Positions 1-64,000 of a DNA stretch of 64,000 nt are shown here, one piece after another. Each line of letters starts with the position of its first letter. Position 1 is the first letter of the stretch. The stretch lies in assembly GCA_051530055.1 (NCBI GenBank), contig CM121342.1, positions 4,463,489-4,527,488 on the forward strand, given 5' to 3'. The notes beneath the pieces were generated by a model. That model had not been told where the DNA came from. It did not search any database and saw nothing but the letters and a program-made list of their open reading frames with translations. Origin of the DNA: Neoechinorhynchus agilis. Taxonomy: Eukaryota > Animalia > Acanthocephala. The position numbers and the translations under genes are program-made.

Positions 1-239
1 AGATTTATACCAGAGGCAAAACTCATTTACAAATAGAACCGACAAAGCTTGGCTGATTTTTACAATCATTGATTTTAATAGAAAAATAGTCTTCGCGCAC
101 TTTCATGGATTTATAATTTCTTATATGTGATTTTTTAGCCAAAAAGTTGTGACATTTAATTTTATCGTCTTTAAGGTTGATTCTTGGCCTCGATATACTA
201 GTCGATTTCGATTTTATTCTGTACAAAATTTAATGCTTC

Positions 240-490
240 AGCTGCCTTCTCTGGGACGCCGCGTTCGTATACTCGCTCGCAACCAGCAAGAGGAGAGCAG
301 CAACCGCCGTTGAGGACCGCAAAAAGATTAATAAATACAACGATCTGAGTCGAAATCATTATTTCGTTTCATTTGGCGTCGAGACATTCGGGTCGATTGG
401 TACCGCTGTGCAGGACCTTGTCAATCAATTGTCTAAGAGATTGAGACGAATCACTGGCGATCCGAGATCAGGAGTATTCCTCCGTCTTTT
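240..490 (+). mobile_element. C-terminal fragment of a CRE-like (REL-endonuclease) non-LTR retrotransposon
   Basis: Manual translation ...AATAVEDRKKINKYNDLSRNHYFVSFGVETFGSIGTAVQDLVNQLSKRLRRITGDPRSGVFL resembles the CRE-clade C-terminus (RKxxKY...FVPFAVETxG...GDPRS..FL). A related copy lies at about 57380-57510. Confidence 0.7.
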
Positions 491-699
491 CGACCGTTAC
501 ACCAGGACGGCTCCAGAGTGATCCAGAAAGGCGGTGGTGGTGTGAATGATTTAAAATCCGAAAAAGTGCCGCTCTTAAATAAACAAATACAAGAGCCTTA
601 AAAATAAAAAAGACCATGAATATCGTGAATTACAAAACTTGTTTATTATCACTACAAATCTGCATTAAACTATAGCAAAGAATACAAATTTAGTAACAA

Positions 700-1330
700 T
701 AATCACAGCGTTTACTCTTTGCAGTAAGAAATTGAAATTTTATTATCAAAACCGACGCTACACAAAAATTGAAGATTGTCTTTTATTTAATAAATTTATG
801 TTCATTCGAGTAAGCTTTCAAACACACTTTATGGTTTTCGTTTTTGATGTCTAACAATAATTAGCTTTGCTTTTGACTCTCTCTTAGAAACAAAAATATT
901 GCAATGTGATCCAATTTGATAGAAGAAGCAATTATTGAACTTTCAAAATGGCTTAAATGCTCTTTATTTTAAAAAGAGTAGATGGAACGAATTGTTCTAT
1001 AGGCGAAATCTTTCCGATTAATTGTCCATCATAAATCATTTATTTGTGTCATTTTAATGTACCTAAAGTACTTCTTTACACGTTGGATTTTACTCATGAA
1101 CATTTAGCATCTCAGGGATTTTAGATTAACATAATCCTTGTCAATTTTGCGTAATTCATCTATGTGAGTTGCAACCCTAATTCGATTAGCTGTTGTTTTA
1201 AGGACAATTGGCCGTATATAAATATCACAAGGGCAATCATACAATGTTGAGCAATCTTTGGGTATTAAGGGTTTTTTCGTCTGAAGATGGTCTCCAAACT
1301 AAATGGAATATTCTGGAATTTATGGACGTC
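700..1330 (-). mobile_element. Highly degenerate Penelope-like reverse transcriptase remnant
   Basis: Scattered minus-strand motifs IYIRPIV, KFNNCFFYQIG..NIFV and KDNLQFL occur in the expected PLE RT order, with many stops and frameshifts. Confidence 0.35.
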
Positions 1331-2010
1331 GACGAATAAAAAATCAACCTTAGTGGAAAATAAGGAACAATTTTCTCAAATTGCCTTACCAACGCTAATT
1401 AATGTGTGTTTTTAAAAGTTCATACCTTAAAGGACCTTCTGTCTAATTTCTGCAGAAACACTTTGCAAAGGCGTAAATACGCAAATTGGTACCTTTTTTT
1501 CGGGACGTGTTACAAGATTATTCATGAGTGCTACTTGTTTTTCCACTCGCTTTGAACTATATAGTTTTTTTTATGTGAGTGTGTGTGTGGTTCGACCATT
1601 TTTCGCCATTTAGAAAAAGTTAGCGCTTCCCCCTCCCCGTATCGAATCCAGTCGAACCATCGACCTGTTGAAGGTGTGAATTTCTACGCCGAATTTTTTC
1701 AATGTCAGTCTCACATTTCAACGACATTTCGATGTCAAGTAGTGGGTTCGAACGGGTTCTCACAATGCAGACTTCGTCTCGGCGATCGAGTGTTCGATTG
1801 TACTGTTGCCGTAGAAGAGTAGGAAGATTGAAATTTTATTCAAATGAATCACAAGAAGGTGCACTTACCGTCTCCCCACGCTCAGTGACGCTTTACTTTT
1901 GTATCTTTTCCTCGCTCCTCTTGTTGTGCAACTGTTTCTTCGACTACATAGAGCGAGAGGACGGAGAACGATTTCTTTTTTTTTTGATAACCACAAAAGT
2001 GCAGATAAAC

Positions 2011-3275
2011 ATGATGCCACCGGTCGTTTTCCGTGGAAAGGTTAATCGAAATCCTACTTCTCCCCACATCCGGCAAGAACCCAATATAATTCTACAAGCT
2101 CAAGTACTTGTATACCAACCTGAGTACACGACTCAGTCCTGCGCACCGGATAAACTACACAAAATTGTCGATTGGGTCTATCACAACAGGCAAAGTAACT
2201 GTGAGTTTTGAACTTTCAAACAACAAAATGTTAAAACTCTTGATCGCCTATAGACCAAAGTGCAACGATGAAGTTTAGTCCACGCGGCATTAGTCTCGAG
2301 TATTTACCAAGAGTTCCAATGGCGTCGGCTTCGTCTCCATTCATAATGCATTCGAATCGATATGACGAGAACCGATTGATTTTATCCAAAGATCCAGTCA
2401 CCTTTAAGACGAGAAATATCAAGGGTCTTTGGCTAGATCCAATACACCAATCTTTCATCGCAATCGTTGTTGGGTATAGATCAAACTCAAAAAATCCTTC
2501 AAACCAAGTAACCGACGCCTATATAACAAATCCAATTGAACACCAGTATCTTGTAATTGTAGTTAGTTTAATTCACGCCAACAATCAACAACCAATGTCT
2601 GCAACTAACGAAGCTCAATATATCGTTAGCAGATTTCATAAGATGATGAGGGTTGGACGACAAGTGAGAAACAAATACGATGAATACGTTGTGTCATCTT
2701 CACCAAGTTCAGACAGGCAAGTTAACAAGTTTAGACATCCAGATCTTCCTTCTGGTACAAACGGAGGACGTAGACGTTGTGGTCAAAGTATGGATAGACG
2801 GCGAAAAGCTCGGGCTTTGATTGACCAGAATACTCGTACTTCATGGGTGTCCAAAGGTAATCAGAATCGACGTGAGGCAGAAACTCAAGTGAATGGAGTC
2901 ACTTTAAGAAATAATCCGGGGTTAAGAAATGCCAGTAAGATGGTACGGAGACGATCGTGTAGTCAGCCAAGTAGGTGTCCGGGTGAAAATGAGAACAGTC
3001 CGGATATTGACACAAGTTCCGATCGATGTGATAATGATTCAGATGATCACGGAAGGTGTGACGATGTAAGGAAACTTGAGAGCGGGTCCAACTCATCGAC
3101 GGACACCATTAATAACGGAGAGAAACATTTCGGGTTAGTCGTATACAATGAAGGAAGCAGCATTGAGAAGTCTAATCGGTCAAATAGACATTCTGAAAAA
3201 ATGCAGAAGGTAGAAGAACGTGCCGCGTATGTGGGATCCAATGAGGATGTCAAATTTACAATGTTTTTTCCATAA
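2011..3275 (+). CDS. Two-exon gene, probable PTB/PID-domain adaptor with a low-complexity C-terminus
   Basis: ORF 1702-2211 joins ORF 2268-3275 in frame through a phase-1 GTGAGT..TAG intron at 2201-2253 (53 nt). TMKFSPRGISL and KGLWLDPIHQSFIAIVV resemble PTB strands. The start may lie further upstream (1702). Confidence 0.5.
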
Positions 3276-3753
3276 TAAGTGTAGAATTTAAACTGTTCAA
3301 GTTTAGATACTTTGTTTCGATCTATTTTTGTGGTCGCTGATAAAATTAGGTGTCACTGAAAATGGCCGAGTATTCTATCCAATCACGTTGCAGACTTGCG
3401 TAAAACGATTTACTAAAGACGAAAATGATAATTATTTAGCGTTTCACGATCGCGATTTTAACGTTTAACTAATCAATAGACCCAATTCCTCTAACATTCT
3501 ATCCATTATTCAGTTCTTATTTCTCCGAACTCGTATTTCAACTATTTAACACTCTCTATTTCTGGGCCTTAGAACCTCCCACCGTTTTGTTTCTATTTAT
3601 GGACCAAAGAAAAATTCAATACTATGGGCATTATTATGCTGAAAGGGAGAATAGCAACTATTAAATAATAAAATATGCCTTAGTTCCAAAATAAAGGTTT
3701 ATCGAGCTCCTCTTTGTGACTACTGATCCTACGTACATACAACTCCTCGGCGG

Positions 3754-4440
3754 ATGAATATTTTATTTAAAGAGATACACGGAGTGAAAGAGCAACTTGA
3801 GAGATTAACGCCCGGACCAGATTTCGAAAAAACTATATCTCAAATGAAATCAGAGCTCGAGTTAATTCACCAGAAGCTTGACAAGTGTCTTACTATTGGA
3901 ATGGATTGCAGCGATAACTCATGTTGGAATTACCAGCAACCGACTAAGGCGAACGTTCAATGCGTAAATAACCGAGAAAACGTGAACCAAGTATGTGCGC
4001 ACCATGAGTATGAGAATGTGGAATTTAATAGGAGTCAGCAAATCGCGAATGTTGACAGAAGAGTCACGAAACCTCCAGCACCTTCTTACCCGAGTTTTAG
4101 TGATCACCTCACCAATCCAATGTTGATAGGTAATCCATCACTTCTGATGAATACACTAGCTAATCAGTTCGGTGTTGCTGTTGATTCTCCAGAACTTATT
4201 AGAATCATCCAAAATCAGCCGTTGTTCATGGCTAATAGACGGACTTTTGCAAATCTGATTTGGGACATGAGCTCAAGTGAAGAGGCGGTCCTTACGGCTA
4301 GACCATCACCTGTCCCAGAGGAAATGAAAGCTAAAGCGTGGGGGAAACGGCATGGTTTGAATAAGAAGAGCAACTTAAAGAGCAGGAACGGCACTCGAAA
4401 GGACGCTCTCAGTGTCAAAACTGTCAGTTTTAAATTTTAG
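3754..4440 (+). CDS. Hypothetical protein (228 aa) with an N-terminal coiled-coil-like segment
   Basis: Long ATG ORF in AT-rich surroundings. No family recognised. Confidence 0.5.
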   Translation: MNILFKEIHGVKEQLERLTPGPDFEKTISQMKSELELIHQKLDKCLTIGMDCSDNSCWNYQQPTKANVQCVNNRENVNQVCAHHEYENVEFNRSQQIANVDRRVTKPPAPSYPSFSDHLTNPMLIGNPSLLMNTLANQFGVAVDSPELIRIIQNQPLFMANRRTFANLIWDMSSSEEAVLTARPSPVPEEMKAKAWGKRHGLNKKSNLKSRNGTRKDALSVKTVSFKF

Positions 4441-5879
4441 TGATGTACAGGACACATTATTGTGTTGTTGATTGTGTAGAAAAAGATTTAATACATTAAC
4501 AAGCGTTGTTTTTGAGAATTGGGGCAAGCCAAAATATCAATTCGTTGCCAGAAACGCCCAAATCATATTATAATCTCGATATAGTTTCTAATTGAGCATT
4601 ATAATACTTATTGAAAATTAAAACTGCTCATGATTGTTGTATAGTGGCTACAAAATTTTGTAAATTTATTGAATCGATAATTGCCTGAAAGTTATTACAA
4701 CGTAAGTTCGTCTCGTCAATCAAACCATTTTTGCTACCTCTAATATGAACGGTCTCCCTACTGCCGATCCAAGAAAATCTGAGTAAGGGTTTTATCGTTA
4801 ATTTTAAGCATTATATCATCTGAGTCGTTTCATCGCACAAATTAAAAATGCCACGATTAAAATTGATGTGATCAGCAAATAGCAAATCGATAATATAGAA
4901 AGGCTTTTCATGGACAAAATCTGATCAATTGAATTGAGAGATGTTAAGGAGGGAGCCAAGTGGCTAGAGGTCGGACTTTTACCAAGAAGGTCCGGAATTT
5001 ATGTCCAAAGACTATTTGCTTCTGCCAGGAAGGACATCCAACTATAAATTTTAATTACTCCATTAAAGTCCTCTAGCAATAGAGGCACCTTCGCCGAATT
5101 AAAAAGTGAATACTTTCTCTTGGGGATTAATGGTGTAGAAATAAAACAAAGGGCATTTCGCTGATATTTGATGTAATTAAATTTCCCATGTTGTGTGGCA
5201 TTCGGATATGTTCACCTATTCTGACTGATCCAAATAGTGCTTATCAGTTTATCTTGAATTCTATTCATCAAAATGTACGATCGCTTAAAATCTTCGGATA
5301 AACCCGTCAAAAGGGTAGCGTTGAAATATGATTCTGGTATCCTAAGCGTTTTTTTTCGATGGAGTTTATTAGGAAATCCAGTATCATTATTAGTTCCTGA
5401 TTACGGACGAATTTCGTAACACATCGCACTTCTTTTCAAATGTGCCTACAAATTGGAATTTCTTATTTTGTAAACTCCTCCCGGACCTTTAAAGCTCCGA
5501 ACTGCAACATGAATAGCTTTTTAAATGTTGTTTCATTTTTTTAATCAGAATTTTTTTAGATTAGATTCTCTGCAAATACAATGAGAACCCAATGAGAGGT
5601 TCTCAAGAATTCATATTCATCGAATGGATCTATGGTGCACTTATATCCGTGAAAGTGAGCTAAGATTTGTTCACCAAGTTACCTTAATCGAACGTCTTTC
5701 AAGTGTTGTCAAAACAACGAATGGCCAAAATAAGGGTTTTGTTTCCGTCCTAGCGGTATTCGGTCTCAAACTCGAGGATAAATACGGAGGTTCAAATAGT
5801 GTGCGTGTCACACTCCCTTGCTCTTAATCAAACGAGATCGCTCTTCATCGCTTCGAACGTCGCTTTTATTCTGTTCAAG

Positions 5880-7305
5880 ATGCAAGGACATTCTTCATAT
5901 TATAATCGTGGGAATCAACCTCATGGTGGCAGTAACGAATTTCGGTCGAACGAATACACTAATCATGGTTGCATCGATCGACAGACCTTTGTAAGATCAC
6001 CAATTTCACATCAAAATCGGCACCATCATCCGAGATGTCACAATGAACGATCTCACGAAGCTTACGGATATAGCGAACAATATGGCAATGAGGCTTATCA
6101 GAAGGAGTTAAGTGGAATTAATAAGATAAATAGAGTGGAGAACCTAAGATACGACCGAAGTTATTACCAACCACGAAGAAAATTAGAACAATCGAATGTT
6201 GCTGGCATCCAAGCTCCATGTGAAAACGATCATTTGGAAAACTACACTGATAATCTTGAGGGGTATGCCACGGCAAATGAAATCGGTCCAATGATAAATC
6301 TCGAAGAACATATAGTAGATCATGAAATACCACTTGAATCTGCATTGGATCTCCATCCGGATATGCCGGTTGAAGAAAAGAAACCCTCGCTGATGAATGA
6401 AGTACCCCCGAGACTCATAAAGAAGTCGCTAGATGAGCCTGCAGCAACATATAAGCAATCGGTGTGGATAAAGTATCTAAAACCACCTAGGCTTCCGGTT
6501 CCGGGGCCCATAATCATTAAAGAAATTCGGGAAAAGCAGCAGCCTCAACCTCCACCGATAATAATTCGTCAGAAACCAGAAATCCCAAGGACTCCTCCAC
6601 CTCTGATTCTCCGAGAAAAGCCTCCATGTGCACCGCGAATTCCAAAAACTCAAGTCTTGATCAAACGGATTCCTCCCCCTCCTCCGAAACCAAGACAAGT
6701 GATAGTGGAGCGCTATCCTCCACTGCCCCCCAAGCCGCGTGACATTATAATCGAGAAATGGTTACCTTATGCTGCTCCACCGAAACGTAAAGTGATTGTT
6801 CATCGAGCACCACCACCAAAAGTGGAGGAACCAACGAGAAATCTGATAATTCAATACGTCGCAAAGAACCCGGAGGTGATGAGATGTTATAAAAACCTAG
6901 GAATCGATGAAGTTAATCCAGAAATGTATGAAGCACTTTATCGTAGTCAACTCTTGGATCCTAATTGTCTAAAGCATGCAGCGGCTGAGGAAGGAATCCT
7001 TGATGTAGTTGTAAGTTTTTGATTAGCGTTTGCATCATCTTCATAATTTAGGAATCAAATAACTGTTGCCCGGTTTATATGCAGTGCCCAAGTCGAAGGT
7101 TCTATGCCCCTTGCATGGCACGAAAGCGATTATCAATGTGTCAATCGATACCTCCTTGCAATTACATTCCTAGTGACATTTGTGAGGCAAAGGTAAGTTT
7201 GAAATACGTTGTTCCATTTCCTAAAATCAATTTGGTTAGACACTTAGTTGTGGCGACATTCAAGAATGGGAATGTGAGGATTGCTGTAATGAGGAGTGCT
7301 CATGA
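5880..7305 (+). CDS. Proline-rich repeat protein (IIIRxKP/PPPP motifs) with a Cys-rich C-terminus, 3 exons
   Basis: ATG at 5880. Canonical phase-0 GTAAGT..TAG introns at 7011-7051 (41 nt) and 7193-7239 (47 nt) give a continuous frame ending ...CEDCCNEECS-stop at 7305. Confidence 0.75.
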
Positions 7306-7896
7306 TGAGACTTCTTATTTAGTTTAATATTAGACTGCAATAAATGCGATTCTTTGCACGAATCCAAATCAACAAAATCAAAAAATGTAGTATTTCCGAC
7401 AATCAGTGAATGTTTTTTAACGAGGAAGCCTAAACATTTATTTTTTATCTAAAGTGCTCGTTAAAAAACCATTCGTTTTACGTTTTAATTTTGAATGCTG
7501 GTCCATATTTGGCCACCTATCGTCAGCAATCGATCGCTTAACTTTCAAAAAAGGAAACATCCAGTAGTAATATTTTTTAAATCTTTTTCGGCGCACTCAA
7601 CAGTTAGTTAAGCAATGCATCCAGACGTGGCTCTTTTTTTATTATTGATTTCGTACAGATCATCGACCGGAAGCTTCGGTGATAGGGAAATTCATATCTG
7701 CTTATAAAAATTTGGAAGTTTCATCTTTTCAAATTGAAATTCACGTGGCGTACGAATTGGATTTGAAAATTTGCTGCAAATCTTCCTTGATGAGCTCTGC
7801 GCCTGACTATGAAGATCAAACGATAGATATTTCCTTTTGTATCGATTAAATGGTCAAAGTAAAGTCCAAGCTACGAAATTTAATCTGACTCAAAGA

Positions 7897-8832
7897 TCAA
7901 TCAACATCATTTAGGTCCTTTGGATCATCATCGTCCAAGTCAATTAGTTGGTGATTCTTGAACGGTTCGCCGGCGACCATTTCTTTGGGATCATTAAAGT
8001 GCTCGGACACTTGAGGAGGTACGCTCGAATCACTGAAATGTACACTATTCCAACCGTAGTGTCCAGCTATCAACGACGACGTTTTTGTAAAGAAATAATT
8101 TTGAGCGCAATCAAAAAACCGTCTACAACAAATGTTCTTGTTAAAACGACAATTCTTAAGAACACTTGAATTAAAACGTCCCACAGAATGTCGTCGATTT
8201 CGTACAATCTTGTTATCTAACGGAACTCTTTCCTCAATGGAATGGATGTTCGAGACTCCGCATCTTTCATCAATCAACGGTCTACGTTCAAGAGCGACTC
8301 GTCTCCTTATCGTCAGTTCAAAACTATCGCTCAAGAGCATTCTGAGTTCTTTCAATTGTTTGTTCGTTAATTCATATAAATCACTGTCGCCACTTTTTAT
8401 ACTATGATTCGCATACACTGCAATGATCGTCGCAAAATCCTCACGGAATTGCATTTCAAACTCTCGAATATTGGACACAATGTCCAAGGAACCTTCCAGG
8501 ACCAAATGTAATAGAACCAAAATGCATTTATGAATGGATCGAATAGTTTGCCCGAATCTCAATAACAGCATCCTACGCTCTAGAGCACTCATTATTAAAC
8601 ACCGTCCTTCATTTAGACGACTCAATGATGAAAGTTCGGCCAATTGTTTCGGTAATGGACCTCCCGGACTATCGTTTGTTGCTTCTGCAATCAAAAGTTC
8701 GACTGAGTTTTGTCCACATAATATCCCAATTGACTTCCTTAACATTAAATCGAGTTTTATATGGAGATAAATACATCCAAGAGACCTGTCCGGAGCTAAT
8801 GGAATCGCTGAATCTCGGTTGCTTAGTAACAT
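7897..8832 (-). CDS. Divergent ENTH-domain (epsin-like) protein
   Basis: EATNDSPGGP, IMSALERRM, RSIHKCILVLLHLVLEGS and KQLKELRMLLSD align with the epsin ENTH motifs EATSNDPWGP, IMSMIWKRL, RHVYKAMTLMEYLIKTGS and KAKQLVALLRD. Confidence 0.7.
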   Translation of the reverse strand: MLLSNRDSAIPLAPDRSLGCIYLHIKLDLMLRKSIGILCGQNSVELLIAEATNDSPGGPLPKQLAELSSLSRLNEGRCLIMSALERRMLLLRFGQTIRSIHKCILVLLHLVLEGSLDIVSNIREFEMQFREDFATIIAVYANHSIKSGDSDLYELTNKQLKELRMLLSDSFELTIRRRVALERRPLIDERCGVSNIHSIEERVPLDNKIVRNRRHSVGRFNSSVLKNCRFNKNICCRRFFDCAQNYFFTKTSSLIAGHYGWNSVHFSDSSVPPQVSEHFNDPKEMVAGEPFKNHQLIDLDDDDPKDLNDVD

Positions 8833-9895
8833 TCACAATCTTCACGAAAATTTAACTTTAGGTTTCCGGCCCAAAAAGTAGCAAATGTTCATCAAAGACC
8901 TTTTTGTGTGCGCAGAACACGATGTCAAAATCAACAACAATCAAATCTTTGTAAAATTGCCAAAAACATATTAAAAAAAGGTTCATTATGGCAGAATTTA
9001 AATAAAAACACCAATAATTTTAAAAATGTTTTGAATTGAGTATAAAAATTAAAAGAATTTATTGATTTCAATATTTGGGAACAACCTCGTGGATGCTTAA
9101 ACGTTTATTAATAATTAAAAACCTTGATAAAGGCGTACAAGATTGTGCCGAAATATTGGAATCAATTCTTTTAATTTTTACGGAAAATACAAATTAATTT
9201 TTTTAAATACGACATCGTCGTAAAGCTTCTGATTTTCTTGGCTGTGAACGCAAAACGAATCGTCGGGATTATTAGGTTCCAGTTTTTTTCAATGACGCCT
9301 AAAACTCTGAACAGAACTAAATTTATTCTTAGACTGCAAATAAAAATTATTAGAATTAAATTATTACCAATATTCATTATGGATTTAATCGATATTGAAA
9401 TACATTAAAACGAATGATTGATTTTGTACAATATTCGGAACGTCGTATAAAAATCTTGCAAATTTGTCTAACTGAATATTCGTCTTTTTTTACAAAATTA
9501 ATAACTTTTCGATTCACACTTTAATCAGCACAGATCAAACGGAAAAATATCTACGGAGATTCGTTCAAAATCCAATAATAACCGTGATCGAACGAAACAA
9601 AAAAGATTTGGTTTACGAAAAAAATAATAATTTTTCTAAAACATTAATTGCTTTCACATTGGATTTCGACAAATTAAATCGAAAGTTTTTTGATTACAAA
9701 ATAGAACAACGCGATTAAAAAATTGAATTTCTTTGTTGCATTTCAATCATTAGGAACTGTCTCAAGTCTATAACAAATAAAAGTTACAAAAACCAAATAA
9801 TTAAAAAGAATAATTTAAGTATGACGATAGAACCCAGGAAGTTTCATGTAGCGAAATGATGGAAGAGTAAAAAACCGGGATTTCCGGTTTTCGGC

Positions 9896-10059
9896 ATACT
9901 TACCTGGTTCCGGAGTTAACGGTGGTCAGGAAGGCCGTTCTCCCGGGCAGAGGCCCTTCCATTGCACTTCGGCGGTGGCTGACGTCTGCGATTTCTCCAA
10001 ATCGGGGAAACTCGGGAATGGAATTTTTGGGTGTGGGGATTGCGTTCGCGCTTTCCCCT
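9896..10059 (+). ncRNA. U1: U1 spliceosomal snRNA
   Basis: Starts ATACTTACCTGG. Stem-loop I has loop GGTCAGGAAG and loop II contains CCATTGCACT. Sm site AATTTTTGG; terminal stem GGGGATTGCGTTCGCGCTTTCCCC; length about 164 nt. Confidence 0.97.
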
Positions 10060-11138
10060 TTAAATGGAAAATAAAGATAAATCGATCGGTAAATCGAGTC
10101 TCGATTTTTTTGTCCTTAGATTTTTTCGTAGGGCTCTCGTTTTATGCGTCATTTTCGATTCCATGGATCCGTCTCCAAAATGAATTTTGTTTCTATAAAA
10201 CGTTTCCGAATTGAGAATTTTCTTGCGAGTTAATTCAGGGTTTTTTCCTCAACGTCCATTTACCAATTTTCGTATCGCCTTCCGAGTTTTTCCGTTGGTA
10301 AGGCATTTTAAATCTTTTGAAAACAGTTTCTTGGGATTTTGTAGTAACAATCATTTTTTGGACTGTCGTAATTTGAAATGGCTGCTCACAAGATTGAGAG
10401 TTTCAATATCGGCAATGAATTTTAAATTGAAAACGGTTATTTTTCTGATTTGATGGAATCGTTTTATGACCAACAAACGTATTTTTTCACTGACATAAAG
10501 AAATTGGGATTATTCGATGGATTTGTCTCTTTTCGATTTCATCGTATCCGCCAATTCGAGAATGGAAGATGTGGTTGTCGTAGCCATCGGAGTTATTTTT
10601 TTTGATCGAATTAAACTGCTCGAAGTCATGAAAAGCGTTATCCTTGGATTTAGGAAAACTTTGGTACCCAACTTTTCATTCACCGCATAAACGATGATAA
10701 TTCATTGAGAGAGAAAAAATCCTTTGGTTGATAAAGTTTTATTTAAAACTTAATAAAACAAAGACCTATTTTTTATCAAAATAATTTAATGGCCAATAAT
10801 CAGCGCGTTTCCTCTTGTCAGCATTTTCGGTTTCTAACTCCGATTCATATAAGAAATTCTTTGCAGCGAACAATCATAGGGATTTTAAAATGAACATTTA
10901 ATCACCGAAATTCCTAAGAAAAAAGCCTAAAACCTAAAAGTTTTCTTTCTTTTATCGAAAGAGAAAGTGGACTCACAGAATAAATCATTTTTTAAAAGGA
11001 ATAAAAATGTAGAACGCCGAAAACTGTTCTACCCAACTTTTCATTCGTCGCAAAAAAGATGATAATTACGTTTATTTTCATATCCAAAATATCAGCTTGA
11101 AAATGTCGAGTTTAAGGTTGGAATCGGAGGTTGAGAGT

Positions 11139-13032
11139 GCTGACTACTGGGCAGTTGGGTCCTTGAACTCTAGGACATCCAAAATGTACCCATTGGCCAA
11201 GGTACACAAATGTCCGACAACGAGGATGTTGAGAGATTCGTTGCAGGGAATCCATGACATTGTACCATTGAAGATTGATAAAGGATATGGATATTGCGTT
11301 ACCAATCGTGAACAGTATCAAGAGCCTCGTTTCAAGATATTAATGGGAATTCAGTTCAAGTGTCTTAATGTTTGTCCTACTCTGAAACTGGAAAAGGAAT
11401 TGAATGCATTCCTTGGCTGATGAAGCAAAATAAAATTGGGTGTGCTGACTACTGGACAGTTAGGTCCTTGAACTCTAAGACATCCAAAATGTACCCATTG
11501 GCCAAGGTACACAAATGTCCGACAACGAGGATGTTGAGAGATTCGTTGCAGGGAATCCATGACATTGTACCATTGAAGATTGATAAAGGATATGGATATT
11601 GCGTTACCAATCGTGAACAGTATCAAGAGCCTCGTTTCAAGATATTAATGGGAATTCAGTTCAAGTGTCTTAATGTTTGTCCTACTCTGAAACTGGAAAA
11701 GGAATTGAATGCATTCCTTGGCTGATGAAGCAAAATAAAATTGAGATTGCTGACTACTGGGCAGTTTGGTCCTTGAACTCTAGGACATCCAAAATGTACC
11801 CATTGGCCAAGGTACACAAATGATCGACAACGAGGATGTTGAGAGATTCGTTGCAGGGAATCCATGACATTGTACCATTGAAGATTGATAAAGGATATGG
11901 ATATTGCGTTACCAATCGTGAACAGTATCAAGAGCCTCGTTTCAAGATATTAATGGGAATTCAGTTCAAGTGTCTTAATGTTTGTCCTACTCTGAAACTG
12001 GAAAAGAGATTGAATGCATTCCTTGGCTGATGAAGCAAAATAAAAGTGGGAGTGCTGACTACTGGACAGTTAGGTCCTTGAACTCTAAGACATCCAAAAT
12101 GTACCCATTGGCCAAGGTACACAAATGTCCGACAACGAGGATGTTGAGAGATTCGTTGCAGGGAATCCATGACATTGTACCATTGAAGATTGATAAAGGA
12201 TATGGATATTGCGTTACCAATCGTGAACAGTATCAAGAGCCTCGTTTCAAGATATTAATAAGAATTCAGTTCAAGTGTCTTAATGTTTGTCCTACTCTGA
12301 AACTGGAAAAGAAATTCAATGCATTCCTTGGCTGATGAAGCAAAATAAAAGTGGGAGTGCTGATTACTGGGCAGTTTGGTCCTTGAACTCTAGGACATCC
12401 AAAATGTACCCATTGGCCAAGGTACACAAATGTCCGACAACGAGGATGTTAAGAGATTCGTTAGAGGGAATCCATGACATTGTACCATTGAAGATTGATA
12501 AAGGATATGGATATTGCGTTACCAATCGTGAACCGTATCAAGAGACTCGTTTCAAGATATTAATGGGAATTCAGTTCAAGTGTCTTAATGTTTGTCCTAC
12601 TCTGAAACTGGAAAAGGAATTGAATGCATTCCTTGGCTGATGAAGCAAAATAAAATTGGGTGTGCTGACTACTGGGCAGTTTGGTCCTTGAACTCTAAGA
12701 CATCTAAAATGTACCCATTGGCCAAGGTACACAAATGTCCGACAACGAGGATGTTGAGAGATTCGTTGCAGGGAATCCATGACATTGTACCATTGAAGAT
12801 TGATAAAGGATATGGATATTGCGTTACCAATCGTGAACAGTATCAAACCTCGTTTCAAGATATTAATGGGAATTCAGTTCAAGTGTCTTAATGTTTGTCC
12901 TACTCTGAAACTGGAAAAGGAATTCAATGCATTCCTTGGCTGATGAAGCAAAATAAAATTGAGATTGCTGACTACTGGGCAGTTTGGTCCTTGAACTCTA
13001 AGACATCCAAAATGTACCCATTGGCCAAGGTA
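11139..13032 (+). repeat. Tandem array, 305-bp unit, about 6.2 copies, derived from a Penelope-like RT N-terminal segment
   Basis: GCTGACTACTGG (one copy with a single mismatch) recurs at 11139, 11444, 11749, 12054, 12359, 12664 and 12967. The unit translates as DIVPLKIDKGYGYCVTNREQY...CPTLKLEKELNAFL / SKMYPLAKVHKCP. Confidence 0.95.
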
Positions 13033-13088
13033 ATTGAAAATCAAAATTGAACCTGTCAGCTTCATCGAGAATGATGATTTTATGCGCC

Positions 13089-13260
13089 GGCCAAGGTACA
13101 CAAATGTCCGATTAAGTTCAAACCGATAATTGCCGCCCATAGTTCAATTTGCACAAGTTTGTCTAGGAAACTGGCTCTGATGCTGCGTCAGAGAATGGAG
13201 TGCAAATGCTCTGGGAAGGACTTTATTGGCCGACTTAAGACGTCGTACCAATCCTATGAA
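13089..13260 (+). mobile_element. Penelope-like element remnant continuing from the array
   Basis: AKVHKCPIKFKPIIAAHSSICTSLSRKLALML matches the PLE RT motif PKIHK..P.RPIVS..GS.T..LSK.L. The following ECKCSGKDFIG weakly resembles a GIY-YIG start. Confidence 0.6.
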
Positions 13261-14061
13261 CCTACGACAATTGACGATTTCATTTATTCTAAGCAAACAC
13301 TCATTTTTTTCCTTCTAAATATGAAAGGGTTTGTTTTCAGGGTGCAATTTTTACGATAATCAACGATCAATGTCACATCGTGGAAGAAGATTGAAGTACC
13401 CAATCAAAAACTGATAAAATAGCCCGTGGAAGAGTTTATTTTCATGTTAAAAAATATCAGATTGAAAATGTCGAGTTTAGACACGTCGTTGGGTGATCCT
13501 CGTTACCGCATCAGTAAGAAGAGTTCCCACAGATGCCAGAGGAACAGCCTTCAACCACGTACCCGATTCTCGCGTCGAAACTGCCAACAATCTAGCTCGG
13601 ACGACCCCATCGAGGGATTCCGAGAACCTTGATAATGGCACACCTTCCGAAACTGATCGGATTCAATAAATTACTTCCATAATTATTATACTTTTGGTGA
13701 GGAGGTAACCTCGTCTCCTCCTCCGTCATCTAAAAATGAATTTTTCCCATTCAGGTTTTATGCTTCAGTGCGCGGGATCGCCAAACCCCCGAAGTTCGAA
13801 GACGATATATCCGCTCGAACCCACTGATTTTAGTATTGATTGTTGACACGTCGTTGGCTGGAAGTTTCGAGCTAAAATTAGCTTTATTTCCTTCCATTGT
13901 GTTGGACACAGCGATGCGACGTCTTTTTGGTTTTTGTTCTGTTTCAAAAAAAAGGTGCTACCAAAATCCGTTCGATGAGTAATTTCACCAAAATAATATT
14001 TGACTAACCCAAAAGATTTTCTCTATCGATGACTTCCATAATTCTAAAAAAATTTGGTTCG

Positions 14062-14768
14062 TCACTCAAAAGTATTCTGTTGGTCTTGAATAAACCTCGG
14101 TGGTGGTCTCTCCGGTGGTTCCATCAACTCAGCAAAGTCTTCTCCAATTTGTTTGCTTAGCCGCTTAGGCACATGTTTAAGTCCGTGATAGTGAGCCATT
14201 AAATAGAGTAGAGTCGCTATTGACCAATTTGGTGCCATCAGATAAAGAATTGGACTCGAGAACATGTAAATGGCACATACTGAACATAAGATACTCCTTT
14301 GAACACAACTGATTTGAGTGCACGGCCTATGTGACTTTGTTCTCTTTTTTTTTGCTGATCTCCTTAAATAGAACAACGTCCTATAGAAAAGAATGGATAA
14401 AATCGCCAATGTGGATCTTTAGACTTAAAATATTCTGTTTCTCTTTGGCCAGTTTCTCCACTTCTTCAGCTTCACAGTACATTTTATGGTAATCGATACC
14501 TGTGATTGTATCAATCGATTCCCCATTATCAGTCGATATTTCGACGACACCATAAAATGTGTCAGAAGTTCCTGAATATCGAACAATTCAAGAACCACTG
14601 CCTTATATTTACCAAAAGAGCCATGACGGTGTGGACAATTAGTTGCTTTACCACCACCAAGGCAACAATGCAGGCTAAAGCCGATGTGGATGCTGAGAGG
14701 ATCGCATGACGGCGAGCCCAAATATGCCACTTGAATATGTTTTCAACCGGAGTGGGAGGCGATTGCAT
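14062..14768 (-). CDS. Probable multi-exon membrane protein gene (structure unresolved)
   Basis: ATG at 14768 follows TTTTAG. Overlapping minus-strand ORFs carry hydrophobic segments and candidate GT/AG sites. No exact splice model could be fixed. Confidence 0.35.
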
Positions 14769-15474
14769 TCTGGCTCTAAAATGAAAACCAACAACCGCGC
14801 TAAATACGACTGATGTACCGAATTTTTTATGAATTTTAGTTTCAAGTTTTATTTCGAAAATGGACACTTGAGCGGGCTGTTGAAAGAAAAATCTTTATTC
14901 TCAAGCTTTGGTCGTCTTAAGACTTAAGCTCAGCGATCTACAAAGTCGAAAGGAAGATGTGAAGTTTGTGCGTTAAAGTAGCAACATTGAAGTATATGGA
15001 AAGTTCGTTTCAGTTTGTGGTCTAGGATTCGCTGGAATCATCTATCGACGAGAGACTATTTATATCCTGGACCGTTGAAAGGTGTTTCCACGAAATTTGT
15101 ATTGAAATTTTTACGATCAATGTCACATCGTGGAAGAAGATTGAAGTACCCAATCAAAAACTGATAAAATAGCCCGTGGAAGAGTTTATTTTCATGTTAA
15201 AAAATATCAGATTGAAAATGTCGAGTTTAAGCATTCGGAAAACCAACAAAAAATCGACGTTAAAGCACAAAAACGAGTTTAAATTGAACGGGAAAATTGT
15301 TCGTAGACGCTTATTCGTCGAGGCAAGTGATTACTTGTTTTCCAAAAGATTCTTGTTGATTATTATTCTATTTTTGAGTTTGTCATCGATTGTTGTCAAA
15401 ACATCTTGAGTATAAAAAGAGGCGATTCATCGTTCCAAAGTCAAACTTCTCTCTCTCTCCATCGAACCTTAAAA

Positions 15475-16140
15475 ATGATCGCTCTTCTCTGCTTCACAGC
15501 TTTCATTGCAATTGGTTTCAGCAGTGGAAACCAAAAACGCCAAGGCCAAGAATCGACATTGGGAGACCAATCCAAGGAACTGCGTGGAAATATAACAGTG
15601 AAGTATTATTATGCGGAATCGGACACGGGAACTGATTCAAATTATACTGAGATTCAACAAATCATCGACGCTTTTAATGAGGAGAACGGAAACGGTGCTT
15701 ATCTGAAGAAAATTAAGGACGAATCAAAGGCTGGAAGAGTAGAAATAAATGCAAACGGAACACATTTCGACAAAGAATATGAGTTGGAACGATATGAAAA
15801 GTCAAAATTTGAGGAATTTTTCAATTATAGCATCGATGTATCGGTAGGAAAACGATGGATAGATTTGGAGTATTATGTGGACCCGGATTCAAAAACGGAT
15901 AAAAATTACATGGATATCAAAAAAATCGTTGCCGGTGATGATGACAACATATATTTCGCTCACGTGGAGAAACGGGACAACAAATCCAAGGCTGGAAAAG
16001 TACACATGAAATTATACGTATTCTTTGAGGAGATCAAGCACAAAGAGTTTTCGTACGAAGAGTCAACGTTTGAGAATTATCTTAATGAGTACGTCGTCTG
16101 GTGTTATTTTTATTTAAAGAGAAAGGGAGTTCTCAGTTAG
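15475..16140 (+). CDS. Secreted protein with two internal repeats of about 88 aa (novel family)
   Basis: Signal-like MIALLCFTAFIAIGFSS. Repeats YYxxxDxxTDxNYxxIxxIxxxx...SKAGxV...YExSxFExxxN. AATAAA follows the stop. 3' fragments of the gene recur at about 21015-21366 (-) and 54117-54470 (+). Confidence 0.7.
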   Translation: MIALLCFTAFIAIGFSSGNQKRQGQESTLGDQSKELRGNITVKYYYAESDTGTDSNYTEIQQIIDAFNEENGNGAYLKKIKDESKAGRVEINANGTHFDKEYELERYEKSKFEEFFNYSIDVSVGKRWIDLEYYVDPDSKTDKNYMDIKKIVAGDDDNIYFAHVEKRDNKSKAGKVHMKLYVFFEEIKHKEFSYEESTFENYLNEYVVWCYFYLKRKGVLS

Positions 16141-16243
16141 TTTCGATGGCTGTATCCGTCGATAGTTTCAATAAATAGTTTTTTGGCATTCATTTGTAAA
16201 AAACTTTAGAACGGGTATTTCGTGTTCTAAAATTCAATTTTGA

Positions 16244-18820
16244 TGCCACCTCTCGGATTTGATTTCACCGCCTGAATTATCAGACGAGAAGTGAAATATC
16301 AAAGATAAATAAATCCGTGAATTGTTGAATCCCCAAAGTGGCAAAACTAAGAAAAAGAACGTATCTTTCCCTCCCCCGAAGATAATAATCCAAGAAATCT
16401 TTTTAACTTTCTTTTAGTTTTGCCTCCCCTCGGATTTGATTTCACCGCCTGAATTATCAGACGAGAAGTGAAATATCAAAGATAAATAAATCCGTGAATT
16501 TTTGAATCCCCAAAGTGGCGAAACTAAGAAAAAGAAAGTCTCTTTCCCTCCCCCGAAGATAATAATCCAAGAAATCTTTTTAACTTTCTTTTAGTTTTGC
16601 CACCCCCCCCGGATTTGAATTCACTGCCTGAATTATCAGACGAGAAGTGAAATATCGGAGATAAATAAATCAGTGAATGCCCAAAGTGCCAAAACTAAGA
16701 AAAAGAACGTATCTTTCCCTCCCCCGAAGATAATAATCCAAGAAATCTTTTTAACTTTCTTTTTCTTAGTTTTGCCTCCCCTCGGATTTGATTTCACTGC
16801 CTGAATTATCAGACGAGAAGTGAAATATCGGAGATAAATAAATCCGTGAATTTTTGAATCCTCAAAGTGGCAAAACTAAGAAAAAGAAAGTCTCTTTCCC
16901 TCCCCCGAAGATAATAATTCAAGAAATCTTTTTAAGTTTCTTTTAGTTTTGCCACCCCTCCGGATTTTAATTCACTGCCTGAATTATCAAACGAGAAGTG
17001 AAATATCGGAGATAAATAAATCAGTGAATTGTTGAATCCCCAAAGTGAAAAAACTAAGAAAAAGATAGTTTCTTTTCCTCCCCCGAAGATAATAATCCAA
17101 GAAATCTTTTTAACTTTCTTTTAGTTTTGCAACCCCCCCCCCGGATTTGAATTAACTGCCTGAATTATCAGACGAGAAGTAAAATATCGGGGATAAATAA
17201 ATCAGTGAATTGTTGAATCCCCAAAGTGAAAAAACTAAGAAAAATTGATTTCACTGCCTGAATTATCAGACGAGAAGTGAAATATCGGAGATAAATAAAT
17301 CCGTGAATCCTCAAAGTGAAAAAACTAAGAAAAAGAACGTATCTTTCCCTCCCCCGAAGATAATAATCCAAGAAATCTTTTTAACTTTCTTTTAGTTTTG
17401 CCACCCCCGGATTTGAATTCACTGCTTTAATTATCAGACGAGAAGTGAAATATCGGGGATAAATAAATCAGTGAATTTTGAATCCTCAAAGTGGCAAAAC
17501 TAAGAAAAAGAAAGTCTCTTTCCCTCCCCCGAAGATAATAATCCAAGAAATCTTTTTAACTTTCTTTTTCTTAGTTTTGCCTCCCCTCGGATTTGATTTC
17601 ACCGCCTGAATTATCAGACGAGAAGTGAAATATCGGGGATAAATAAATCAGTGAATTGTTGAATCCCCAAAGTGGCAAAACTAAGAAAAAGAAAGTATCT
17701 TTCCCTCCCCCGAAGATAATAATCCAAGAAATCTTTTTAACTTTCTTTTTCTTAGTTTTGCCTCCCCTCGGATTTGAATTCACTGCCTGAATTATCAGAC
17801 GAGAAGTGAAATATCGGGGATAAATAAATCAGTGAATTTTTGAATCCCCAAAGTGGCAAAACTAAGAAAAAGAAAGTCTCTTTCCCTCCCCGGAAGATAA
17901 TAATCCAAGAAATCTTTTTAACTTTCTTTTTCTTAGTTTTGCCTCCCCTCGGATTTGATTTCACCGCCTGAATTATAAGACGAGAAGTGAAATATCGGGG
18001 ATAAATAAGCCAGTGAATTTTTGAATCCCCAAAGTGGCAAAACTAAGAAAAAGAAAGTTTCTTTTCCTCCCCCGAAGATAATAATCCAAGAAATCTTTTT
18101 AACTTTCTTTTAGTTTTGCCACCTCTCGGATTTGATTTCACTGCCTGAATTATCGGACGAGAAGTGAAATATCGGAGATAAATAAATCCGTGAATCCCAA
18201 AGTGAAAAAACTAAGAAAAAGAAAGTTTCTTTTCCTCCCCCGAAGATAATAATCCAAGAAATCTTTTTAACTTTCTTTTAGTTTTGCCACCCCCCGGATT
18301 TGAATTCACTGCCTGAATTATCAGACGAGAAGTGAAATATCGGGGATAAATAAATCAGTGAATTTTGATCCCCAAAGTGAAAAAACTAAGAAAAAGAAAG
18401 TTTCTTTTCCTCCCCCGAAGATAATAATCCAAGAAATCTTTTTAACTTTCTTTTAGTTTTGCCACCCCCCCGGATTTGATTTCACTGCCTGAATTATCAG
18501 ACGAGAAGTGAAATATCGGGGATAAATAAGCCAGTGAATTTTTGAATCCCCAAAGTGGCAAAACTAAGAAAAAGAAAGTTTCTTTTCCTCCCCCGAAGAT
18601 AATAATCCAAGAAATCTTTTTAACTTTCTTTTAGTTTTGCCACCCCTCGGATTTGAATTCACTGCTTTAATTATCAGACGAGAAGTGAAATATCGGAGAT
18701 AAATAAATCAGTGAATCCCCAAAGTGGCAAAACTAAGAAAAAGAACGTATCTTTCCCTCCCCCGAAGATAATAATCCAAGAAATCTTTTTAAGTTTCTTT
18801 TAGTTTTGCCACCCCTCGGA
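16244..18820. repeat. Tandem array, unit about 178 bp, about 14 copies
   Basis: GCCTGAATTATCAGACGAGAAGTGAAATATC recurs at roughly 170-181 bp spacing, with SNP/indel variants and one partial unit. Confidence 0.97.
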
Positions 18821-19220
18821 TCGCCGATAACTAACAATCGACGAAATACTGATGTCCAAAGCTATTCGTACAAAGCTGATAACCGCGTATGTTTTTGAAA
18901 GTCTGATTTTATGGGCTTCCTTGAACGAAGATATCGGCTGGCTGTGTGCCTAAAGTGAAAAAGCCGAGTAAGAGATGTTTGTTTAGCCGCGCTGTTGACT
19001 CATTTTGCCCAAATCTCTCATGAAATAAACCCAATTTTACAAAAGTCCTTTTTCAAAGTGCTCTTTATTTTGGAAGTCCGTTTTGGTGCTTTCTTTAAGA
19101 TTGAATTGCTCATGTTTTTGTTTATGGCGGAAAAAATTGATGGAATTTTGGTTAAATCCGAAATTTTTATGAGGCACATCCTCGTGTGTTTTTATCAACT
19201 TTACTCCGAATTTTCAGAGA

Positions 19221-19541
19221 ATGCGGTCGGATCTTCAGGATCTTCGTAAGAAGGAAATTGTTACGGATCTATCGAAATTCATGGACAAAAAAATTCGAGT
19301 AAAGTTTGTAGGTGGACGAGAATGTACCGGCATTCTTAAAGGCTACGATCAATACTCGAATCTGGTACTGGACAGTACACTCGAGTACTCCCGTGATCCG
19401 GATGGAGAATCCAGAGGATTAGAGTGCGAGGCTCATTCACTTGGTCTGGTTATTGCCCGCGGAACTTCTATTATACTCGTATGTCCCATGGAAGGAATGG
19501 AGCAAATTCCTAATCCTTTTATGAACGCCACTGATGAATAA
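19221..19541 (+). CDS. LSM7: U6 snRNA-associated Sm-like protein LSm7 (intronless)
   Basis: DLSKFMDKKIRVKFVGGRECTGILKGYDQYSNLVLD...LGLVIARGTSIILVCPMEGMEQIPNPF contains the Sm1/Sm2 motifs and the LSm7 C-terminus. Confidence 0.93.
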   Translation: MRSDLQDLRKKEIVTDLSKFMDKKIRVKFVGGRECTGILKGYDQYSNLVLDSTLEYSRDPDGESRGLECEAHSLGLVIARGTSIILVCPMEGMEQIPNPFMNATDE

Positions 19542-19935
19542 ATGGGTCACTTTCTGGATGTGAATCATTTTCACCACATGACCTTCAATGAAATAATCAA
19601 TTAGATGAATAAACATCTAGCTGGGTTATTGGGTGGTTAAGAATCGATTCCTTGAGATATTGGCGTATAGTTTTAACAACGCTACTAAAAGCAAATGAGC
19701 ATATCGTTTGCATAGTTGCGGTTCAGAGGGAAATTTCTTTGCATCCGAGACATGCAAATTATCATGCCCTTCAATCTTTGTATTTCTCTCACTCTATGGA
19801 GCCTTGTTTCCTAGTCACTAATGTTGACTTTACGAGACTCATAGCTAGTTGGGAGGTGTTGACGTTCACTTTTGAAACAGTTAAAGAATCCATCAGGTAA
19901 CATCGTCGTTTCCAATTGCAAACTTCGAGCAAAAG

Positions 19936-20382
19936 ATGAAAGTAGTCGTAAGCCCTAATCAACAGCAGCAGCAGCAGGTAAAGTGTGGGCAATTGCAAAA
20001 ATGCGCTCATTTCATTCATTCAGATTCCAGGAAAACCTATATCGTTTCAAGTGGCTCTTGTAGAAGAGGAAAACGTGAGATGTTTGTTTGTTTTCCATAT
20101 GTACTATTCCGAGTTTAGGTTCAACCGAAACGGCCTCGACCGAAGAAACGTAACAAAACTTTATTCAAGAAACTGATTGTGTATACTAATGTGAGAGCTT
20201 TTCATATTTATTTTTTGACACTATCTCCTTTGTAGCCTACTCTGTTTGCTGCGAGCAAAGTAGCAAAAAGAATGAAAGGCAAGTCAACGGATAAAAAAGA
20301 CGCGGAAAGTACTTCAATTCTGTACTTCGGCACTGTTATCCCGATCTACAGTGAAGATCAGCAGCTGCTGATTTCTTATTAA
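19936..20382 (+). CDS. Four-exon hypothetical protein (poly-Q, basic patch)
   Basis: Three phase-0 canonical introns at 19978-20023 (46 nt), 20075-20118 (44 nt) and 20191-20235 (45 nt) give an uninterrupted frame MKVVVSPNQQQQQQ|IPGK...EEN|VQPKRPRPKKRNK...TN|PTLF...LISY-stop. Upstream exons are possible. Confidence 0.6.
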
Positions 20383-21366
20383 AAGCAAACTCACATTTTT
20401 CTAACGGAAATTTCTCAACGAAGTTTCTTGGAATAATTCCGAAAGCGCGCAAAAAAGGCGTTGAGAGATGCTAAAAAGGTTCTGATTCTCTGGAGGAAAA
20501 TAATAAACAAAGAATTTGATCAGATTTTTCTCGATTTACCTGAATCGCGAAATTTAAGTTGTGTTGGTCGAAATGGGAAAAAATGAATTGCCATCGATCG
20601 AGAAATATCGATCTAATTTACAGAGTGATAAGGCGCTATTTCTGACGGACGACAGTCGAAAATAAACAAATCATCGCGAGCGCAGGCGAACGACGTAAAA
20701 AATGACCACAACACCGTAAATCACACACGTAAAGTACAGAAAAAGAACGCTACTTTTGACCATTTGCGTTCACTTCAAACTTTGGGAAATATGACGAAAT
20801 CAGCGACGATTCTTCCAGATCAGCCTAATATTTCGTGATTTGTACGTGGTGCCGCCTCGTGTAGATTAATTGTCGGTGAAGCTAAGAAAAATTCGTTCAA
20901 AGATGAGAGCAAATGCCGGGAGCCGTTTATATTCTGATCAAATTTTAAAGGATCGGGACCTAATTTTAAGATTTCGTTTATTTGGGACGGCTTTGTGTGT
21001 GTTCAAAACGATCGCTTCAAAATTGAATTTTAGAACACGAAATACCCGTTCTAAAGTTTTTTACGAATGAATGCCAAAAAACTATTAATTGAAACTATCG
21101 ACGGATACAGCCATCGAAACTAACTGAGATCTGCCGTTCTCAGTTAAGATAGTTCTTAAATTTTGACTTTTCGTACCAAAACTCCTCTTCAACTTTTCCA
21201 AAGGGTCCGTATGATTTCATGTGTACTTTTCCAGCCTTGGATTTGTTGTCCCGTTTCTCCACGTGAACGATATGTTTGTACTTACTACCGGCAACGATTT
21301 GTTTGATATCCGTGTAATTTTTATCCGTTTTTGAATCCGGGTCCACATAATACTCCACATCTGCCG
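20367..21366 (-). repeat. About 1-kb segment duplicated in inverted orientation at 54117-55109; its left part also matches about 15865-16242
   Basis: Near-identical sequence by eye, carrying the 3' half and 3' flank of the secreted repeat gene. Confidence 0.9.
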
Positions 21367-22218
21367 ATCGATATAGTGACGCGACTCATTCACGCTCCAA
21401 GTTTTTGCTCACCGCATCTTTAATGACCTCTGGACGTTTACTATGTGGCGGCGACTTCTCTCACGTGAATGACGGGCAGCCGGAAGAAGTTTCCTTTCGC
21501 CGAATGAAGGAAGGACAACAAGCATTTGACCAATGTAGATAGAATAATAATAAGAATAAACTTCGTCTTCTTTCCGTGACGCCGCTAAAGATGTTTGAAA
21601 AGTTCAAAAATTGAAAGCTATTTACGCATGCTTCCGTCTTGTGACGCGACTCATTCACGCTCCAAGTTTTTGTTTACCGCATCTTTAATTACCTCTGGAC
21701 GTTCGGTCGTAATTTTAAATTTCTGGATAACTTTAGGAGGAGATGCCTCGTCATACAACTCTAGCATTTCCATCGCAGCCAACATACCCTCCAAGCCACT
21801 ATAGGTTACCGCAAATGGAAGCTCCTGGCAAACAGCTTCGAGAATGGACGTCCGCTGTGTGGATATACCATGTCAGAGTGTAGCAATTAGATTTCAGCTC
21901 GAACCTCCGACCAAGAGTAGTCTGTAACACCGTGAAACTATTCATTGTAGATCCAGTGGCTCCGCAAGTAGGCGGATCGCGCACTTGGAGAATCACCGTG
22001 AACCTTCCAACCACACATCTATCGTAACTAGAAAATTATTACGATCAGTCCCGTTAAGAGGAATGGGCCTAGATCGATCACAAGGATGAGATATAGCTCC
22101 ATTGCAGATTGAACTGCGTGGAAGGTAACGCTGGAACGCTATCAGGATTGCCAGAGAAAATGCCTGCTGGAATAATCTGGTGTATCGCACCCGCATAGCG
22201 GGTTTCTTAGCTGACAAA

Positions 22219-22608
22219 ATGTTCACTTTCCTTTTACTTTTCTCGATTATCTACTCGACAGTGAACGTCGCCGCATTGTCGACGAATGCACCCGCAAAAA
22301 AGACTTGTTCATGTGAACTGGACAATTTCAACGTAAATTCTGAGACCGAAAAGGTGAATATCATTAAGAATAGAGGATGTTTTCAGAGTGAAGATCGATG
22401 CTGTGCACTGCCTCCGAAATGCATTACTCAATGTCCTCGTCCATGTTTACAAACTTGCGGCCCTTGTCCGTGTGTTATCGATGAACCGCCAGTTATAAAT
22501 GTTATCTGCTCGGACGCTCGATGTAATGGATACACAGCTCCTCCTTATTGCCAGCACAACCAAAATTGTCCAACTTATCAACCTGGATGTTGTCTAAAGT
22601 GCTGTTGA
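22219..22608 (+). CDS. Secreted cysteine-rich small protein (129 aa), copy 1
   Basis: Signal-like MFTFLLLFSIIYSTVNVAA, many Cys ending CCLKCC, AATAAA downstream. An identical protein is encoded at 58702-59091 (-). Confidence 0.7.
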   Translation: MFTFLLLFSIIYSTVNVAALSTNAPAKKTCSCELDNFNVNSETEKVNIIKNRGCFQSEDRCCALPPKCITQCPRPCLQTCGPCPCVIDEPPVINVICSDARCNGYTAPPYCQHNQNCPTYQPGCCLKCC

Positions 22609-23550
22609 GATTGAGAGATGATTTAGAGATTTAGAAATAAAAAGTAGATTGGCATTTGGAGGCTCTTTTATGGTTTTCGTCGCCATGATTGTAAAAATAC
22701 GCGATGTGTTCAAGTTTTATCCTCTGTTGTGTAAATTTCGTTAGTAGAAATGAAGGCGAAATCAATAGCTCATCTCAACTTTTAGTTTTGCAATGTGAAC
22801 CGTGTGGATTACTGGCCACGTACATCACCCGCGATTCCACAACGATATTTTCCCACATTCATCATTGCCATCCGATGAGTAACTTTATCCATCTCTCGAT
22901 CTTCTATAACATCTCGCCAAATTCTATTTGGGCGCTTCATTCGCTTCTTCTTAGAGTTAAGCAAAGGTTTCATCTAAAAAAGGAACTAAGAAATAGAGAA
23001 CTCAGTCATATCGAGAAGATCCATGGTAAATTTTGACTTGTGGTTAAGATTCATTTTATAGTTCGCGAAATATTTCGAAAGGGAGAAAACTTCGCCTTCT
23101 CTCAATTATTGCTTGTAAGTTAACTGGGTGATTATTTTCACCACGAGTGAAAATAGAGAACTATTCGATGGTCAATGGCTTTGGTTATCGGCAATTTTTT
23201 TTGAACGCCACTCGTTTCCAACGAATCATCGTTTTGCGGCGGCTAACAACGATGGATTCAATCACGACATTCGTCATCGTCGTTTACCAAAGCGTCTCTT
23301 GTTTTTCCAAAGTCACCTTGATTTTCCGTGCCGCTTGTTCTTAGCTCCATAACCAAAAGTTCGTTGCTTTCATTCAAAGAAATTCTTCTCTCTTTAGCGA
23401 ATAGATTGTTTGTTCATAAATCATGATTAAAAGTAATTAGAGTAGCCAATCACAGCTCTCGCTCTTACCCTTTATTCATCATCTGGAAGAAAATGTTCAT
23501 CTCTTTTTTTAGACTTGAAACGTTCATTTTTGATCATCCAACGATATTGA

Positions 23551-24055
23551 ATGGCGGCTGAACGAAGGCTTCGTAAGGAATTGATGGGTTTCATGACTGA
23601 TCCTCCATCGGGGATGAGCATCGATACGGATGCCGTAGAACGAAACATTTACTTATGGCTCATAAAAGTGAAAGGAGCATCGGGGACGTTATTTGAAGGC
23701 GAAGAGTTCATTCTAAAGTTCGTATTTTCTCATCAATATCCATTCGAAGCACCGTCGGTTCTCTTCACCGGAGACAGTGTTCCGATGCATCCTCATATCT
23801 ACTCAAACGGACACATTTGTTTATCCATTCTGTATTCGTATTGGTCGTAGTCGGGGTTGGGCGCCTAAAACGATCAATGCCATCTACGATGATTGGTCGC
23901 CGGCATTGTCCGTCGAATCTGTGTGTATGAGCATTCTCAGTATGCTCTCATCGTGCAAAGAAAAAGCTCGACCGCCGGACGATAAACTTTATGTAGCCAG
24001 ATCATCCGGTGATCCGAGACAAACACGATGGTGGTTCCATGACACTTCTGTATGA
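23551..24055 (+). CDS. UBE2W: Ubiquitin-conjugating enzyme E2 W, two exons split by a non-canonical intron
   Basis: HPHIYSNGHICLSILY plus DDWSPALSVESVCMSILSMLSSCKEK...WWFHD. Removing 23836-23887 restores the UBE2W signature. Confidence 0.9.
23836..23887 (+). other. Non-canonical hairpin intron in UBE2W (TC..AC, or TT..TA if shifted by 1 nt)
   Basis: 52-nt insertion between ILY and DDW. An 11-bp stem forms between 23838-23848 and 23870-23880 with two G.U pairs. No GT-AG pair gives the clean junction. Confidence 0.75.
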
Positions 24056-24182
24056 GAGCGAGAGACTACTTGTACGAGTGAGTCCTTAGATAAAAATATA
24101 CGGTCTCTCGGTCTTTTTCTATTTTTGTTCAAATTAAATACGAACATTTTTACCAGCATCGGAATTTTGAGCTTTGATTAGG

Positions 24183-25661
24183 AGACTTTTCGTCATGAAG
24201 AAAAAGCCCTAGACGATTTGGACAGTTTTCCTTTTTAAAAAAGTCCAAGATTTCTACCCAGAATGGGAACAAAGTTATCCGAAAAAAAAAGAGGTTAATT
24301 CGAATCGTAATTTTTTTTCAACCGATCAACAATTACGCCAAGTCTTTCATTATAACGAGACTTTTTAGGGGAGGAAAAGCGTTGAACAATTTGGACAGTT
24401 TTCCTTTTTAAAGTCCAAGATTTCTACCCAGAATGGGAACAAAGTTATCCAAAAAAAAGAGAGGTTAATTCGAATCGTAATTTTTTTTCAACCGATCAAC
24501 AATTACGCCAAGTCTTTCATTATAACGATACTTTTCGTCATCAAGAAAAAGCGCTGGACGATTTGGACCGTTTAACGCCCGAGATTTCTATGCCAAATGG
24601 GAACAAAGTTATCCGAAAAAAAGAGAGGTTAATTCGAATTGTAATTTTTTTTCAAACCGAAAAACAATTACGCCAAGTCTTTCATTATAACGATACTTTT
24701 CGTCATGAAGAAAAAGCGCTGGACGATTTGGACCGTTTAACGCCCGAGATTTCTATGCCAAATCTGAACAAAGTTATCCAAAAAAAAGGGGTTAATTCGA
24801 ATCGTAATTTTTTCAATCCGATCAACAATTACGCCAAGTCTTTCATTATAACGAGACTTTTGGGGAGGAAAAGCGTTGAACAATTTGGACCGTTTTCGGT
24901 TTAACGCCCGAGATTTCTATGCCAAATGGGAACAAAGTTATCCGAAAAAAAGAGAGGTTAATTCGAATTGTAATTTTTTTCAAACCGAAAAACAATTACG
25001 CCAAGTCTTTCATTATAACGATACTTTTCGTCATGAAGAAAAAGCGCTGGACGATTTGGACCGTTTAACGCCCGAGATTTCTATGCCAAATCTGAACAAA
25101 GTTATCAAAAAAAGGGGTTAATTCGAATCGTAATTTTTTCAATCCGATCAACAATTACGCCAAGTCTTTCATTATAACGAGACTTTTTAGGGGAGGAAAA
25201 GCGTTGAACAATTTGGACCGTTTTCGGTTTAACGCCCGAGATTTCTATGCCAAATGGGAACAAAGTTATCCGAAAAAAAGAGAGGTTAATTCGAATTGTA
25301 ATTTTTTTTCAAACCGAAAAACAATTACGCCAAGTCTTTCATTATAACGATACTTTTCGTCATGAAGAAAAAGCGCTGGACGATTTGGACCGTTTAACGC
25401 CCGAGATTTCTATGCCAAATGGGAACAAAGTTATCAAAAAAAGGGGTTAATTCGAATCGTAATTTTTTCAATCCGATCAACAATTACGCCAAGTCTTTCA
25501 TTATAACGAGACTTTTTAGGGGAGGAAAAGCGTTGAACAATTTGGACCGTTTTCGGTTTAACGCCCGAGATTTCTATGCCAAATGGGAACAAAGTTATCC
25601 GAAAAAAAGAGAGGTTAATTCGAATTGTAATTTTTTTTCAAACCGAAAAACAATTACGCCA
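24183..25661. repeat. Tandem array of two diverged subunits of about 160-175 bp, mostly alternating (period about 330 bp)
   Basis: A-type (CGTCATGAAGAAAAAGCGCTGGACG) and B-type (TAGGGGAGGAAAAGCGTTGAAC) subunits in the order A,B,A,A,B,A,B,A,B. Confidence 0.93.
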
Positions 25662-26186
25662 AATCTCCTTTATTATGAAATCCTTTGAGGACATTAGTAC
25701 GTTCCTTCGGCATATAATCTTTATACTCAACAATCACAGACCTTGTTTTCAACGACCTCGGCTAAGTGAAAAGTGAAACTCGTTCGATATATTTAGGACA
25801 GTCAGTGGTGAAGTTCATATTCGTGCTTTGTGCTTAAAGCGAATTCAGACGTGTTTTTTATTGTATATTTTACTGAAAATCTTTTTTTTCATATAAAAAA
25901 GTGTAGAGCACTAACAGCCAAATTGTATGAGCGTGATACGGTCAAAAATTGAACAACTCTCATGTATTATTCTTTAAAGATCGAGATTTAGGTTTCTCAT
26001 GTTTCTACTTCACTGCCAAACGGTTTCAAAGTTTTTTCTAGAGTACGAAACTCCTCGCTTATCACTCCACACACACAAAAAAATGACCCATGCATTAAAG
26101 TTGTCAATTGACTCGAAAACAAACTAGACTTCTCGTTTGGTATATTCTTAAAAGAGTTGAATACGTCTCCGTTATCGCATAAAAAG

Positions 26187-26609
26187 ATGGCCAAATGCTG
26201 CGGATTTTTCAAATCCAAGACGTCCGCGTTCGTATCGACGATAAGTGCGATCATCACGTTGGGTGGATTGTTTATCATCACCGTACCGTTCATCGAATGG
26301 CGTCATTTAAATGGATCAGTGAAGTTTTACCGATATTTCGTTGAACCTACTCTCGGCCTCTTCGAATTCATTTTCGGTATATTCTCAAATGTTGTTCAAC
26401 GAAAATGGAACAAGTTTAAGAAACTGATTTTCATGATCAGCGGTGCAGTCACAACGGGTATTTCACTCGGTTATTATGGATGGATGTTGTCTAGCACTTG
26501 GATGCCGGAATCAAATGCAATTCTGGCCATTCGTATCTGTAGCGAGATTCTATTCGTTCTTAATGCTGCAGTATTGTTTTTGGTACTACGTGCATTTTTC
26601 AAGGGATAA
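26187..26609 (+). CDS. Small multi-pass (about 4 TM) membrane protein
   Basis: ATG at 26187 and four hydrophobic stretches. No family recognised. Confidence 0.55.
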   Translation: MAKCCGFFKSKTSAFVSTISAIITLGGLFIITVPFIEWRHLNGSVKFYRYFVEPTLGLFEFIFGIFSNVVQRKWNKFKKLIFMISGAVTTGISLGYYGWMLSSTWMPESNAILAIRICSEILFVLNAAVLFLVLRAFFKG

Positions 26610-26889
26610 TCATGATTCCAAAATAAATGCTTTTTTGACCAAAATCCCGGCGGCTAAAGTGCTCTTTGTTCTTTATTACTTTTACAGAAGCATCATAAAT
26701 GTAAGTCCTTTAAAACCAGGACTTTCCAATGGGTCCGTGAAGCTGCCTTCTTTGGAACGACTAATTTATATTTTTCTTGAAATGTTCGGATGTGAAGCCT
26801 CTATAAGAATCCTGTCAAGTTTTTCAATTTTTTTTGATTCGTAAATTCTTTTATTTTACTATTTCGTTTTTCATTCTTGTAAACATCCC

Positions 26890-28750
26890 GACGTTGCCAG
26901 TATACTGGCAGCGTTCCCTAGCTCGTTGAGCGAGGAAATTTCTCAAGCGCGGTTCCCCCCGTCATCCTCTTCGTCCCAAATCGTCGAGGAAATTGAGCGC
27001 TGATGGTCCCAAGGCTCCATGCGTTTCCACGGCAAAAGGCACCAAAGTTTATATATTGTTAGGTCTCACTTTCCTTAATAGTATCGAAGAAACAGTAATG
27101 AGCAACGAATTTATTTTTTTTACTTCTCTATTTCACATTGTGACTTTCTAAGAACTGTTTCGATCGGTATCAGAGGAATCAAGCGACAACACTAATGTGT
27201 CGGGTTTGAAGTATTTCCCAGTTAATTGCTTCGAAAATTGAGAAGAGGAAGACAGTATTTGTTAATAAAATTCCTATGATAATAGGTTTTTAATAACAAA
27301 AACTAACGAAAACACTTTGGTAGTAGAAAAACTGTTAATCGATTTCGCTATTTTAACACAATCTATATCACGTCAGCAGTTACCGCAGCGATAGAATGTC
27401 GGTACCCCAAGTCTCAGGGACACTGCAATCCTTACTGTCTTGTCGGCGAGTACCCACAGAAGCGATTGGATAGCGTTGAACCAAGCACCCGATTTTCTTG
27501 TCGAGACTGCCGCCAATCGAGTTCGGTTCACCAGGTCACGAGAATCTGAAATTAAAGAGTTATGAATTCTCGCTACCCGGGGGGAGTCCCAAAAAGGATT
27601 GTTTGCAACCGTTGACTGGTACCTGCTCGCTGCCCGAATCTCCACACCAAAGATTAGGCGTCTCCACGAAATCTTCATCCAAAATGTAATTCTCGCCAAT
27701 AAATGAATGAACCATTCTATGGCTTGCTTCATTCGATCCCAAATAAGCTGGTAGAGAAATATCGGCTATATTTCGGATAAATAAACCGCCGGACGACACA
27801 GGCAAGGACGCTTGACGCCTTCACCGTCTCGTCTAATTTTGCCAGCGGAATGAAGAGGATGTTCTTGATCAGGAACAGAGTTTCGTGTAAAGATAATTCA
27901 TCAATTCGTTCACATAGCACCGAAAGTTGCGGTTGAAGATTGGCAATCTCTGCTTCAACATTAGAATCAAAAATACAGCTTAATAGAAGACTCAACCGGT
28001 CTGGAGTGATCAATTCTATCCCGGGGGCCAGGTTCTGAAAATCGTTCACGGTAGCTTGCCTGGACGCTCCACGTCCATCACTAAAATCTCGCATTTCGCA
28101 GCATTCAATTAAATGAAAAATTTTCTGTCTCCTTCACGAGAGGTTACCCCAGAGCTTGACATCATCCAAGTAAGAGCCCTTAAAGATGGATTGGAGAGTG
28201 CGCGACGGGATTGACTGCGAATGAGAAGGCTTTTGGGCCCAAAGGTTCTCCTTGTTGAAATCCTGTTTCTGACAACGAAACGAGGTCATTGAACAACAAG
28301 GGAGTTGCAATACGAAATAGCGATATACTTCTGATGTGTGATCTCTGACTTTTTCGAGAAAATCTGCTCGGTGAACTGTGCTGAATGCATTTTTGAAATC
28401 ACATTTCAAGATCACGCACGGCTTTGAGTTTCCGGTGATGATCGTGTGTACAGCAGCCTAACTGAGTAGGCCGAAGCAGTTTCCTTACTTTTTCCGAGAT
28501 CCTTTTATTTAAAATTTTTACTATTAAGCGGTGCAGAGTTGTTCTAATTGCAATGGGACGAATCCAACCTTCCTTTTTCTGCGGGTAAACACAAAGATGC
28601 GCCGAAAAATAGCTCAATTGCTTTCGGAATCAACTCTCCCCCTGCGAATTGGTCGACTAAGCGTGCCAATGCATCTTCAAGGGACTAGACAGCGTCACTT
28701 ACTGAAAAGATAGTCACATCCTTTAGGCGCTGGGGCCTGAGTCCGTCAAA
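26890..28750 (-). mobile_element. Degenerate CRE-like non-LTR retrotransposon (RT plus REL endonuclease tail)
   Basis: GWIRPIAI, ILKCDFKNAFSTVHR, LPVSSGGLFIR, SGAWFNAI..RIAVSLRLG and VPFAVETHGALG..GNAASIL occur in the correct order, with stops, frameshifts and an unrelated AT-rich block at about 27050-27370. Confidence 0.85.
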
Positions 28751-29804
28751 CCCTTTAGCTGATCCGTTAGAAAATGTTGAGTTTGTCATCTTCAATTCTG
28801 ATTTTGATGATAAAACATAAGGAATCGTATCGAAGGAGGAGGATTTAACGACAAACTGCCGACCCGGACGAAAGACAATCGCAAACCAATAGATCAATGG
28901 TGGAAAATAACAGCAACGATACAAGTAAATTGAGTGCTTGAACCTGAAAAGCAACAAAATCAACGTTTATTTGCCGCAACACAATATAAACGATTACGAA
29001 GAATTATGAAACTGTGCATAAAGGCCAAAGGCGTGTAATTTGCTCAAAGCATTCGAGTTCAAAACAACAACAACAACGTCAATAGTGGAACAATCAATAA
29101 AGAAGAAAAGACGATTTAATCGACGTTTAACCGTCCTTGAGCATGTCTCTTGCCCTAAAAAACTTTAAAACATCTTTATCCTCCATTGCCTCGAGGATCC
29201 AGGATTTCCTTTTTCAATTGTTGTTTCTCTGATAAAAATTAGAATATTTTCCAAGAGCAAGTCTCGCGCTCGAATATACTTTCGTTTACGGATCAACATT
29301 TTCGTTACTTTATTCGCCTTTCGTTGCATAAAAACAACAAGGATTTGTATGAAGGTTCAAAAAGAACAAAGAAATATTCTTGTTTCATTTGCCTGAAGCA
29401 CTGTTAAGACTCCACGATATAACAATTAAGATTGAAAGTCAATTGATAAGTCTCTGAATCATTAAGATCAACGAACCTTTTAAATAAGCTCTATATTGGT
29501 GCCATTATGATGATCAATAGGCTGGAAAGATCCAGAGTCAAATGGAAACAGCATTCCTTGATTTAGATGGTCATATTGATCGTCTTTAACAGACTCTTCC
29601 TTCACCGACACTAAGGTCCTTTGATGCAGATGCCTCCGGGTGAGATGAGCATCAAATGTTGAGTTTAAAATCTTGGTTTATTATTTCTTCGTAGATTTCC
29701 AGCACTGTAGAAGGACGAGCTTGAGTTATAAATACAGTTGACTTTAGGATTAATCAAACCACATCGGGACGTGACCGTTTTAGCCGGTTACATTTATTCT
29801 GTGT

Positions 29805-30267
29805 TGAAGTGAAAGCCTTTTTCACGGCTGATCGTTTTCCTTAGGCATCATGGGATTGATTAATTATAACGCATTTTATTCAAAGTAGAGAAACTATGTC
29901 CTTCTCTGGGTCCTTCTCGTGAGCACTCGAGTTCTGATTTGTCAAACGAATGCGGTTGGTTATTTTGAGGAGGATTACGGGTTCGGTCGAATGGGAATTG
30001 GTGGTTATTGTTTATGGGAGATTTATTTGATTTTGGTTGGTTAAGTTCCGCCGAATCAATTCGCATTTGGAGGATTGAGCATTGGGGAAAAAGAGCGAAG
30101 GTATCACTTAAACTCTGTACAAAGGAAGGAAACTCACTGATGGCTATCGTCTCCTGGGGATGTATCTGAGAATCCGGACGGGGATGTAAATGGTTCCCTG
30201 ATCCAAGATATCGGTGGACTGTGTGCCTAAGAAAAATGATCAGCAGTGAAAAAAGGCTTTCACTTCA
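29805..30267. mobile_element. MITE-like element, 463 bp, with imperfect terminal inverted repeats of about 44 bp
   Basis: Left TGAAGTGAAAGCCTTTTTTCACGGCTGATCGTTTTCCTTAGGCA pairs with right TGCCTAAGAAAAATGATCAGCAGTGAAAAAAGGCTTTCACTTCA. No clear TSD. Confidence 0.65.
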
Positions 30268-30308
30268 TATATTTAGAATTTGGTTTTAATAAGTGGCATC
30301 GGATTTGA

Positions 30309-31416
30309 CTATATTTGCTTTTTAAAACCATATGAGAAACGGTTGAACACCGCCGGTCTAAACGAATCACACATATTCACACAAACCAACTTCTTCGTCC
30401 AATAGAGATGATATATAGGAGACAGCGAGAAAGTTTTAATTAAAGCTAGGTTATTTTTTTTATAAATAACGTGCTCCACGCCAAGTTGCGACAACAGGAT
30501 AGGACGACGAAATAGCTCCAATCCATGTATCACCGGCTAGTTGTTGCATCATTTCGATCAGCATTCTACTGATGCCATTGAGAGACGACCCGCCTCCAAC
30601 TATGAAGATTGTTGAATATAGTTCATCTTTCACATCGGATGGACATGATTCAATCACATTGTAACATACCTCATGAAGCCCAGGAAGATATTTTCCAACG
30701 ATATTCGGCTCAAAATAGGCTTCCCGTGACAAAACAATGCTTTCGCCTAAGATGTCTTGAATTCCATTCAAATCAAAGTTGTCCACTTGGTCCAAGAACT
30801 TCTGCAGATCGTAAGATTGCTTCATTTCATCTACTTCCTGATGTAAGAAATACTCACCGGATTGGCTGAGAAGATCTTTTATATAAGCTGTAATGTGATA
30901 CCCGCCAATAGGGAAAAAGTACGCTAAGTTAAGAGATGGATTTCCAGAAATTATCGGAGTTACTTGAGTGCATCTATCGCCGAAATCGACTACCAAGGTA
31001 TTCAATAGTCCACTTGATGCTGCAGCACACCCGGGCTGGCTTAAGAATCGATATGTGTCCACATTTACGTCACATTTGTTAATAATCGATACTATTTGCT
31101 CGCGATCCTCTTCGTTCGAGAAGATAGGCTCAGCGATAGTTACATCGCATCGATCGTTGTCAACGTTCAAATGGTTTTGAAAAATATACCTCAGAATTTT
31201 TTCTAAGTGGTCTGAGTTTCGAATGACTCCGGCTTGGACGGGATGCAACAAATCTGCGTCGCTACGAAGTGCATCGAATCCAATAAGCCACTTTTGTTGG
31301 CTCTCGTCGAACGCTGTCACAGTTGGAAACTCCACACTCGGTTCGTCTTCGGTTGAAAATCCAGCCTTGATGTGTGAAGAGCCGATGTCAAGAATGATCT
31401 TTGGTAAATCGCTCAT
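30309..31416 (-). CDS. Divergent actin-related protein
   Basis: IILDIGSSHIKAGFS, LVVDFGDRCTQVTPI, GGYHIT, IFIVGGGSSLNG, ATWRGA. The C-terminus continues in another frame (SLSPIYHLYW...), most simply via a 25-nt GT-AG intron at 30446-30470. Confidence 0.85.
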
Positions 31417-31965
31417 TGCTTCGGATTCGGGATTGAGAATGCCGCAAAACTAGATGATGGGGGATCCAAAATTATTTACCGTCGTAAATCAGCTCCATTG
31501 CGTTATTCTCTTCCACATCAATAATGAGCGTAAATATCATGTTTTCGACGTTCCGGCAGTAGGCAACAAATGTACTAACGTGCCAATTCCTCAAGTCATT
31601 GATTATAATTGATTGGGCTTTCCTTTAAAATGTTAAACAATGAACTTGTTTAAGTAAACAGAGTAGATCATATAGTTTTTTTAGGATGGTATTTTTGAGA
31701 GAAAACAACAAATGCCTTGAATTATGAATTTTAATGTGTCAACTTTCCAGTCAATCCAAACCTTTTTTAAACATTCGCTCAAACTGCCATTATGCTCTTA
31801 AGTGAGTTTTTTTGCTATGTTTAAATGGCTTTAAATAGTACTTTAAAATAAATTCAAAAAAAATTCATAGAGCTTCATTGGTGCATGAAGCCGGACGACT
31901 TGGTTTATAAATTTACAAACACAAAACAGAATTTCTTTTAACTTTCAACGTACTAACAGGGCACA

Positions 31966-33681
31966 TTAGTAAAACAGAAAGAGAGTTGATCTAAGCATCG
32001 GAATAGCTGAGACTATACCACTCAGAGCACCGATTAATCCAAGTACAGCAATGGATATCGGCAGAGCGATTGTGAGCGATCGAAACATGGACGCTTGTGG
32101 ATTCTGTGTGGAGGGTTTCTGTTGTTCACGACACCTTTGCTCAATAGAACTGCGATTGACGCATCGATATCCGAATTCCTTTCCGCATGTAATCAAACCT
32201 TCCTTGCAATCTAAATGAAACAGTAATCTTCTAGAAGTGACACTACACATTTCATTGATACCATAGTATTCATTTGAATTCATGCAGAGAATTCTCTTGG
32301 TGCTTTGTGGATTCACACATCCTAAAGGAACATCCGTCTTGTTTGTACAATCATCAACGTCTACCTTAAATCCGTTAGCTACAATTTCTTTAAGTTTATC
32401 TCACCGCATGGATCGCTGGACAATGAACACTTTTCACACAGTTTTCGCATACTGGTACATTTGCTGTCCAAATGATTTCCAACACGAATATCAGAGGGAA
32501 TTGTCGTATTCCCACATCGGTATTCCTCTTAAAAAGAAATAGAGCAAGTTTTTAGAGCCTTGATTTGGAATCAAACCAGTAAAACTCGCCGAAGATTTTT
32601 TACGGAAAAATGGGATCAAAATTCGATTCAGGCTCGTTTCTTTGTGAATGCATCAATTTTTTTATAGCAAATTTTTGGCATGATTCCTTTGGATCAAATC
32701 GTTCGATCGTAAATGCATATCAACTTTCTCCAAACAAAATGAATGATTTTCTTTAAGTTTGAAGATTGAACTGTTCATATTTTTGTTTTTTTATGGTGAA
32801 GAAATGAAATGATGATTTTGGTTTTTAAACTGTTGATTGTTAACCAATTTTCTTAAAAGTATTCGTTGGCCTAATATCTAAACCGAAACGTTCGTTTTGT
32901 GTGGGATATGAACAACTGGAGTTGTAGTCAAGAATAGAAAAATTTGAAAGCGATATTTCGCGAGCAAGCCTAAATTCAAAGCTCCGAGAAACATTTTTTC
33001 ATAAACTGAAACGTTCGTTTTGTGTGGAATGTGAATAATTGTAGTTGTAGTTATCGTATTTTCTGCCTAAATAGGTAATACGATCACCACAATTCTACCA
33101 TCCCGAAGGATTTTCTCTCTCTTTACGATCTTATTTGTTTTAGAAAAACTAATTTTTTAAATTATAAAAACTTACCACATACGTCTCTAGGAACTTGAAT
33201 ATTTGAAATTGTGTTTGGATGCGGACACATTTCTAAAGAATTGACGAGCGGCACATCAGCGATGTCTAAACTAATGTCATGAGTCCGAAAACAAAATGAT
33301 TACTAACATTGGTTTTGTGTTGCCAATGCGCACAGTTCCGTTCTGTTCAAACATTTTCCATTACAAAGCACTGAATTTTGGTCGCAACCTTTTTTTAAAG
33401 ATTTTATCAACCCAAAAAAATTCGGTGGATTTTGAAGGCTTACATGCAAATCGCCGTAGGGCGCATGTCGGTCCTGAAGGACATGGAACAAAAACATAAT
33501 CCAGATCGCATCCTGGTGAACCAACTACTAAATCTTCTATTGGAGACGAGAATGTGACTGGTTTTTTCTATAAACGGTAGCTTACTGCAAAAACTTCCAC
33601 AAGTCGCACACAATTTCGCTATATCTCTGCACATAACTCCGTCTCCTGATTGGTTACAGTAAAGATATCCATCAGGGCAAC
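31966..33681 (-). CDS. Multi-exon cysteine-rich single-pass membrane protein (5' end not found)
   Basis: Cys-rich exons (GCPDGYLYCNQ, GCDQNSVLCNGKC, RCGNTT) joined by canonical donors and acceptors, including a 26-nt intron at 32379-32404. C-terminal TM LTIALPISIAVLGLIGAL. Confidence 0.6.
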
Positions 33682-36600
33682 CTAAAAGAGAACTCACAAA
33701 TCAAAATCAATTTTAGCAATGGTATGAAATTACCGCTGCAAATTGAATGCTCCGATACTGTAAGATCTGGTCGACCAATAATAGAACAATTAAAATTTAT
33801 TGCAAAGACACCTTTAAATGAAAAGTATTGAAGTTTAATGGTTGTTTTTTATGCCGAAGAAATTAAAGTGATTTTATTTTGTATTTTTCTCTACTAACAA
33901 CTTAAGATTGTGTGCCTCTTCGAAAACAATCGGCAGTTTAAATTAAAATCATTTAATTTCTGTACGCCCTTCAAACAATGAAATTACCGAGGAAACACTG
34001 GAGCAGACATATGAGTGAAAACATCGTGCCAACTTACAAAATGAACAGTAGCGAATCCTCAACTTATATCCAACCTAGAATGTTGCGTTTTAGTTCAGCC
34101 ATTTTTAACCAAATGCAGCCATCAACATCCATATAGTAAAGTAAACGCGAAGCAGCGACAATTTGTACTAACATTACACTGCGACCTCCGATCGTTGCAG
34201 CATTCTTTAAACTGCCGTTATAAAAAAAATGCGAAGTAAAAATGAACATTTGCTAAAATGGAAGCATGGTGAGCGACAGTTCATTTTAAAGCGTTGGCAC
34301 GTAAGAGACGCCGGAATGAACTAATGAACATTAAAAATAATGAAAAACCTGACAAATACATTGAAAATAGTTTTTTCTAACCTGACATGCAGGTCGTTTT
34401 AACAAAAGTTGCTGAGTAAAATCGGAACTTTGGTAATAAAATTTCTCGAAACAATGTTTTCGTAAAATCCATCCTTCGATCGAAACAATTTATCGCGCTC
34501 TAAGCACAGATATCAAGGAACTCCAAAACGAGCTTTTTACTTTATAACAATTTCTAATACGCCAAACGCGGTTCAAGTTTTATAAATTTTTGAAAGTTAT
34601 CAAAGTACTTTGAGGGAACATTTTCGCTAAGCCGATTTCGATTGTTTCCCTTTGAAGCAATTAAGTCAGGATTCGTTTTTTAAACCAAATTTCTAAGGCT
34701 TTTGTTTAGTTTGCCTATAAAACTAGGAAAAGTTCAATGGGTGTTTCTGAATAAGTGTAAAATGTTGGATTTATTGATCCATCTAAGAATTCGGTAGTTC
34801 TGGTAAGAAGATCAAAACCGTAGATGCATTTTGGCTGCTTTGACCAACAACATTGCTCGACGAATCATTCTCTACAGAAATCTCTCTGTTGTCCGAATAT
34901 TTTGTTTGTTCACCTTTGAATTCGAATTCGGAATGATTCGCGTCATACCATCGATGCATTTTAAAAGAAAACAATCCCGTTACAACCAATAGAATTATAA
35001 GAAGAACCATAATCATAAGATCAAAGTCCTGAATTCGCATTGCAAAGGTTTAGGTCATTTCGTAGTCTTAAACTTTTGACACTGTTTCACCTTTCTAGAC
35101 GAACGCGTCTTTTTGTCATAAAAATTAGAGAATAGAACTTCGAAAAAATATCAAAATGATTGCGTTCTGGAAATTAGAAAAGCAACGAAATTTTAGTAAA
35201 GAAAATAACTACTGGCTACGAAGATTTCAAAAAAGACCGAAAAGGAAAAGTAGGCTCTCTTTCTAGACTTTTAACGGGTAAAAAATCCATTTAAAAATTT
35301 GGAACCGTTAATCAATGAGGTCTCTAAAAATCGATTCCATGTCCAGTGATTTGGATCGATCTCAACAATGGAATATGTCAATCTCAAGTTGCACATTTAG
35401 TCCTTAATATATTTGGGCCATTGATTTACCTCATCAAATTTTGTTTTCGGAAATGGACAATTGGGTGAGGGCTGTTGTAATGATAGAGAAAAATCTTTAT
35501 TTTCGAGCTTTCGCCGTTTTACATCTTCTTTAGGAATCTACAAAGGTGCTTGGAGATGTGAAGTGTGCTCAAGTAGCGATATCAAAAGGGGAAATCCATA
35601 CCGTTTGTTGAGCAGTTCTGGGGTTTTGTCGAGCTTTCGGCCACAAACCAAACTCACGTCGAGAGTTACTCCGTCGTTGTAGCACTCTGAGTTGTGCTTT
35701 TTGCCCTGGTTTGACCATGATTTTGCGTTCGGATTGAGTGCGTTGCGAACGTTTACCCAAAGACCGTTCAGTTTTCTCGGTGTATAATGAAATCGCAATT
35801 GTCATGGGCTAAACATCGTTCGCAGGTCATCTTGTAGAGAACTTTGGTTCGAGTGCAAATCGAACCGGCCATTTGTGTCCTTTCCGGCGTTTCATGATGT
35901 CCATTTCTCGTCCGGATTCGCCCAAGTGTAGGTGCGCTTCCCTGCGGACAATCCGGACATCCATTCTCGATCGTGGTGGCAGCTTTAAAAACGTCACTAA
36001 TGAACTTCTCACTGATATATTTTTATCTTTGGAATCGGTTTTTATCCATTTCCATTCCGAAAACAATCATCGTTCCGTTTCTCCTCGCTTGAATCACTCA
36101 GTCTCTGGAACCGCACGATCTCGTTGCTTTTGGGTTTATTATGCGCGAAAATGGCGTTAACTCTATCGCTAATCGTTTCTAAATTAATGACGATGAACAA
36201 ACCAGCGCTGTTCTGTGCATCTCGGCATAAATCGCCAAAGAATGATGGTAATCTCGATAAATGGCTATCCTTTTACGGTTTGCGATACAAACCGAAATCA
36301 GTAGTGACTTGATTAACTTTGAAACACAAATTGAGGAACGGTATTGATAATCCGATGTCTCGTCCCATCTTAATCCCACTCGTAAAATCCATTGAATTCA
36401 GCAATCTCTCCATGACATTGACCTCACAAATTTCTCTTTAAGTGAACAGCACATAATCCAAAAATAGCGGAGGTAAATTTGGCTAGAAGTTAAATTCCAA
36501 GATAAAGCGGGAGCAACACTGTTTCCCATTAACAGTCCACGGATTTGTCTATAAAGTCGGTCGTTATATCGAAAAAAGTTGTATTCTAAAACTATTCAAG

Positions 36601-37339
36601 TGAGTCGAATCATGCCCATTGGTGGCATTCCGAATAAGTTTAAATGTTCTTTGTTCTCATTCAACCGCTTTTCGAGTGCACGAACCGCTCCTTGCGGCAC
36701 AAAATCAAAAGACGTAACTTGGCTATCATTTAAGTCAGAGAAGTAAGCTCTCCAAATTCCGCAAAAGGGTATTCGTTCTCTGAAGCATTGGGCTAATCAC
36801 CATCGCCAGGAAATGAGATAATCGATACGCAAGTCCATTGACTGTCGAAATTGATCAGTCACAGCCGGTCACGTTTTACAATTTGACCATTGGATACATC
36901 CCGAGCACCCGCAACGATCCATGTGCCCGAAGCCACTCATTCCTTTAAAATCTCTTGCAGTTATCAATTCACGAAAGATGCTGTTCAACTTAATGCGCTT
37001 CAATTCTCAATCGTCCTTCTATTCCGCCATATATGTAGCGAGATCTCTCAGTAATTCCTCCATCTCATGATCTCTTCTACACCTTCATCGATCGGAATTA
37101 AGTCACCATTTTTGTCAGAACATTTTCAGAGGATCTATTCAGTTGATGTGGTTTTCTATGACAAAATGAGGTGTAACAGGCACCTTTTTTCAATCCTCTA
37201 GATTTCATCTCTCCGTTGGATAATATTCTTAGAATTGACGAGATTTAAAATTCTAGCGAAGATTTCGGTAGTGTGGTCGTCGAAATGGAATTCTCCAGCG
37301 TGACAAAGGAAGCCTTGATTGGGAGGTGTTATATAGATA

Positions 37340-37830
37340 TCGAGCCAAAACTGGACGCATCAGGTGCAAGCAAAGTGTTGCCACTGCTCCAACACCGACC
37401 AGGGAATTCACGGCCTTGACTGCAAGCGTTCAAATTCTCGCCACGTAAGGCACTCAAAGGAAGCCCTCTCAACGGCCGGTTTTCCCGCTCGACTCGGACC
37501 AGTCGGACTATCCCGGAACGACGATAAACGCCCTGATGGTCCGGGAAAATACTCGTTTGGGATTTTACCTGCCCCAACACGCTCGCAGCATCCCAGTTAC
37601 GGGATGCCACTTCAAAGGCGGGAGCAGTCGCCAGCTTCAGCAAGGAAAAGAAGCTGCATAAATATTCCTCGCTCGATGGGCATCGATATGTATTCATCCT
37701 CGGAAACTAAGCCGATTATTTCCTTTTTCCCGACTGAGAAAGATGCCACCGGCGACATGCGCTCCAGCAGTTTCCTGATGCAGCGAATCAGCGCGGCGAT
37801 CAAGGAAGCTGCCGACCAATTATAACGTAT
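37340..37830 (+). mobile_element. CRE-like retrotransposon C-terminal remnant (zinc knuckle / REL domain)
   Basis: HGLDCKRSNSRHVRH..ALSTAGFPARLGPVGLSRNDDKRPDG and FLMQRISAAI. Confidence 0.75.
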
Positions 37831-38088
37831 GGGTAATGCGGATTCTCTCTTTCGAATGAAGTTTCCTAAAGCGCTAAAAAAGCAAACAATTTGACTGATC
37901 TCACCTTTTTAAAACCCATCGCACTTTCGATTGATTGTCAATCGTGTTTGTATCAAAATCCATCGATTTGAAAGTTGTCTAAATTCATGAATGAACCCGT
38001 TGATCACATTGTTTACGAAAGACAAGAAGTCGACTTAAATTTAACCGAAAAATCCTAGTTTTTTAATTTTAACAACAACAAACGCGAT

Positions 38089-40399
38089 ATGCTGAACTCT
38101 CCGCAATGGTACAGGATTTGCGGTTCAATTGAGGCGCATTCGAGCGACATTCGATGTGTGAGGTCGTTGCCTGATGCTCAACAGTCAATCTTTTTCACTG
38201 GTGGTCGCGATGGATTGGTTTGCAAATGGGTATTGAACCCGGAAACTCTGGAATTAACGTCTGATTGCATTGTGACTGAGCATTTGAATCGTTACATAAA
38301 CGCCGTTGCGGTGATCGATGACGGACAAGAACACTCGCAGACGATTGTGGTTATTGGTGGTAACGAAAACACCGTTGAAGGATACGGTCCAAAATGTGAG
38401 AAAGTGTTCACTCTTGAAGACCAAAAGGATACGATTTGCCATTTGAACTATTCATCGGGCACAAAACTCCTCACGAGCTGTTCATACGATCAAAGTCTAT
38501 GCATTTACGACGCTACTGACCGAAGAAATCCACGATTATTGGAGAAATTCTCCTATAATGATGATTGTGTTTGGTGCAGTGAATTTGTGGGCAATGTCCT
38601 CTTAGGAGGAACGTCGAATGGATCGATAGGTATTTGGAGATTATCAGATGAACATCATATTAGTTTTGATCAATTTTTATGTTCAATTCACTCGGATTGT
38701 GTCCGGGCGATTTGTGTGTTAAATGACAAGCAAAGGGCTGCGACGGCGTCCAATGATAAAACAATCGTTATCCTTAATTTGGAATCATTGGCAGTTGTCC
38801 ATCGACTTGAAGGCCATGAGCACAATATTTTCGATCTGATTGCGATTCATGACGATAGTGGCGAAAGCCTTGTGAGTGCCGGCGAAGATCATACCTTAAG
38901 AATATGGAGTACGGAGTTGGGAAAGGAAAAGCAAATTGTTCATTTGCCGGTAACGACCTGTTGGAGTCTTGCTTTCAGTAGATCGATATTAATGGCCGCT
39001 TGCAGTGACGGTATTTTAAGGATCATAGCTGAACGAAAACCTGAATCGCCTGATCTGGATAATGAATTTTTAAGTTTTGTGATGAACGCTCCGCGATTCG
39101 ACCGTAAAGGAATGCACGATCGACCCATAGGAAGGGGCCGGTTACAAGGAGATTATCAATATGTCATGGAATTGAATAGAGACGCTCCATTGACCATTGC
39201 ACAAATCCGTAGTCAAGTTAATCAGCTTAAAGGGTTCTTGAATTCCTTTCGGTTAAAAAAGCTGATTGTGCTTGTTTCGAGACGACTACTGGTCCCGCGT
39301 TTGTATCTTTTTAAAGTACGAATGGAAAAACGATCAATGGCGTCGTGTTGGTCGGTGCGTAAAATCCAAAGAGTTGCTTGATGAGGCGTTTGTGAGTGTA
39401 GACACTGAATGTTCAGATCAATTACATAGACTGAGGTTTAAGAAAGACGAGGATCCACATGAGGTTGCTAATCGATTTTTGACCGAAAACGAACTTCCTT
39501 TAAATTGCACTTCTCAAATCGTAGAGTTTGTTCAAAAACAGTGGCCTCAACATATGACCAGTATCGTTCCTTCAATGACTTATTTGAGTTTTACATCGAT
39601 GGAAGTCTGGAGAGAGATTGAACGTCTGCGAGTGGACACAAAACAGCCCAATGTACCAACGGACGCATTCATGACCACACGTGAACTAGATCAATTGGAC
39701 AAGGATCTCGAGAAAATGCGTGATCAGATGAATTGGAAGCCACAGGACGTAAACAAGATCCTGGATCGACTCATGTTCATCTGTAAAAGGTTCCCAGTGG
39801 AATACGTTTATCCGGCAATGGACGTTATTCGATGGATTCTGGTATGTGCTCCGTTTGACGTCCGGTATTGGGACCGCTTTTGCGATCTAAATCAAACCTT
39901 AAAAGCGAGGTATTTAAATGAAAACGTTCTAAACGGGATTGTATTTTTAAGAATAATATGCAATATGTTCCTTACTCCTAACGGAATCGATATCTTTGTG
40001 GAACATGCGGATTCTATTCTTGATGTGGCATACAACATTTACGATGACTGTATCGATGATATCAGAATGATCAATACGTTCATTTCCGTGTTCTATAACT
40101 ATTGTCTGTTTCATTATAAAACGGGAAACGGAGGAAAACGACTTCGATTGTTTATTGAAAAAGTAGATATTGGTGACGTAAGGACATGGAAAATGCTTTC
40201 TATAATCCTGTACATAAAAGGATACGCAACTGTACTTCTCGCACCTTATGAATCGATCGGCCTTACCAAAGAACCACTTCTAAAATTATGCTCCTCGATT
40301 CTTGAGGCGCGAGAATGGGAGAAAGGCTTAGATGATGTGCCACATCATTTGGGCGTTTTAAAAAAGACTCTTTGTGCCGTCCTTGAGAAATTTTTATAA
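38089..40399 (+). CDS. PLAA: Phospholipase A-2-activating protein / Doa1 (WD40-PFU-PUL)
   Basis: N-terminal WD40 repeats, KYEWKNDQWRRVG, PFU-like DEDPHEVANRFLTENEL and PUL-like YPAMDVIR. The frame change is best explained by a 70-nt intron at 39212-39281. Confidence 0.8.
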
Positions 40400-40616
40400 A
40401 ATTCCGGTATCTAAAGGGGCGTGTGCTTCAAACAACAAAAAGATGTAGAAATACACCGCAAATGACAGAGTCCACAGAATCGAATGACAGAGATTTAGCT
40501 AAAAAAAGAGTATTCCGAGATCAAAAAACAATCACAATTCCTTTCTCGATGATTAAACTGATTAATCTGTGCATTAGAGATTACCCTAAACGCTAGGTCC
40601 GATTGATTTTGGAGGC

Positions 40617-43567
40617 TTAAAAGAATGTATTGATTCCAGAGGCGCAATCTTTTATGCCTTTTGATCGAGGTTAATTATTAATTTAAAAATTTTGATTTAT
40701 ATAAAAACATAATTTAATCTTCAAACTTAATCTCACTTACCAATAAAAGACATGAAAAATTAAAAGAATGTATTGATTTCAGAGGCGCAATCTTTTATGC
40801 CTTTTGATCGAGGTTAATTATTAATTTAAAAATTTTGATTCATATAAAAACATAATTTAATCTTCAAACTTAATCTCACTTACCAATAAAAGACATGAAA
40901 AATTAAAAGAATGTATTGATTTCAGAGGCGCAATCTTTTATGCCTTTTGATCGAGGTTAATTATTAGTTTAAAAATTTTGATTCATATAAAAACATAATT
41001 TAATCTTCAAACTTAATCTCACTTACCAATAAAAGACATGAAAAATTAAAAGAATGTATTGATTTCAGAGGCGAATCTTTTATGCCTTTTGATCGAGGTT
41101 AATTATTATTTTAAAAATTTTATTCATATAAAAACATAATTTAATCTTCAAACTTAATCTCACTTACCAATAAAAGACATGAAAAATTAAAAGAATGTAT
41201 TGATTTCAGAGGCGCAATCTTTTATGCCTTTTGATCGAGGTTAATTATTAATTTAAAAATTTTATTCATATAAAAACATAATTTAATCTTCAAACTTAAT
41301 CTCACTTACCAATAAAAGACATGAAAAATTAAAAGAATGTATTGATTTCAGAGGCGCAATCTTTTATGCCTTTTGATCGAGGTTAATTATTAGTTTAAAA
41401 ATTTTGATTCATATAAAAACATAATTTAATCTTCAAACTTAATCTCACTTACCAATAAAAGACATGAAAAATTAAAAGAATGTATTGATTTCAGAGGCGC
41501 AATCTTTTATGCCTTTTGATCGAGGTTAATTATTAATTTAAAAATTTTGATTCATATAAAAACATAATTTAATCTTCAAACTTAATCTCACTTACCAATA
41601 AAAGACATGAAAAATTAAAAGAATGTATTGATTTCAGAGGCGCAATCTTTTATGCCTTTTGATCGAGGTTAATTATTAATTTAAAAATTTTGATTCATAT
41701 AAAAACATAATTTAATCTTCAAACTTAATCTCACTTACCAATAAAAGACATGAAAAATTAAAAGAATGTATTGATTTCAGAGGCGCAATCTTTTATGCCT
41801 TTTGATCGAGGTTAATTATTAATTTAAAAATTTTGATTCATATAAAAACATAATTTAATCTTCAAACTTAATCTCACTTACCAATAAAAGACATGAAAAA
41901 TTAAAAGAATGTATTGATTTCAGAGGCGCAATCTTTTATGCCTTTTGATCGAGGTTAATTATTAATTTAAAAATTTTGATTCATATAAAAACATAATTTA
42001 ATCTTCAAACTTAATCTCACTTACCAATAAAAGACATGAAAAATTAAAAGAATGTATTGATTTCAGAGGCGCAATCTTTTATGCCTTTTGATCGAGGTTA
42101 ATTATTAATTTAAAAATTTTGATTCATATAAAAACATAATTTAATCTTCAAACTTAATCTCACTTACCAATAAAAGACATGAAAAATTAAAAGAATGTAT
42201 TGATTTCAGAGGCGCAATCTTTTATGCCTTTTGATCGAGGTTAATTATTAATTTAAAAATTTTGATTCATATAAAAACATAATTTAATCTTCAAACTTAA
42301 TCTCACTTACCAATAAAAGACATGAAAAATTAAAAGAATGTATTGATTTCAGAGGCGCAATCTTTTATGCCTTTTGATCGAGGTTAATTATTAATTTAAA
42401 AATTTTGATTCATATAAAAACATAATTTAATCTTCAAACTTAATCTCACTTACCAATAAAAGACATGAAAAATTAAAAGAATGTATTGATTTCAGAGGCG
42501 CAATCTTTTATGCCTTTTGATCGAGGTTAATTATTAATTTAAAAATTTTGATTCATATAAAAACATAATTTAATCTTCAAACTTAATCTCACTTACCAAT
42601 AAAAGACATGAAAAATTAAAAGAATGTATTGATTTCAGAGGCGCAATCTTTTATGCCTTTTGATCGAGGTTAATTATTAATTTAAAAATTTTGATTCATA
42701 TAAAAACATAATTTAATCTTCAAACTTAATCTCACTTACCAATAAAAGACATGAAAAATTAAAAGAATGTATTGATTTCAGAGGCGCAATCTTTTATACC
42801 TTTTGATCGAGGTTAATTATTAATTTAAAAATTTTGATTCATATAAAAACTAATTTAATCTTCAAACTTAATCTCACTTACCAATAAAAGACATGAAAAA
42901 TTAAAAGAATGTATTGATTTCAGAGGCGCAATCTTTTATACCTTTTGATCGAGGTTAATTATTAATTTAAAAATTTTGATTCATATAAAAACATAATTTA
43001 ATCTTCAAACTTAATCTCACTTACCAATAAAAGACATGAAAAATTAAAAGAATGTATTGATTTCAGAGGCGCAATCTTTTATACCTTTTGATCGAGGTTA
43101 ATTATTAATTTAAAAATTTTGATTTATATAAAAACATAATTTAATCTTCAAACTTAATCTCACTTACCAATAAAAGACATGAAAAATTAAAAGAATGTAT
43201 TGATTTCAGAGGCGCAATCTTTTATGCCTTTTGATCGAGGTTAATTATTAATTTAAAAATTTTGATTCATATAAAAACATAATTTAATCTTCAAACTTAA
43301 TCTCACTTACCAATAAAAGACATGAAAAATTAAAAGAATGTATTGATTTCAGAGGCGCAATCTTTTATGCCTTTTGATCGAGGTAAGTTATTAATTTAAA
43401 AATTTTGATTCGTATAAAAACATAATTTAATCTTCAAACTTAATTTCACTTACCAATAAAAGACATGAAAAATTAAAAGAATGTATTGATTTCAGAGGCG
43501 TAATCTTTTATGCCTTTTGATCGAGGTTAATTATTAATTTAAAAATTTTGATTCATATAAAAACATA
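40617..43567. repeat. Very homogeneous AT-rich tandem array, 143-bp unit, about 20.6 copies
   Basis: AAAAGAATGTATTG starts at 40619, 40762, 40905 and onward. Central copies are essentially identical. Confidence 0.98.
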
Positions 43568-43628
43568 AAAAATCCTTCCCCCTGGCTAAATGCTTAGACA
43601 GTAAAACAAATGTAATGGTTGTCGTTCT

Positions 43629-46615
43629 TCAGACGGGTACTACAACTTTGTCTGCAACGATCTCAAGCAGCTCTGGGCACTTTTTCTTCCAATTCTTCAC
43701 ATCTTTACTAACGGTGCACCATTCGATTCCATGCCGCGGTTCGGCTTTAACACACGCTTCCTTCACTCGGGCCTGGCTCTGTTCATCACCATGAATAATC
43801 TCGAATTTAAGCATGTGAGCATAGGCGTCCCCGAAATCACTGTTTAACCGGATACATTTGTCGAACCAATCTCTAGCTTTATCGATAGAAAGTTTGCTCC
43901 AGAAAAAGCGAGCAAGTGCAAGTAACACAACAGGATCGTCTTCGCAGTACTTCATTGCGTCCACGCATTTCGTTTTTCGTTTACTTTCAGTTTCCATAAA
44001 AATGGCTTCTGCTCGTAAAATGCCAGAATGTGGACAATCTTGAATAGCTCTGGCCAAAAGACTGTCAGCGTAGTGACGATTTCCTGAACGGATTTCCATA
44101 CGAACAGACTCGAGCCACAGTTCCGGACACTTGGGATTCGAAATACGAGCCCGTTCAAGACTTGCTCTCGCTCGAATCACTTTTCCGGTGTAACGCTCGT
44201 CATTTCTGGCATTTAAACGAAATGCCCTCAAATGTGTGTGAGAAGGGAGTTTGTTCGATTAAGATGAAATCTCATTGAAGATGTGACCCACAGCCCATTA
44301 GAGGATATTCCATTCCTTAGAGAATATAAAGAGGTACACAATGAGGACAATGTTTAATTCCGGACGCAAACGCTTGCCCGGCATCGGTGAATTTCTCCAT
44401 TATTTGCAAAATTTGCCCTTTCATCATCCATAACTTTGCGAATAAGGGAAATTTAGACAATCCTTGGTCGACGTGTTCCAATGCTCGCTCAAGCTCTCCT
44501 AAACACCACTCCAATTTGGCGGCCTTCATAAAAACTCGACCAGTCGGTGCACTTTTACCCGCTTTTTCAAGTAATTTCCTCGCTCGTTCATGCTCATGGT
44601 TTTCGCTTTCGAGTTTTACAGCAGCAAGCCATATTTCCTCTGAATTAGGATTTGCTGAAAATGCGTTAGCCAATACCTTACGTGCGTTCGTTACATCATT
44701 GGCGATCCATTTCGATTTAGCCAGCATTAGCCAAAGGACTTCTGAGTCAGAGCAATGAGTGACGGCTTGGGCGAGCAAACACTCGAGAGCTTCTCTATCG
44801 TTCTGAGAACGTTCAAAATAAGCAGCCTCAAGCCAAAGATCGAGTCGTTTAGGGTGCTTAGCTAAAGCTAACGCGAAAATTCGACGAGCACATTCTGGAG
44901 CTCCTTCATTGGCACATGTATTCGCATCCTCAAGCCACGTCTCAACCTCGTCCTCATCACTTTCTATTCCAATGGTTGCTACGACGTTAATAATCGATCT
45001 CGCAGTCTGAAGACATTCTGTCTTTTCTACATCCATCGCGTCTTGTAGCCATTGATCTCGATTAATCACAACCATATTGGCTTTCAAGGACGCAACCGCT
45101 CGGTCAATTATCTTATCGACCATCTTAAGATTCCCGTGAGCTTCTTCTAATTTTGCTGCCATGAACCATATTTGCCGATCTGTAGGGATATTCTCACGAG
45201 CTCTATTAAGAACAGATTTGGCCTTCTCGTAGGTTTCTAGTCTCGCCAAAGCCAACCAAAGGTCAACGGATGTTGGGCAGCAAGTTACAGCTCGTGAAAG
45301 CATTATCCGAGCGTCGGATTCGTTCTCAAGTTCAACCGCAGTTTTCCAAAGTTTAACTGAATCAGGAACCGATTCCAGTGCACGGCGAAGAACGCGCTTT
45401 TTTGACTTTAGATCCATTTCTAAATCTGTAGCTTTAGATCAGGCATCGGCAACAAATATCCCATTGACAGAAAAGAGAGAGAAAATGGTTGTTCAATTGT
45501 AAACATAAAACTGAAATCAAAGTGTTGCCGACTCCCTGGGAATTAATCCACAACCTTACAGATTGTGGAAGATTCTGAACGGCCTCTACTATAATCTTCT
45601 TACTTGCTTCCTTCGGCATTAGTCGAATTGCTTCCATCCAAACGTCCTCACTTTTCGGGCACATTTCAGTGCCTTTCATTATGAGAACTCGACTAGCCTG
45701 AACCTTACCTACAACCTCCTCTAACCTAGCACTTGCAATCCAAGCTGGTCCATGTGAAGGATTCGTCTCCCTGACTGACTTTAGAAGCAATCTTGCCTTC
45801 TTAACATCACTTATATCTCCACTGTACTGAGGAAGCATTGACTGAAGGTTAGTTAGGTACCCTTTCGGATCAACAACTGTTTGACCAGTCACTGAATCAC
45901 TGACTTGATTAAGCTTCATGTCCATTAACGTATTCCGAGCTTCTCCGATTCTCTTCATATCGATGTCATCAATAGAAGTCCTAGTTCCATCAATTGGATG
46001 AACGACAGGACGAGTATTGTGCATAATCAACAAAGTATCAGGGACGGGCGTGAACTTCTCAGCTCGGGGATTTCGTTGTCGTTTATCTCGACTATCTCCC
46101 ACCTCAGGAATACTCAACCATTCATCATAACTAACATTGGCCAGTTTTCGTTTTAAATCACTTAACTGTTGTTGAATCTTTGGACGCTCCTGTCGGAATT
46201 TCTCTACTTCTTCCCTGAACCTACGTTCACGACGATCTTTCCGCTGTTCATCCATCCGACGATCGATCCCATCGTACACTGAATCAGCCTCCTCGTCGTC
46301 CTTTTCGTAAGGATCGTTTTTAAATAGACTACCGCCGTAACCGAACTCTTCGTCAAAATTAGCATCGTTCAAGTCTTCGTCGTCATCGTCAATTGGAGGC
46401 GGTTCGTCACCTGACGGACCCGGTGGTCGCTTCCTAAGCGTAAAAGCATGCCGTTCATCAGTAACATCACCTGATTCGCGAGCTGGACCAATATCCGAAC
46501 GAGTTGTAAACCCAGTGGCACCACGACCTAAGCCAGGAACGTATCCGAGCGGTGCAGGCATTCCAATGAACGCCTTTTTCTTTTTATTCATCAAATACGC
46601 CGATGTTGTCGACAT
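43629..46615 (-). CDS. PRPF6: Pre-mRNA processing factor 6 (U5-102K), three exons split by two non-canonical introns
   Basis: [41 protein letters not shown] repeats and C-terminal [18 protein letters not shown] at 46615; introns at about 45434-45542 and about 44213-44318. Confidence 0.95.
44213..44318 (-). other. Non-canonical hairpin intron 2 of PRPF6 (106 nt; AA..AA, AG..AA or TA..TA depending on register)
   Basis: Interrupts PLYIL|(Y/N)[16 protein letters not shown] and contains stops. There is no GT or GC donor between PLYIL and the in-frame TAA. Stem GGAATATCCTCTAATG / CATTTGAGGGCATTTC. Confidence 0.8.
45434..45542 (-). other. Non-canonical hairpin intron 1 of PRPF6 (109 nt; TT..AA, flanked by a TAA direct repeat)
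   Basis: Removal gives [26 protein letters not shown]. Arms CAGGGAGTCGGCAACA / TGTTGCCGATGCCTG. Confidence 0.75.
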
Positions 46616-47109
46616 ATCTAAAATGATTTCTGAAACAAAAAATGGAAAAAAATTCAGCCGTCTATATATTAAGGAATACTGAAACATTTTGTTGCTTTTA
46701 AGTTGCTTGTCGAAATACTTGAAAGTTAAGCAACACCGATTAAACCAGAGTCATTTTAAAAAATTCCATTGTTTTGTATTCTTTTTTCCAACAATCTCTC
46801 GAGGGTTCATAAGCGACCTAAACAACAACAAAAACTAACAACAAACCGAATATAATCGTCAATAATGCAAAAATGTTAAACATTTACAAAAATTCAAAAA
46901 TGGGAACATCTACATCTTTCATTAACAAAAAGGAGTTAACCTTAACACAAAATCGTATTTCAACCAAATCTAATAAAAAAACCCTAAAGCACATAGACCC
47001 TAAGCATAAAAGATGATCAAACCAAAAATTATGATATTTCCAATGATCAATGGATGAATTTTTTAAGTAAAATCAAAACGATTCTTCCGTGAACGAATGA
47101 ACGAATCAC

Positions 47110-50100
47110 ACTGTTCTTCTGTGTCATATTGAACTCTCCAGTAAGATTATTTTAGTCTACAAAAAATGCGAACTGATGTGGTATTAATGTTATATGACGC
47201 AATGGACGCGCGATGAAATTATTTAACACGGATCGATAAACTGCGTTTTTGTACACTTAAAGTTTTGCGTTTTCTATTAAGTCAGTTTTGTGTGGAGATC
47301 TTGGTCGTTCAAGCGGTTCCATTAGTTGCGACAAAGTATTTGTTTGATAGGATCAATTGAGGATTTTTAAACGAGAATCAAGGAGTAAAATTCACACATT
47401 TCTTCTGTGTCCTATTGAACTCTCCAGTAAGATTATTTTAGTCTACAAAAAATGCGAACTAATGTGGTATTAATGTTATATGACGCAATGGACGCGCGAT
47501 GAAATTATTTAACACGGATCGATAAACTGCGTTTTTGTACACTTAAAGTTTTGCGTTTTCTATTAAGTCAGTTTTGTGTGGAGATCTTGGTCGTTCAAGC
47601 GGTTCCATTAGTGGCGACAAAGTAATTATTTGATAGGACCAATTGAGGATTTTTAAACGAGAATCAAGGAGTAAAATTCACACATTTCTTCTGTGTCCTA
47701 TTGAACTCTCCAGTAAGATTATTTTTGTCTACAAAAAATGCGAACTAATGTGGTATTAATGTTATATGACGCAATGGACGCGCGATGAAATTATTTAACA
47801 CGGATCGATAAACTGCGTTTTTGTACACTTAAAGTTTTGCGTTTTCTATTAAGTCAGTTTTGTGTGGAGACCTTGGTCGTTCAAGCGGTTCCATTAGTGG
47901 CGACAAAGTAATTATTTGATAGGATCAATTGAGGATTTATAAACGAGAATGAAGGAGTAAAATTCACCACATTTCTTCTGTGTCCTATTGAACTCTGCAG
48001 TAAGATTATTTTAGTCTACAAAAATGCGAACTAATGTGGTATTAATGTTATATGACGCAATGGACGCGCGATGAAATTATTAAACACGGATCGATAAACT
48101 GCGTTTTTGACACTTAGAGTTTTGCGTTTTCTATTAAGTCAGTTTTGTGTAGAGACCTTGGCCGTTCAAGCGGTTCCATTGGCATCGACAAAGTATTTAT
48201 TTGATAGTATTAATTGAGGATTTATAAACGAGAATCATGGGGTAAAATTCACACATTTCTTCTGTGTCATATTGAACTCTCCAGTAAGATTATTTTAGTC
48301 TACAAAAAAAGCCAACTAATGTGGTATTAATGTTATATGACGCAATGGACGCGCGATGAAATTATTTAACACGGATCGACAAACTGCGTTTTTGTACACT
48401 TATAGTTTTGCGTTTTCCATTAAGTCAGTTTTGTGTAGAGACCTTGGTCGTTCAAGCGGTTCCATTAGTGGCGACAAAGTATCTATTTGATAGGATCAAT
48501 TGAGGATTTTTAAACGAGAATGAAGGAGTAAAATTCACACATTTCTTCTGTGTCATATTGAACTCTCCAGTAAGATTATTTTAGTCTACAAAAAATGCGA
48601 ACTGATGTGGTATTAATGTTATATGACGCAATGGACGCGCGATGAAATTATTTAACACGGATCGATAAACTGCGTTTTTGACACTTTTAGTTTTCTATGT
48701 TTTCTATTATGTCAGTTTTGTGTGGAGATCTTGTCGTTCAAGCGTCTCATTAGTGGCGACAAAGTATTTGTTTGATAGGAATAATTGAGGATTTTTAAAC
48801 GAGAATCAAGGAGTAAAATTCACACATTTCTTCTGTGTCCTATTGAACTCTCCAGTAAGATTATTTTAGTCTACAAAAAATGAACTAATGTGGTATTAAT
48901 GTTATATGACGCAATGGACGCGCGATGAAATTATTTAACACGGATCGATAAACTGCGTTTTTGACACTTTTAGTTTTGCGTTTTCTATTATGTCAGTTTT
49001 GTGTGGAGACCTTGGTCGTTCAAGCGGTTCCATTAGTGGCGACAAAGTATTTGTTTGATAGGATCAATTGAGGATTTATAAACGAGAATGAAGGAGTAAA
49101 ATTCACACATTTCTTCTGTGTCATATTGAACTCTCCAGTAAGATTATTTTAGTCTACAAAAAATGCGAACTAATGTGTATTAATGTTATAAGACGCAATG
49201 GACGCGCGATGAAATTATTTAACACGGATCGATAAACTGCGTTTTTGTACACTTATAGTTTTGCGTTTTCTATTAAGTCAGTTTTGTGTGGAGACCTTGG
49301 TCGTTCAAGCGGTTCCATTAGTTGCGACAAAGTATTTGTTTGATAGGATCAATTGAGGATTTTTAAACGAAAATCAAGGAGTAAAATTCACACATATCTT
49401 CTGTGTCATATTGAACTCTCCAGTAAGATTATTTTAGTCTACAAAAAATGCGAACTGATGTGGTATTAATGTTATATGACGCAATGGACGCGCGATGAAA
49501 TTATTTAACACGGATCGATAAACTGCGTTTTTGACACTTTTAGTTTTGCGTTTTCTATTATGTCAGTTTTGTGTGGAGACCTTGGTCGTTCAAGCGGTTC
49601 CATTAGTGGCGACAAAGTAATTATTTGATAGGATCAATTGAGGATTTTTAAACGAGAATCAAGGAGTAAAATTCACACATTTCTTCTGTGTCCTATTGAA
49701 CTCTCCAGTAAGATTATTTTAGTCTACAAAAAATGCGAACTAATGTGGTATAAAGGTTATAAGACGCAATGGACGCGCGATGAAATTGTTTAACACGGAT
49801 TGATAAACTGCGTTTTTGACACTTATAGTTTTGCGTTTTCTATTAAGTCAGTTTTGTGTGGAGATCTTGGTCGTTCAAGCGGTTCCATTAGTTGCGACAA
49901 AGTATTTGTTTGATAGGATCAATTGAGTGATTTATAAACGAGAATGAAGGAGTAAAATTCACACGATTCTTCTGTGTCATATTGAACTCTCCAGTAAGAT
50001 TATTTTAGTCTACAAAAAATCCGAACTAATGTGGTATTAATGTTATATGACGCAATGGACGCGCGATGAAATTATTTAACACGGATCGATAAACTGCGTT

Positions 50101-51442
50101 TTTGTACACTTATAGTTTTGCGTTTTCTATTAAGTCAGTTTTGTGTGTAGACCTTGGTCGTTCAAGCGGTTCCATTAGTTGCGACAAAGTATTTGTTTGA
50201 TAGGATCAATTGAGGATTTTTAAACGAGAATCAAGGAGTAAAATTCACACGATTCTTCTGTGTCCTATTGAACTCTGCAGTAAGATTATTTTAGTCTACG
50301 AAAAGTGCGAACTAATGTAGTATTAATGTTTTATGACGCAATGGACGCGCGATGAAATTATTAAACACGGATCGATAAACTGCGTTTTTGACACTTAGAG
50401 TTTTGCGTTTTCTATTAAGTCAGTTTTGTGTGGAGACCTTGGTCGTTCATGCGGTTCCATTAGTGGCGACAAAGTATTTGTTTGATAGGATCAATTGAGG
50501 ATTTTTAAACGAGAATCAAGGAGTAAAATTCACACATTTCTTCTGTGTCATATTGAACTCTCCAGTAAGATTATTTTAGTCTACAAAAAATGCGAACTAA
50601 TGTGGTATTAATGTTATATGACGCAATGGACGCGCGATGAAATTATTTAACACGGATCGATAAACTGCGTTTTTGACACTTTTAGTTATGCGTTTTCTAT
50701 TAAGTCAGTTTTGTGTGGAGATCTTGGTCGTTCAAGCGGTTCCATTAGTTGCGACAAAGTATTTGTTTGATAGGATCAATTGAGGATTTTTAAACGAGAA
50801 TCAAGGAGTAAAATTCACACGATTCTTCTGTGTCATATTTAACTCTCCAGTAAGATTATTTTAGTCTACAAAAAATGCGAACTGATGTGGTATTAATGTT
50901 ATAAGACGCAATGGACGCGCGATGAAATTATTTAACACGGATCGATAAACTGCGTTTTTGACACTTTTAGTTTTGCGTTTTCTATTATGTCAGTTTTGTG
51001 TGGAGACCTTGGTCGTTCAAGCGGTTCCATTAGTGGCGACAAAGTATTTGTTTGATAGGATCAATTGAGGATTTTTAAACGAGAATCATGGGGTAAAATT
51101 CACACATTTCTTCTGTGTCATATTGAACTCTCCAGTAAGATTATTTTAGTCTACAAAAAATGCGAACTAATGTGGTATTAATATTATATGACGCGATGGA
51201 CGCGCGATTAAATTATTTAACACGGATCGATAAACTGCGTTTTTGTACACTTAAAGTTTTGCGTTTTCTATTATGTCAGTTTTGTGTGGAAACCTTGGTC
51301 GTTCAAGCGGTTCCATTAGTGGCGACAAAGTATTTGTTTGATAGGATCAATTGAGGATTTTTAAACGAGAATGAAGGTGTAAAATTCACACATTTCTTCT
51401 GTGTCCTATTGAACTCTCCAGTAAGATTATTTTAGTCTACGA
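47110..51442. repeat. Tandem array, unit about 286 bp, about 15 copies
   Basis: ATTGAACTCTCCAGTAAG at 47128, 47414, 47700 and onward. Copies differ by scattered SNPs and indels. Confidence 0.98.
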
Positions 51443-51478
51443 AAAGATCAAAAATTTTTTTAAACGAAAGAGATGGAT

Positions 51479-52698
51479 TTATTTGTTGAAGTCCTTACAA
51501 CAGTTTTCGAATTCCTCTTGCTTCGCTAATACCTGTTGTACAAGCATCGGCTTAGGGTTCAATGAAATTAACTCTTCCCAGTACGCATCTCCGCCTTCGT
51601 CATTGGGTAGTAAAGCTGCTAAATTATAAGCTACATTTACGTCGGAGCCGTCTAATTGATTTCCTTTTCTCAAAACCGCCAATACTTTCTCTAATGAATA
51701 TTCATCGTCCAGTAATGCCATACAAACGGCTTCGTTGTTCAATAAAACGGAAGTTTGGCCATACCTTTCCGAAAGGTCTCGATAAAGTCCCAATGCCCTT
51801 CGTATGGAAGGTGGATCTTGAGATGTTAAGAGGTTTAGTCCCAATGCCATTTGGCTAAGACTTGCCTCGCTGTCGATTGTTTGCATACGTTTCACTGTTC
51901 TAGCAACGAGATCAGTTAGGTTCAAAATTTGTGCCAAATGAATTCTGTTGTATAAAAGTTCCAGGGTCAATGTTTCCGATGAAGACGAGTCTTTGGCAAT
52001 GTACCGGTCCACACAAACCAGGGCTTTCATAGTCTCTTGTTTTGAACAAAGTATCTCTATGCAAACTAACAACAGGTTTGGATCAATGTCGTCCGATAGT
52101 AATGGAGAAGCATCCGCTTCACCGGTTTTTGCATATCTCGACGGTTTCTGGAAGCGCTGCTCAAGAGCTTTTATAAGGATTTGATCGTTTTCCCTGTGGT
52201 TAATCGCATAAAAAACTAGGGAAATTTGTTTGCCTCTATACTCGAGCCAACCAAATCAACGAAATTTAAGGAAAATAAAATCGGAATTTGTAAAAGATTA
52301 AGTCTAGACGAACAATGCTTGAATGAGATTTTCTTTTCAAAATAAGTCAAAAATGTGATTTCGAATGAAACACTTACAAACCTTGAGGAAATGTAGGAAT
52401 TATTCGAGACGTGTTCGGGAGGGTTGCAAAACTCTAAAAAAAATCTTTCCCCCGAAGATAATAAACTAAGATATAAACAGAACCCGTCAAAGTATTCGAT
52501 TAGAACATGACTCACTTGGGGATCAATGTCATGTTTCAGCGTATTAATTGCCATTGTGATCTTCTTTTGTCTAAGATAAGCTCTGTAGAGGAACAGTTGA
52601 CGATCGGTGGTTGGCTGTCTAATGGATAAGAGCAGCGAAACGCATTTGTGGTAGTCGCCAAGGTAGTAAAATGAACGGACCGCGTCCATATCAGACAT
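51479..52698 (-). CDS. COPE: Coatomer subunit epsilon, two exons
   Basis: VRSFYYLGDYHKC, RQLFLYRAYLRQKK, TLSQMA-like ASLSQMALG and LLNNEAVC match COPE. An intron of about 269 nt lies at 52216-52484 (in frame only as GG..AG). Confidence 0.8.
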
Positions 52699-53710
52699 AT
52701 CTGAAAGCGAAATCTCATATATTTAATATAAAAGTGATGAAACATTAGGACGTGGGAATATGATTATTTACAAATGCAGAAATTAGTTCGAAATTTCGTT
52801 GCGTTGAATGATGTTTCCGATTTAGTCGGGCTTTGTAGTCTGTAATACAAAACAGGATCAAACCAAACGGATTTGCGGATTCGAAAACGTTGTAAAAACT
52901 TTATGCCCCAAGGAAAATCTTACGTCGGTACGCTAAAATCACTGGAACTCGATTTTTCGATTCACATGGACTAGTGAAACATCGATCAGAGGAGTAACCT
53001 TCTAGGTAAGGGATTTAAGTTTGGGCAATGATATTTGCGTTCGATAAACCTTCACCGTCTTATATCGACGAATAGCCTGATCTTTTTTTTATTAAAAAAT
53101 GGAAAAAACAAAATGGAATCAATTATTCCCAACAGGTACCATTTTCTAGCTATTCATTGTTAGCGATTAGCTTCCGTCAAGCGGAAATCGTGCTCCCGAT
53201 TTTCCGAGTCTAGAAAAAACTACCCTTGATGTTTAGTGTAGCGAGGGGTTTAAAAGAACTTAACAATGGACATAAACAAATGGGTCGTATTTTTATATAA
53301 GATAATGTGTGGAAATAAGAAAATCCGTGGGACAAATTTTCCTTGAATTTATGGAATATGACGCCGTGTTTTCATTAAATTCGTGGATAATATCGGTCCG
53401 TACGGAGATGTACACAATTCGGATGGCCTTGATGAATATCTATCAAAACAGGACCAATTGAATTACTCGAGATACATATCGAAAAAATGTTAAGACTTTC
53501 AGATCCAAAGCAAAAAAACAACAAGGATTTTCCCGAAAAACACAGAATTAAATGATTGATCAATTGCTTGAAATTTCACTCTTCTTCAATCGCGAAACTA
53601 AAATTTTTGAGCGCATTTTCGCTAATAAAGCATTTGACCAAATCGCAAAATTATTGATTTTTGATCATAGAAGCGAGTAAAACCAACATTTTCACCTTAA
53701 GAAAAACCAT

Positions 53711-54116
53711 TCCTCCAGGAATAGGAAAGACGACCTGTATTTTGTGTTTAGCTCATGAGATGCTCGGCATTCATTACCATACAGCCGTTTTGGAGCTTAG
53801 TGCCTCGAACGAGCGTGGAATTGAAGTAGTTCGTGGGAAGATCAAATCTTTTGCTCAACGGAAAGTCACACTGCCTCCGAGGGCGCATAAAATCATCATT
53901 CTCGATGAGGCTGACAGGTTCAATTTTGATTTTCAATTTGTTTTCGAAATCGCTGGTTTTTAGTATGACTGAGGCGGCACAGCAGGCGCTTCGGCGGACA
54001 ATGGAGGTCTACGCGACTACTACGCGATTCGCTTTGGCTTGTAATAATTCCGAAAAGATCATTGAAGCAATCCAATCTCGATGCGCTATTATTCGATTTG
54101 GTCGTCTTCCTGACGA
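53711..54116 (+). pseudogene. Partial inverted duplicate of RFC2 (most of exon 2, intron 2, part of exon 3) fused to a fragment of the secreted-repeat gene
   Basis: Near-identical to the reverse complement of about 55853-56258, retains the 46-nt intron, lacks exon 1 and switches at 54117 to GACCCGGATTC. Confidence 0.88.
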
Positions 54117-55109
54117 GACCCGGATTCAAAAGCGGATAAAAATTACACTTATATCAAACAAATCGTTGCCGGTGATGATGACTACAAACAATTCGCTCAC
54201 ATGGAGAAACGGGACAACAAATCCAAGGCTGGAAACGTAAGCATGACATTATACACAAGCACAATGAGTTTTCGTACGAAAAGTCAAAGTTTGATCGTTA
54301 TCTTAACAGGTACACCTGTCGGTGTTTTTAACTGAGAACGGCAGATCTCAGTTAGTTTCGATGGCTGTATCCATCGATAGTTTCAATAAATAGTTTTTTG
54401 GCATTCATTCGTAAAATACTTTAGAACGGGTATTTCGTGTTCTAAAATTCAATTTTGAAGCGATCGTTTTGAACACACACAAAGCCGTCCCAAATAAACG
54501 AAATCTTAAACTTAGGTCCCGATCCTTTAAAATTTGATCAGAATATAAACGGCTCCCGGCATTTGCTCTCATCTTTTAACGAATTTTTCTTAGCTTCACC
54601 GACAATTAATCTACACGAGGCGGCACCACGTACAAATCACGAAATATTAGGCGGATCTGGAAGAATCGTCGCTGATTTCGTCATATTTCCCAAAGTTTGA
54701 AGTGAACGCAAATGGTCAAAAGTAGCGTTCTTTTTCTGTACTTTACGTGTGTGATTCACGGTGTTGTGGTCATTTTTTACGTCGTCCGCCCGCGCTCGCG
54801 ATGATTTGTTTATTTTCGACTGTCGTCCGTCAGAAATAGCGCCTTATCACTCTGTAAATTAGTTCGATATTTCTCGATCGATGGCAATTCATTTTTTTTC
54901 CATTTCGATCAACACAACTTAAATTTCGCGATTCAGGTAAATCTAGAAAAATCTGATCAAATTCTTTGTTTATTATTTTCCTCCAGAGAATCAGAACCTT
55001 TTTAGCATCTCTCAACGCCTTTTTTGCGCGCTTTCGGAATTATTCCAAGAAACTTCGTTGAGAAATTTCCGTTAGAAAAATGTGAGTTTGCTTTTAATAA
55101 GAAATCAGC
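54117..55109 (+). repeat. Inverted partner of 20367-21366
   Basis: Near-identical sequence by eye. Confidence 0.9.
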
Positions 55110-55335
55110 GAGTTAGCCGAAAAGTTTAGTGGGCGATGTGTCCAAATTTATCGTAAGAACATTACAAAACGGAATGACAGCAATGAAGAAAAAAACTTAC
55201 GCAAATCATTCAAAAATGTGGCTAAAACCGAAACATTGCGACTTCTACGAATGGATAAAATTGTTCTTTTCTTAGCAGTAAAGAGTTTACCGAGAAAAAA
55301 ACGGTGCAGAAGCGTTTCCCGGTTACATTATCAGT

Positions 55336-56531
55336 TTATAAAGTACTAATTTTTTTATCTATATTTGACATGAGGCAGAATTTGCCCAGTAAAGCCATGA
55401 TTTGTAGCCAGCTTCCTATTCCGAGTTTAGCAACGTCAATGTTCAGCAGGCAAACTTCTTTGATCATCTCAATTCTTAACATTTCAGCTTCTTCATCTGT
55501 CTTTTTATATTGAGAAAAATCGAACACCTTCAGGACGCGAATGAGAGTGGACAGAATATCTTGAGCGGTATATCCACGCTTCCACATATAATCGCCGATT
55601 TCAATGGCCTTATCGAGTTCCTGTTCAAGACATCTCGATAGAATTTCCTTGGCCATCACTGGATTTGGTTCATCGCACACCTTAAAAACGTTATCTTCAT
55701 CGATAAAATTAAACCCAAACGCCGTTGCTTGTAGATTATTTACTGCCTTTCGAAGATCTCCTTCGGCCGAGAATGCGATTGCCTTCAGACCCGATTGAGT
55801 ATATTTCAAATTTTCAGCAAAAGCGATCTGTTCAATCCGTTTAATGATTGAATCGTCAGGAAGACGACCAAATCGAATAATAGCGCATCGAGATTGGATT
55901 GCTTCAATGATCTTTTCGGAATTATTACAAGCCAAAGCGAATCGCGTAGTAGTCGCGTAGACCTCCATTGTCCGCCGAAGCGCCTGCTGTGCCGCCTCAG
56001 TCATACTAAAAACCAGCGATTTCAAAAACAAATTGAAAATCGAAATTAAACCTGTCAGCCTCATCGAGAATGATGATTTTATGCGCCCTCGGAGGCAGTG
56101 TGACTTTCCGTTGAGCAAAAGATTTGATCTTCCCACGAACTACTTCAATTCCACGCTCGTTCGAGGCATTAAGCTCCAAAACGGCTGTATGGTAATGAAT
56201 GCCGAGCATCTCATGAGCTAAACACAAAATACAGGTCGTCTTTCCTATTCCTGGAGGACCCTAGAATCTAAAAGTTAACACAAGATTTCGATAGAAACAA
56301 TTTTACCGAGAACAGTAGATGGGGCATATTTCCTGAAGATACAAAGTCTTTTAATCTTGAGACAATCTCCGAATTCCCGACTATATCACTCAGTAAATTA
56401 GGTCGGTATTTCTCGATCCAGGGCAATTCATCTTTTTTTCCATTTCGACCAACACAATGATCATCAATTAACATCATTTCATCGCGTTCGCCATCCGTAG
56501 TACTTACCTTCATTTCTTGGAATAATTCCAT
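55336..56531 (-). CDS. RFC2: Replication factor C subunit 2, three exons
   Basis: [14 protein letters not shown]|[32 protein letters not shown]|[14 protein letters not shown]. Canonical 46-nt introns at 56261-56306 and 56006-56051. Confidence 0.93.
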
Positions 56532-57079
56532 CTTTAAAAACAACAATGCCAAATTTAATAGCCCAACAATATGCAGAATTCCCTTAAAAGTTTTTGTTTG
56601 GCGACCTTTAGGACTCTAAATGTTCAAAAGTTAAAAACCAAAATGCATCGACCCCGCTCAATTCTGTATATATTTTTTCTCAGTGGCGAATTGTGACACA
56701 CCCGAGTTTTATTGAAGTCCAGCCATCTTCTCAAGCATTCTTTTCGAAGGAACAATTGGATAGAATATATTTTTCCATAAAAGCCGTATTCTGAAGACCC
56801 TCTTTGAAAAATCCTAAGAGTTGATCTTACGTTCCTTTTTTCCTTCAAAAAGTGACAAATTCGAAAAATTCAAAAACGCCGTGTTTTCATTAAATTCGTG
56901 GATAATATCGGTCCGTACGGAGATGTACACAATTCGGATGGCCTTGATGAATATCTATCAAAACAGGACCAATTGAATTACTCGAGATACATATCGAAAA
57001 AATGTTAAGACTTTCAAATTCACCGCACATTTTATCGGATCATATCGAAGCGCATCGATAAATTAGGCTTAAAGCTGAA

Positions 57080-57510
57080 ATTGGGTTTGTGTAGGTGTGA
57101 GCGATCCAACTCGCTTTCATTGTTCTGTTCGAGAAACCTTCGAGGACACTGGTGGGTGCTCTCATCGGTGACCCAGAATCAGCGGATTTTACAAAACGGC
57201 GCACTCCTAAAGACTGGGATGGCTTCAACGATCAATCCACACCATCGTCTCGACTTTTAGCTTTCCCGTGGACAGTATAGATTTCCGGTCTTTGAAGAGC
57301 AAAAGCGAGCGGAAAATGGCGATATATCCAAACTGCGAGTAACCGTTCATAATCAGTAATAAATCTGGAAGAATCGTAATGAATAAAGTAATTATTTCGT
57401 TTCATTTGGCGTCGAGACGCTCGGGTCCTTTTGTACCGCGGCGCAGGAATTGATCAATCAATTGTCCAAGATACTTAGATGAATGAAATCAGGAGCATTC
57501 CTCCTACAAA
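57080..57510 (+). mobile_element. CRE-like remnant related to 240-490
   Basis: LVGALIGDP motif, and DNA similarity TTATTTCGTTTCATTTGGCGTCGAGAC...CAATCAATTGTC to 359-435. Confidence 0.55.
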
Positions 57511-57967
57511 ACATAAGTCTGGTTCTATCCATTTGTTCGTTCGAATGGATGTGTATTCTCAATGGCGAATTGTAAGCTTTGAAAAAACTTGCAAACAATG
57601 TTGAGAAGGATGCTGAGGCCCTGAAAATTCGCAATGAAGATTTCAGTAATAAAGCTCGAGTGTGTAACAATTCGCCATTGAGAATAAGTCCGGTTGTTCA
57701 ACGGGAGCGAATACTGTATATGTTCATTCAACCGTTACACCAGGACGGCTCCCGAGTGATCCAGAAAAGCAGTGGTGGTGTGAATAATCTAAATTTCAAG
57801 GATCTTCTATAAAAATACGGAAACAAAATATCCCAACTTCCTTTTTGTTGCTATTTCCGAATAATTTTGTATCCGATGTGAATTTCGAGGTTCATAACCA
57901 AATATTCTGAAAGTGTTAAGAGCGAGTGACCATCGAATAGTTCTCTATTTCTTAGTTCCTTTTTTAG

Positions 57968-58342
57968 ATGAAACCTTTGCTTAACTCTAAGAAGCGAATG
58001 AAGCGCCCAAATAGAATTTGGCGAGATGTTATAGAAGATCGAGAGATGGATAAAGTTACTCATCGGATGGCAATGATGAATGTGGGAAAATATCGTTGTG
58101 GAATCGCGGGTGATGTTCCATTTGCCCACAATGACCGGGAGATTATTGATTATTCGGATTTGAAATCGAGAAGGAAAAAAAGAAAAAAAGTTGCGTTTAT
58201 TTCACAGGCCATAAAGGACCTTGAGATTTATGAAAGAAGTGCCATTCAGAATGCGGGATTGCGCGATTGCAAAAAAGGAGCTATAAAAATGACTAAACGA
58301 GTGATTAACGGCAACAATGAAGGAGCGGAATCTATGGATTAA
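57968..58342 (+). CDS. Basic hypothetical protein (124 aa); 5' half duplicated on the minus strand at about 22820-23000
   Basis: ATG directly after TTTTTTAG and an open frame. No family recognised. Confidence 0.4.
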   Translation: MKPLLNSKKRMKRPNRIWRDVIEDREMDKVTHRMAMMNVGKYRCGIAGDVPFAHNDREIIDYSDLKSRRKKRKKVAFISQAIKDLEIYERSAIQNAGLRDCKKGAIKMTKRVINGNNEGAESMD

Positions 58343-58701
58343 ACTTATAGCTCTGATTCATGGAGAGAGATAGGAAAATCGAAGTCCAATCGGCTGCCGA
58401 GAGAACACTGTAAACGTTTTCCGTCAATTAATCGTCTTTATCTGTACCGATTTTTATAACCGTTCTCACAAACGGAATTTATATTCAATTCTTTTTCCAC
58501 TTAAAACTAACCGCCGAGTTTTTCCAAATCAGTAATACAATCGAATTTAAGGTTTTTTAAAACCACTAAAGACGGGTCGCTTTATGGTGAGGATTTTTTG
58601 CGTAATGAAATCAATATTCGAGGCGAATGCTGAAAAGCCCTAAGCAAACAATAAATGCCAATCTACTTTTTATTTCTAAATCTCTAAATCATCTCTCAAT
58701 C

Positions 58702-59091
58702 TCAACAGCACTTTAGACAACATCCAGGTTGATAAGTTGGACAATTTTGGTTGTGCTGGCAATAAGGAGGAGCTGTGTATCCATTACATCGAGCGTCCGA
58801 GCAGATAACATTTATAACTGGCGGTTCATCGATAACACACGGACAAGGTCCGCAAGTTTGTAAACATGGACGAGGACATTGAGTAATGCATTTCGGAGGC
58901 AGTGCACAGCATCGATCTTCACTCTGAAAACATCCTCTATTCTTAATGATATTCACCTTTTCGGTCTCAGAATTTACGTTGAAATTATCCAGTTCACATG
59001 AACAAGTCTTTTTTGCGGGTGCATTCGTCGACAATGCGGCGACGTTCACTGTCGAATAGATAATCGAGAAAAGTAAAAGGAAAGTGAACAT
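58702..59091 (-). CDS. Secreted cysteine-rich small protein, copy 2
   Basis: Same 129-aa protein as 22219-22608. The two differences I spotted are synonymous. Confidence 0.7.
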   Translation of the reverse strand: MFTFLLLFSIIYSTVNVAALSTNAPAKKTCSCELDNFNVNSETEKVNIIKNRGCFQSEDRCCALPPKCITQCPRPCLQTCGPCPCVIDEPPVINVICSDARCNGYTAPPYCQHNQNCPTYQPGCCLKCC

Positions 59092-59741
59092 TTTGTCAGC
59101 TAAGAACGGGATTTCGCCTTCATTTCTACTAACGAAATTTACACAACAAAGGATAAAACTTGAACACATCGCAAGTTTTGAAACCACTTTTTTCGTGTGA
59201 AAACTTTAACAAAAATCAGAGACTTAAAAACACGAAACGAGATCGGGTGGTAAAATTTAAAATAATAATCAGTGAACAGCGCTGAACTGAAAATAAGTGA
59301 CCAACCGAATTCGGACAGTATCGAATCGATAATACTATTTATGACCAATTATTCGAGTGTGCAACTTCGCGGCTTTCTTTTCTCGTTACCGAAAACATTG
59401 CGGACAAGTCCCAAAATCGCTTCCTAAAAGCACTTTCCTCATTATGCCGATTTGTTACTTGCATTCCTCTGTCGCCGATGCACGCCTAAATGACGACAAG
59501 AGAAACTTACGGTTTCATATCGTTCCATATAAGAAATCATCGGTCGTGTCCATCTCGAAACAAACTCTATATTTTGATAATAAAATTCGTTGCCGGTCTT
59601 GGACCAATTCTTCGTCCCGTGTCCTAGGCCCACAGAAATCAACATTTACAATAGAAGATTTATTCTTCGTTTTTATAAAAGTTGCACGAATCCATTTTAG
59701 ACTTTGTAAAACACGGAGATAACGCGTTTCATTTCCACTGA

Positions 59742-60992
59742 TGCCGTCATCGCCTCGTAGAGTTTGAGAGATAATCTCGAACGGCTAAAATACGTATCGG
59801 AATTTATCATCAAAAATCCTTCGTCGCATATCCATCCTAAATCCGTTAAACTGATTTTTCCGGACTTTATCGGACACCCTTCCTCAATCCGGACTACTTT
59901 AACCTTCTTATCGAGAATTCTGATTAGGCCGTCATCTCCTGGATGAGTTTGAGAGATAATCTCGAACGGCTAAAATACGTATCGGAATTTATCATCAAAA
60001 ATCCTTTGTCGCATATCTATCCTAAATCCGTTAAACTGATTTTTCCGGACTTTACCGGACACCCTTCCTCAATCCGGACTACTTTAACCGTCTTATCGAG
60101 AATTCTAATTAGGCCGTCATCTCCTGGTGGAGTTTGAGAGATAATCTCGAACGGCTAAAATACGTATCGGAATTTATCATCAAAAATCCTTCGTCGCATA
60201 TCCATCCTAAATCCGTTAAACTGATTTTTCCGGACTTTATCGGACACCCTTCCTCAATCCGAACTACTTTAACCGTCTTATCGAGAATTCTAATTAGGCC
60301 GTCATCTCCTGGTGGAGTTTGAGAGATAATCTCGAACGGCTAAAATACGTATCGGAATTTATCATCAAAAATCCTTCGTCGCATATCCATCCTAAATCCG
60401 TTAAACTGATTTTTCCGGACTTTATCGGACACCCTTCCTCAATCCGAACTACTTTAACCGTCTTATCGAGAATTCTAATTAGGCCATCATCTCCTGGTGG
60501 AGTTTGAGAGATAATCTCGAACGGCTAAAATACGTATCGGAATTTATCATCAAAAATCCTTCGTCGCATATCCATCCTAAATCCGTTAAACTGATTTTTC
60601 CGGACTTTATCAAACACCCTTCCTCAATCCGAACTACTTTAACCGTCTTATCGAGAATTCTAATTAGGCCATCATCTCCTGGTGGAGTTTGAGAGATAAT
60701 CTCGAACGGCTAAAATACGTATCGGAATTTATCATCAAAAATCCTTCGTCGCATATCCATTCTAAATCCGTTAAACTGATTTTTCCGGACTTTATCGGAC
60801 ACCCTTCCTCAATCCGAACTACTTTAACCGTCTTATCGAGAATTCTAATTAGGCCGTCATCTCCTGGTGGAGTTTGAGAGATAATCTCGAGCGGCTAAAA
60901 TACGTATCGGAATTTATCATCAAAAATCCTTCGTCGCATATCCATCCTAAATCCGTTAAACTGATTTTTCCGGACTTTATCAAACACCCTTC
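59742..60992. repeat. Tandem array, 185-bp unit, about 6.7 copies
   Basis: GTTTGAGAGATAATCTCG at 59762, 59947, 60132 and onward. Confidence 0.97.
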
Positions 60993-61055
60993 TTCATTCC
61001 TTTGCGAATTTTAATTCGCGATTCTGAGTTTTTGGATTTTAGACCCTTGAAAAAC

Positions 61056-62915
61056 ATGGATCCTTCCAATCCACATAAGCTCAAAGCCATTCTAATGGGC
61101 GGGACAAGTCATCCTTCGTTATTTGAACTCATTGAAAAGTGCTTATTCACTTTTGAGAGGCATTAATTATGCTATTAATTTCTCTCTTAGAAAGCAGGAT
61201 TATTTCTCTAAAGTGATTAGATTGATAAAAGATAAACATTCTCGTTGGTAAGCGAATTTTGGGAACATGAACTATAAATATGGTTTAGTTTTGAATTGTG
61301 AGCTTACAGAAACTCGAGGGAAATCCGTGTACATTCTTGAGTCGGGTACAAGGTTCACTGTCTTTTGTCTTTTTTTCTTTTACCGTTTTTGTTTGAACAG
61401 ATCGCCGGACGATGTTGTAATGGAACTGCTTGCACTTGGATATAACTGCAAGATTCATGGAGCTTTGAGGATTGTTGGAATTATTCCTTATCTTCCTTAT
61501 GGTAGACAATGCGTGAAAACTAGACGAAATGGAGTCGTGGGAGCTTTGATGGCTAAAATGATGAAAAGTTCAGGTTTGCATTAAATTATCGTAAAAATAC
61601 TCGAAGCGAATTTGCCTGAGATTTTCTTGTAAGTGAAACAGCGATGGATTAGAAGTGCCATGAAAAGTTTTTTGCCCTTCGTATTTAGAATCTTAAGGTA
61701 TTTTTATAAGTGCATTTTTAAATGTTGACCAAACAGAAATCACAAAGGGGACCATCTCAGAGATTCAACGCTATTAAAAGATTTAAAATATCCAAAATTT
61801 ATTGGCTTTTTTGCCATTAGATACACCCTCGAACTGAAATAAGGACTAAAATATTCATCTGAAACCGTCTCAGAGATTCAACGCTATTAAAAGATTTAAA
61901 ATATCCAAAATTTATTTTTTTTGCCATTAAATACGCCGTCGAACTGAAATAATAATTAAAATATTCATCTTAAATCGCCTTAGAGATTCAACGTCATTAA
62001 AAGATTTTATATATCCAAAATTTATTGGTTTTTTTTGCCATTAAATACGCCCTCGAACTGAAATAATGATTAAAATATTCATCTGAAACCGTCTCAGAGA
62101 TTCAACGCTATTAAAAGATTTTATCCAAAATTCATGAGGTGTCTTTGCATCATTTATGGACTGACAAAATTCTTTAACCTTTAGGATACTCCCATTTGAT
62201 AACCGTCGATCTTTCCCACTCGGCGGCTCCTGGATTTTTCGATTTCCCAGTGCAAAATATAAGTCCTTTGGAGCTCATTACAAAGTATATAGTTCACAAT
62301 GTAAGCTTTGGCCGCTATTTTTCTTTACTTGCAATGTAACCGTAGATTTCGGATTACAAGAATGCGGTTGTAATTGCGTCCCGAGTTGACATGACTGAAA
62401 AGGCTCATGCTTTATCGAAATCGGCTCAACTTGGATTTGGCCTAATATACGACGAGTCCGATGGAAGTGACCATTTGGATGGAAATCAAGAGAACGAGGA
62501 CAAGGGTCATGCTTTAGTTGGCTGTGTAAAGAACAAGATCGCGATATTGATCGATGATGTCATTGACGATATCTTGGTTTATGAGAAATCAATAGCTTTT
62601 CTACGGCGAAGCGGAGCTCGCAAGATCTACATTGTTGCAACTCATGCATACTTGTCAGAAGCCATTTTCGAACAGTTAAATGCCGTGTGCATTGAGCAGG
62701 TCAGTTGATTTTTTTAGTGCAGCTTCTAATAGTTCTGTTTTTTTGAGTTGATCACCACAAACACCATTCGAAACGACGAATTTGTCGTCTATTCACCTAA
62801 AGTTAAGATTCTAGACATCAGTGAATTGGTTATAGATGCCATCTATAAAGCTGCAAAGGAAGACAGAAAAGATTTCGTCGTGAACCGAAATGTCCAAAAG
62901 GACAATTGCGAGTAG
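61056..62915 (+). CDS. PRPP synthase family protein, most like PRPS-associated protein (PRPSAP), 7 exons
   Basis: ETRGKSVYILES, VVMELL, IIPYLPYGRQ, LITVDLSH..GFFDFPV, IAILIDDVIDD, KIYIVATHAYL, LITTNTI. Introns at 61139-61190, about 61247-61288, 61353-61400, 61574-62184, 62301-62345 and 62700-62747. Confidence 0.85.
61750..62135. repeat. Intronic tandem repeat, unit about 112 bp, about 3.3 copies
   Basis: AGAGATTCAACG recurs four times at 110-113 bp spacing inside the long PRPSAP intron. Confidence 0.85.
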
Positions 62916-63126
62916 ATCTCATATATTTGTTTTCGTCTTTATAATTCGTGATTGGTATGAGGCTTTTCGACCAATTCCTAAAGAAGAGTACGTTTGAAGA
63001 TTGAATTCTATATGCCGGTGAAAAATCGAAGTAGTTTATTAGGTCCAATTGATTTCGGCGCGTTGATCAAAGTTGCTTGTGAGCTTTCTACAATTTAAGC
63101 TTACATAAATGTCGGACCTACACAAC

Positions 63127-63640
63127 TAATTTTTTCGATTAAAGGAGTTGTTCATTTATAGATGTGTTCTTTGATGATGAGCAGAAGAAGAATAAATATT
63201 GATTTATTAATTCTCAATATTTGGTCCGCCTCGTCCGACTTTTGGGAATTAATAAATCAATATTTATTCTTCTTCTGCTCACCATCAAAGAACACATCTA
63301 TAAATAATCAACTTCTTTAATCGAAAAAATTATTTGTATTCTTTGGTGATGAGAATGAGAATAAATTTTGATTTATTAATTCTCAATATTTGGTCCGCCT
63401 CGTCCGACTTTTGGGAATTAATAAATCAATATTTATTCTTCTGCTCACCATCAAAGAACACATCTATAAATGAACAACTTCTTTAATCGAAAAAATTATT
63501 TGTATTCTTTGGTGATGAGAATGAGAATAAATTTTGATCTATTAATTCTCAAAAGTCGGAGACCAAATATTTAGAATTAATAAATCAATATTTATTCTTC
63601 TTCTGCTCATCATCAAAGAACACAAATGATTTTTTCGATT
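63127..63640. repeat. Foldback/palindromic element (206 bp, arms about 87 bp) followed by two rearranged tandem copies
   Basis: 63127-63213 is an imperfect inverted repeat of 63247-63332. Later copies at 63333-63497 and 63498-63640. Confidence 0.9.
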
Positions 63641-64000
63641 AAAAATTTTCGAAGTTCTTCAGGTAGTATCTTTTAATAACTAACAAACTGATGATGAACC
63701 CGACGAGGTTCGAAACGTTTTCCATAATCCTAAACTTTATGAGGTCAGAATTGTTGATTTGCTCTAACACACGAATTTAATTATCAATTCTCACAAAGAC
63801 ATATCATCTTCAACGTTTATACCCACTGAGACAAGCAATTCATTTAAGTAAATTCGACATTGTGCCACTGACAATGGCATTTTATTTAATTTCCATTGAA
63901 TATGATAAGGACAGAGTCCAAGTTTTGGAAGTCCTCTTTTCTCACAATTTTGAACTTCACATTTGATTGTTGACTTTTTTATTTCGTCGAAAACGAAGGC

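Follow-up and report, generated by a model that had tools for sequence, protein, structure and literature searches.

The non-canonical introns of the larvacean tunicate Fritillaria borealis are derived from MITEs (Henriet et al., 2019; Soo et al., 2026, PMC13326754). They carry inverted repeats together with direct repeats of the TAC type, lie at species-specific positions (PMC11282704; PMC13326754), and require the U2-type spliceosome (PMC13326754). They make up about 95% of F. borealis introns, largely with AG/AC or AG/AT ends. The nonconventional introns of euglenids occur in protists alongside conventional introns and have non-consensus ends, TSD-like border repeats, and a suspected MITE origin. 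A stable stem joins their ends a few nucleotides from each junction, with CAG/CTG pairing at +4 to +6 and −8 to −6; they have no pyrimidine tract, and excision releases them as circles. Introner-type introns (Amoebophrya, Micromonas, Polarella, and the new U12 introns of Physarum) are new and transposon-derived, occur as multi-copy families, carry inverted repeats and target-site-like duplications, and tolerate unusual borders. Mirtrons are short introns that form one hairpin across nearly their whole length and have GT-AG ends, conventional splicing, and microRNA processing.

Three short hairpin-forming insertions (52–109 nt) interrupt the conserved gene UBE2W and the gene for the splicing factor PRPF6 in Neoechinorhynchus agilis, a parasitic acanthocephalan worm (Rotifera/Syndermata), and thus no tunicate, with a 46-Mb genome. 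All three lie within one 64-kb stretch of DNA, analysed as a whole and called the window here. Proteins from the window's open reading frames are identical to GenBank proteins of N. agilis on contig CM121342.1 of assembly GCA_051530055.1. These segments are probably (about 0.6) recently gained, hairpin-bearing, non-canonical introns of the Neoechinorhynchus lineage that are removed from the pre-mRNA.

As in F. borealis, the host is an animal, the ends are not GT-AG and can fold as inverted repeats, short TA(Y)-type direct repeats stand at both borders (TAT/TAC in UBE2W), the insert positions are lineage-specific in otherwise conserved genes, and the U1 snRNA 5′ end is unchanged. Unlike F. borealis, N. 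agilis belongs to the phylum Acanthocephala, within Rotifera, and its non-canonical class is a minority (three against nine GT-AG solutions in the window, where two other genes hold several further GT-AG-compatible introns). Its inserts also have ends other than AG/AC or AG/AT, and no repeated element family is seen within the 64 kb. The likeness to euglenid introns extends to the accompanying conventional introns, the non-consensus ends, the stem close to both junctions, and the TSD-like borders with a possible MITE origin. However, the host here is an animal, and a CAGG/CCTG pairing lies near the euglenid positions in PRPF6 insertion 1 only. Novelty, inverted repeats, target-site-like duplications, and unusual borders are shared with introner-type introns, but the N. 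agilis inserts are mutually unrelated and single-copy in the window. The 52-nt UBE2W insert resembles a mirtron in its shortness and its nearly full-length hairpin, but not in its ends.

UBE2W lies on the plus strand. Exon 1 (23551..23835) comprises 95 codons ending in HICLSILY, as placed by translation and gap-free alignment with nine orthologues. Exon 2 (23888..24055) runs from DDWSPALSV through the stop codon, as placed by translation and orthologue alignment. Between them lies a non-canonical 52-nt insertion (23836..23887; TC..AC as earlier placed) that shifts the frame and contains a stop codon. Removal of exactly these 52 nt yields a protein of 150 aa that aligns without any gap to nine orthologues. 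Six placements give the identical protein, namely the original one and five that lie 1 to 5 nt upstream, including GT..AT. The last 41 nt of the insertion contain no AG dinucleotide. In the minimum-energy fold, a terminal stem pairs the 5′ arm GTATTGGTCGT (23838..23848) with the 3′ arm ACGATCAATGC (23870..23880), which is followed by a 7-nt tail, CATCTAC. Both arms copy the start of exon 2, the 3′ arm in inverted and the 5′ arm in direct orientation, with the ATTGGTCG repeat in register. The apparent source of the insert is local exon sequence, not a mobile element, and because the arms copy the neighbouring exon, the stem may be a by-product of the insert's origin. The insert ends in TAC and has TAT upstream, which together form a direct repeat (a 'YAY' signature). 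In Pomphorhynchus laevis, UBE2W is intronless at this site.

PRPF6, on the minus strand, is interrupted twice. Exon 1 (45543..46591) ends in SVRLWI plus the AA of a Lys codon and is followed by insertion 1 (45434..45542; 109 nt), a non-canonical, frame-shifting segment that slides over four positions (TT..AA, AT..TA, AA..CT, or TA..TC). Its minimum-energy fold pairs a 5′ arm (CAGG..GTCGGCAACA; 45523..45538) with a 3′ arm (TGTTGCCGAT.CCTG; 45440..45454) that precedes a 6-nt tail, ATCTAA. Exon 2 (44319..45433), placed by translation and orthologue alignment, leads to insertion 2 (44213..44318; 106 nt), which is likewise non-canonical and frame-shifting and slides over two positions (AA..AA or AG..AA). 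Here, the minimum-energy fold joins a 5′ arm (GAATGGAAT.TCCTC.AATG; 44296..44315) to a 3′ arm (CATT.GAGGG.ATTTCGTTT; 44215..44234) through a stem that includes five G.U pairs and ends 2 nt from the junction. Exon 3 (43629..44212) continues through the stop codon and is a separate 156-aa protein in GenBank. Without both inserts, PRPF6 has 915 aa; junction 1 is gap-free (WIKA[TA]DLE), and junction 2 matches 'LYA' of Brachionus. Identity with the Brachionus protein is 64% over 915 aa, with a gap at neither junction. Neither Brachionus calyciflorus nor a related metagenomic contig has introns in this gene. Thus, exact removal restores the orthologue alignment in both genes, which bears out the positions and the interrupted frames of the original prediction.

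The insertion lengths are all 1 mod 3, and each insertion therefore causes a frameshift; the open frame meets a stop codon within the insert or just beyond. Apart from the inserts, the UBE2W and PRPF6 frames are open and collinear with their orthologues. Judging from these frames, the two genes can function only if all three segments are removed. All in-frame, stop-free junctions within ±18 nt of each insertion were enumerated. None of the three insertions has a GT-AG solution in this range, and GC-AG solutions are absent for UBE2W and PRPF6 insertion 2, the latter having neither a GT nor a GC donor in any in-frame solution. The few AT-AC combinations at these two sites would all remove residues from strictly conserved blocks or insert extra ones there. 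GC-AG options exist for PRPF6 insertion 1, the least disruptive of which (+14/+2) swaps a conserved K for NSQGV. The earlier claim that GT-AG, GC-AG, and AT-AC ends are lacking stands, the sole near-canonical alternative being this homology-breaking GC-AG option of insertion 1. Matches to the U1 9-mer amount to 0–3 of 9 positions at the insertions and 4–8 of 9 at validated introns. As frame-shifting segments without normal splice signals in conserved genes, the three insertions would therefore need an unusual mode of removal.

Junction placement is ambiguous by up to 5 nt across the three insertions and, therefore, a common splice rule cannot be read from them. The 5′ ends TC, TT, and AA, stated earlier as fixed, are just one choice among equivalents (six for UBE2W, four and two for PRPF6). 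A relaxed TAN acceptor, as earlier proposed, is not supported, since the TA-type direct repeats at the borders (TAT/TAC, TAA/TAA) suit target-site duplications equally well. Support is likewise lacking for the proposals that structure replaces the 5′ splice site and that the inserts form a system of their own with a distinct splicing machinery. The accompanying argument against a MITE or transposon origin carries little weight, given the TA(N) direct repeats on either side of the inserts, the MITE in the window, and the UBE2W arms that copy the adjacent exon. The inserts do share no sequence, as had been stated (blastn among the three).

End pairing was assessed between the first and last 30 nt, with z-scores against dinucleotide shuffles. 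It reaches −18.4 kcal/mol in the UBE2W insert (z −2.5, p 0.015), −23.5 kcal/mol in PRPF6 insertion 1 (z −5.0), and −21.0 kcal/mol in insertion 2 (z −4.0), whereas nine GT-AG introns of the window range from −2 to −8 kcal/mol (z −1.3 to +1.5). Strong pairing is thus found in 3/3 insertions and 0/9 GT-AG introns (Fisher about 0.005), in agreement with the predicted end-to-end stems. On the antisense strand, the respective energies are −8.9, −20.8, and −14.0 kcal/mol. The stems contain three (UBE2W), two (insertion 1), and five (insertion 2) G.U pairs, as expected from the claim of such pairs in at least two stems. These values support a fold that is specific to the transcribed strand through G.U pairs. 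Folding of the whole sequences gives weak z-scores (−1.1 to −1.9). The stems lie 2, 4, and 3 nt from the 5′ junctions of UBE2W and PRPF6 insertions 1 and 2, and 7, 6, and 2 nt from the 3′ junctions; the proposed 3′ spacing of 6–7 nt applies to the first two but not to insertion 2 in its minimum-energy fold. Pyrimidine-rich tracts lie upstream of the 3′ arm in both PRPF6 insertions.

Ordinary introns in the window provide controls. The RFC small-subunit gene (minus strand) has two 46-nt GT-AG introns (56261-56306 and 56006-56051), and PRPS (61139..62747, plus strand) has six, of 52, 45, 48, 611, 45, and 48 nt. Their spliced models equal the GenBank proteins KAL7670686.1 and KAL7670689.1 of N. 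agilis (CM121342.1) exactly, and their introns show no end pairing. Eight of the nine GT-AG introns tested for pairing are identical to the official annotation. Validated introns measure 45–52 nt, plus one of 611 nt, and the PLAA solution is 100 nt; introns of 25 nt, as earlier described, were not seen. A U1 snRNA gene (9896..10060, plus strand; Rfam RF00003, 128 bits) has the conventional 5′ end ATACTTACCTG, which answers the suggested check of this snRNA and shows an unchanged 5′ splice-site reader in the major spliceosome. The window also contains a MITE that looks active, has perfect 20-bp inverted repeats, and is unrelated to the three inserts.

In the favoured scenario, a 52–109 nt insertion with inverted-repeat ends would have entered an uninterrupted coding region beside TA-rich direct repeats. 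In the transcript, the two arms would pair, G.U pairs included, and leave only a few nucleotides between the exon ends, and a permissive major (U2-type) spliceosome would join the exons at non-consensus sites. Such a spliceosome fits because the 5′ consensus of the genome's ordinary introns is degenerate beyond GT. We infer that removal occurs at the RNA level, that the spliceosome is involved, and that the stem plays a role. Of the original interpretation, the required removal, the lack of conventional signals, and the end-to-end fold are retained. Structure-guided cutting and rejoining at the stem base without the spliceosome, as proposed for euglenid introns, is unlikely. The absent splice consensus, the unconserved insert ends, and the terminal stems a few nucleotides from both junctions are consistent with it, and the CAGG/CCTG arms of PRPF6 insertion 1 near +5/−7 recall euglenid CAG/CTG pairing (PMC11282704). 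However, animals have no known pathway of that kind, and their sole precedent, Fritillaria, depends on the U2-type spliceosome (PMC13326754). In addition, the stem-junction offsets are unequal, and by sequence reading the junctions match neither an IRE1-type loop nor a bulge-helix-bulge motif.

Less likely still is an explanation at the DNA level, in which transposon or repair inserts disable these copies (pseudogenes or segregating nulls), or germline-limited DNA is cut from the soma and mRNA comes from an insert-free template. About 50 worms were pooled for the assembly (PMC12690905), and the inverted-repeat ends, the flanking TA-type repeats, the MITE in the window, and the failure of the RNA-seq-guided annotation to bridge the inserts would all suit such events. 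However, this would require three disabling events within 64 kb, all in two conserved genes whose flanking frames are intact. Because the arms have diverged and about 3.2 kb of flanking coding sequence is intact, the inserts are probably not brand new, and the genes probably worked while carrying them. BRAKER by default uses canonical sites, which accounts for the annotation failure, and we know of no report of precise excision of such elements from animal coding DNA; both points count against a DNA-level explanation. Cryptic near-canonical or minor-spliceosome sites, yielding slightly altered proteins from at least some segments, are improbable. Bdelloid rotifers retain a few minor introns (PMC10639083), and the UBE2W placement at −4 is a U12-like GT..AT that starts with GTATTCGT (6/8 against RTATCCTT) and has GCCTAAAA 13 nt from the 3′ end, but the conserved C at +5 is missing from this 5′ site, and no AG lies near the insert's 3′ end. 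The PRPF6 insertions reach at most 4/8 against RTATCCTT at all allowed placements, and the in-frame GC-AG option of insertion 1 has a weak donor (GCAACA) and adds residues to a block in which 12 animal orthologues show no gap. Artefacts are very improbable, even in a hybrid MaSuRCA draft from Nanopore and Illumina reads (PMC12690905): structured inserts of 52–109 nt are atypical of polishing error, three independent cases share one architecture, long error-free ORFs surround them, and nearby validated gene models are exact.

The public annotation breaks down exactly at the insertion points. It divides PRPF6 into three gene models and has none for UBE2W. Neither spliced protein of N. agilis occurs in the protein collection searched, and one text supplement of the genome paper mentions neither gene. 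None of the best 120 protein matches for PRPF6 or of the best 120 for UBE2W (803 at E ≤ 1e-20) is more than 65% identical. An annotated intact N. agilis copy would rank first, so this counts against one and answers, for annotated proteins, the earlier concern about intact copies, although an unannotated copy may lie elsewhere in the genome. We found no literature report of hairpin non-canonical introns in Acanthocephala, and the acanthocephalan host makes the case more novel, not less. Excision of PRPF6 insertion 2 as precisely 'element plus one TAA repeat' would remove 104 nt and be out of frame, a point against the favoured scenario, and this insertion gives a weak full-length match to Y_RNA (20.2 bits, below threshold).

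Three insertions interrupt conserved reading frames of two genes in the acanthocephalan Neoechinorhynchus agilis. On the forward strand, a reading frame open from 23551 covers the 95 N-terminal residues of a UBE2W-type E2 enzyme. Its homology extends up to HICLSILY at 23835, after which the frame runs into a stop codon; homology picks up at 23888 in a different frame (DDWSPALSV). Removal of the 52 nt from 23836 to 23887 gives a 150-aa protein that aligns with nine animal orthologues with no gap near the junction. On the reverse strand, PRPF6 starts at 46591, ends at 43629, and is interrupted at 45542-45434 (insertion 1, 109 nt) and 44318-44213 (insertion 2, 106 nt). The 24 residues of its N-terminus presumably mark the same start as in human PRPF6. 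The spliced protein (915 aa) is 64% identical over its full length to PRPF6 of the rotifer Brachionus calyciflorus, the best match in a homology search. This agrees with the source of the window: four of its reading frames are identical to GenBank proteins on CM121342.1 (16,375,937 bp; assembly GCA_051530055.1), which puts it in N. agilis, a parasitic member of Rotifera/Syndermata, and a tunicate origin was rejected. Alignment gives WIKATDLE at junction 1, compared with WIKAADLE, and PLYILYARN at junction 2, compared with PLWVLYAN. The predicted exon junctions (a slash marks the joint) are CCATTCTGTAT/GATGATTGGTCG for UBE2W, or its CTGTAC or CTCTAC variants, and GTTGTGGATTAA/AGCTACAGATTT and TTATATTCTCT/ATGCCAGAAATG for PRPF6. 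All three insertions have lengths of 1 mod 3, and read-through loses the frame in every case; the coding sequence around them (450 nt and 2745 nt) is otherwise free of defects. Ironically, one of the genes hosting insertions, PRPF6, itself encodes a core tri-snRNP protein.

In GenBank, PRPF6 is divided into three reverse-strand genes (382 aa, 45434-46754; 231 aa, 44317-45036; 156 aa, 43629-44099), and the breaks coincide exactly with both insertions. UBE2W (23551-24055, forward strand) has no gene model in the GenBank annotation, and PLAA (38089-40399, forward strand) is annotated as a 281-aa C-terminal fragment. The annotation is perfect for the neighbors with GT-AG introns, RFC and PRPS. Such a pattern is expected if the pipeline takes canonical junctions only, and is by itself no proof of splicing. 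The 46.2-Mb assembly was annotated with BRAKER, and the word "intron" does not occur in the main text of the genome paper (PMC12690905). One supplement of that paper mentions neither UBE2W nor PRPF6. Full-text searches of the literature on rotifers and acanthocephalans turned up no relevant report of non-canonical introns, and neither the spliced UBE2W nor the exon reading frames had an exact match among known proteins.

Splice signals were assessed by listing all cut pairs up to ±18 nt from each junction that keep the frame and create no new stop codon. The original prediction held that the ends are non-canonical, and indeed none of the three insertions has a GT-AG solution within this range. 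UBE2W has no GC-AG solution within ±18 nt either, AG is absent throughout the last 41 nt of its insertion, and its two AT-AC combinations both change strictly conserved blocks. PRPF6 insertion 1 has three GC-AG options, which disrupt a conserved block that is gap-free in 12 orthologues, the mildest (+14/+2) putting NSQGV in place of an invariant K; its few options with other donors and an AG acceptor all gain or lose residues in a block gap-free across the 12. For PRPF6 insertion 2, GT and GC donors are absent from all in-frame solutions, each AG acceptor costs or adds residues, and the one AT-AC combination drops conserved residues. Matches to the U1-complementary 9-mer CAG/GTAAGT number 0-3 of nine at all allowed placements of the insertions, compared with 4-8 of nine in eight validated introns.

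The 5' ends originally proposed (TC, TT, and AA) are among the allowed placements, but the sequence does not fix the exact ends, as six, four, and two equivalent placements give the same protein. They are TC..AC, TT..TA, AT..CT, TA..TC, GT..AT, and TG..CA for UBE2W; TT..AA, AT..TA, AA..CT, and TA..TC for PRPF6 insertion 1; and AA..AA and AG..AA for insertion 2. Thus, a TAN acceptor is one reading among several. What is constant across the insertions is a TA-rich direct repeat at both borders (UBE2W, tat/TCG...CTAC/gat; insertion 1, ttaa/TTCC...CTAA/agc; insertion 2, tct/AAGG...TTAA/atg), which by its sequence could equally well be a target-site duplication or a splice signal. In insertion 2, the element plus one TAA measures 104 nt and its removal loses the frame, which puts the repeat out of step with the cut that is needed. 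The 6-mer ATCTA+N lies at the extreme 3' ends of the UBE2W insertion (23881-23886, CATCTAC/) and of PRPF6 insertion 1 (45435-45440, GATCTAA/). The 9-mer GATCTAAAG, which spans a PRPF6 3' junction, repeats 21 nt downstream in exon 2, and this is not significant in a shuffle test.

U12-type splicing was judged by a 5' site of the form /RTATCCTT and a branch site TCCTTAAC located 10-26 nt from the 3' end. Both PRPF6 insertions were rejected, with at most 4/8 matches at the 5' site, at most 5/8 at the branch site, and a wrong distance between the branch site and the 3' end. In UBE2W, placement -4 gives GTATTCGT, a 6/8 match to the U12 5' site without the conserved C at +5, together with a branch-like site (5/8) 13 nt from the 3' end. 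A U12-type reading is weakly possible for UBE2W alone. An almost perfect U12-type 5' motif, ATATCCTC, occurs 10 nt into PRPF6 insertion 2, where an upstream stop codon prevents its use in productive splicing.

When the insertions were folded together with their flanks, the minimum-energy z-scores were weak (-1.1 to -1.9). Because plain folding is not specific for end pairing, the duplex formed by the first and last 30 nt was compared with 1000 dinucleotide shuffles. The ends pair at -18.4 kcal/mol in the UBE2W insertion (z -2.5, p 0.015), -23.5 kcal/mol in PRPF6 insertion 1 (z -5.0, p 0.001), and -21.0 kcal/mol in insertion 2 (z -4.0, p 0.003). Nine GT-AG introns of the window gave -2.1 to -7.9 kcal/mol (z -1.3 to +1.5, not significant). 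Eight of these nine are validated, their spliced product being identical to the official protein, and the ninth is a GT-AG solution for PLAA; the spliced RFC and PRPS models equal N. agilis KAL7670686.1 and KAL7670689.1 residue for residue. G+C content is also higher in the insertions, at 0.39-0.52, than the 0.26-0.40 (mostly about 0.31) of validated introns. The observation is real and statistically supported.

Two features that had been claimed for the stems and their sequences are borne out, and a third only in part. G.U pairs, expected in at least two stems, occur in all three (3, 2, and 5 in UBE2W and PRPF6 insertions 1 and 2), and the proposed lack of common sequence agrees with blastn, by which the insertions are not copies of one another. 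The stem was also said to close 6-7 nt before the 3' end; in the minimum-energy fold, this is so for UBE2W (7 nt) and insertion 1 (6 nt), but the distance is only 2 nt in insertion 2. In the same folds, the distance from the 5' junction to the stem is 2, 4, and 3 nt, so that with the ends TC, TT, and AA the stems run from +3, +5, and +4 to -8, -7, and -3. Pairing is stronger in the sense than in the antisense strand (-8.9, -20.8, and -14.0 kcal/mol in antisense), which would fit selection on the transcript but is only suggestive, given three cases and a folding program that favors G.U pairs. Both PRPF6 insertions have pyrimidine tracts upstream of the 3' arm. A window-wide hairpin scan for further cases at -16 kcal/mol was too noisy, with 316 and 344 matches on the two strands versus about 220 in shuffled sequence.

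GT-AG introns predominate in the window, where the non-canonical share is about one in five or six by a rough count. RFC has two GT-AG introns of 46 nt each, and PRPS has six of 52, 45, 48, 611, 45, and 48 nt. Reading by eye gives at least one GT-AG solution, about 140 nt long, for COPE, and at least four interruptions readable as GT-AG in a SAC1-like gene just beyond the window end. The ordinary 5' sites are loose past the GT (GTAAAA, GTTTAA, GTGCTT, GTTGGT, GTTCAC, GTTTGC, GTAAGC, and GTCAGT). The window also holds a full-length U1 snRNA gene (9896-10060, forward strand; 128 bits in Rfam), whose 5' end ATACTTACCTG is conventional, evidence that the reading of 5' splice sites by U1 is unaltered in this genome. 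PLAA was considered as a fourth non-canonical case and found unsupported, as a 100-nt GT-AG solution is available for its single interruption (39217-39316, forward strand). Against the PFU domain, three alternative models score 42.1, 41.2, and 45.5 bits, differences too small to choose between them, with a 115-nt CA..AG alternative slightly ahead of the GT-AG solution (45.5 versus 42.1 bits). At 100 nt, the GT-AG solution would be unusually long for N. agilis, and a 9-bp perfect hairpin (AATCAGCTT/AAGCTGATT) lies directly past its donor.

The host genes are intronless in relatives. UBE2W is one 453-nt reading frame in the acanthocephalan Pomphorhynchus laevis, and PRPF6 is a single reading frame in B. 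calyciflorus and in a related metagenomic contig with the shared Tim10-PRPF6 gene order. Therefore, the insertions were gained in the Neoechinorhynchus lineage. In UBE2W, the 5' arm (TCGT ATTGGTCG T) repeats the opening 12 nt of exon 2 (GATG ATTGGTCG) in direct orientation, and the 3' end of the insertion (CGATCAAT gc CATC) repeats these 12 nt in inverted orientation. The 8-mer ATTGGTCG stands in the same register past both junctions (23833-23901, forward strand), and the corresponding empty site in P. laevis is TTATCCGATGATTGGTCA. A local-duplication test was nominally significant for UBE2W only (p ~0.02, uncorrected for 12 tests). By its sequence, the UBE2W insertion resembles the product of fold-back, templated break repair more than a foreign MITE. 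Because its arms copy the adjacent exon, the stem could be a relic of the insertion's birth. The 3' arm could alternatively pair with exon 2, which would place the 3' junction in a hairpin loop. PRPF6 insertion 2 (44218-44308, reverse strand) matches the Y RNA model (Rfam RF00019) over its full length, but its score of 20.2 bits (E 0.04-0.4) lies below the gathering threshold of 38 bits. A GUGGGU/CCCAC-like upper stem and the pyrimidine tract CUCCCUUC are kept and the lower stem is not; the resemblance is a lead only.

To our knowledge, abundant non-GT-AG introns in animals are essentially confined to larvacean tunicates. The non-canonical introns of Fritillaria borealis have inverted repeats, TAC-type duplications, and species-specific positions. 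Their processing depends on the U2-type spliceosome, in which the U1 5' end is unchanged, and is aided by divergent U2AF paralogues and altered snRNA methylation (PMC11282704, PMC13326754). The N. agilis insertions are similar in having non-GT-AG ends at lineage-specific sites in conserved genes and terminal inverted repeats capable of forming a hairpin. In Fritillaria, a YAY/TAC triplet precedes the 5' junction and also ends the intron as a target-site duplication; it has a counterpart in UBE2W (TAT/...TAC/), whereas the PRPF6 insertions show TAA/TAA-type repeats, with that of insertion 2 out of register with the frame. Unlike in Fritillaria, the ends are not dominated by AG/AC or AG/AT. In a test for membership of a repeated MITE family, no copies of the three insertions were found elsewhere in the 64-kb window, a small sample. 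Euglenid nonconventional introns pair +4..+6 with -8..-6 and leave as full-length circles, independently of conventional splicing; among the stems here, the CAG/CTG motif is present in PRPF6 insertion 1 only.

Non-canonical, hairpin-bearing introns are the best explanation of these insertions, and they appear to be new for Acanthocephala. Removal from RNA is favored because PRPF6 is a core protein, no second copy was found among the best matches, the flanks are intact, the arms have diverged, and an assembly error is unlikely. Such an error would have had to produce three structured inserts in a region where other gene models are exact. The 120 best PRPF6 and 120 best UBE2W matches, from a database that includes the N. 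agilis GenBank proteins, contain no second copy of either gene (top identity at most 65%). The arms of each insertion differ by G.U pairs, mismatches, and bulges; if they were once good repeats, there would have been time enough for a dead gene to acquire stops or frameshifts. From the sequence, removal at the DNA level or segregating null alleles may also account for the insertions. TA-bounded excision as in Paramecium fits two inserts and was rejected for PRPF6 insertion 2, whose 104-nt unit is out of frame. Ribosomal bypassing, known from phage T4 gene 60 and mitochondrial byp elements, fits UBE2W (take-off TAT, landing TAC) and was rejected because PRPF6 insertion 1 has no matching in-frame landing codon.

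For removal from RNA, the proposed route is that a permissive major spliceosome would join the exons while the terminal stem holds their ends together. The Fritillaria precedent, the conventional U1, the pyrimidine tracts in PRPF6, and the loose ordinary 5' sites favor it, and we put the probability of this whole package at roughly 60%. The main RNA-level alternative is a spliceosome-independent, euglenid-like pathway, which we regard as improbable; reading of the junctions found no motifs for IRE1-type or bulge-helix-bulge cleavage. A broader conjecture, also unlikely, is that acanthocephalans operate a structure-read removal of introns beside GT-AG splicing, in which the terminal stem would set the cuts and introns would arise from local inverted duplications or small structured RNAs at DNA breaks; the exon-copy arms of UBE2W and the faint Y RNA likeness of PRPF6 insertion 2 prompt it. 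If true, non-canonical splicing would have originated in animals a second time, independently, and part of the gene loss reported in acanthocephalan parasites would be an annotation artefact. BUSCO completeness is 47% for the genome and 55% for the transcriptome, and gene counts, BUSCO scores, and inferences of gene loss in Acanthocephala may be skewed in part by introns outside what standard pipelines can model. A second animal lineage, from a phylum far removed, would permit a direct test, as its 46-Mb genome is small and tractable and 74 RNA-seq libraries (PRJNA1223661) and a Trinity transcriptome (Zenodo 10.5281/zenodo.17199078) are public. At stake are whether tolerance of non-canonical introns evolves repeatedly once short palindromic insertions strike genes, and whether an end-pairing stem can substitute for a splice-site consensus.

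The window also contains other repeats and mobile elements. A non-coding, MITE-like element of 133 bp (57554-57686) has perfect 20-bp terminal inverted repeats (TATTCTCAATGGCGAATTGT) with TA outermost on both sides, and part of a related copy occurs at 56677-56713, a distance of about 850 bp. Therefore, elements of the cut-and-paste type are present in the N. agilis genome. A decayed LINE-like reverse transcriptase frame with a YLDD motif and several frameshifts lies at 27300-29000 on the reverse strand. Tandem-repeat arrays occupy about 40700-43600, 16200-18800, 11000-12900, and 24400-25700, with a further repeat in the 611-nt PRPS intron (61574-62184). The array immediately downstream of PRPF6 is AT-rich (27% G+C) with units of about 143 bp; unit lengths in the remaining arrays are about 181 bp (these units contain 23-bp inverted repeats), 305 bp, and 329 bp. 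The RFC small-subunit gene (55336-56531, reverse strand) has a partial inverted duplicate at 53700-54240 on the forward strand, which includes the 46-nt intron and encodes a near-identical protein. GenBank lists the duplicate as a separate 144-aa protein; it is probably a pseudogene fragment.

Follow-up and report, generated by a model that had tools for sequence, protein, structure and literature searches.

Two hairpin-closed interruptions with non-canonical borders in the PRPF6 gene of the acanthocephalan Neoechinorhynchus agilis are candidate introns

We have analyzed the PRPF6 gene carried on the minus strand of chromosome CM121342.1 of Neoechinorhynchus agilis (Acanthocephala), within a window of 64,000 nucleotides. 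The gene was proposed to be PRPF6 in a sequence-only reading of this DNA, and the identity is borne out by a full-length match at 64% identity to PRPF6 of Brachionus calyciflorus. Its 914 codons can be aligned from end to end with 11 orthologues at 60-65% identity. The coding sequence is broken at two places, termed I1 and I2, and has no further stop or frameshift, so that 2.7 kb of coding sequence is free of other damage. The gene is made up as follows.

45545 to 46591, minus strand: PRPF6 coding block 1 (MNKKKK...PQSVRLWI; PRP1_N domain and first HAT repeats), an open frame with no internal stop against 11 homologues.
45436 to 45544, minus strand: I1, 109 nt, with the direct repeat TAA on both flanks (45545-45543 and 45436-45434).
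44320 to 45435, minus strand: PRPF6 coding block 2 (...HCVPLYIL), from translation and homologue alignment.
44211 to 44319, minus strand: I2, of 106 nt (44319..44214, 44318..44213 or 44317..44212) or 109 nt (44319..44211 or 44320..44212).
44317 to 44319, minus strand: the in-frame TAA after PLYIL, from the sequence.
43629 to 44210, minus strand: PRPF6 coding block 3 (...VVPV, then stop), from translation and homologue alignment.

An alternative in-frame ATG start lies upstream of block 1, at about 46615. In the public annotation PRPF6 appears as three separate 'hypothetical' fragments. The C-terminal 229 residues of block 2 correspond to the 231-aa NCBI entry 'hypothetical protein ACOME3_005610', and the last 156 residues of block 3 are a separate gene call in a public collection; an exact-product look-up of block 2 gave no match. 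No second, intact PRPF6 was present among the N. agilis proteins that match the junction region, where only two flanking fragments of this same locus were found; the full-length sequence and a 132-aa junction query, run against 5.8 billion proteins, returned these genomic fragments alone, and no spliced PRPF6 protein of this species. A metagenome scan for orthologous loci gave relatives of no more than 51% identity, and among 1.84 billion representative proteins the identity in block 3 was about 51% or less, so that the register of the junctions cannot be fixed from close relatives. The same genome contains ordinary GT-AG introns (in the RFC gene) and a canonical U1 snRNA, and PRPF6 is therefore needed.

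The sequence-only reading placed the break of I2 immediately after PLYIL, and this is confirmed. The minus strand runs cct ctt tat att ctc TAA, with the stop codon at 44319-44317 directly after HCVPLYIL, and the frame is recovered some 106-109 nt further on, opening at 44213 or 44210. Beyond the TAA, a block of 195 codons is completely open and conserved, contrary to what would be expected if translation stopped at PLYIL. For the two frames to join, the length removed must equal 1 modulo 3, as is the case for 44318..44213 (106 nt). A removal of 106 nt with a TAT or AAT junction codon, as originally suggested, is thus compatible with the frame, but neither the length nor the codon can be taken as fixed. 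Removal of 109 nt (44319..44211 or 44320..44212), which leaves no junction residue, gives a gapless alignment with all 11 homologues, while removal of 106 nt creates a one-residue insertion relative to them; on this comparison the 109-nt border would be at least as likely as the 106-nt border. The predicted junction is CTTTATATTCTC joined to GCCAGAAATGACGAG for 109 nt; for 106 nt it is ATATTCTCTA joined to TGCCAGAAATG where the extra residue is Y, and ATATTCTC joined to AATGCCAGAAATG where it is N.

Could I2 be removed as a conventional intron? Not a single GT or GC lies between cct (44333) and the stop, in agreement with the earlier observation that a canonical donor is lacking. The nearest GT donor 5' of the stop is at 44337 (tgt/GTACCT); its stop-free in-frame AG acceptors are at 44196 and 44130, and their use costs VPLYIL plus NARNDE or more. 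We listed all in-frame GT-AG, GC-AG, AT-AC, AT-AG and GT-AC combinations, and among these there was no in-frame GT-AG, GC-AG or AT-AC solution that retained the conserved residues. The listing agrees with the claim that any GT-AG solution deletes conserved HAT/TPR residues. The TAA repeats of I2 are 104 nt apart, which is 2 modulo 3, and no direct repeat with a frame-restoring spacing was found; I2 is thus no recent insertion curable by precise excision.

I1 interrupts the same gene upstream. Its TAA repeat allows four registers, all of which give the identical mRNA, tgg att aaa gct, encoding W I K A (predicted junction GGTTGTGGATTAAAGCTACAGATTTAG). Removal joins SVRLWI to the next block, the Brachionus counterpart being SVKLWI/KAADLESELK. 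Among the in-frame combinations examined there was no canonical splice solution retaining the HAT motif. The 5' border of I1 carries no stop, and the frame continues for 35 codons. The sequences of I1 and I2 are unique, and each contains stops in every reading frame.

The ends of both elements can be paired with each other, as follows.

45523 to 45538, minus strand: I1 5' arm (CAGG..GUCGGCAACA), 4 + 10 bp with 45440-45454.
45440 to 45454, minus strand: I1 3' arm (UGUUGCCGAU.CCUG), from the fold and duplex energy.
44296 to 44315, minus strand: I2 5' arm (GAAUGGAAUAUCCUCUAAUG), holding the U12-like motif ATATCCTC at 44308-44301, from the fold and duplex energy.
44237 to 44292, minus strand: I2 inner stem UGUGGG (44292-44287) / CUCACA (44242-44237) with a pyrimidine-rich loop (CUCCCUUCUCAC), from the minimum-free-energy fold.
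44215 to 44234, minus strand: I2 3' arm (CAUUUGAGGGCAUUUCGUUU), from the fold and duplex energy.

In I2 the arms GGAATATCCTCTAATG and CATTTGAGGGCATTTC form 12 Watson-Crick and two G.U pairs with two mismatches, i.e., the 14 of 16 pairs that had been counted before, and the helix reaches about 18-19 pairs (44315-44296 with 44234-44215). The duplex of the first and last 30 nt has an energy of −18.6 kcal/mol, a value attained in 1.2% of 5000 random length-matched windows and in 0.56% of shuffled sequences. The end pairing of I2 exceeds chance. The corresponding duplex of I1 has an energy of −23.4 kcal/mol (p about 0.001). These p values (about 0.012 and 0.006 for I2, about 0.001 for I1) apply to elements whose positions are set by the frame break. 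I2 had been put forward as the strongest single case; I1, which was absent from the sequence-only reading, is the stronger for the hairpin, and has in addition a clean TAA/TAA direct repeat. The outermost pairs of I1 are CAGG/CCTG. Both helices are stronger on the transcribed strand. For I2 the duplex energy is −22.4 kcal/mol on the sense strand and −14.4 kcal/mol on the antisense strand, with four G.U pairs present on the sense strand only. The arms of I2 have already diverged, with 5 mismatches in 19, and the gene that carries them has remained intact meanwhile. The outermost 4-6 nt of I1 and I2 are unpaired and are not inverted repeats, and in each element the terminal helix sets the exon borders a few nucleotides apart.

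Some of the folding data count against reading the elements as hairpin introns. The minimum free energy of the whole I2 segment is ordinary (z = −0.35), and that of I1 is also unexceptional. When positions were left free, a scan of the whole window found 267 hairpins at −17 kcal/mol or better, which is too unspecific. Nor could we derive a shared border motif, or a fixed spacing from helix to border, that fits both I1 and I2 in frame.

The two elements were compared with their surroundings. I1 and I2 are 106-109 nt long and of ordinary base composition, with 39% GC, compared with 46 nt and 26% GC for the two GT-AG introns of the neighboring RFC gene. The pyrimidine runs of I1 and I2 are found in the loop, at a distance of 25-50 nt from the 3' border. 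They therefore differ from the ordinary introns of this genome in size, GC content and the pyrimidine tract beside the 3' border. No further copies of either were found in the 64 kb (blastn, word size 7), and pairwise local alignments between I1, I2 and an intron of the neighboring PLAA gene were no better than those of shuffles. The PLAA gene has a 178-nt interruption closed by a terminal helix and with possible GT...AG borders. Given that a canonical 178-nt GT-AG solution exists, it was dropped as a third non-canonical case; it indicates that the hairpin architecture also exists with canonical borders. A homologue search for PLAA returned generic WD40 proteins only. The non-canonical cases found thus number two, both in PRPF6, and this counts against the intron reading. 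A GTGAGT at a junction in COPE is probably coding (V-S). A screen of the window for pairs of open reading frames gave mostly spurious pairs, and a MITE-like element, whose 20-nt inverted ends are perfect, is located at 57554-57686.

How do I1 and I2 relate to known classes of intron? By borders, frame and retained residues they fall outside the U2-type GT-AG/GC-AG class, every in-frame stop-free solution deleting or displacing the core of a HAT repeat. Pairing of I2 with U1 amounts to UAAG plus one further base, and I1 has nothing comparable. The U12 donor consensus is ATATCCTT, from which ATATCCTC of I2 is one base off. To qualify as U12-type, an intron was required to have ATATCCTT placed exactly on the exon border and to end in an AC or AG that keeps the frame, with a TCCTTAAC branch site 10-15 nt ahead of that acceptor. 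I2 has a branch-like motif, CTTAAT, 10 nt upstream of an AC. Its ATATCCTC (44308), however, sits 11 nt 3' of the in-frame stop and inside a helix arm, and the AC acceptors at 44249 and 44253 give introns of 60 and 56 nt that are out of frame, and the assignment was rejected.

The AG/AC and AG/AT introns of Fritillaria borealis occur in an animal with a conserved U1 snRNA, and are removed by the U2 spliceosome (PMC13326754, PMC11282704). Their positions are lineage-specific, and they derive from inserts marked by inverted ends and target duplications (PMC13326754, PMC11282704). A YAY triplet precedes the 5' AG, and YAY also forms the final three bases of the intron (PMC13326754). I2 had been likened to these introns in an AG..AA register, but the analogy breaks down at this rule; CTA stands before the AG and AAA at the end, and YAY/AG...YAY/ is absent. 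Moreover, only about 5% of Fritillaria introns are canonical, whereas the ordinary introns seen in the N. agilis window are GT-AG, and the host of the Fritillaria type is a fritillariid larvacean with duplicated U2AF while N. agilis belongs to another phylum.

The nonconventional introns of euglenids (Euglena gracilis / E. agilis) lack GT-AG, and have ends that are paired a few nucleotides inside the borders (PMC11282704, PMC12501133). They have no 3' pyrimidine tract, have short border repeats, and occur alongside conventional introns (PMC11282704, PMC12501133). Base pairing that joins the ends is common to these introns and to I1 and I2. The Euglena code 5'-N3-CDG...CH'G-N5-6/R, which was defined genetically, is found in neither. 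In I2 a CDG is missing from the 5' region, where the first 13 nt lack C. In those registers of I1 that keep the frame, the CAG/CTG would sit behind a 5' spacer of 4-7 nt, whereas no spacer other than 3 nt is tolerated in Euglena (PMC12501133). N. agilis is an animal, and the helices of I1 and I2 are far longer, at 14-19 bp. Euglenid introns of this type leave the transcript as full-length circles, once the conventional introns have been spliced.

The introns of Amoebophrya, and those of introner and MITE origin, are short inserts with inverted ends and 3-5 nt duplications, of which one copy leaves with the element, and their borders are ambiguous; the TAA/TAA of I1 fits this description. The rule of element plus one duplication holds for I1 (109 nt) but not for I2, with its TAA/TAA 104 nt apart. 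The Amoebophrya and introner families are multi-copy with conserved ends, whereas I1 and I2 have no other copies in the 64 kb and no common terminus, and neither inverted repeats up to the tips nor related copies were found within it.

Several further mechanisms were considered for I2 and rejected. The fold, checked by eye, permits a central helix of only 2 bp, where a bulge-helix-bulge motif needs 3-nt bulges 4 bp apart, and no CNGNNGN, as for IRE1, is present at either border (fold again checked by eye). A weak full-length alignment to Y RNA (Rfam RF00019) scored 20.2 bits, below the gathering threshold of 38, with E = 0.41 within 1.45 kb; apart from this match, Rfam E-value scans for hammerhead and other ribozymes, snoRNA and miRNA were empty. 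A-to-I editing to create GU/AG could convert only the 3' AA to AI, with no 5' AU in a usable phase. Ribosomal frameshifting or readthrough would meet stops in all three frames.

On balance we incline to the view that I1 and I2 are lineage-specific, hairpin-closed non-canonical introns of N. agilis PRPF6 that are removed from the RNA. I2 would be transcribed and then removed from the pre-mRNA with sufficient precision for the frame to be restored, so that the protein would read PLYIL-(Y)-ARNDE. The common recognizable feature would be the terminal helix rather than the border dinucleotides, and the helix probably helps to define or juxtapose the cut sites. The cutting might be the work of the ordinary U2 spliceosome, accepting unusual borders as it does in Fritillaria, or of a distinct pathway guided by structure, such as has been suggested for euglenids. 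The BRAKER annotation has RNA-seq support and left the PRPF6 pieces unjoined, which counts against the intron reading. The BRAKER pipeline normally rejects non-canonical junctions. The published BUSCO completeness of the N. agilis transcriptome exceeds that of the genome (metazoa 54.9% versus 47.1%; eukaryota 71.0% versus 58.4%; PMC12690905), a difference that fits, without proving, genes that are whole as mRNA and unreadable in the DNA. The PRPF6 gene of Brachionus is intronless, and none of the nine introns of Adineta vaga PRPF6 is at the I1 or I2 site, so that both are gains. Transposon-derived non-canonical introns have been gained in other lineages (PMC11282704). I1 and I2 probably started as insertions into an otherwise intronless PRPF6, with I1 retaining a TAA/TAA repeat resembling a target-site duplication.

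Alternatively, the assembled PRPF6 might be a null allele or a dead copy, inactivated by two small inserts of foldback or transposon-like nature, with the working gene being another allele or copy left unassembled or unannotated. I1 is clean in this respect, since removal of the element plus one TAA repeat gives the exact frame; the rotifer relatives have no intron at either site, a MITE-like element lies close by (57554-57686), and the DNA was pooled from 50 worms and its haplotypes purged (PMC12690905). Against this, an essential single-copy gene would not have two nulls on its majority haplotype, the junction region drew no match from any other N. agilis protein, and the elements are unrepeated within the window. 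Furthermore, I2 is incurable by excision at any direct repeat, yet the 2.7 kb of coding sequence is otherwise undamaged. We regard such disabling insertions as unlikely. Inserts restricted to the germline and excised from the DNA of expressing cells, like the TA-bounded IESs of ciliates, would be consistent with the TAA/TAA bounding I1, where retention of one copy restores the gene, and with ends resembling inverted repeats in DNA from whole worms. In I2, however, the TAA/TA repeats are 104 nt apart, and excision with one retained TAA would read ctc TAA atg, a stop as well as a wrong frame, and I2 was rejected as a ciliate-type IES. The outermost 4-6 nt of the two elements are not inverted repeats, the G.U pairs point weakly to a helix of RNA rather than DNA, and we are not aware that DNA elimination has been reported in Syndermata; we consider this explanation very improbable.

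Could the break be an artifact of the hybrid MaSuRCA assembly, in which small indels or mis-joins feign it or mask a GT or AG? The assembly is based on Nanopore and Illumina data (PMC12690905), and the 5' end of I2, cTAAGG, is the donor consensus GTAAGG less its G. Addition of a G does create a phase 0 GT donor, but no AG acceptor fits that phase; inserts of about 109 nt that are unique in sequence and contain stops in every frame are no indels, the architecture recurs in two independent cases, and the reported k-mer completeness against Illumina reads is 96%. An error of this kind is accordingly judged quite unlikely. Cryptic GT-AG or GC-AG splicing with loss or gain of residues is available on paper, from the GT at 44337 to the AG at 44196 in I2, and in I1 from 45559 GTAAGG to the AG at 45406 (deleting 15 residues) or from the GC at 45528 to the AG at 45432 (placing NSQGV in place of K). 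All of these would delete or shift the W/Y-x6-E core of a HAT repeat, the spacing of which is invariant in all 11 homologues, and the acceptors lack pyrimidine tracts. Alternatively, the protein might end at PLYIL, or be made as three separate polypeptides, for which an ATG (45417) lies near the start of block 2; block 3 has no suitable start codon, yet is conserved over 195 codons. Canonical splicing or truncation in any of these forms is, in our estimation, very doubtful. The gap bypassed by ribosomes in phage T4 gene 60 is 50 nt. A similar hop from CUC-UAA to a downstream codon could exploit the stop placed directly after the take-off codon, and a Leu codon UUA before AAU GCC in the landing frame. 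The gap in I2 is 103 nt, twice that of the phage, the take-off and landing codons differ, the 5' border of I1 has no stop and is open onward for 35 codons, and no comparable case in a nuclear gene of an animal is known to us, making bypass extremely improbable.

Introns that regularly ignore GT-AG have been described in very few lineages, namely euglenids, one dinoflagellate genus and fritillariid tunicates. If the reading of I1 and I2 as introns is correct, a spiralian would provide a new and independent example, one in which the same 64 kb also contains GT-AG introns along with a canonical U1 snRNA, and in which the odd introns sit within PRPF6, itself a splicing gene. A broader proposal, which we offer tentatively and hold to be possible rather than probable, is that acanthocephalans have a second, structure-defined means of intron removal, by which hairpin-closed non-GT-AG inserts would be cut from pre-mRNAs, including that of a core spliceosome protein. 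Such inserts might be common across the 46-Mb genome and break gene prediction, and the 'massive loss of conserved genes' described in these parasites may then be in part an annotation artifact. Two publications on the N. agilis genome attribute the low BUSCO scores mainly to gene loss, and the words intron and splicing are absent from them. If hairpin introns are frequent, the estimates of gene loss in N. agilis would need to be rechecked.

On the minus strand, block 2 of the essential splicing gene PRPF6 ends in PLYIL followed directly by a TAA stop codon (44319-44317), and the sequence-only reading was right that between the PLYIL codons and the stop there is neither GT nor GC. Block 3 begins in a different frame, at (N)ARNDE, and three-frame translation of the stretch between the two blocks (I2) gives stop codons in all three frames.

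~46591 to 43629, minus strand: PRPF6 gene, three open blocks (ORF reading)
45544-45436, minus strand: I1, a 109-nt interruption without GT-AG between PRPF6 blocks 1 and 2 (frame break and homologue alignment)
44298-44327, minus strand: 11-nt direct repeat, ATATTCTCTAA (exon end and stop) and ATATCCTCTAA, 19 nt apart

All in-frame GT-AG, GC-AG, AT-AC, AT-AG and GT-AC pairs around the I2 break were enumerated, and none of them retains both PLYIL and ARNDE. The closest GT donor, at 44337, loses VPLYIL, and the acceptors remove NARNDE or more; GT-AG solutions do delete conserved residues, as had been claimed. What was observed is real, and it is not trivial. The best PRPF6 match was to the rotifer Brachionus calyciflorus (64%), and translation and homologue alignment show that the remaining 2.7 kb of PRPF6 coding sequence is undamaged outside I1 and I2. 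Of the proteins that a junction-centred search matched to this region, none was a second PRPF6 copy.

The length of I2 had been put at 106 nt. Removal of 106 nt does give PLYIL-Y-ARNDE, in register AA..AA or AG..AA, or else PLYIL-N-ARNDE; the tyrosine would agree with LYA of Brachionus, and this junction carries one extra residue relative to all 11 of 11 homologues. Removal of 109 nt fits too, giving PLYIL-ARNDE in the register TA..AT (44319-44211) or, alternatively, CT..AA (44320-44212, with ctt as Leu). It is gapless in the homologue alignment, preserves the W/Y-x6-E spacing of the other HAT repeats of PRPF6, and equals the length of I1. Both lengths are compatible with the sequence, and we favor neither; no rule based on the helix or on UAA/UAAA motifs was found that places I1 and I2 both in frame.

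I1 was absent from the sequence-only reading. Its removal joins SVRLWI| to block 2, where Brachionus has SVKLWI|KAADLESELKAKKKVF at the same place. A TAA direct repeat borders I1, so that four registers lead to one identical mRNA. No canonical splice solution among the enumerated in-frame options retains the HAT motif. The strong GTAAGG located 15 nt upstream constitutes Val-Arg codons of the conserved SVRLW, and was rejected as donor since its use would cost 15 residues; a GC-AG option was rejected because K becomes NSQGV and the W-x6-E spacing is broken. I1 and I2 are the same kind of element.

The ends of both segments pair. Duplex energies were calculated between the first and last 30 nt, at positions preset by the frame breaks. 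For I2, where the reported pairing of 14 out of 16 positions was reproduced, the energy is −18.6 kcal/mol, with 1.2% of random same-length windows and 0.56% of shuffles as strong. The corresponding values for I1 are −23.4 kcal/mol, 0.14% and 0.1%, and its terminal helix comprises 14 bp, CAGG..GUCGGCAACA with UGUUGCCGAU.CCUG. The helices are stronger in the transcribed strand than in its complement (−22.4 versus −14.4 for I2, −23.5 versus −20.8 for I1), because five G.U pairs are set against one A.C mismatch. This asymmetry leans towards an RNA helix, and alone is not significant. Whole-segment folding energies are ordinary (z = −0.35 for I2 and −1.38 for I1), and hairpins of this strength are frequent when the window is scanned without preset positions.

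We compared the segments with known systems. The suggested likeness of an AG..AA register to Fritillaria AG/AN introns did not hold up, as I2 departs from the rule YAY|AG...YAY| (PMC13326754). I2 also departs from the Euglena code N3-CDG...CH'G-N5-6|R, with its strictly 3-nt 5′ spacer (PMC12501133); I1 is off by at least one nucleotide, though CAGG/CCTG forms its helix base. The second copy of the 11-nt repeat lies in the 5′ arm of I2, would also read Y-I-L-stop, and holds a near-consensus U12 donor motif, ATATCCTC. A U12 intron was rejected, as the motif is downstream of the stop and its AC acceptors do not keep the frame. Neither bulge-helix-bulge nor IRE1 motifs are present, and I1, whose 5′ border lacks a stop, argues against ribosomal hopping. 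In Rfam a Y_RNA model aligned end to end with I2 (44218-44308, minus strand; GUGGGU...CUCCCUUCUCAC with both a lower and an upper stem), scoring 20.2 bits where the threshold is 38, a curiosity that is not significant at window scale; no other family matched I2.

The Brachionus PRPF6 orthologue has no introns (2763 nt, 920 codons plus stop), and none of the nine introns of the Adineta vaga gene lies at either site. I1 and I2 are thus gains in the acanthocephalan line, in a PRPF6 gene that otherwise reads as intronless. With its 3-nt duplication I1 resembles an insertion, and I2 does not. The TAA repeats of I2 are spaced 104 nt apart and are out of frame, and direct repeats of at least 2 nt are absent at spacings of 103, 106 and 109 nt, so that precise excision at repeats cannot restore PRPF6. 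For want of a usable direct repeat we rejected repair by a transposon footprint, by eliminated sequence or by splicing of an 'element plus one duplication', and we give DNA elimination very little weight.

A disabled PRPF6 allele or copy is the least improbable of the alternatives, and is still unlikely. Given a segment that repeat excision cannot heal, undamaged coding sequence and no second copy, the simplest reading is that PRPF6 stayed functional with I2 in place, whence I2 would be taken out of the message. Cryptic canonical splicing, for which every enumerated solution costs conserved residues, or truncation at the stop seems to us as improbable as DNA elimination; an error in the assembly, a MaSuRCA hybrid from a pool of 50 worms (PMC12690905), is hardly more probable. 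On balance we modestly favor the reading of I2 as a non-canonical intron that is specific to the lineage, closed by a hairpin and removed at the level of RNA. The searchable literature yielded no account of introns of this kind from Acanthocephala.

Other elements of the window are as follows.

9896-10060, plus strand: U1 snRNA gene, 128 bits, canonical 5′ end AUACUUACCUG
39104-39281, plus strand: PLAA interruption with frame change, 178 nt, usable GTAAAG...TTTCGAG borders
40617-43568: satellite array, 143-bp unit, 20.7 copies, 99% identity, ending 60 nt from the PRPF6 stop codon
47106-51445: satellite array, 285-bp unit, 15.2 copies
11131-13032 (305 bp), 16244-18821 (177-181 bp), 24248-25666 (329 bp), 59743-61000 (185 bp), 63163-63624: further arrays
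57554-57686: intergenic MITE-like element, perfect 20-nt inverted ends (TATTCTCAATGGCGAATTGT and complement)
53833-54240 (plus) with 55729-56136 (minus): inverted segmental duplication, part of RFC small-subunit gene
22180-22608 (plus) with 58702-59187 (minus): inverted segmental duplication, cysteine-rich secreted-protein gene
27373-28966, minus strand: adjoining ORFs with in-frame stops and frameshifts

Two clean GT-AG introns interrupt the RFC gene, each 46 nt long with 26% GC and no terminal helix, compared with 106-109 nt and 39% GC for I1 and I2. The candidate PLAA intron, too, has its ends joined in a helix (−14.9 kcal/mol, outer 30 nt), and its 5′ end GTAAAGGAATG is similar to that of I2, cTAAGGAATGG; overall, pairwise similarity among the three is no better than chance, and homology did not confirm the PLAA junction. 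The epsilon-COP gene is broken at 52194-52515 (minus strand). Its GTGAGT is probably coding, because its PQVSHV lines up with PELQAV in COPE chains of known structure (PDB), and the in-frame GT-AG options depend on weak donors such as GTTCTG. PRPF6 sits between the arrays at 40617-43568 and 47106-51445, and an end near 56690, ACAATTCGCCACTGAGAA, is related to the MITE-like element. The ORF run at 27373-28966, at a guess a decayed retroelement, shows how unselected coding DNA looks in N. agilis; the PRPF6 blocks are intact by contrast.

An exact match to the product of a nearby actin-like ORF places the window on chromosome CM121342.1 (16.4 Mb) of GCA_051530055.1, from about position 4,463,489. 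The published genome (46.2 Mb, three chromosomes) was annotated by BRAKER (PMC12690905), and the words intron and splicing appear neither there nor in the companion paper on gene loss (PMC12256650). Public gene calls give PRPF6 as three pieces of 156, 231 and 382 aa (43629-46754). The 231-aa model, 'hypothetical protein ACOME3_005610 [Neoechinorhynchus agilis]', was returned by the junction-centred search as the C-terminal part of block 2, and opens with an invented 24-nt intron (MD|TARS...). That match makes the host an acanthocephalan (Syndermata), in agreement with a rotifer as the best PRPF6 match. BUSCO completeness is greater for the transcriptome (54.9% metazoa, 71.0% eukaryota) than for the genome (47.1% and 58.4%) (PMC12690905). 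Taken with the splitting of PRPF6, this indicates that part of the gene loss reported for N. agilis may be failed gene prediction.
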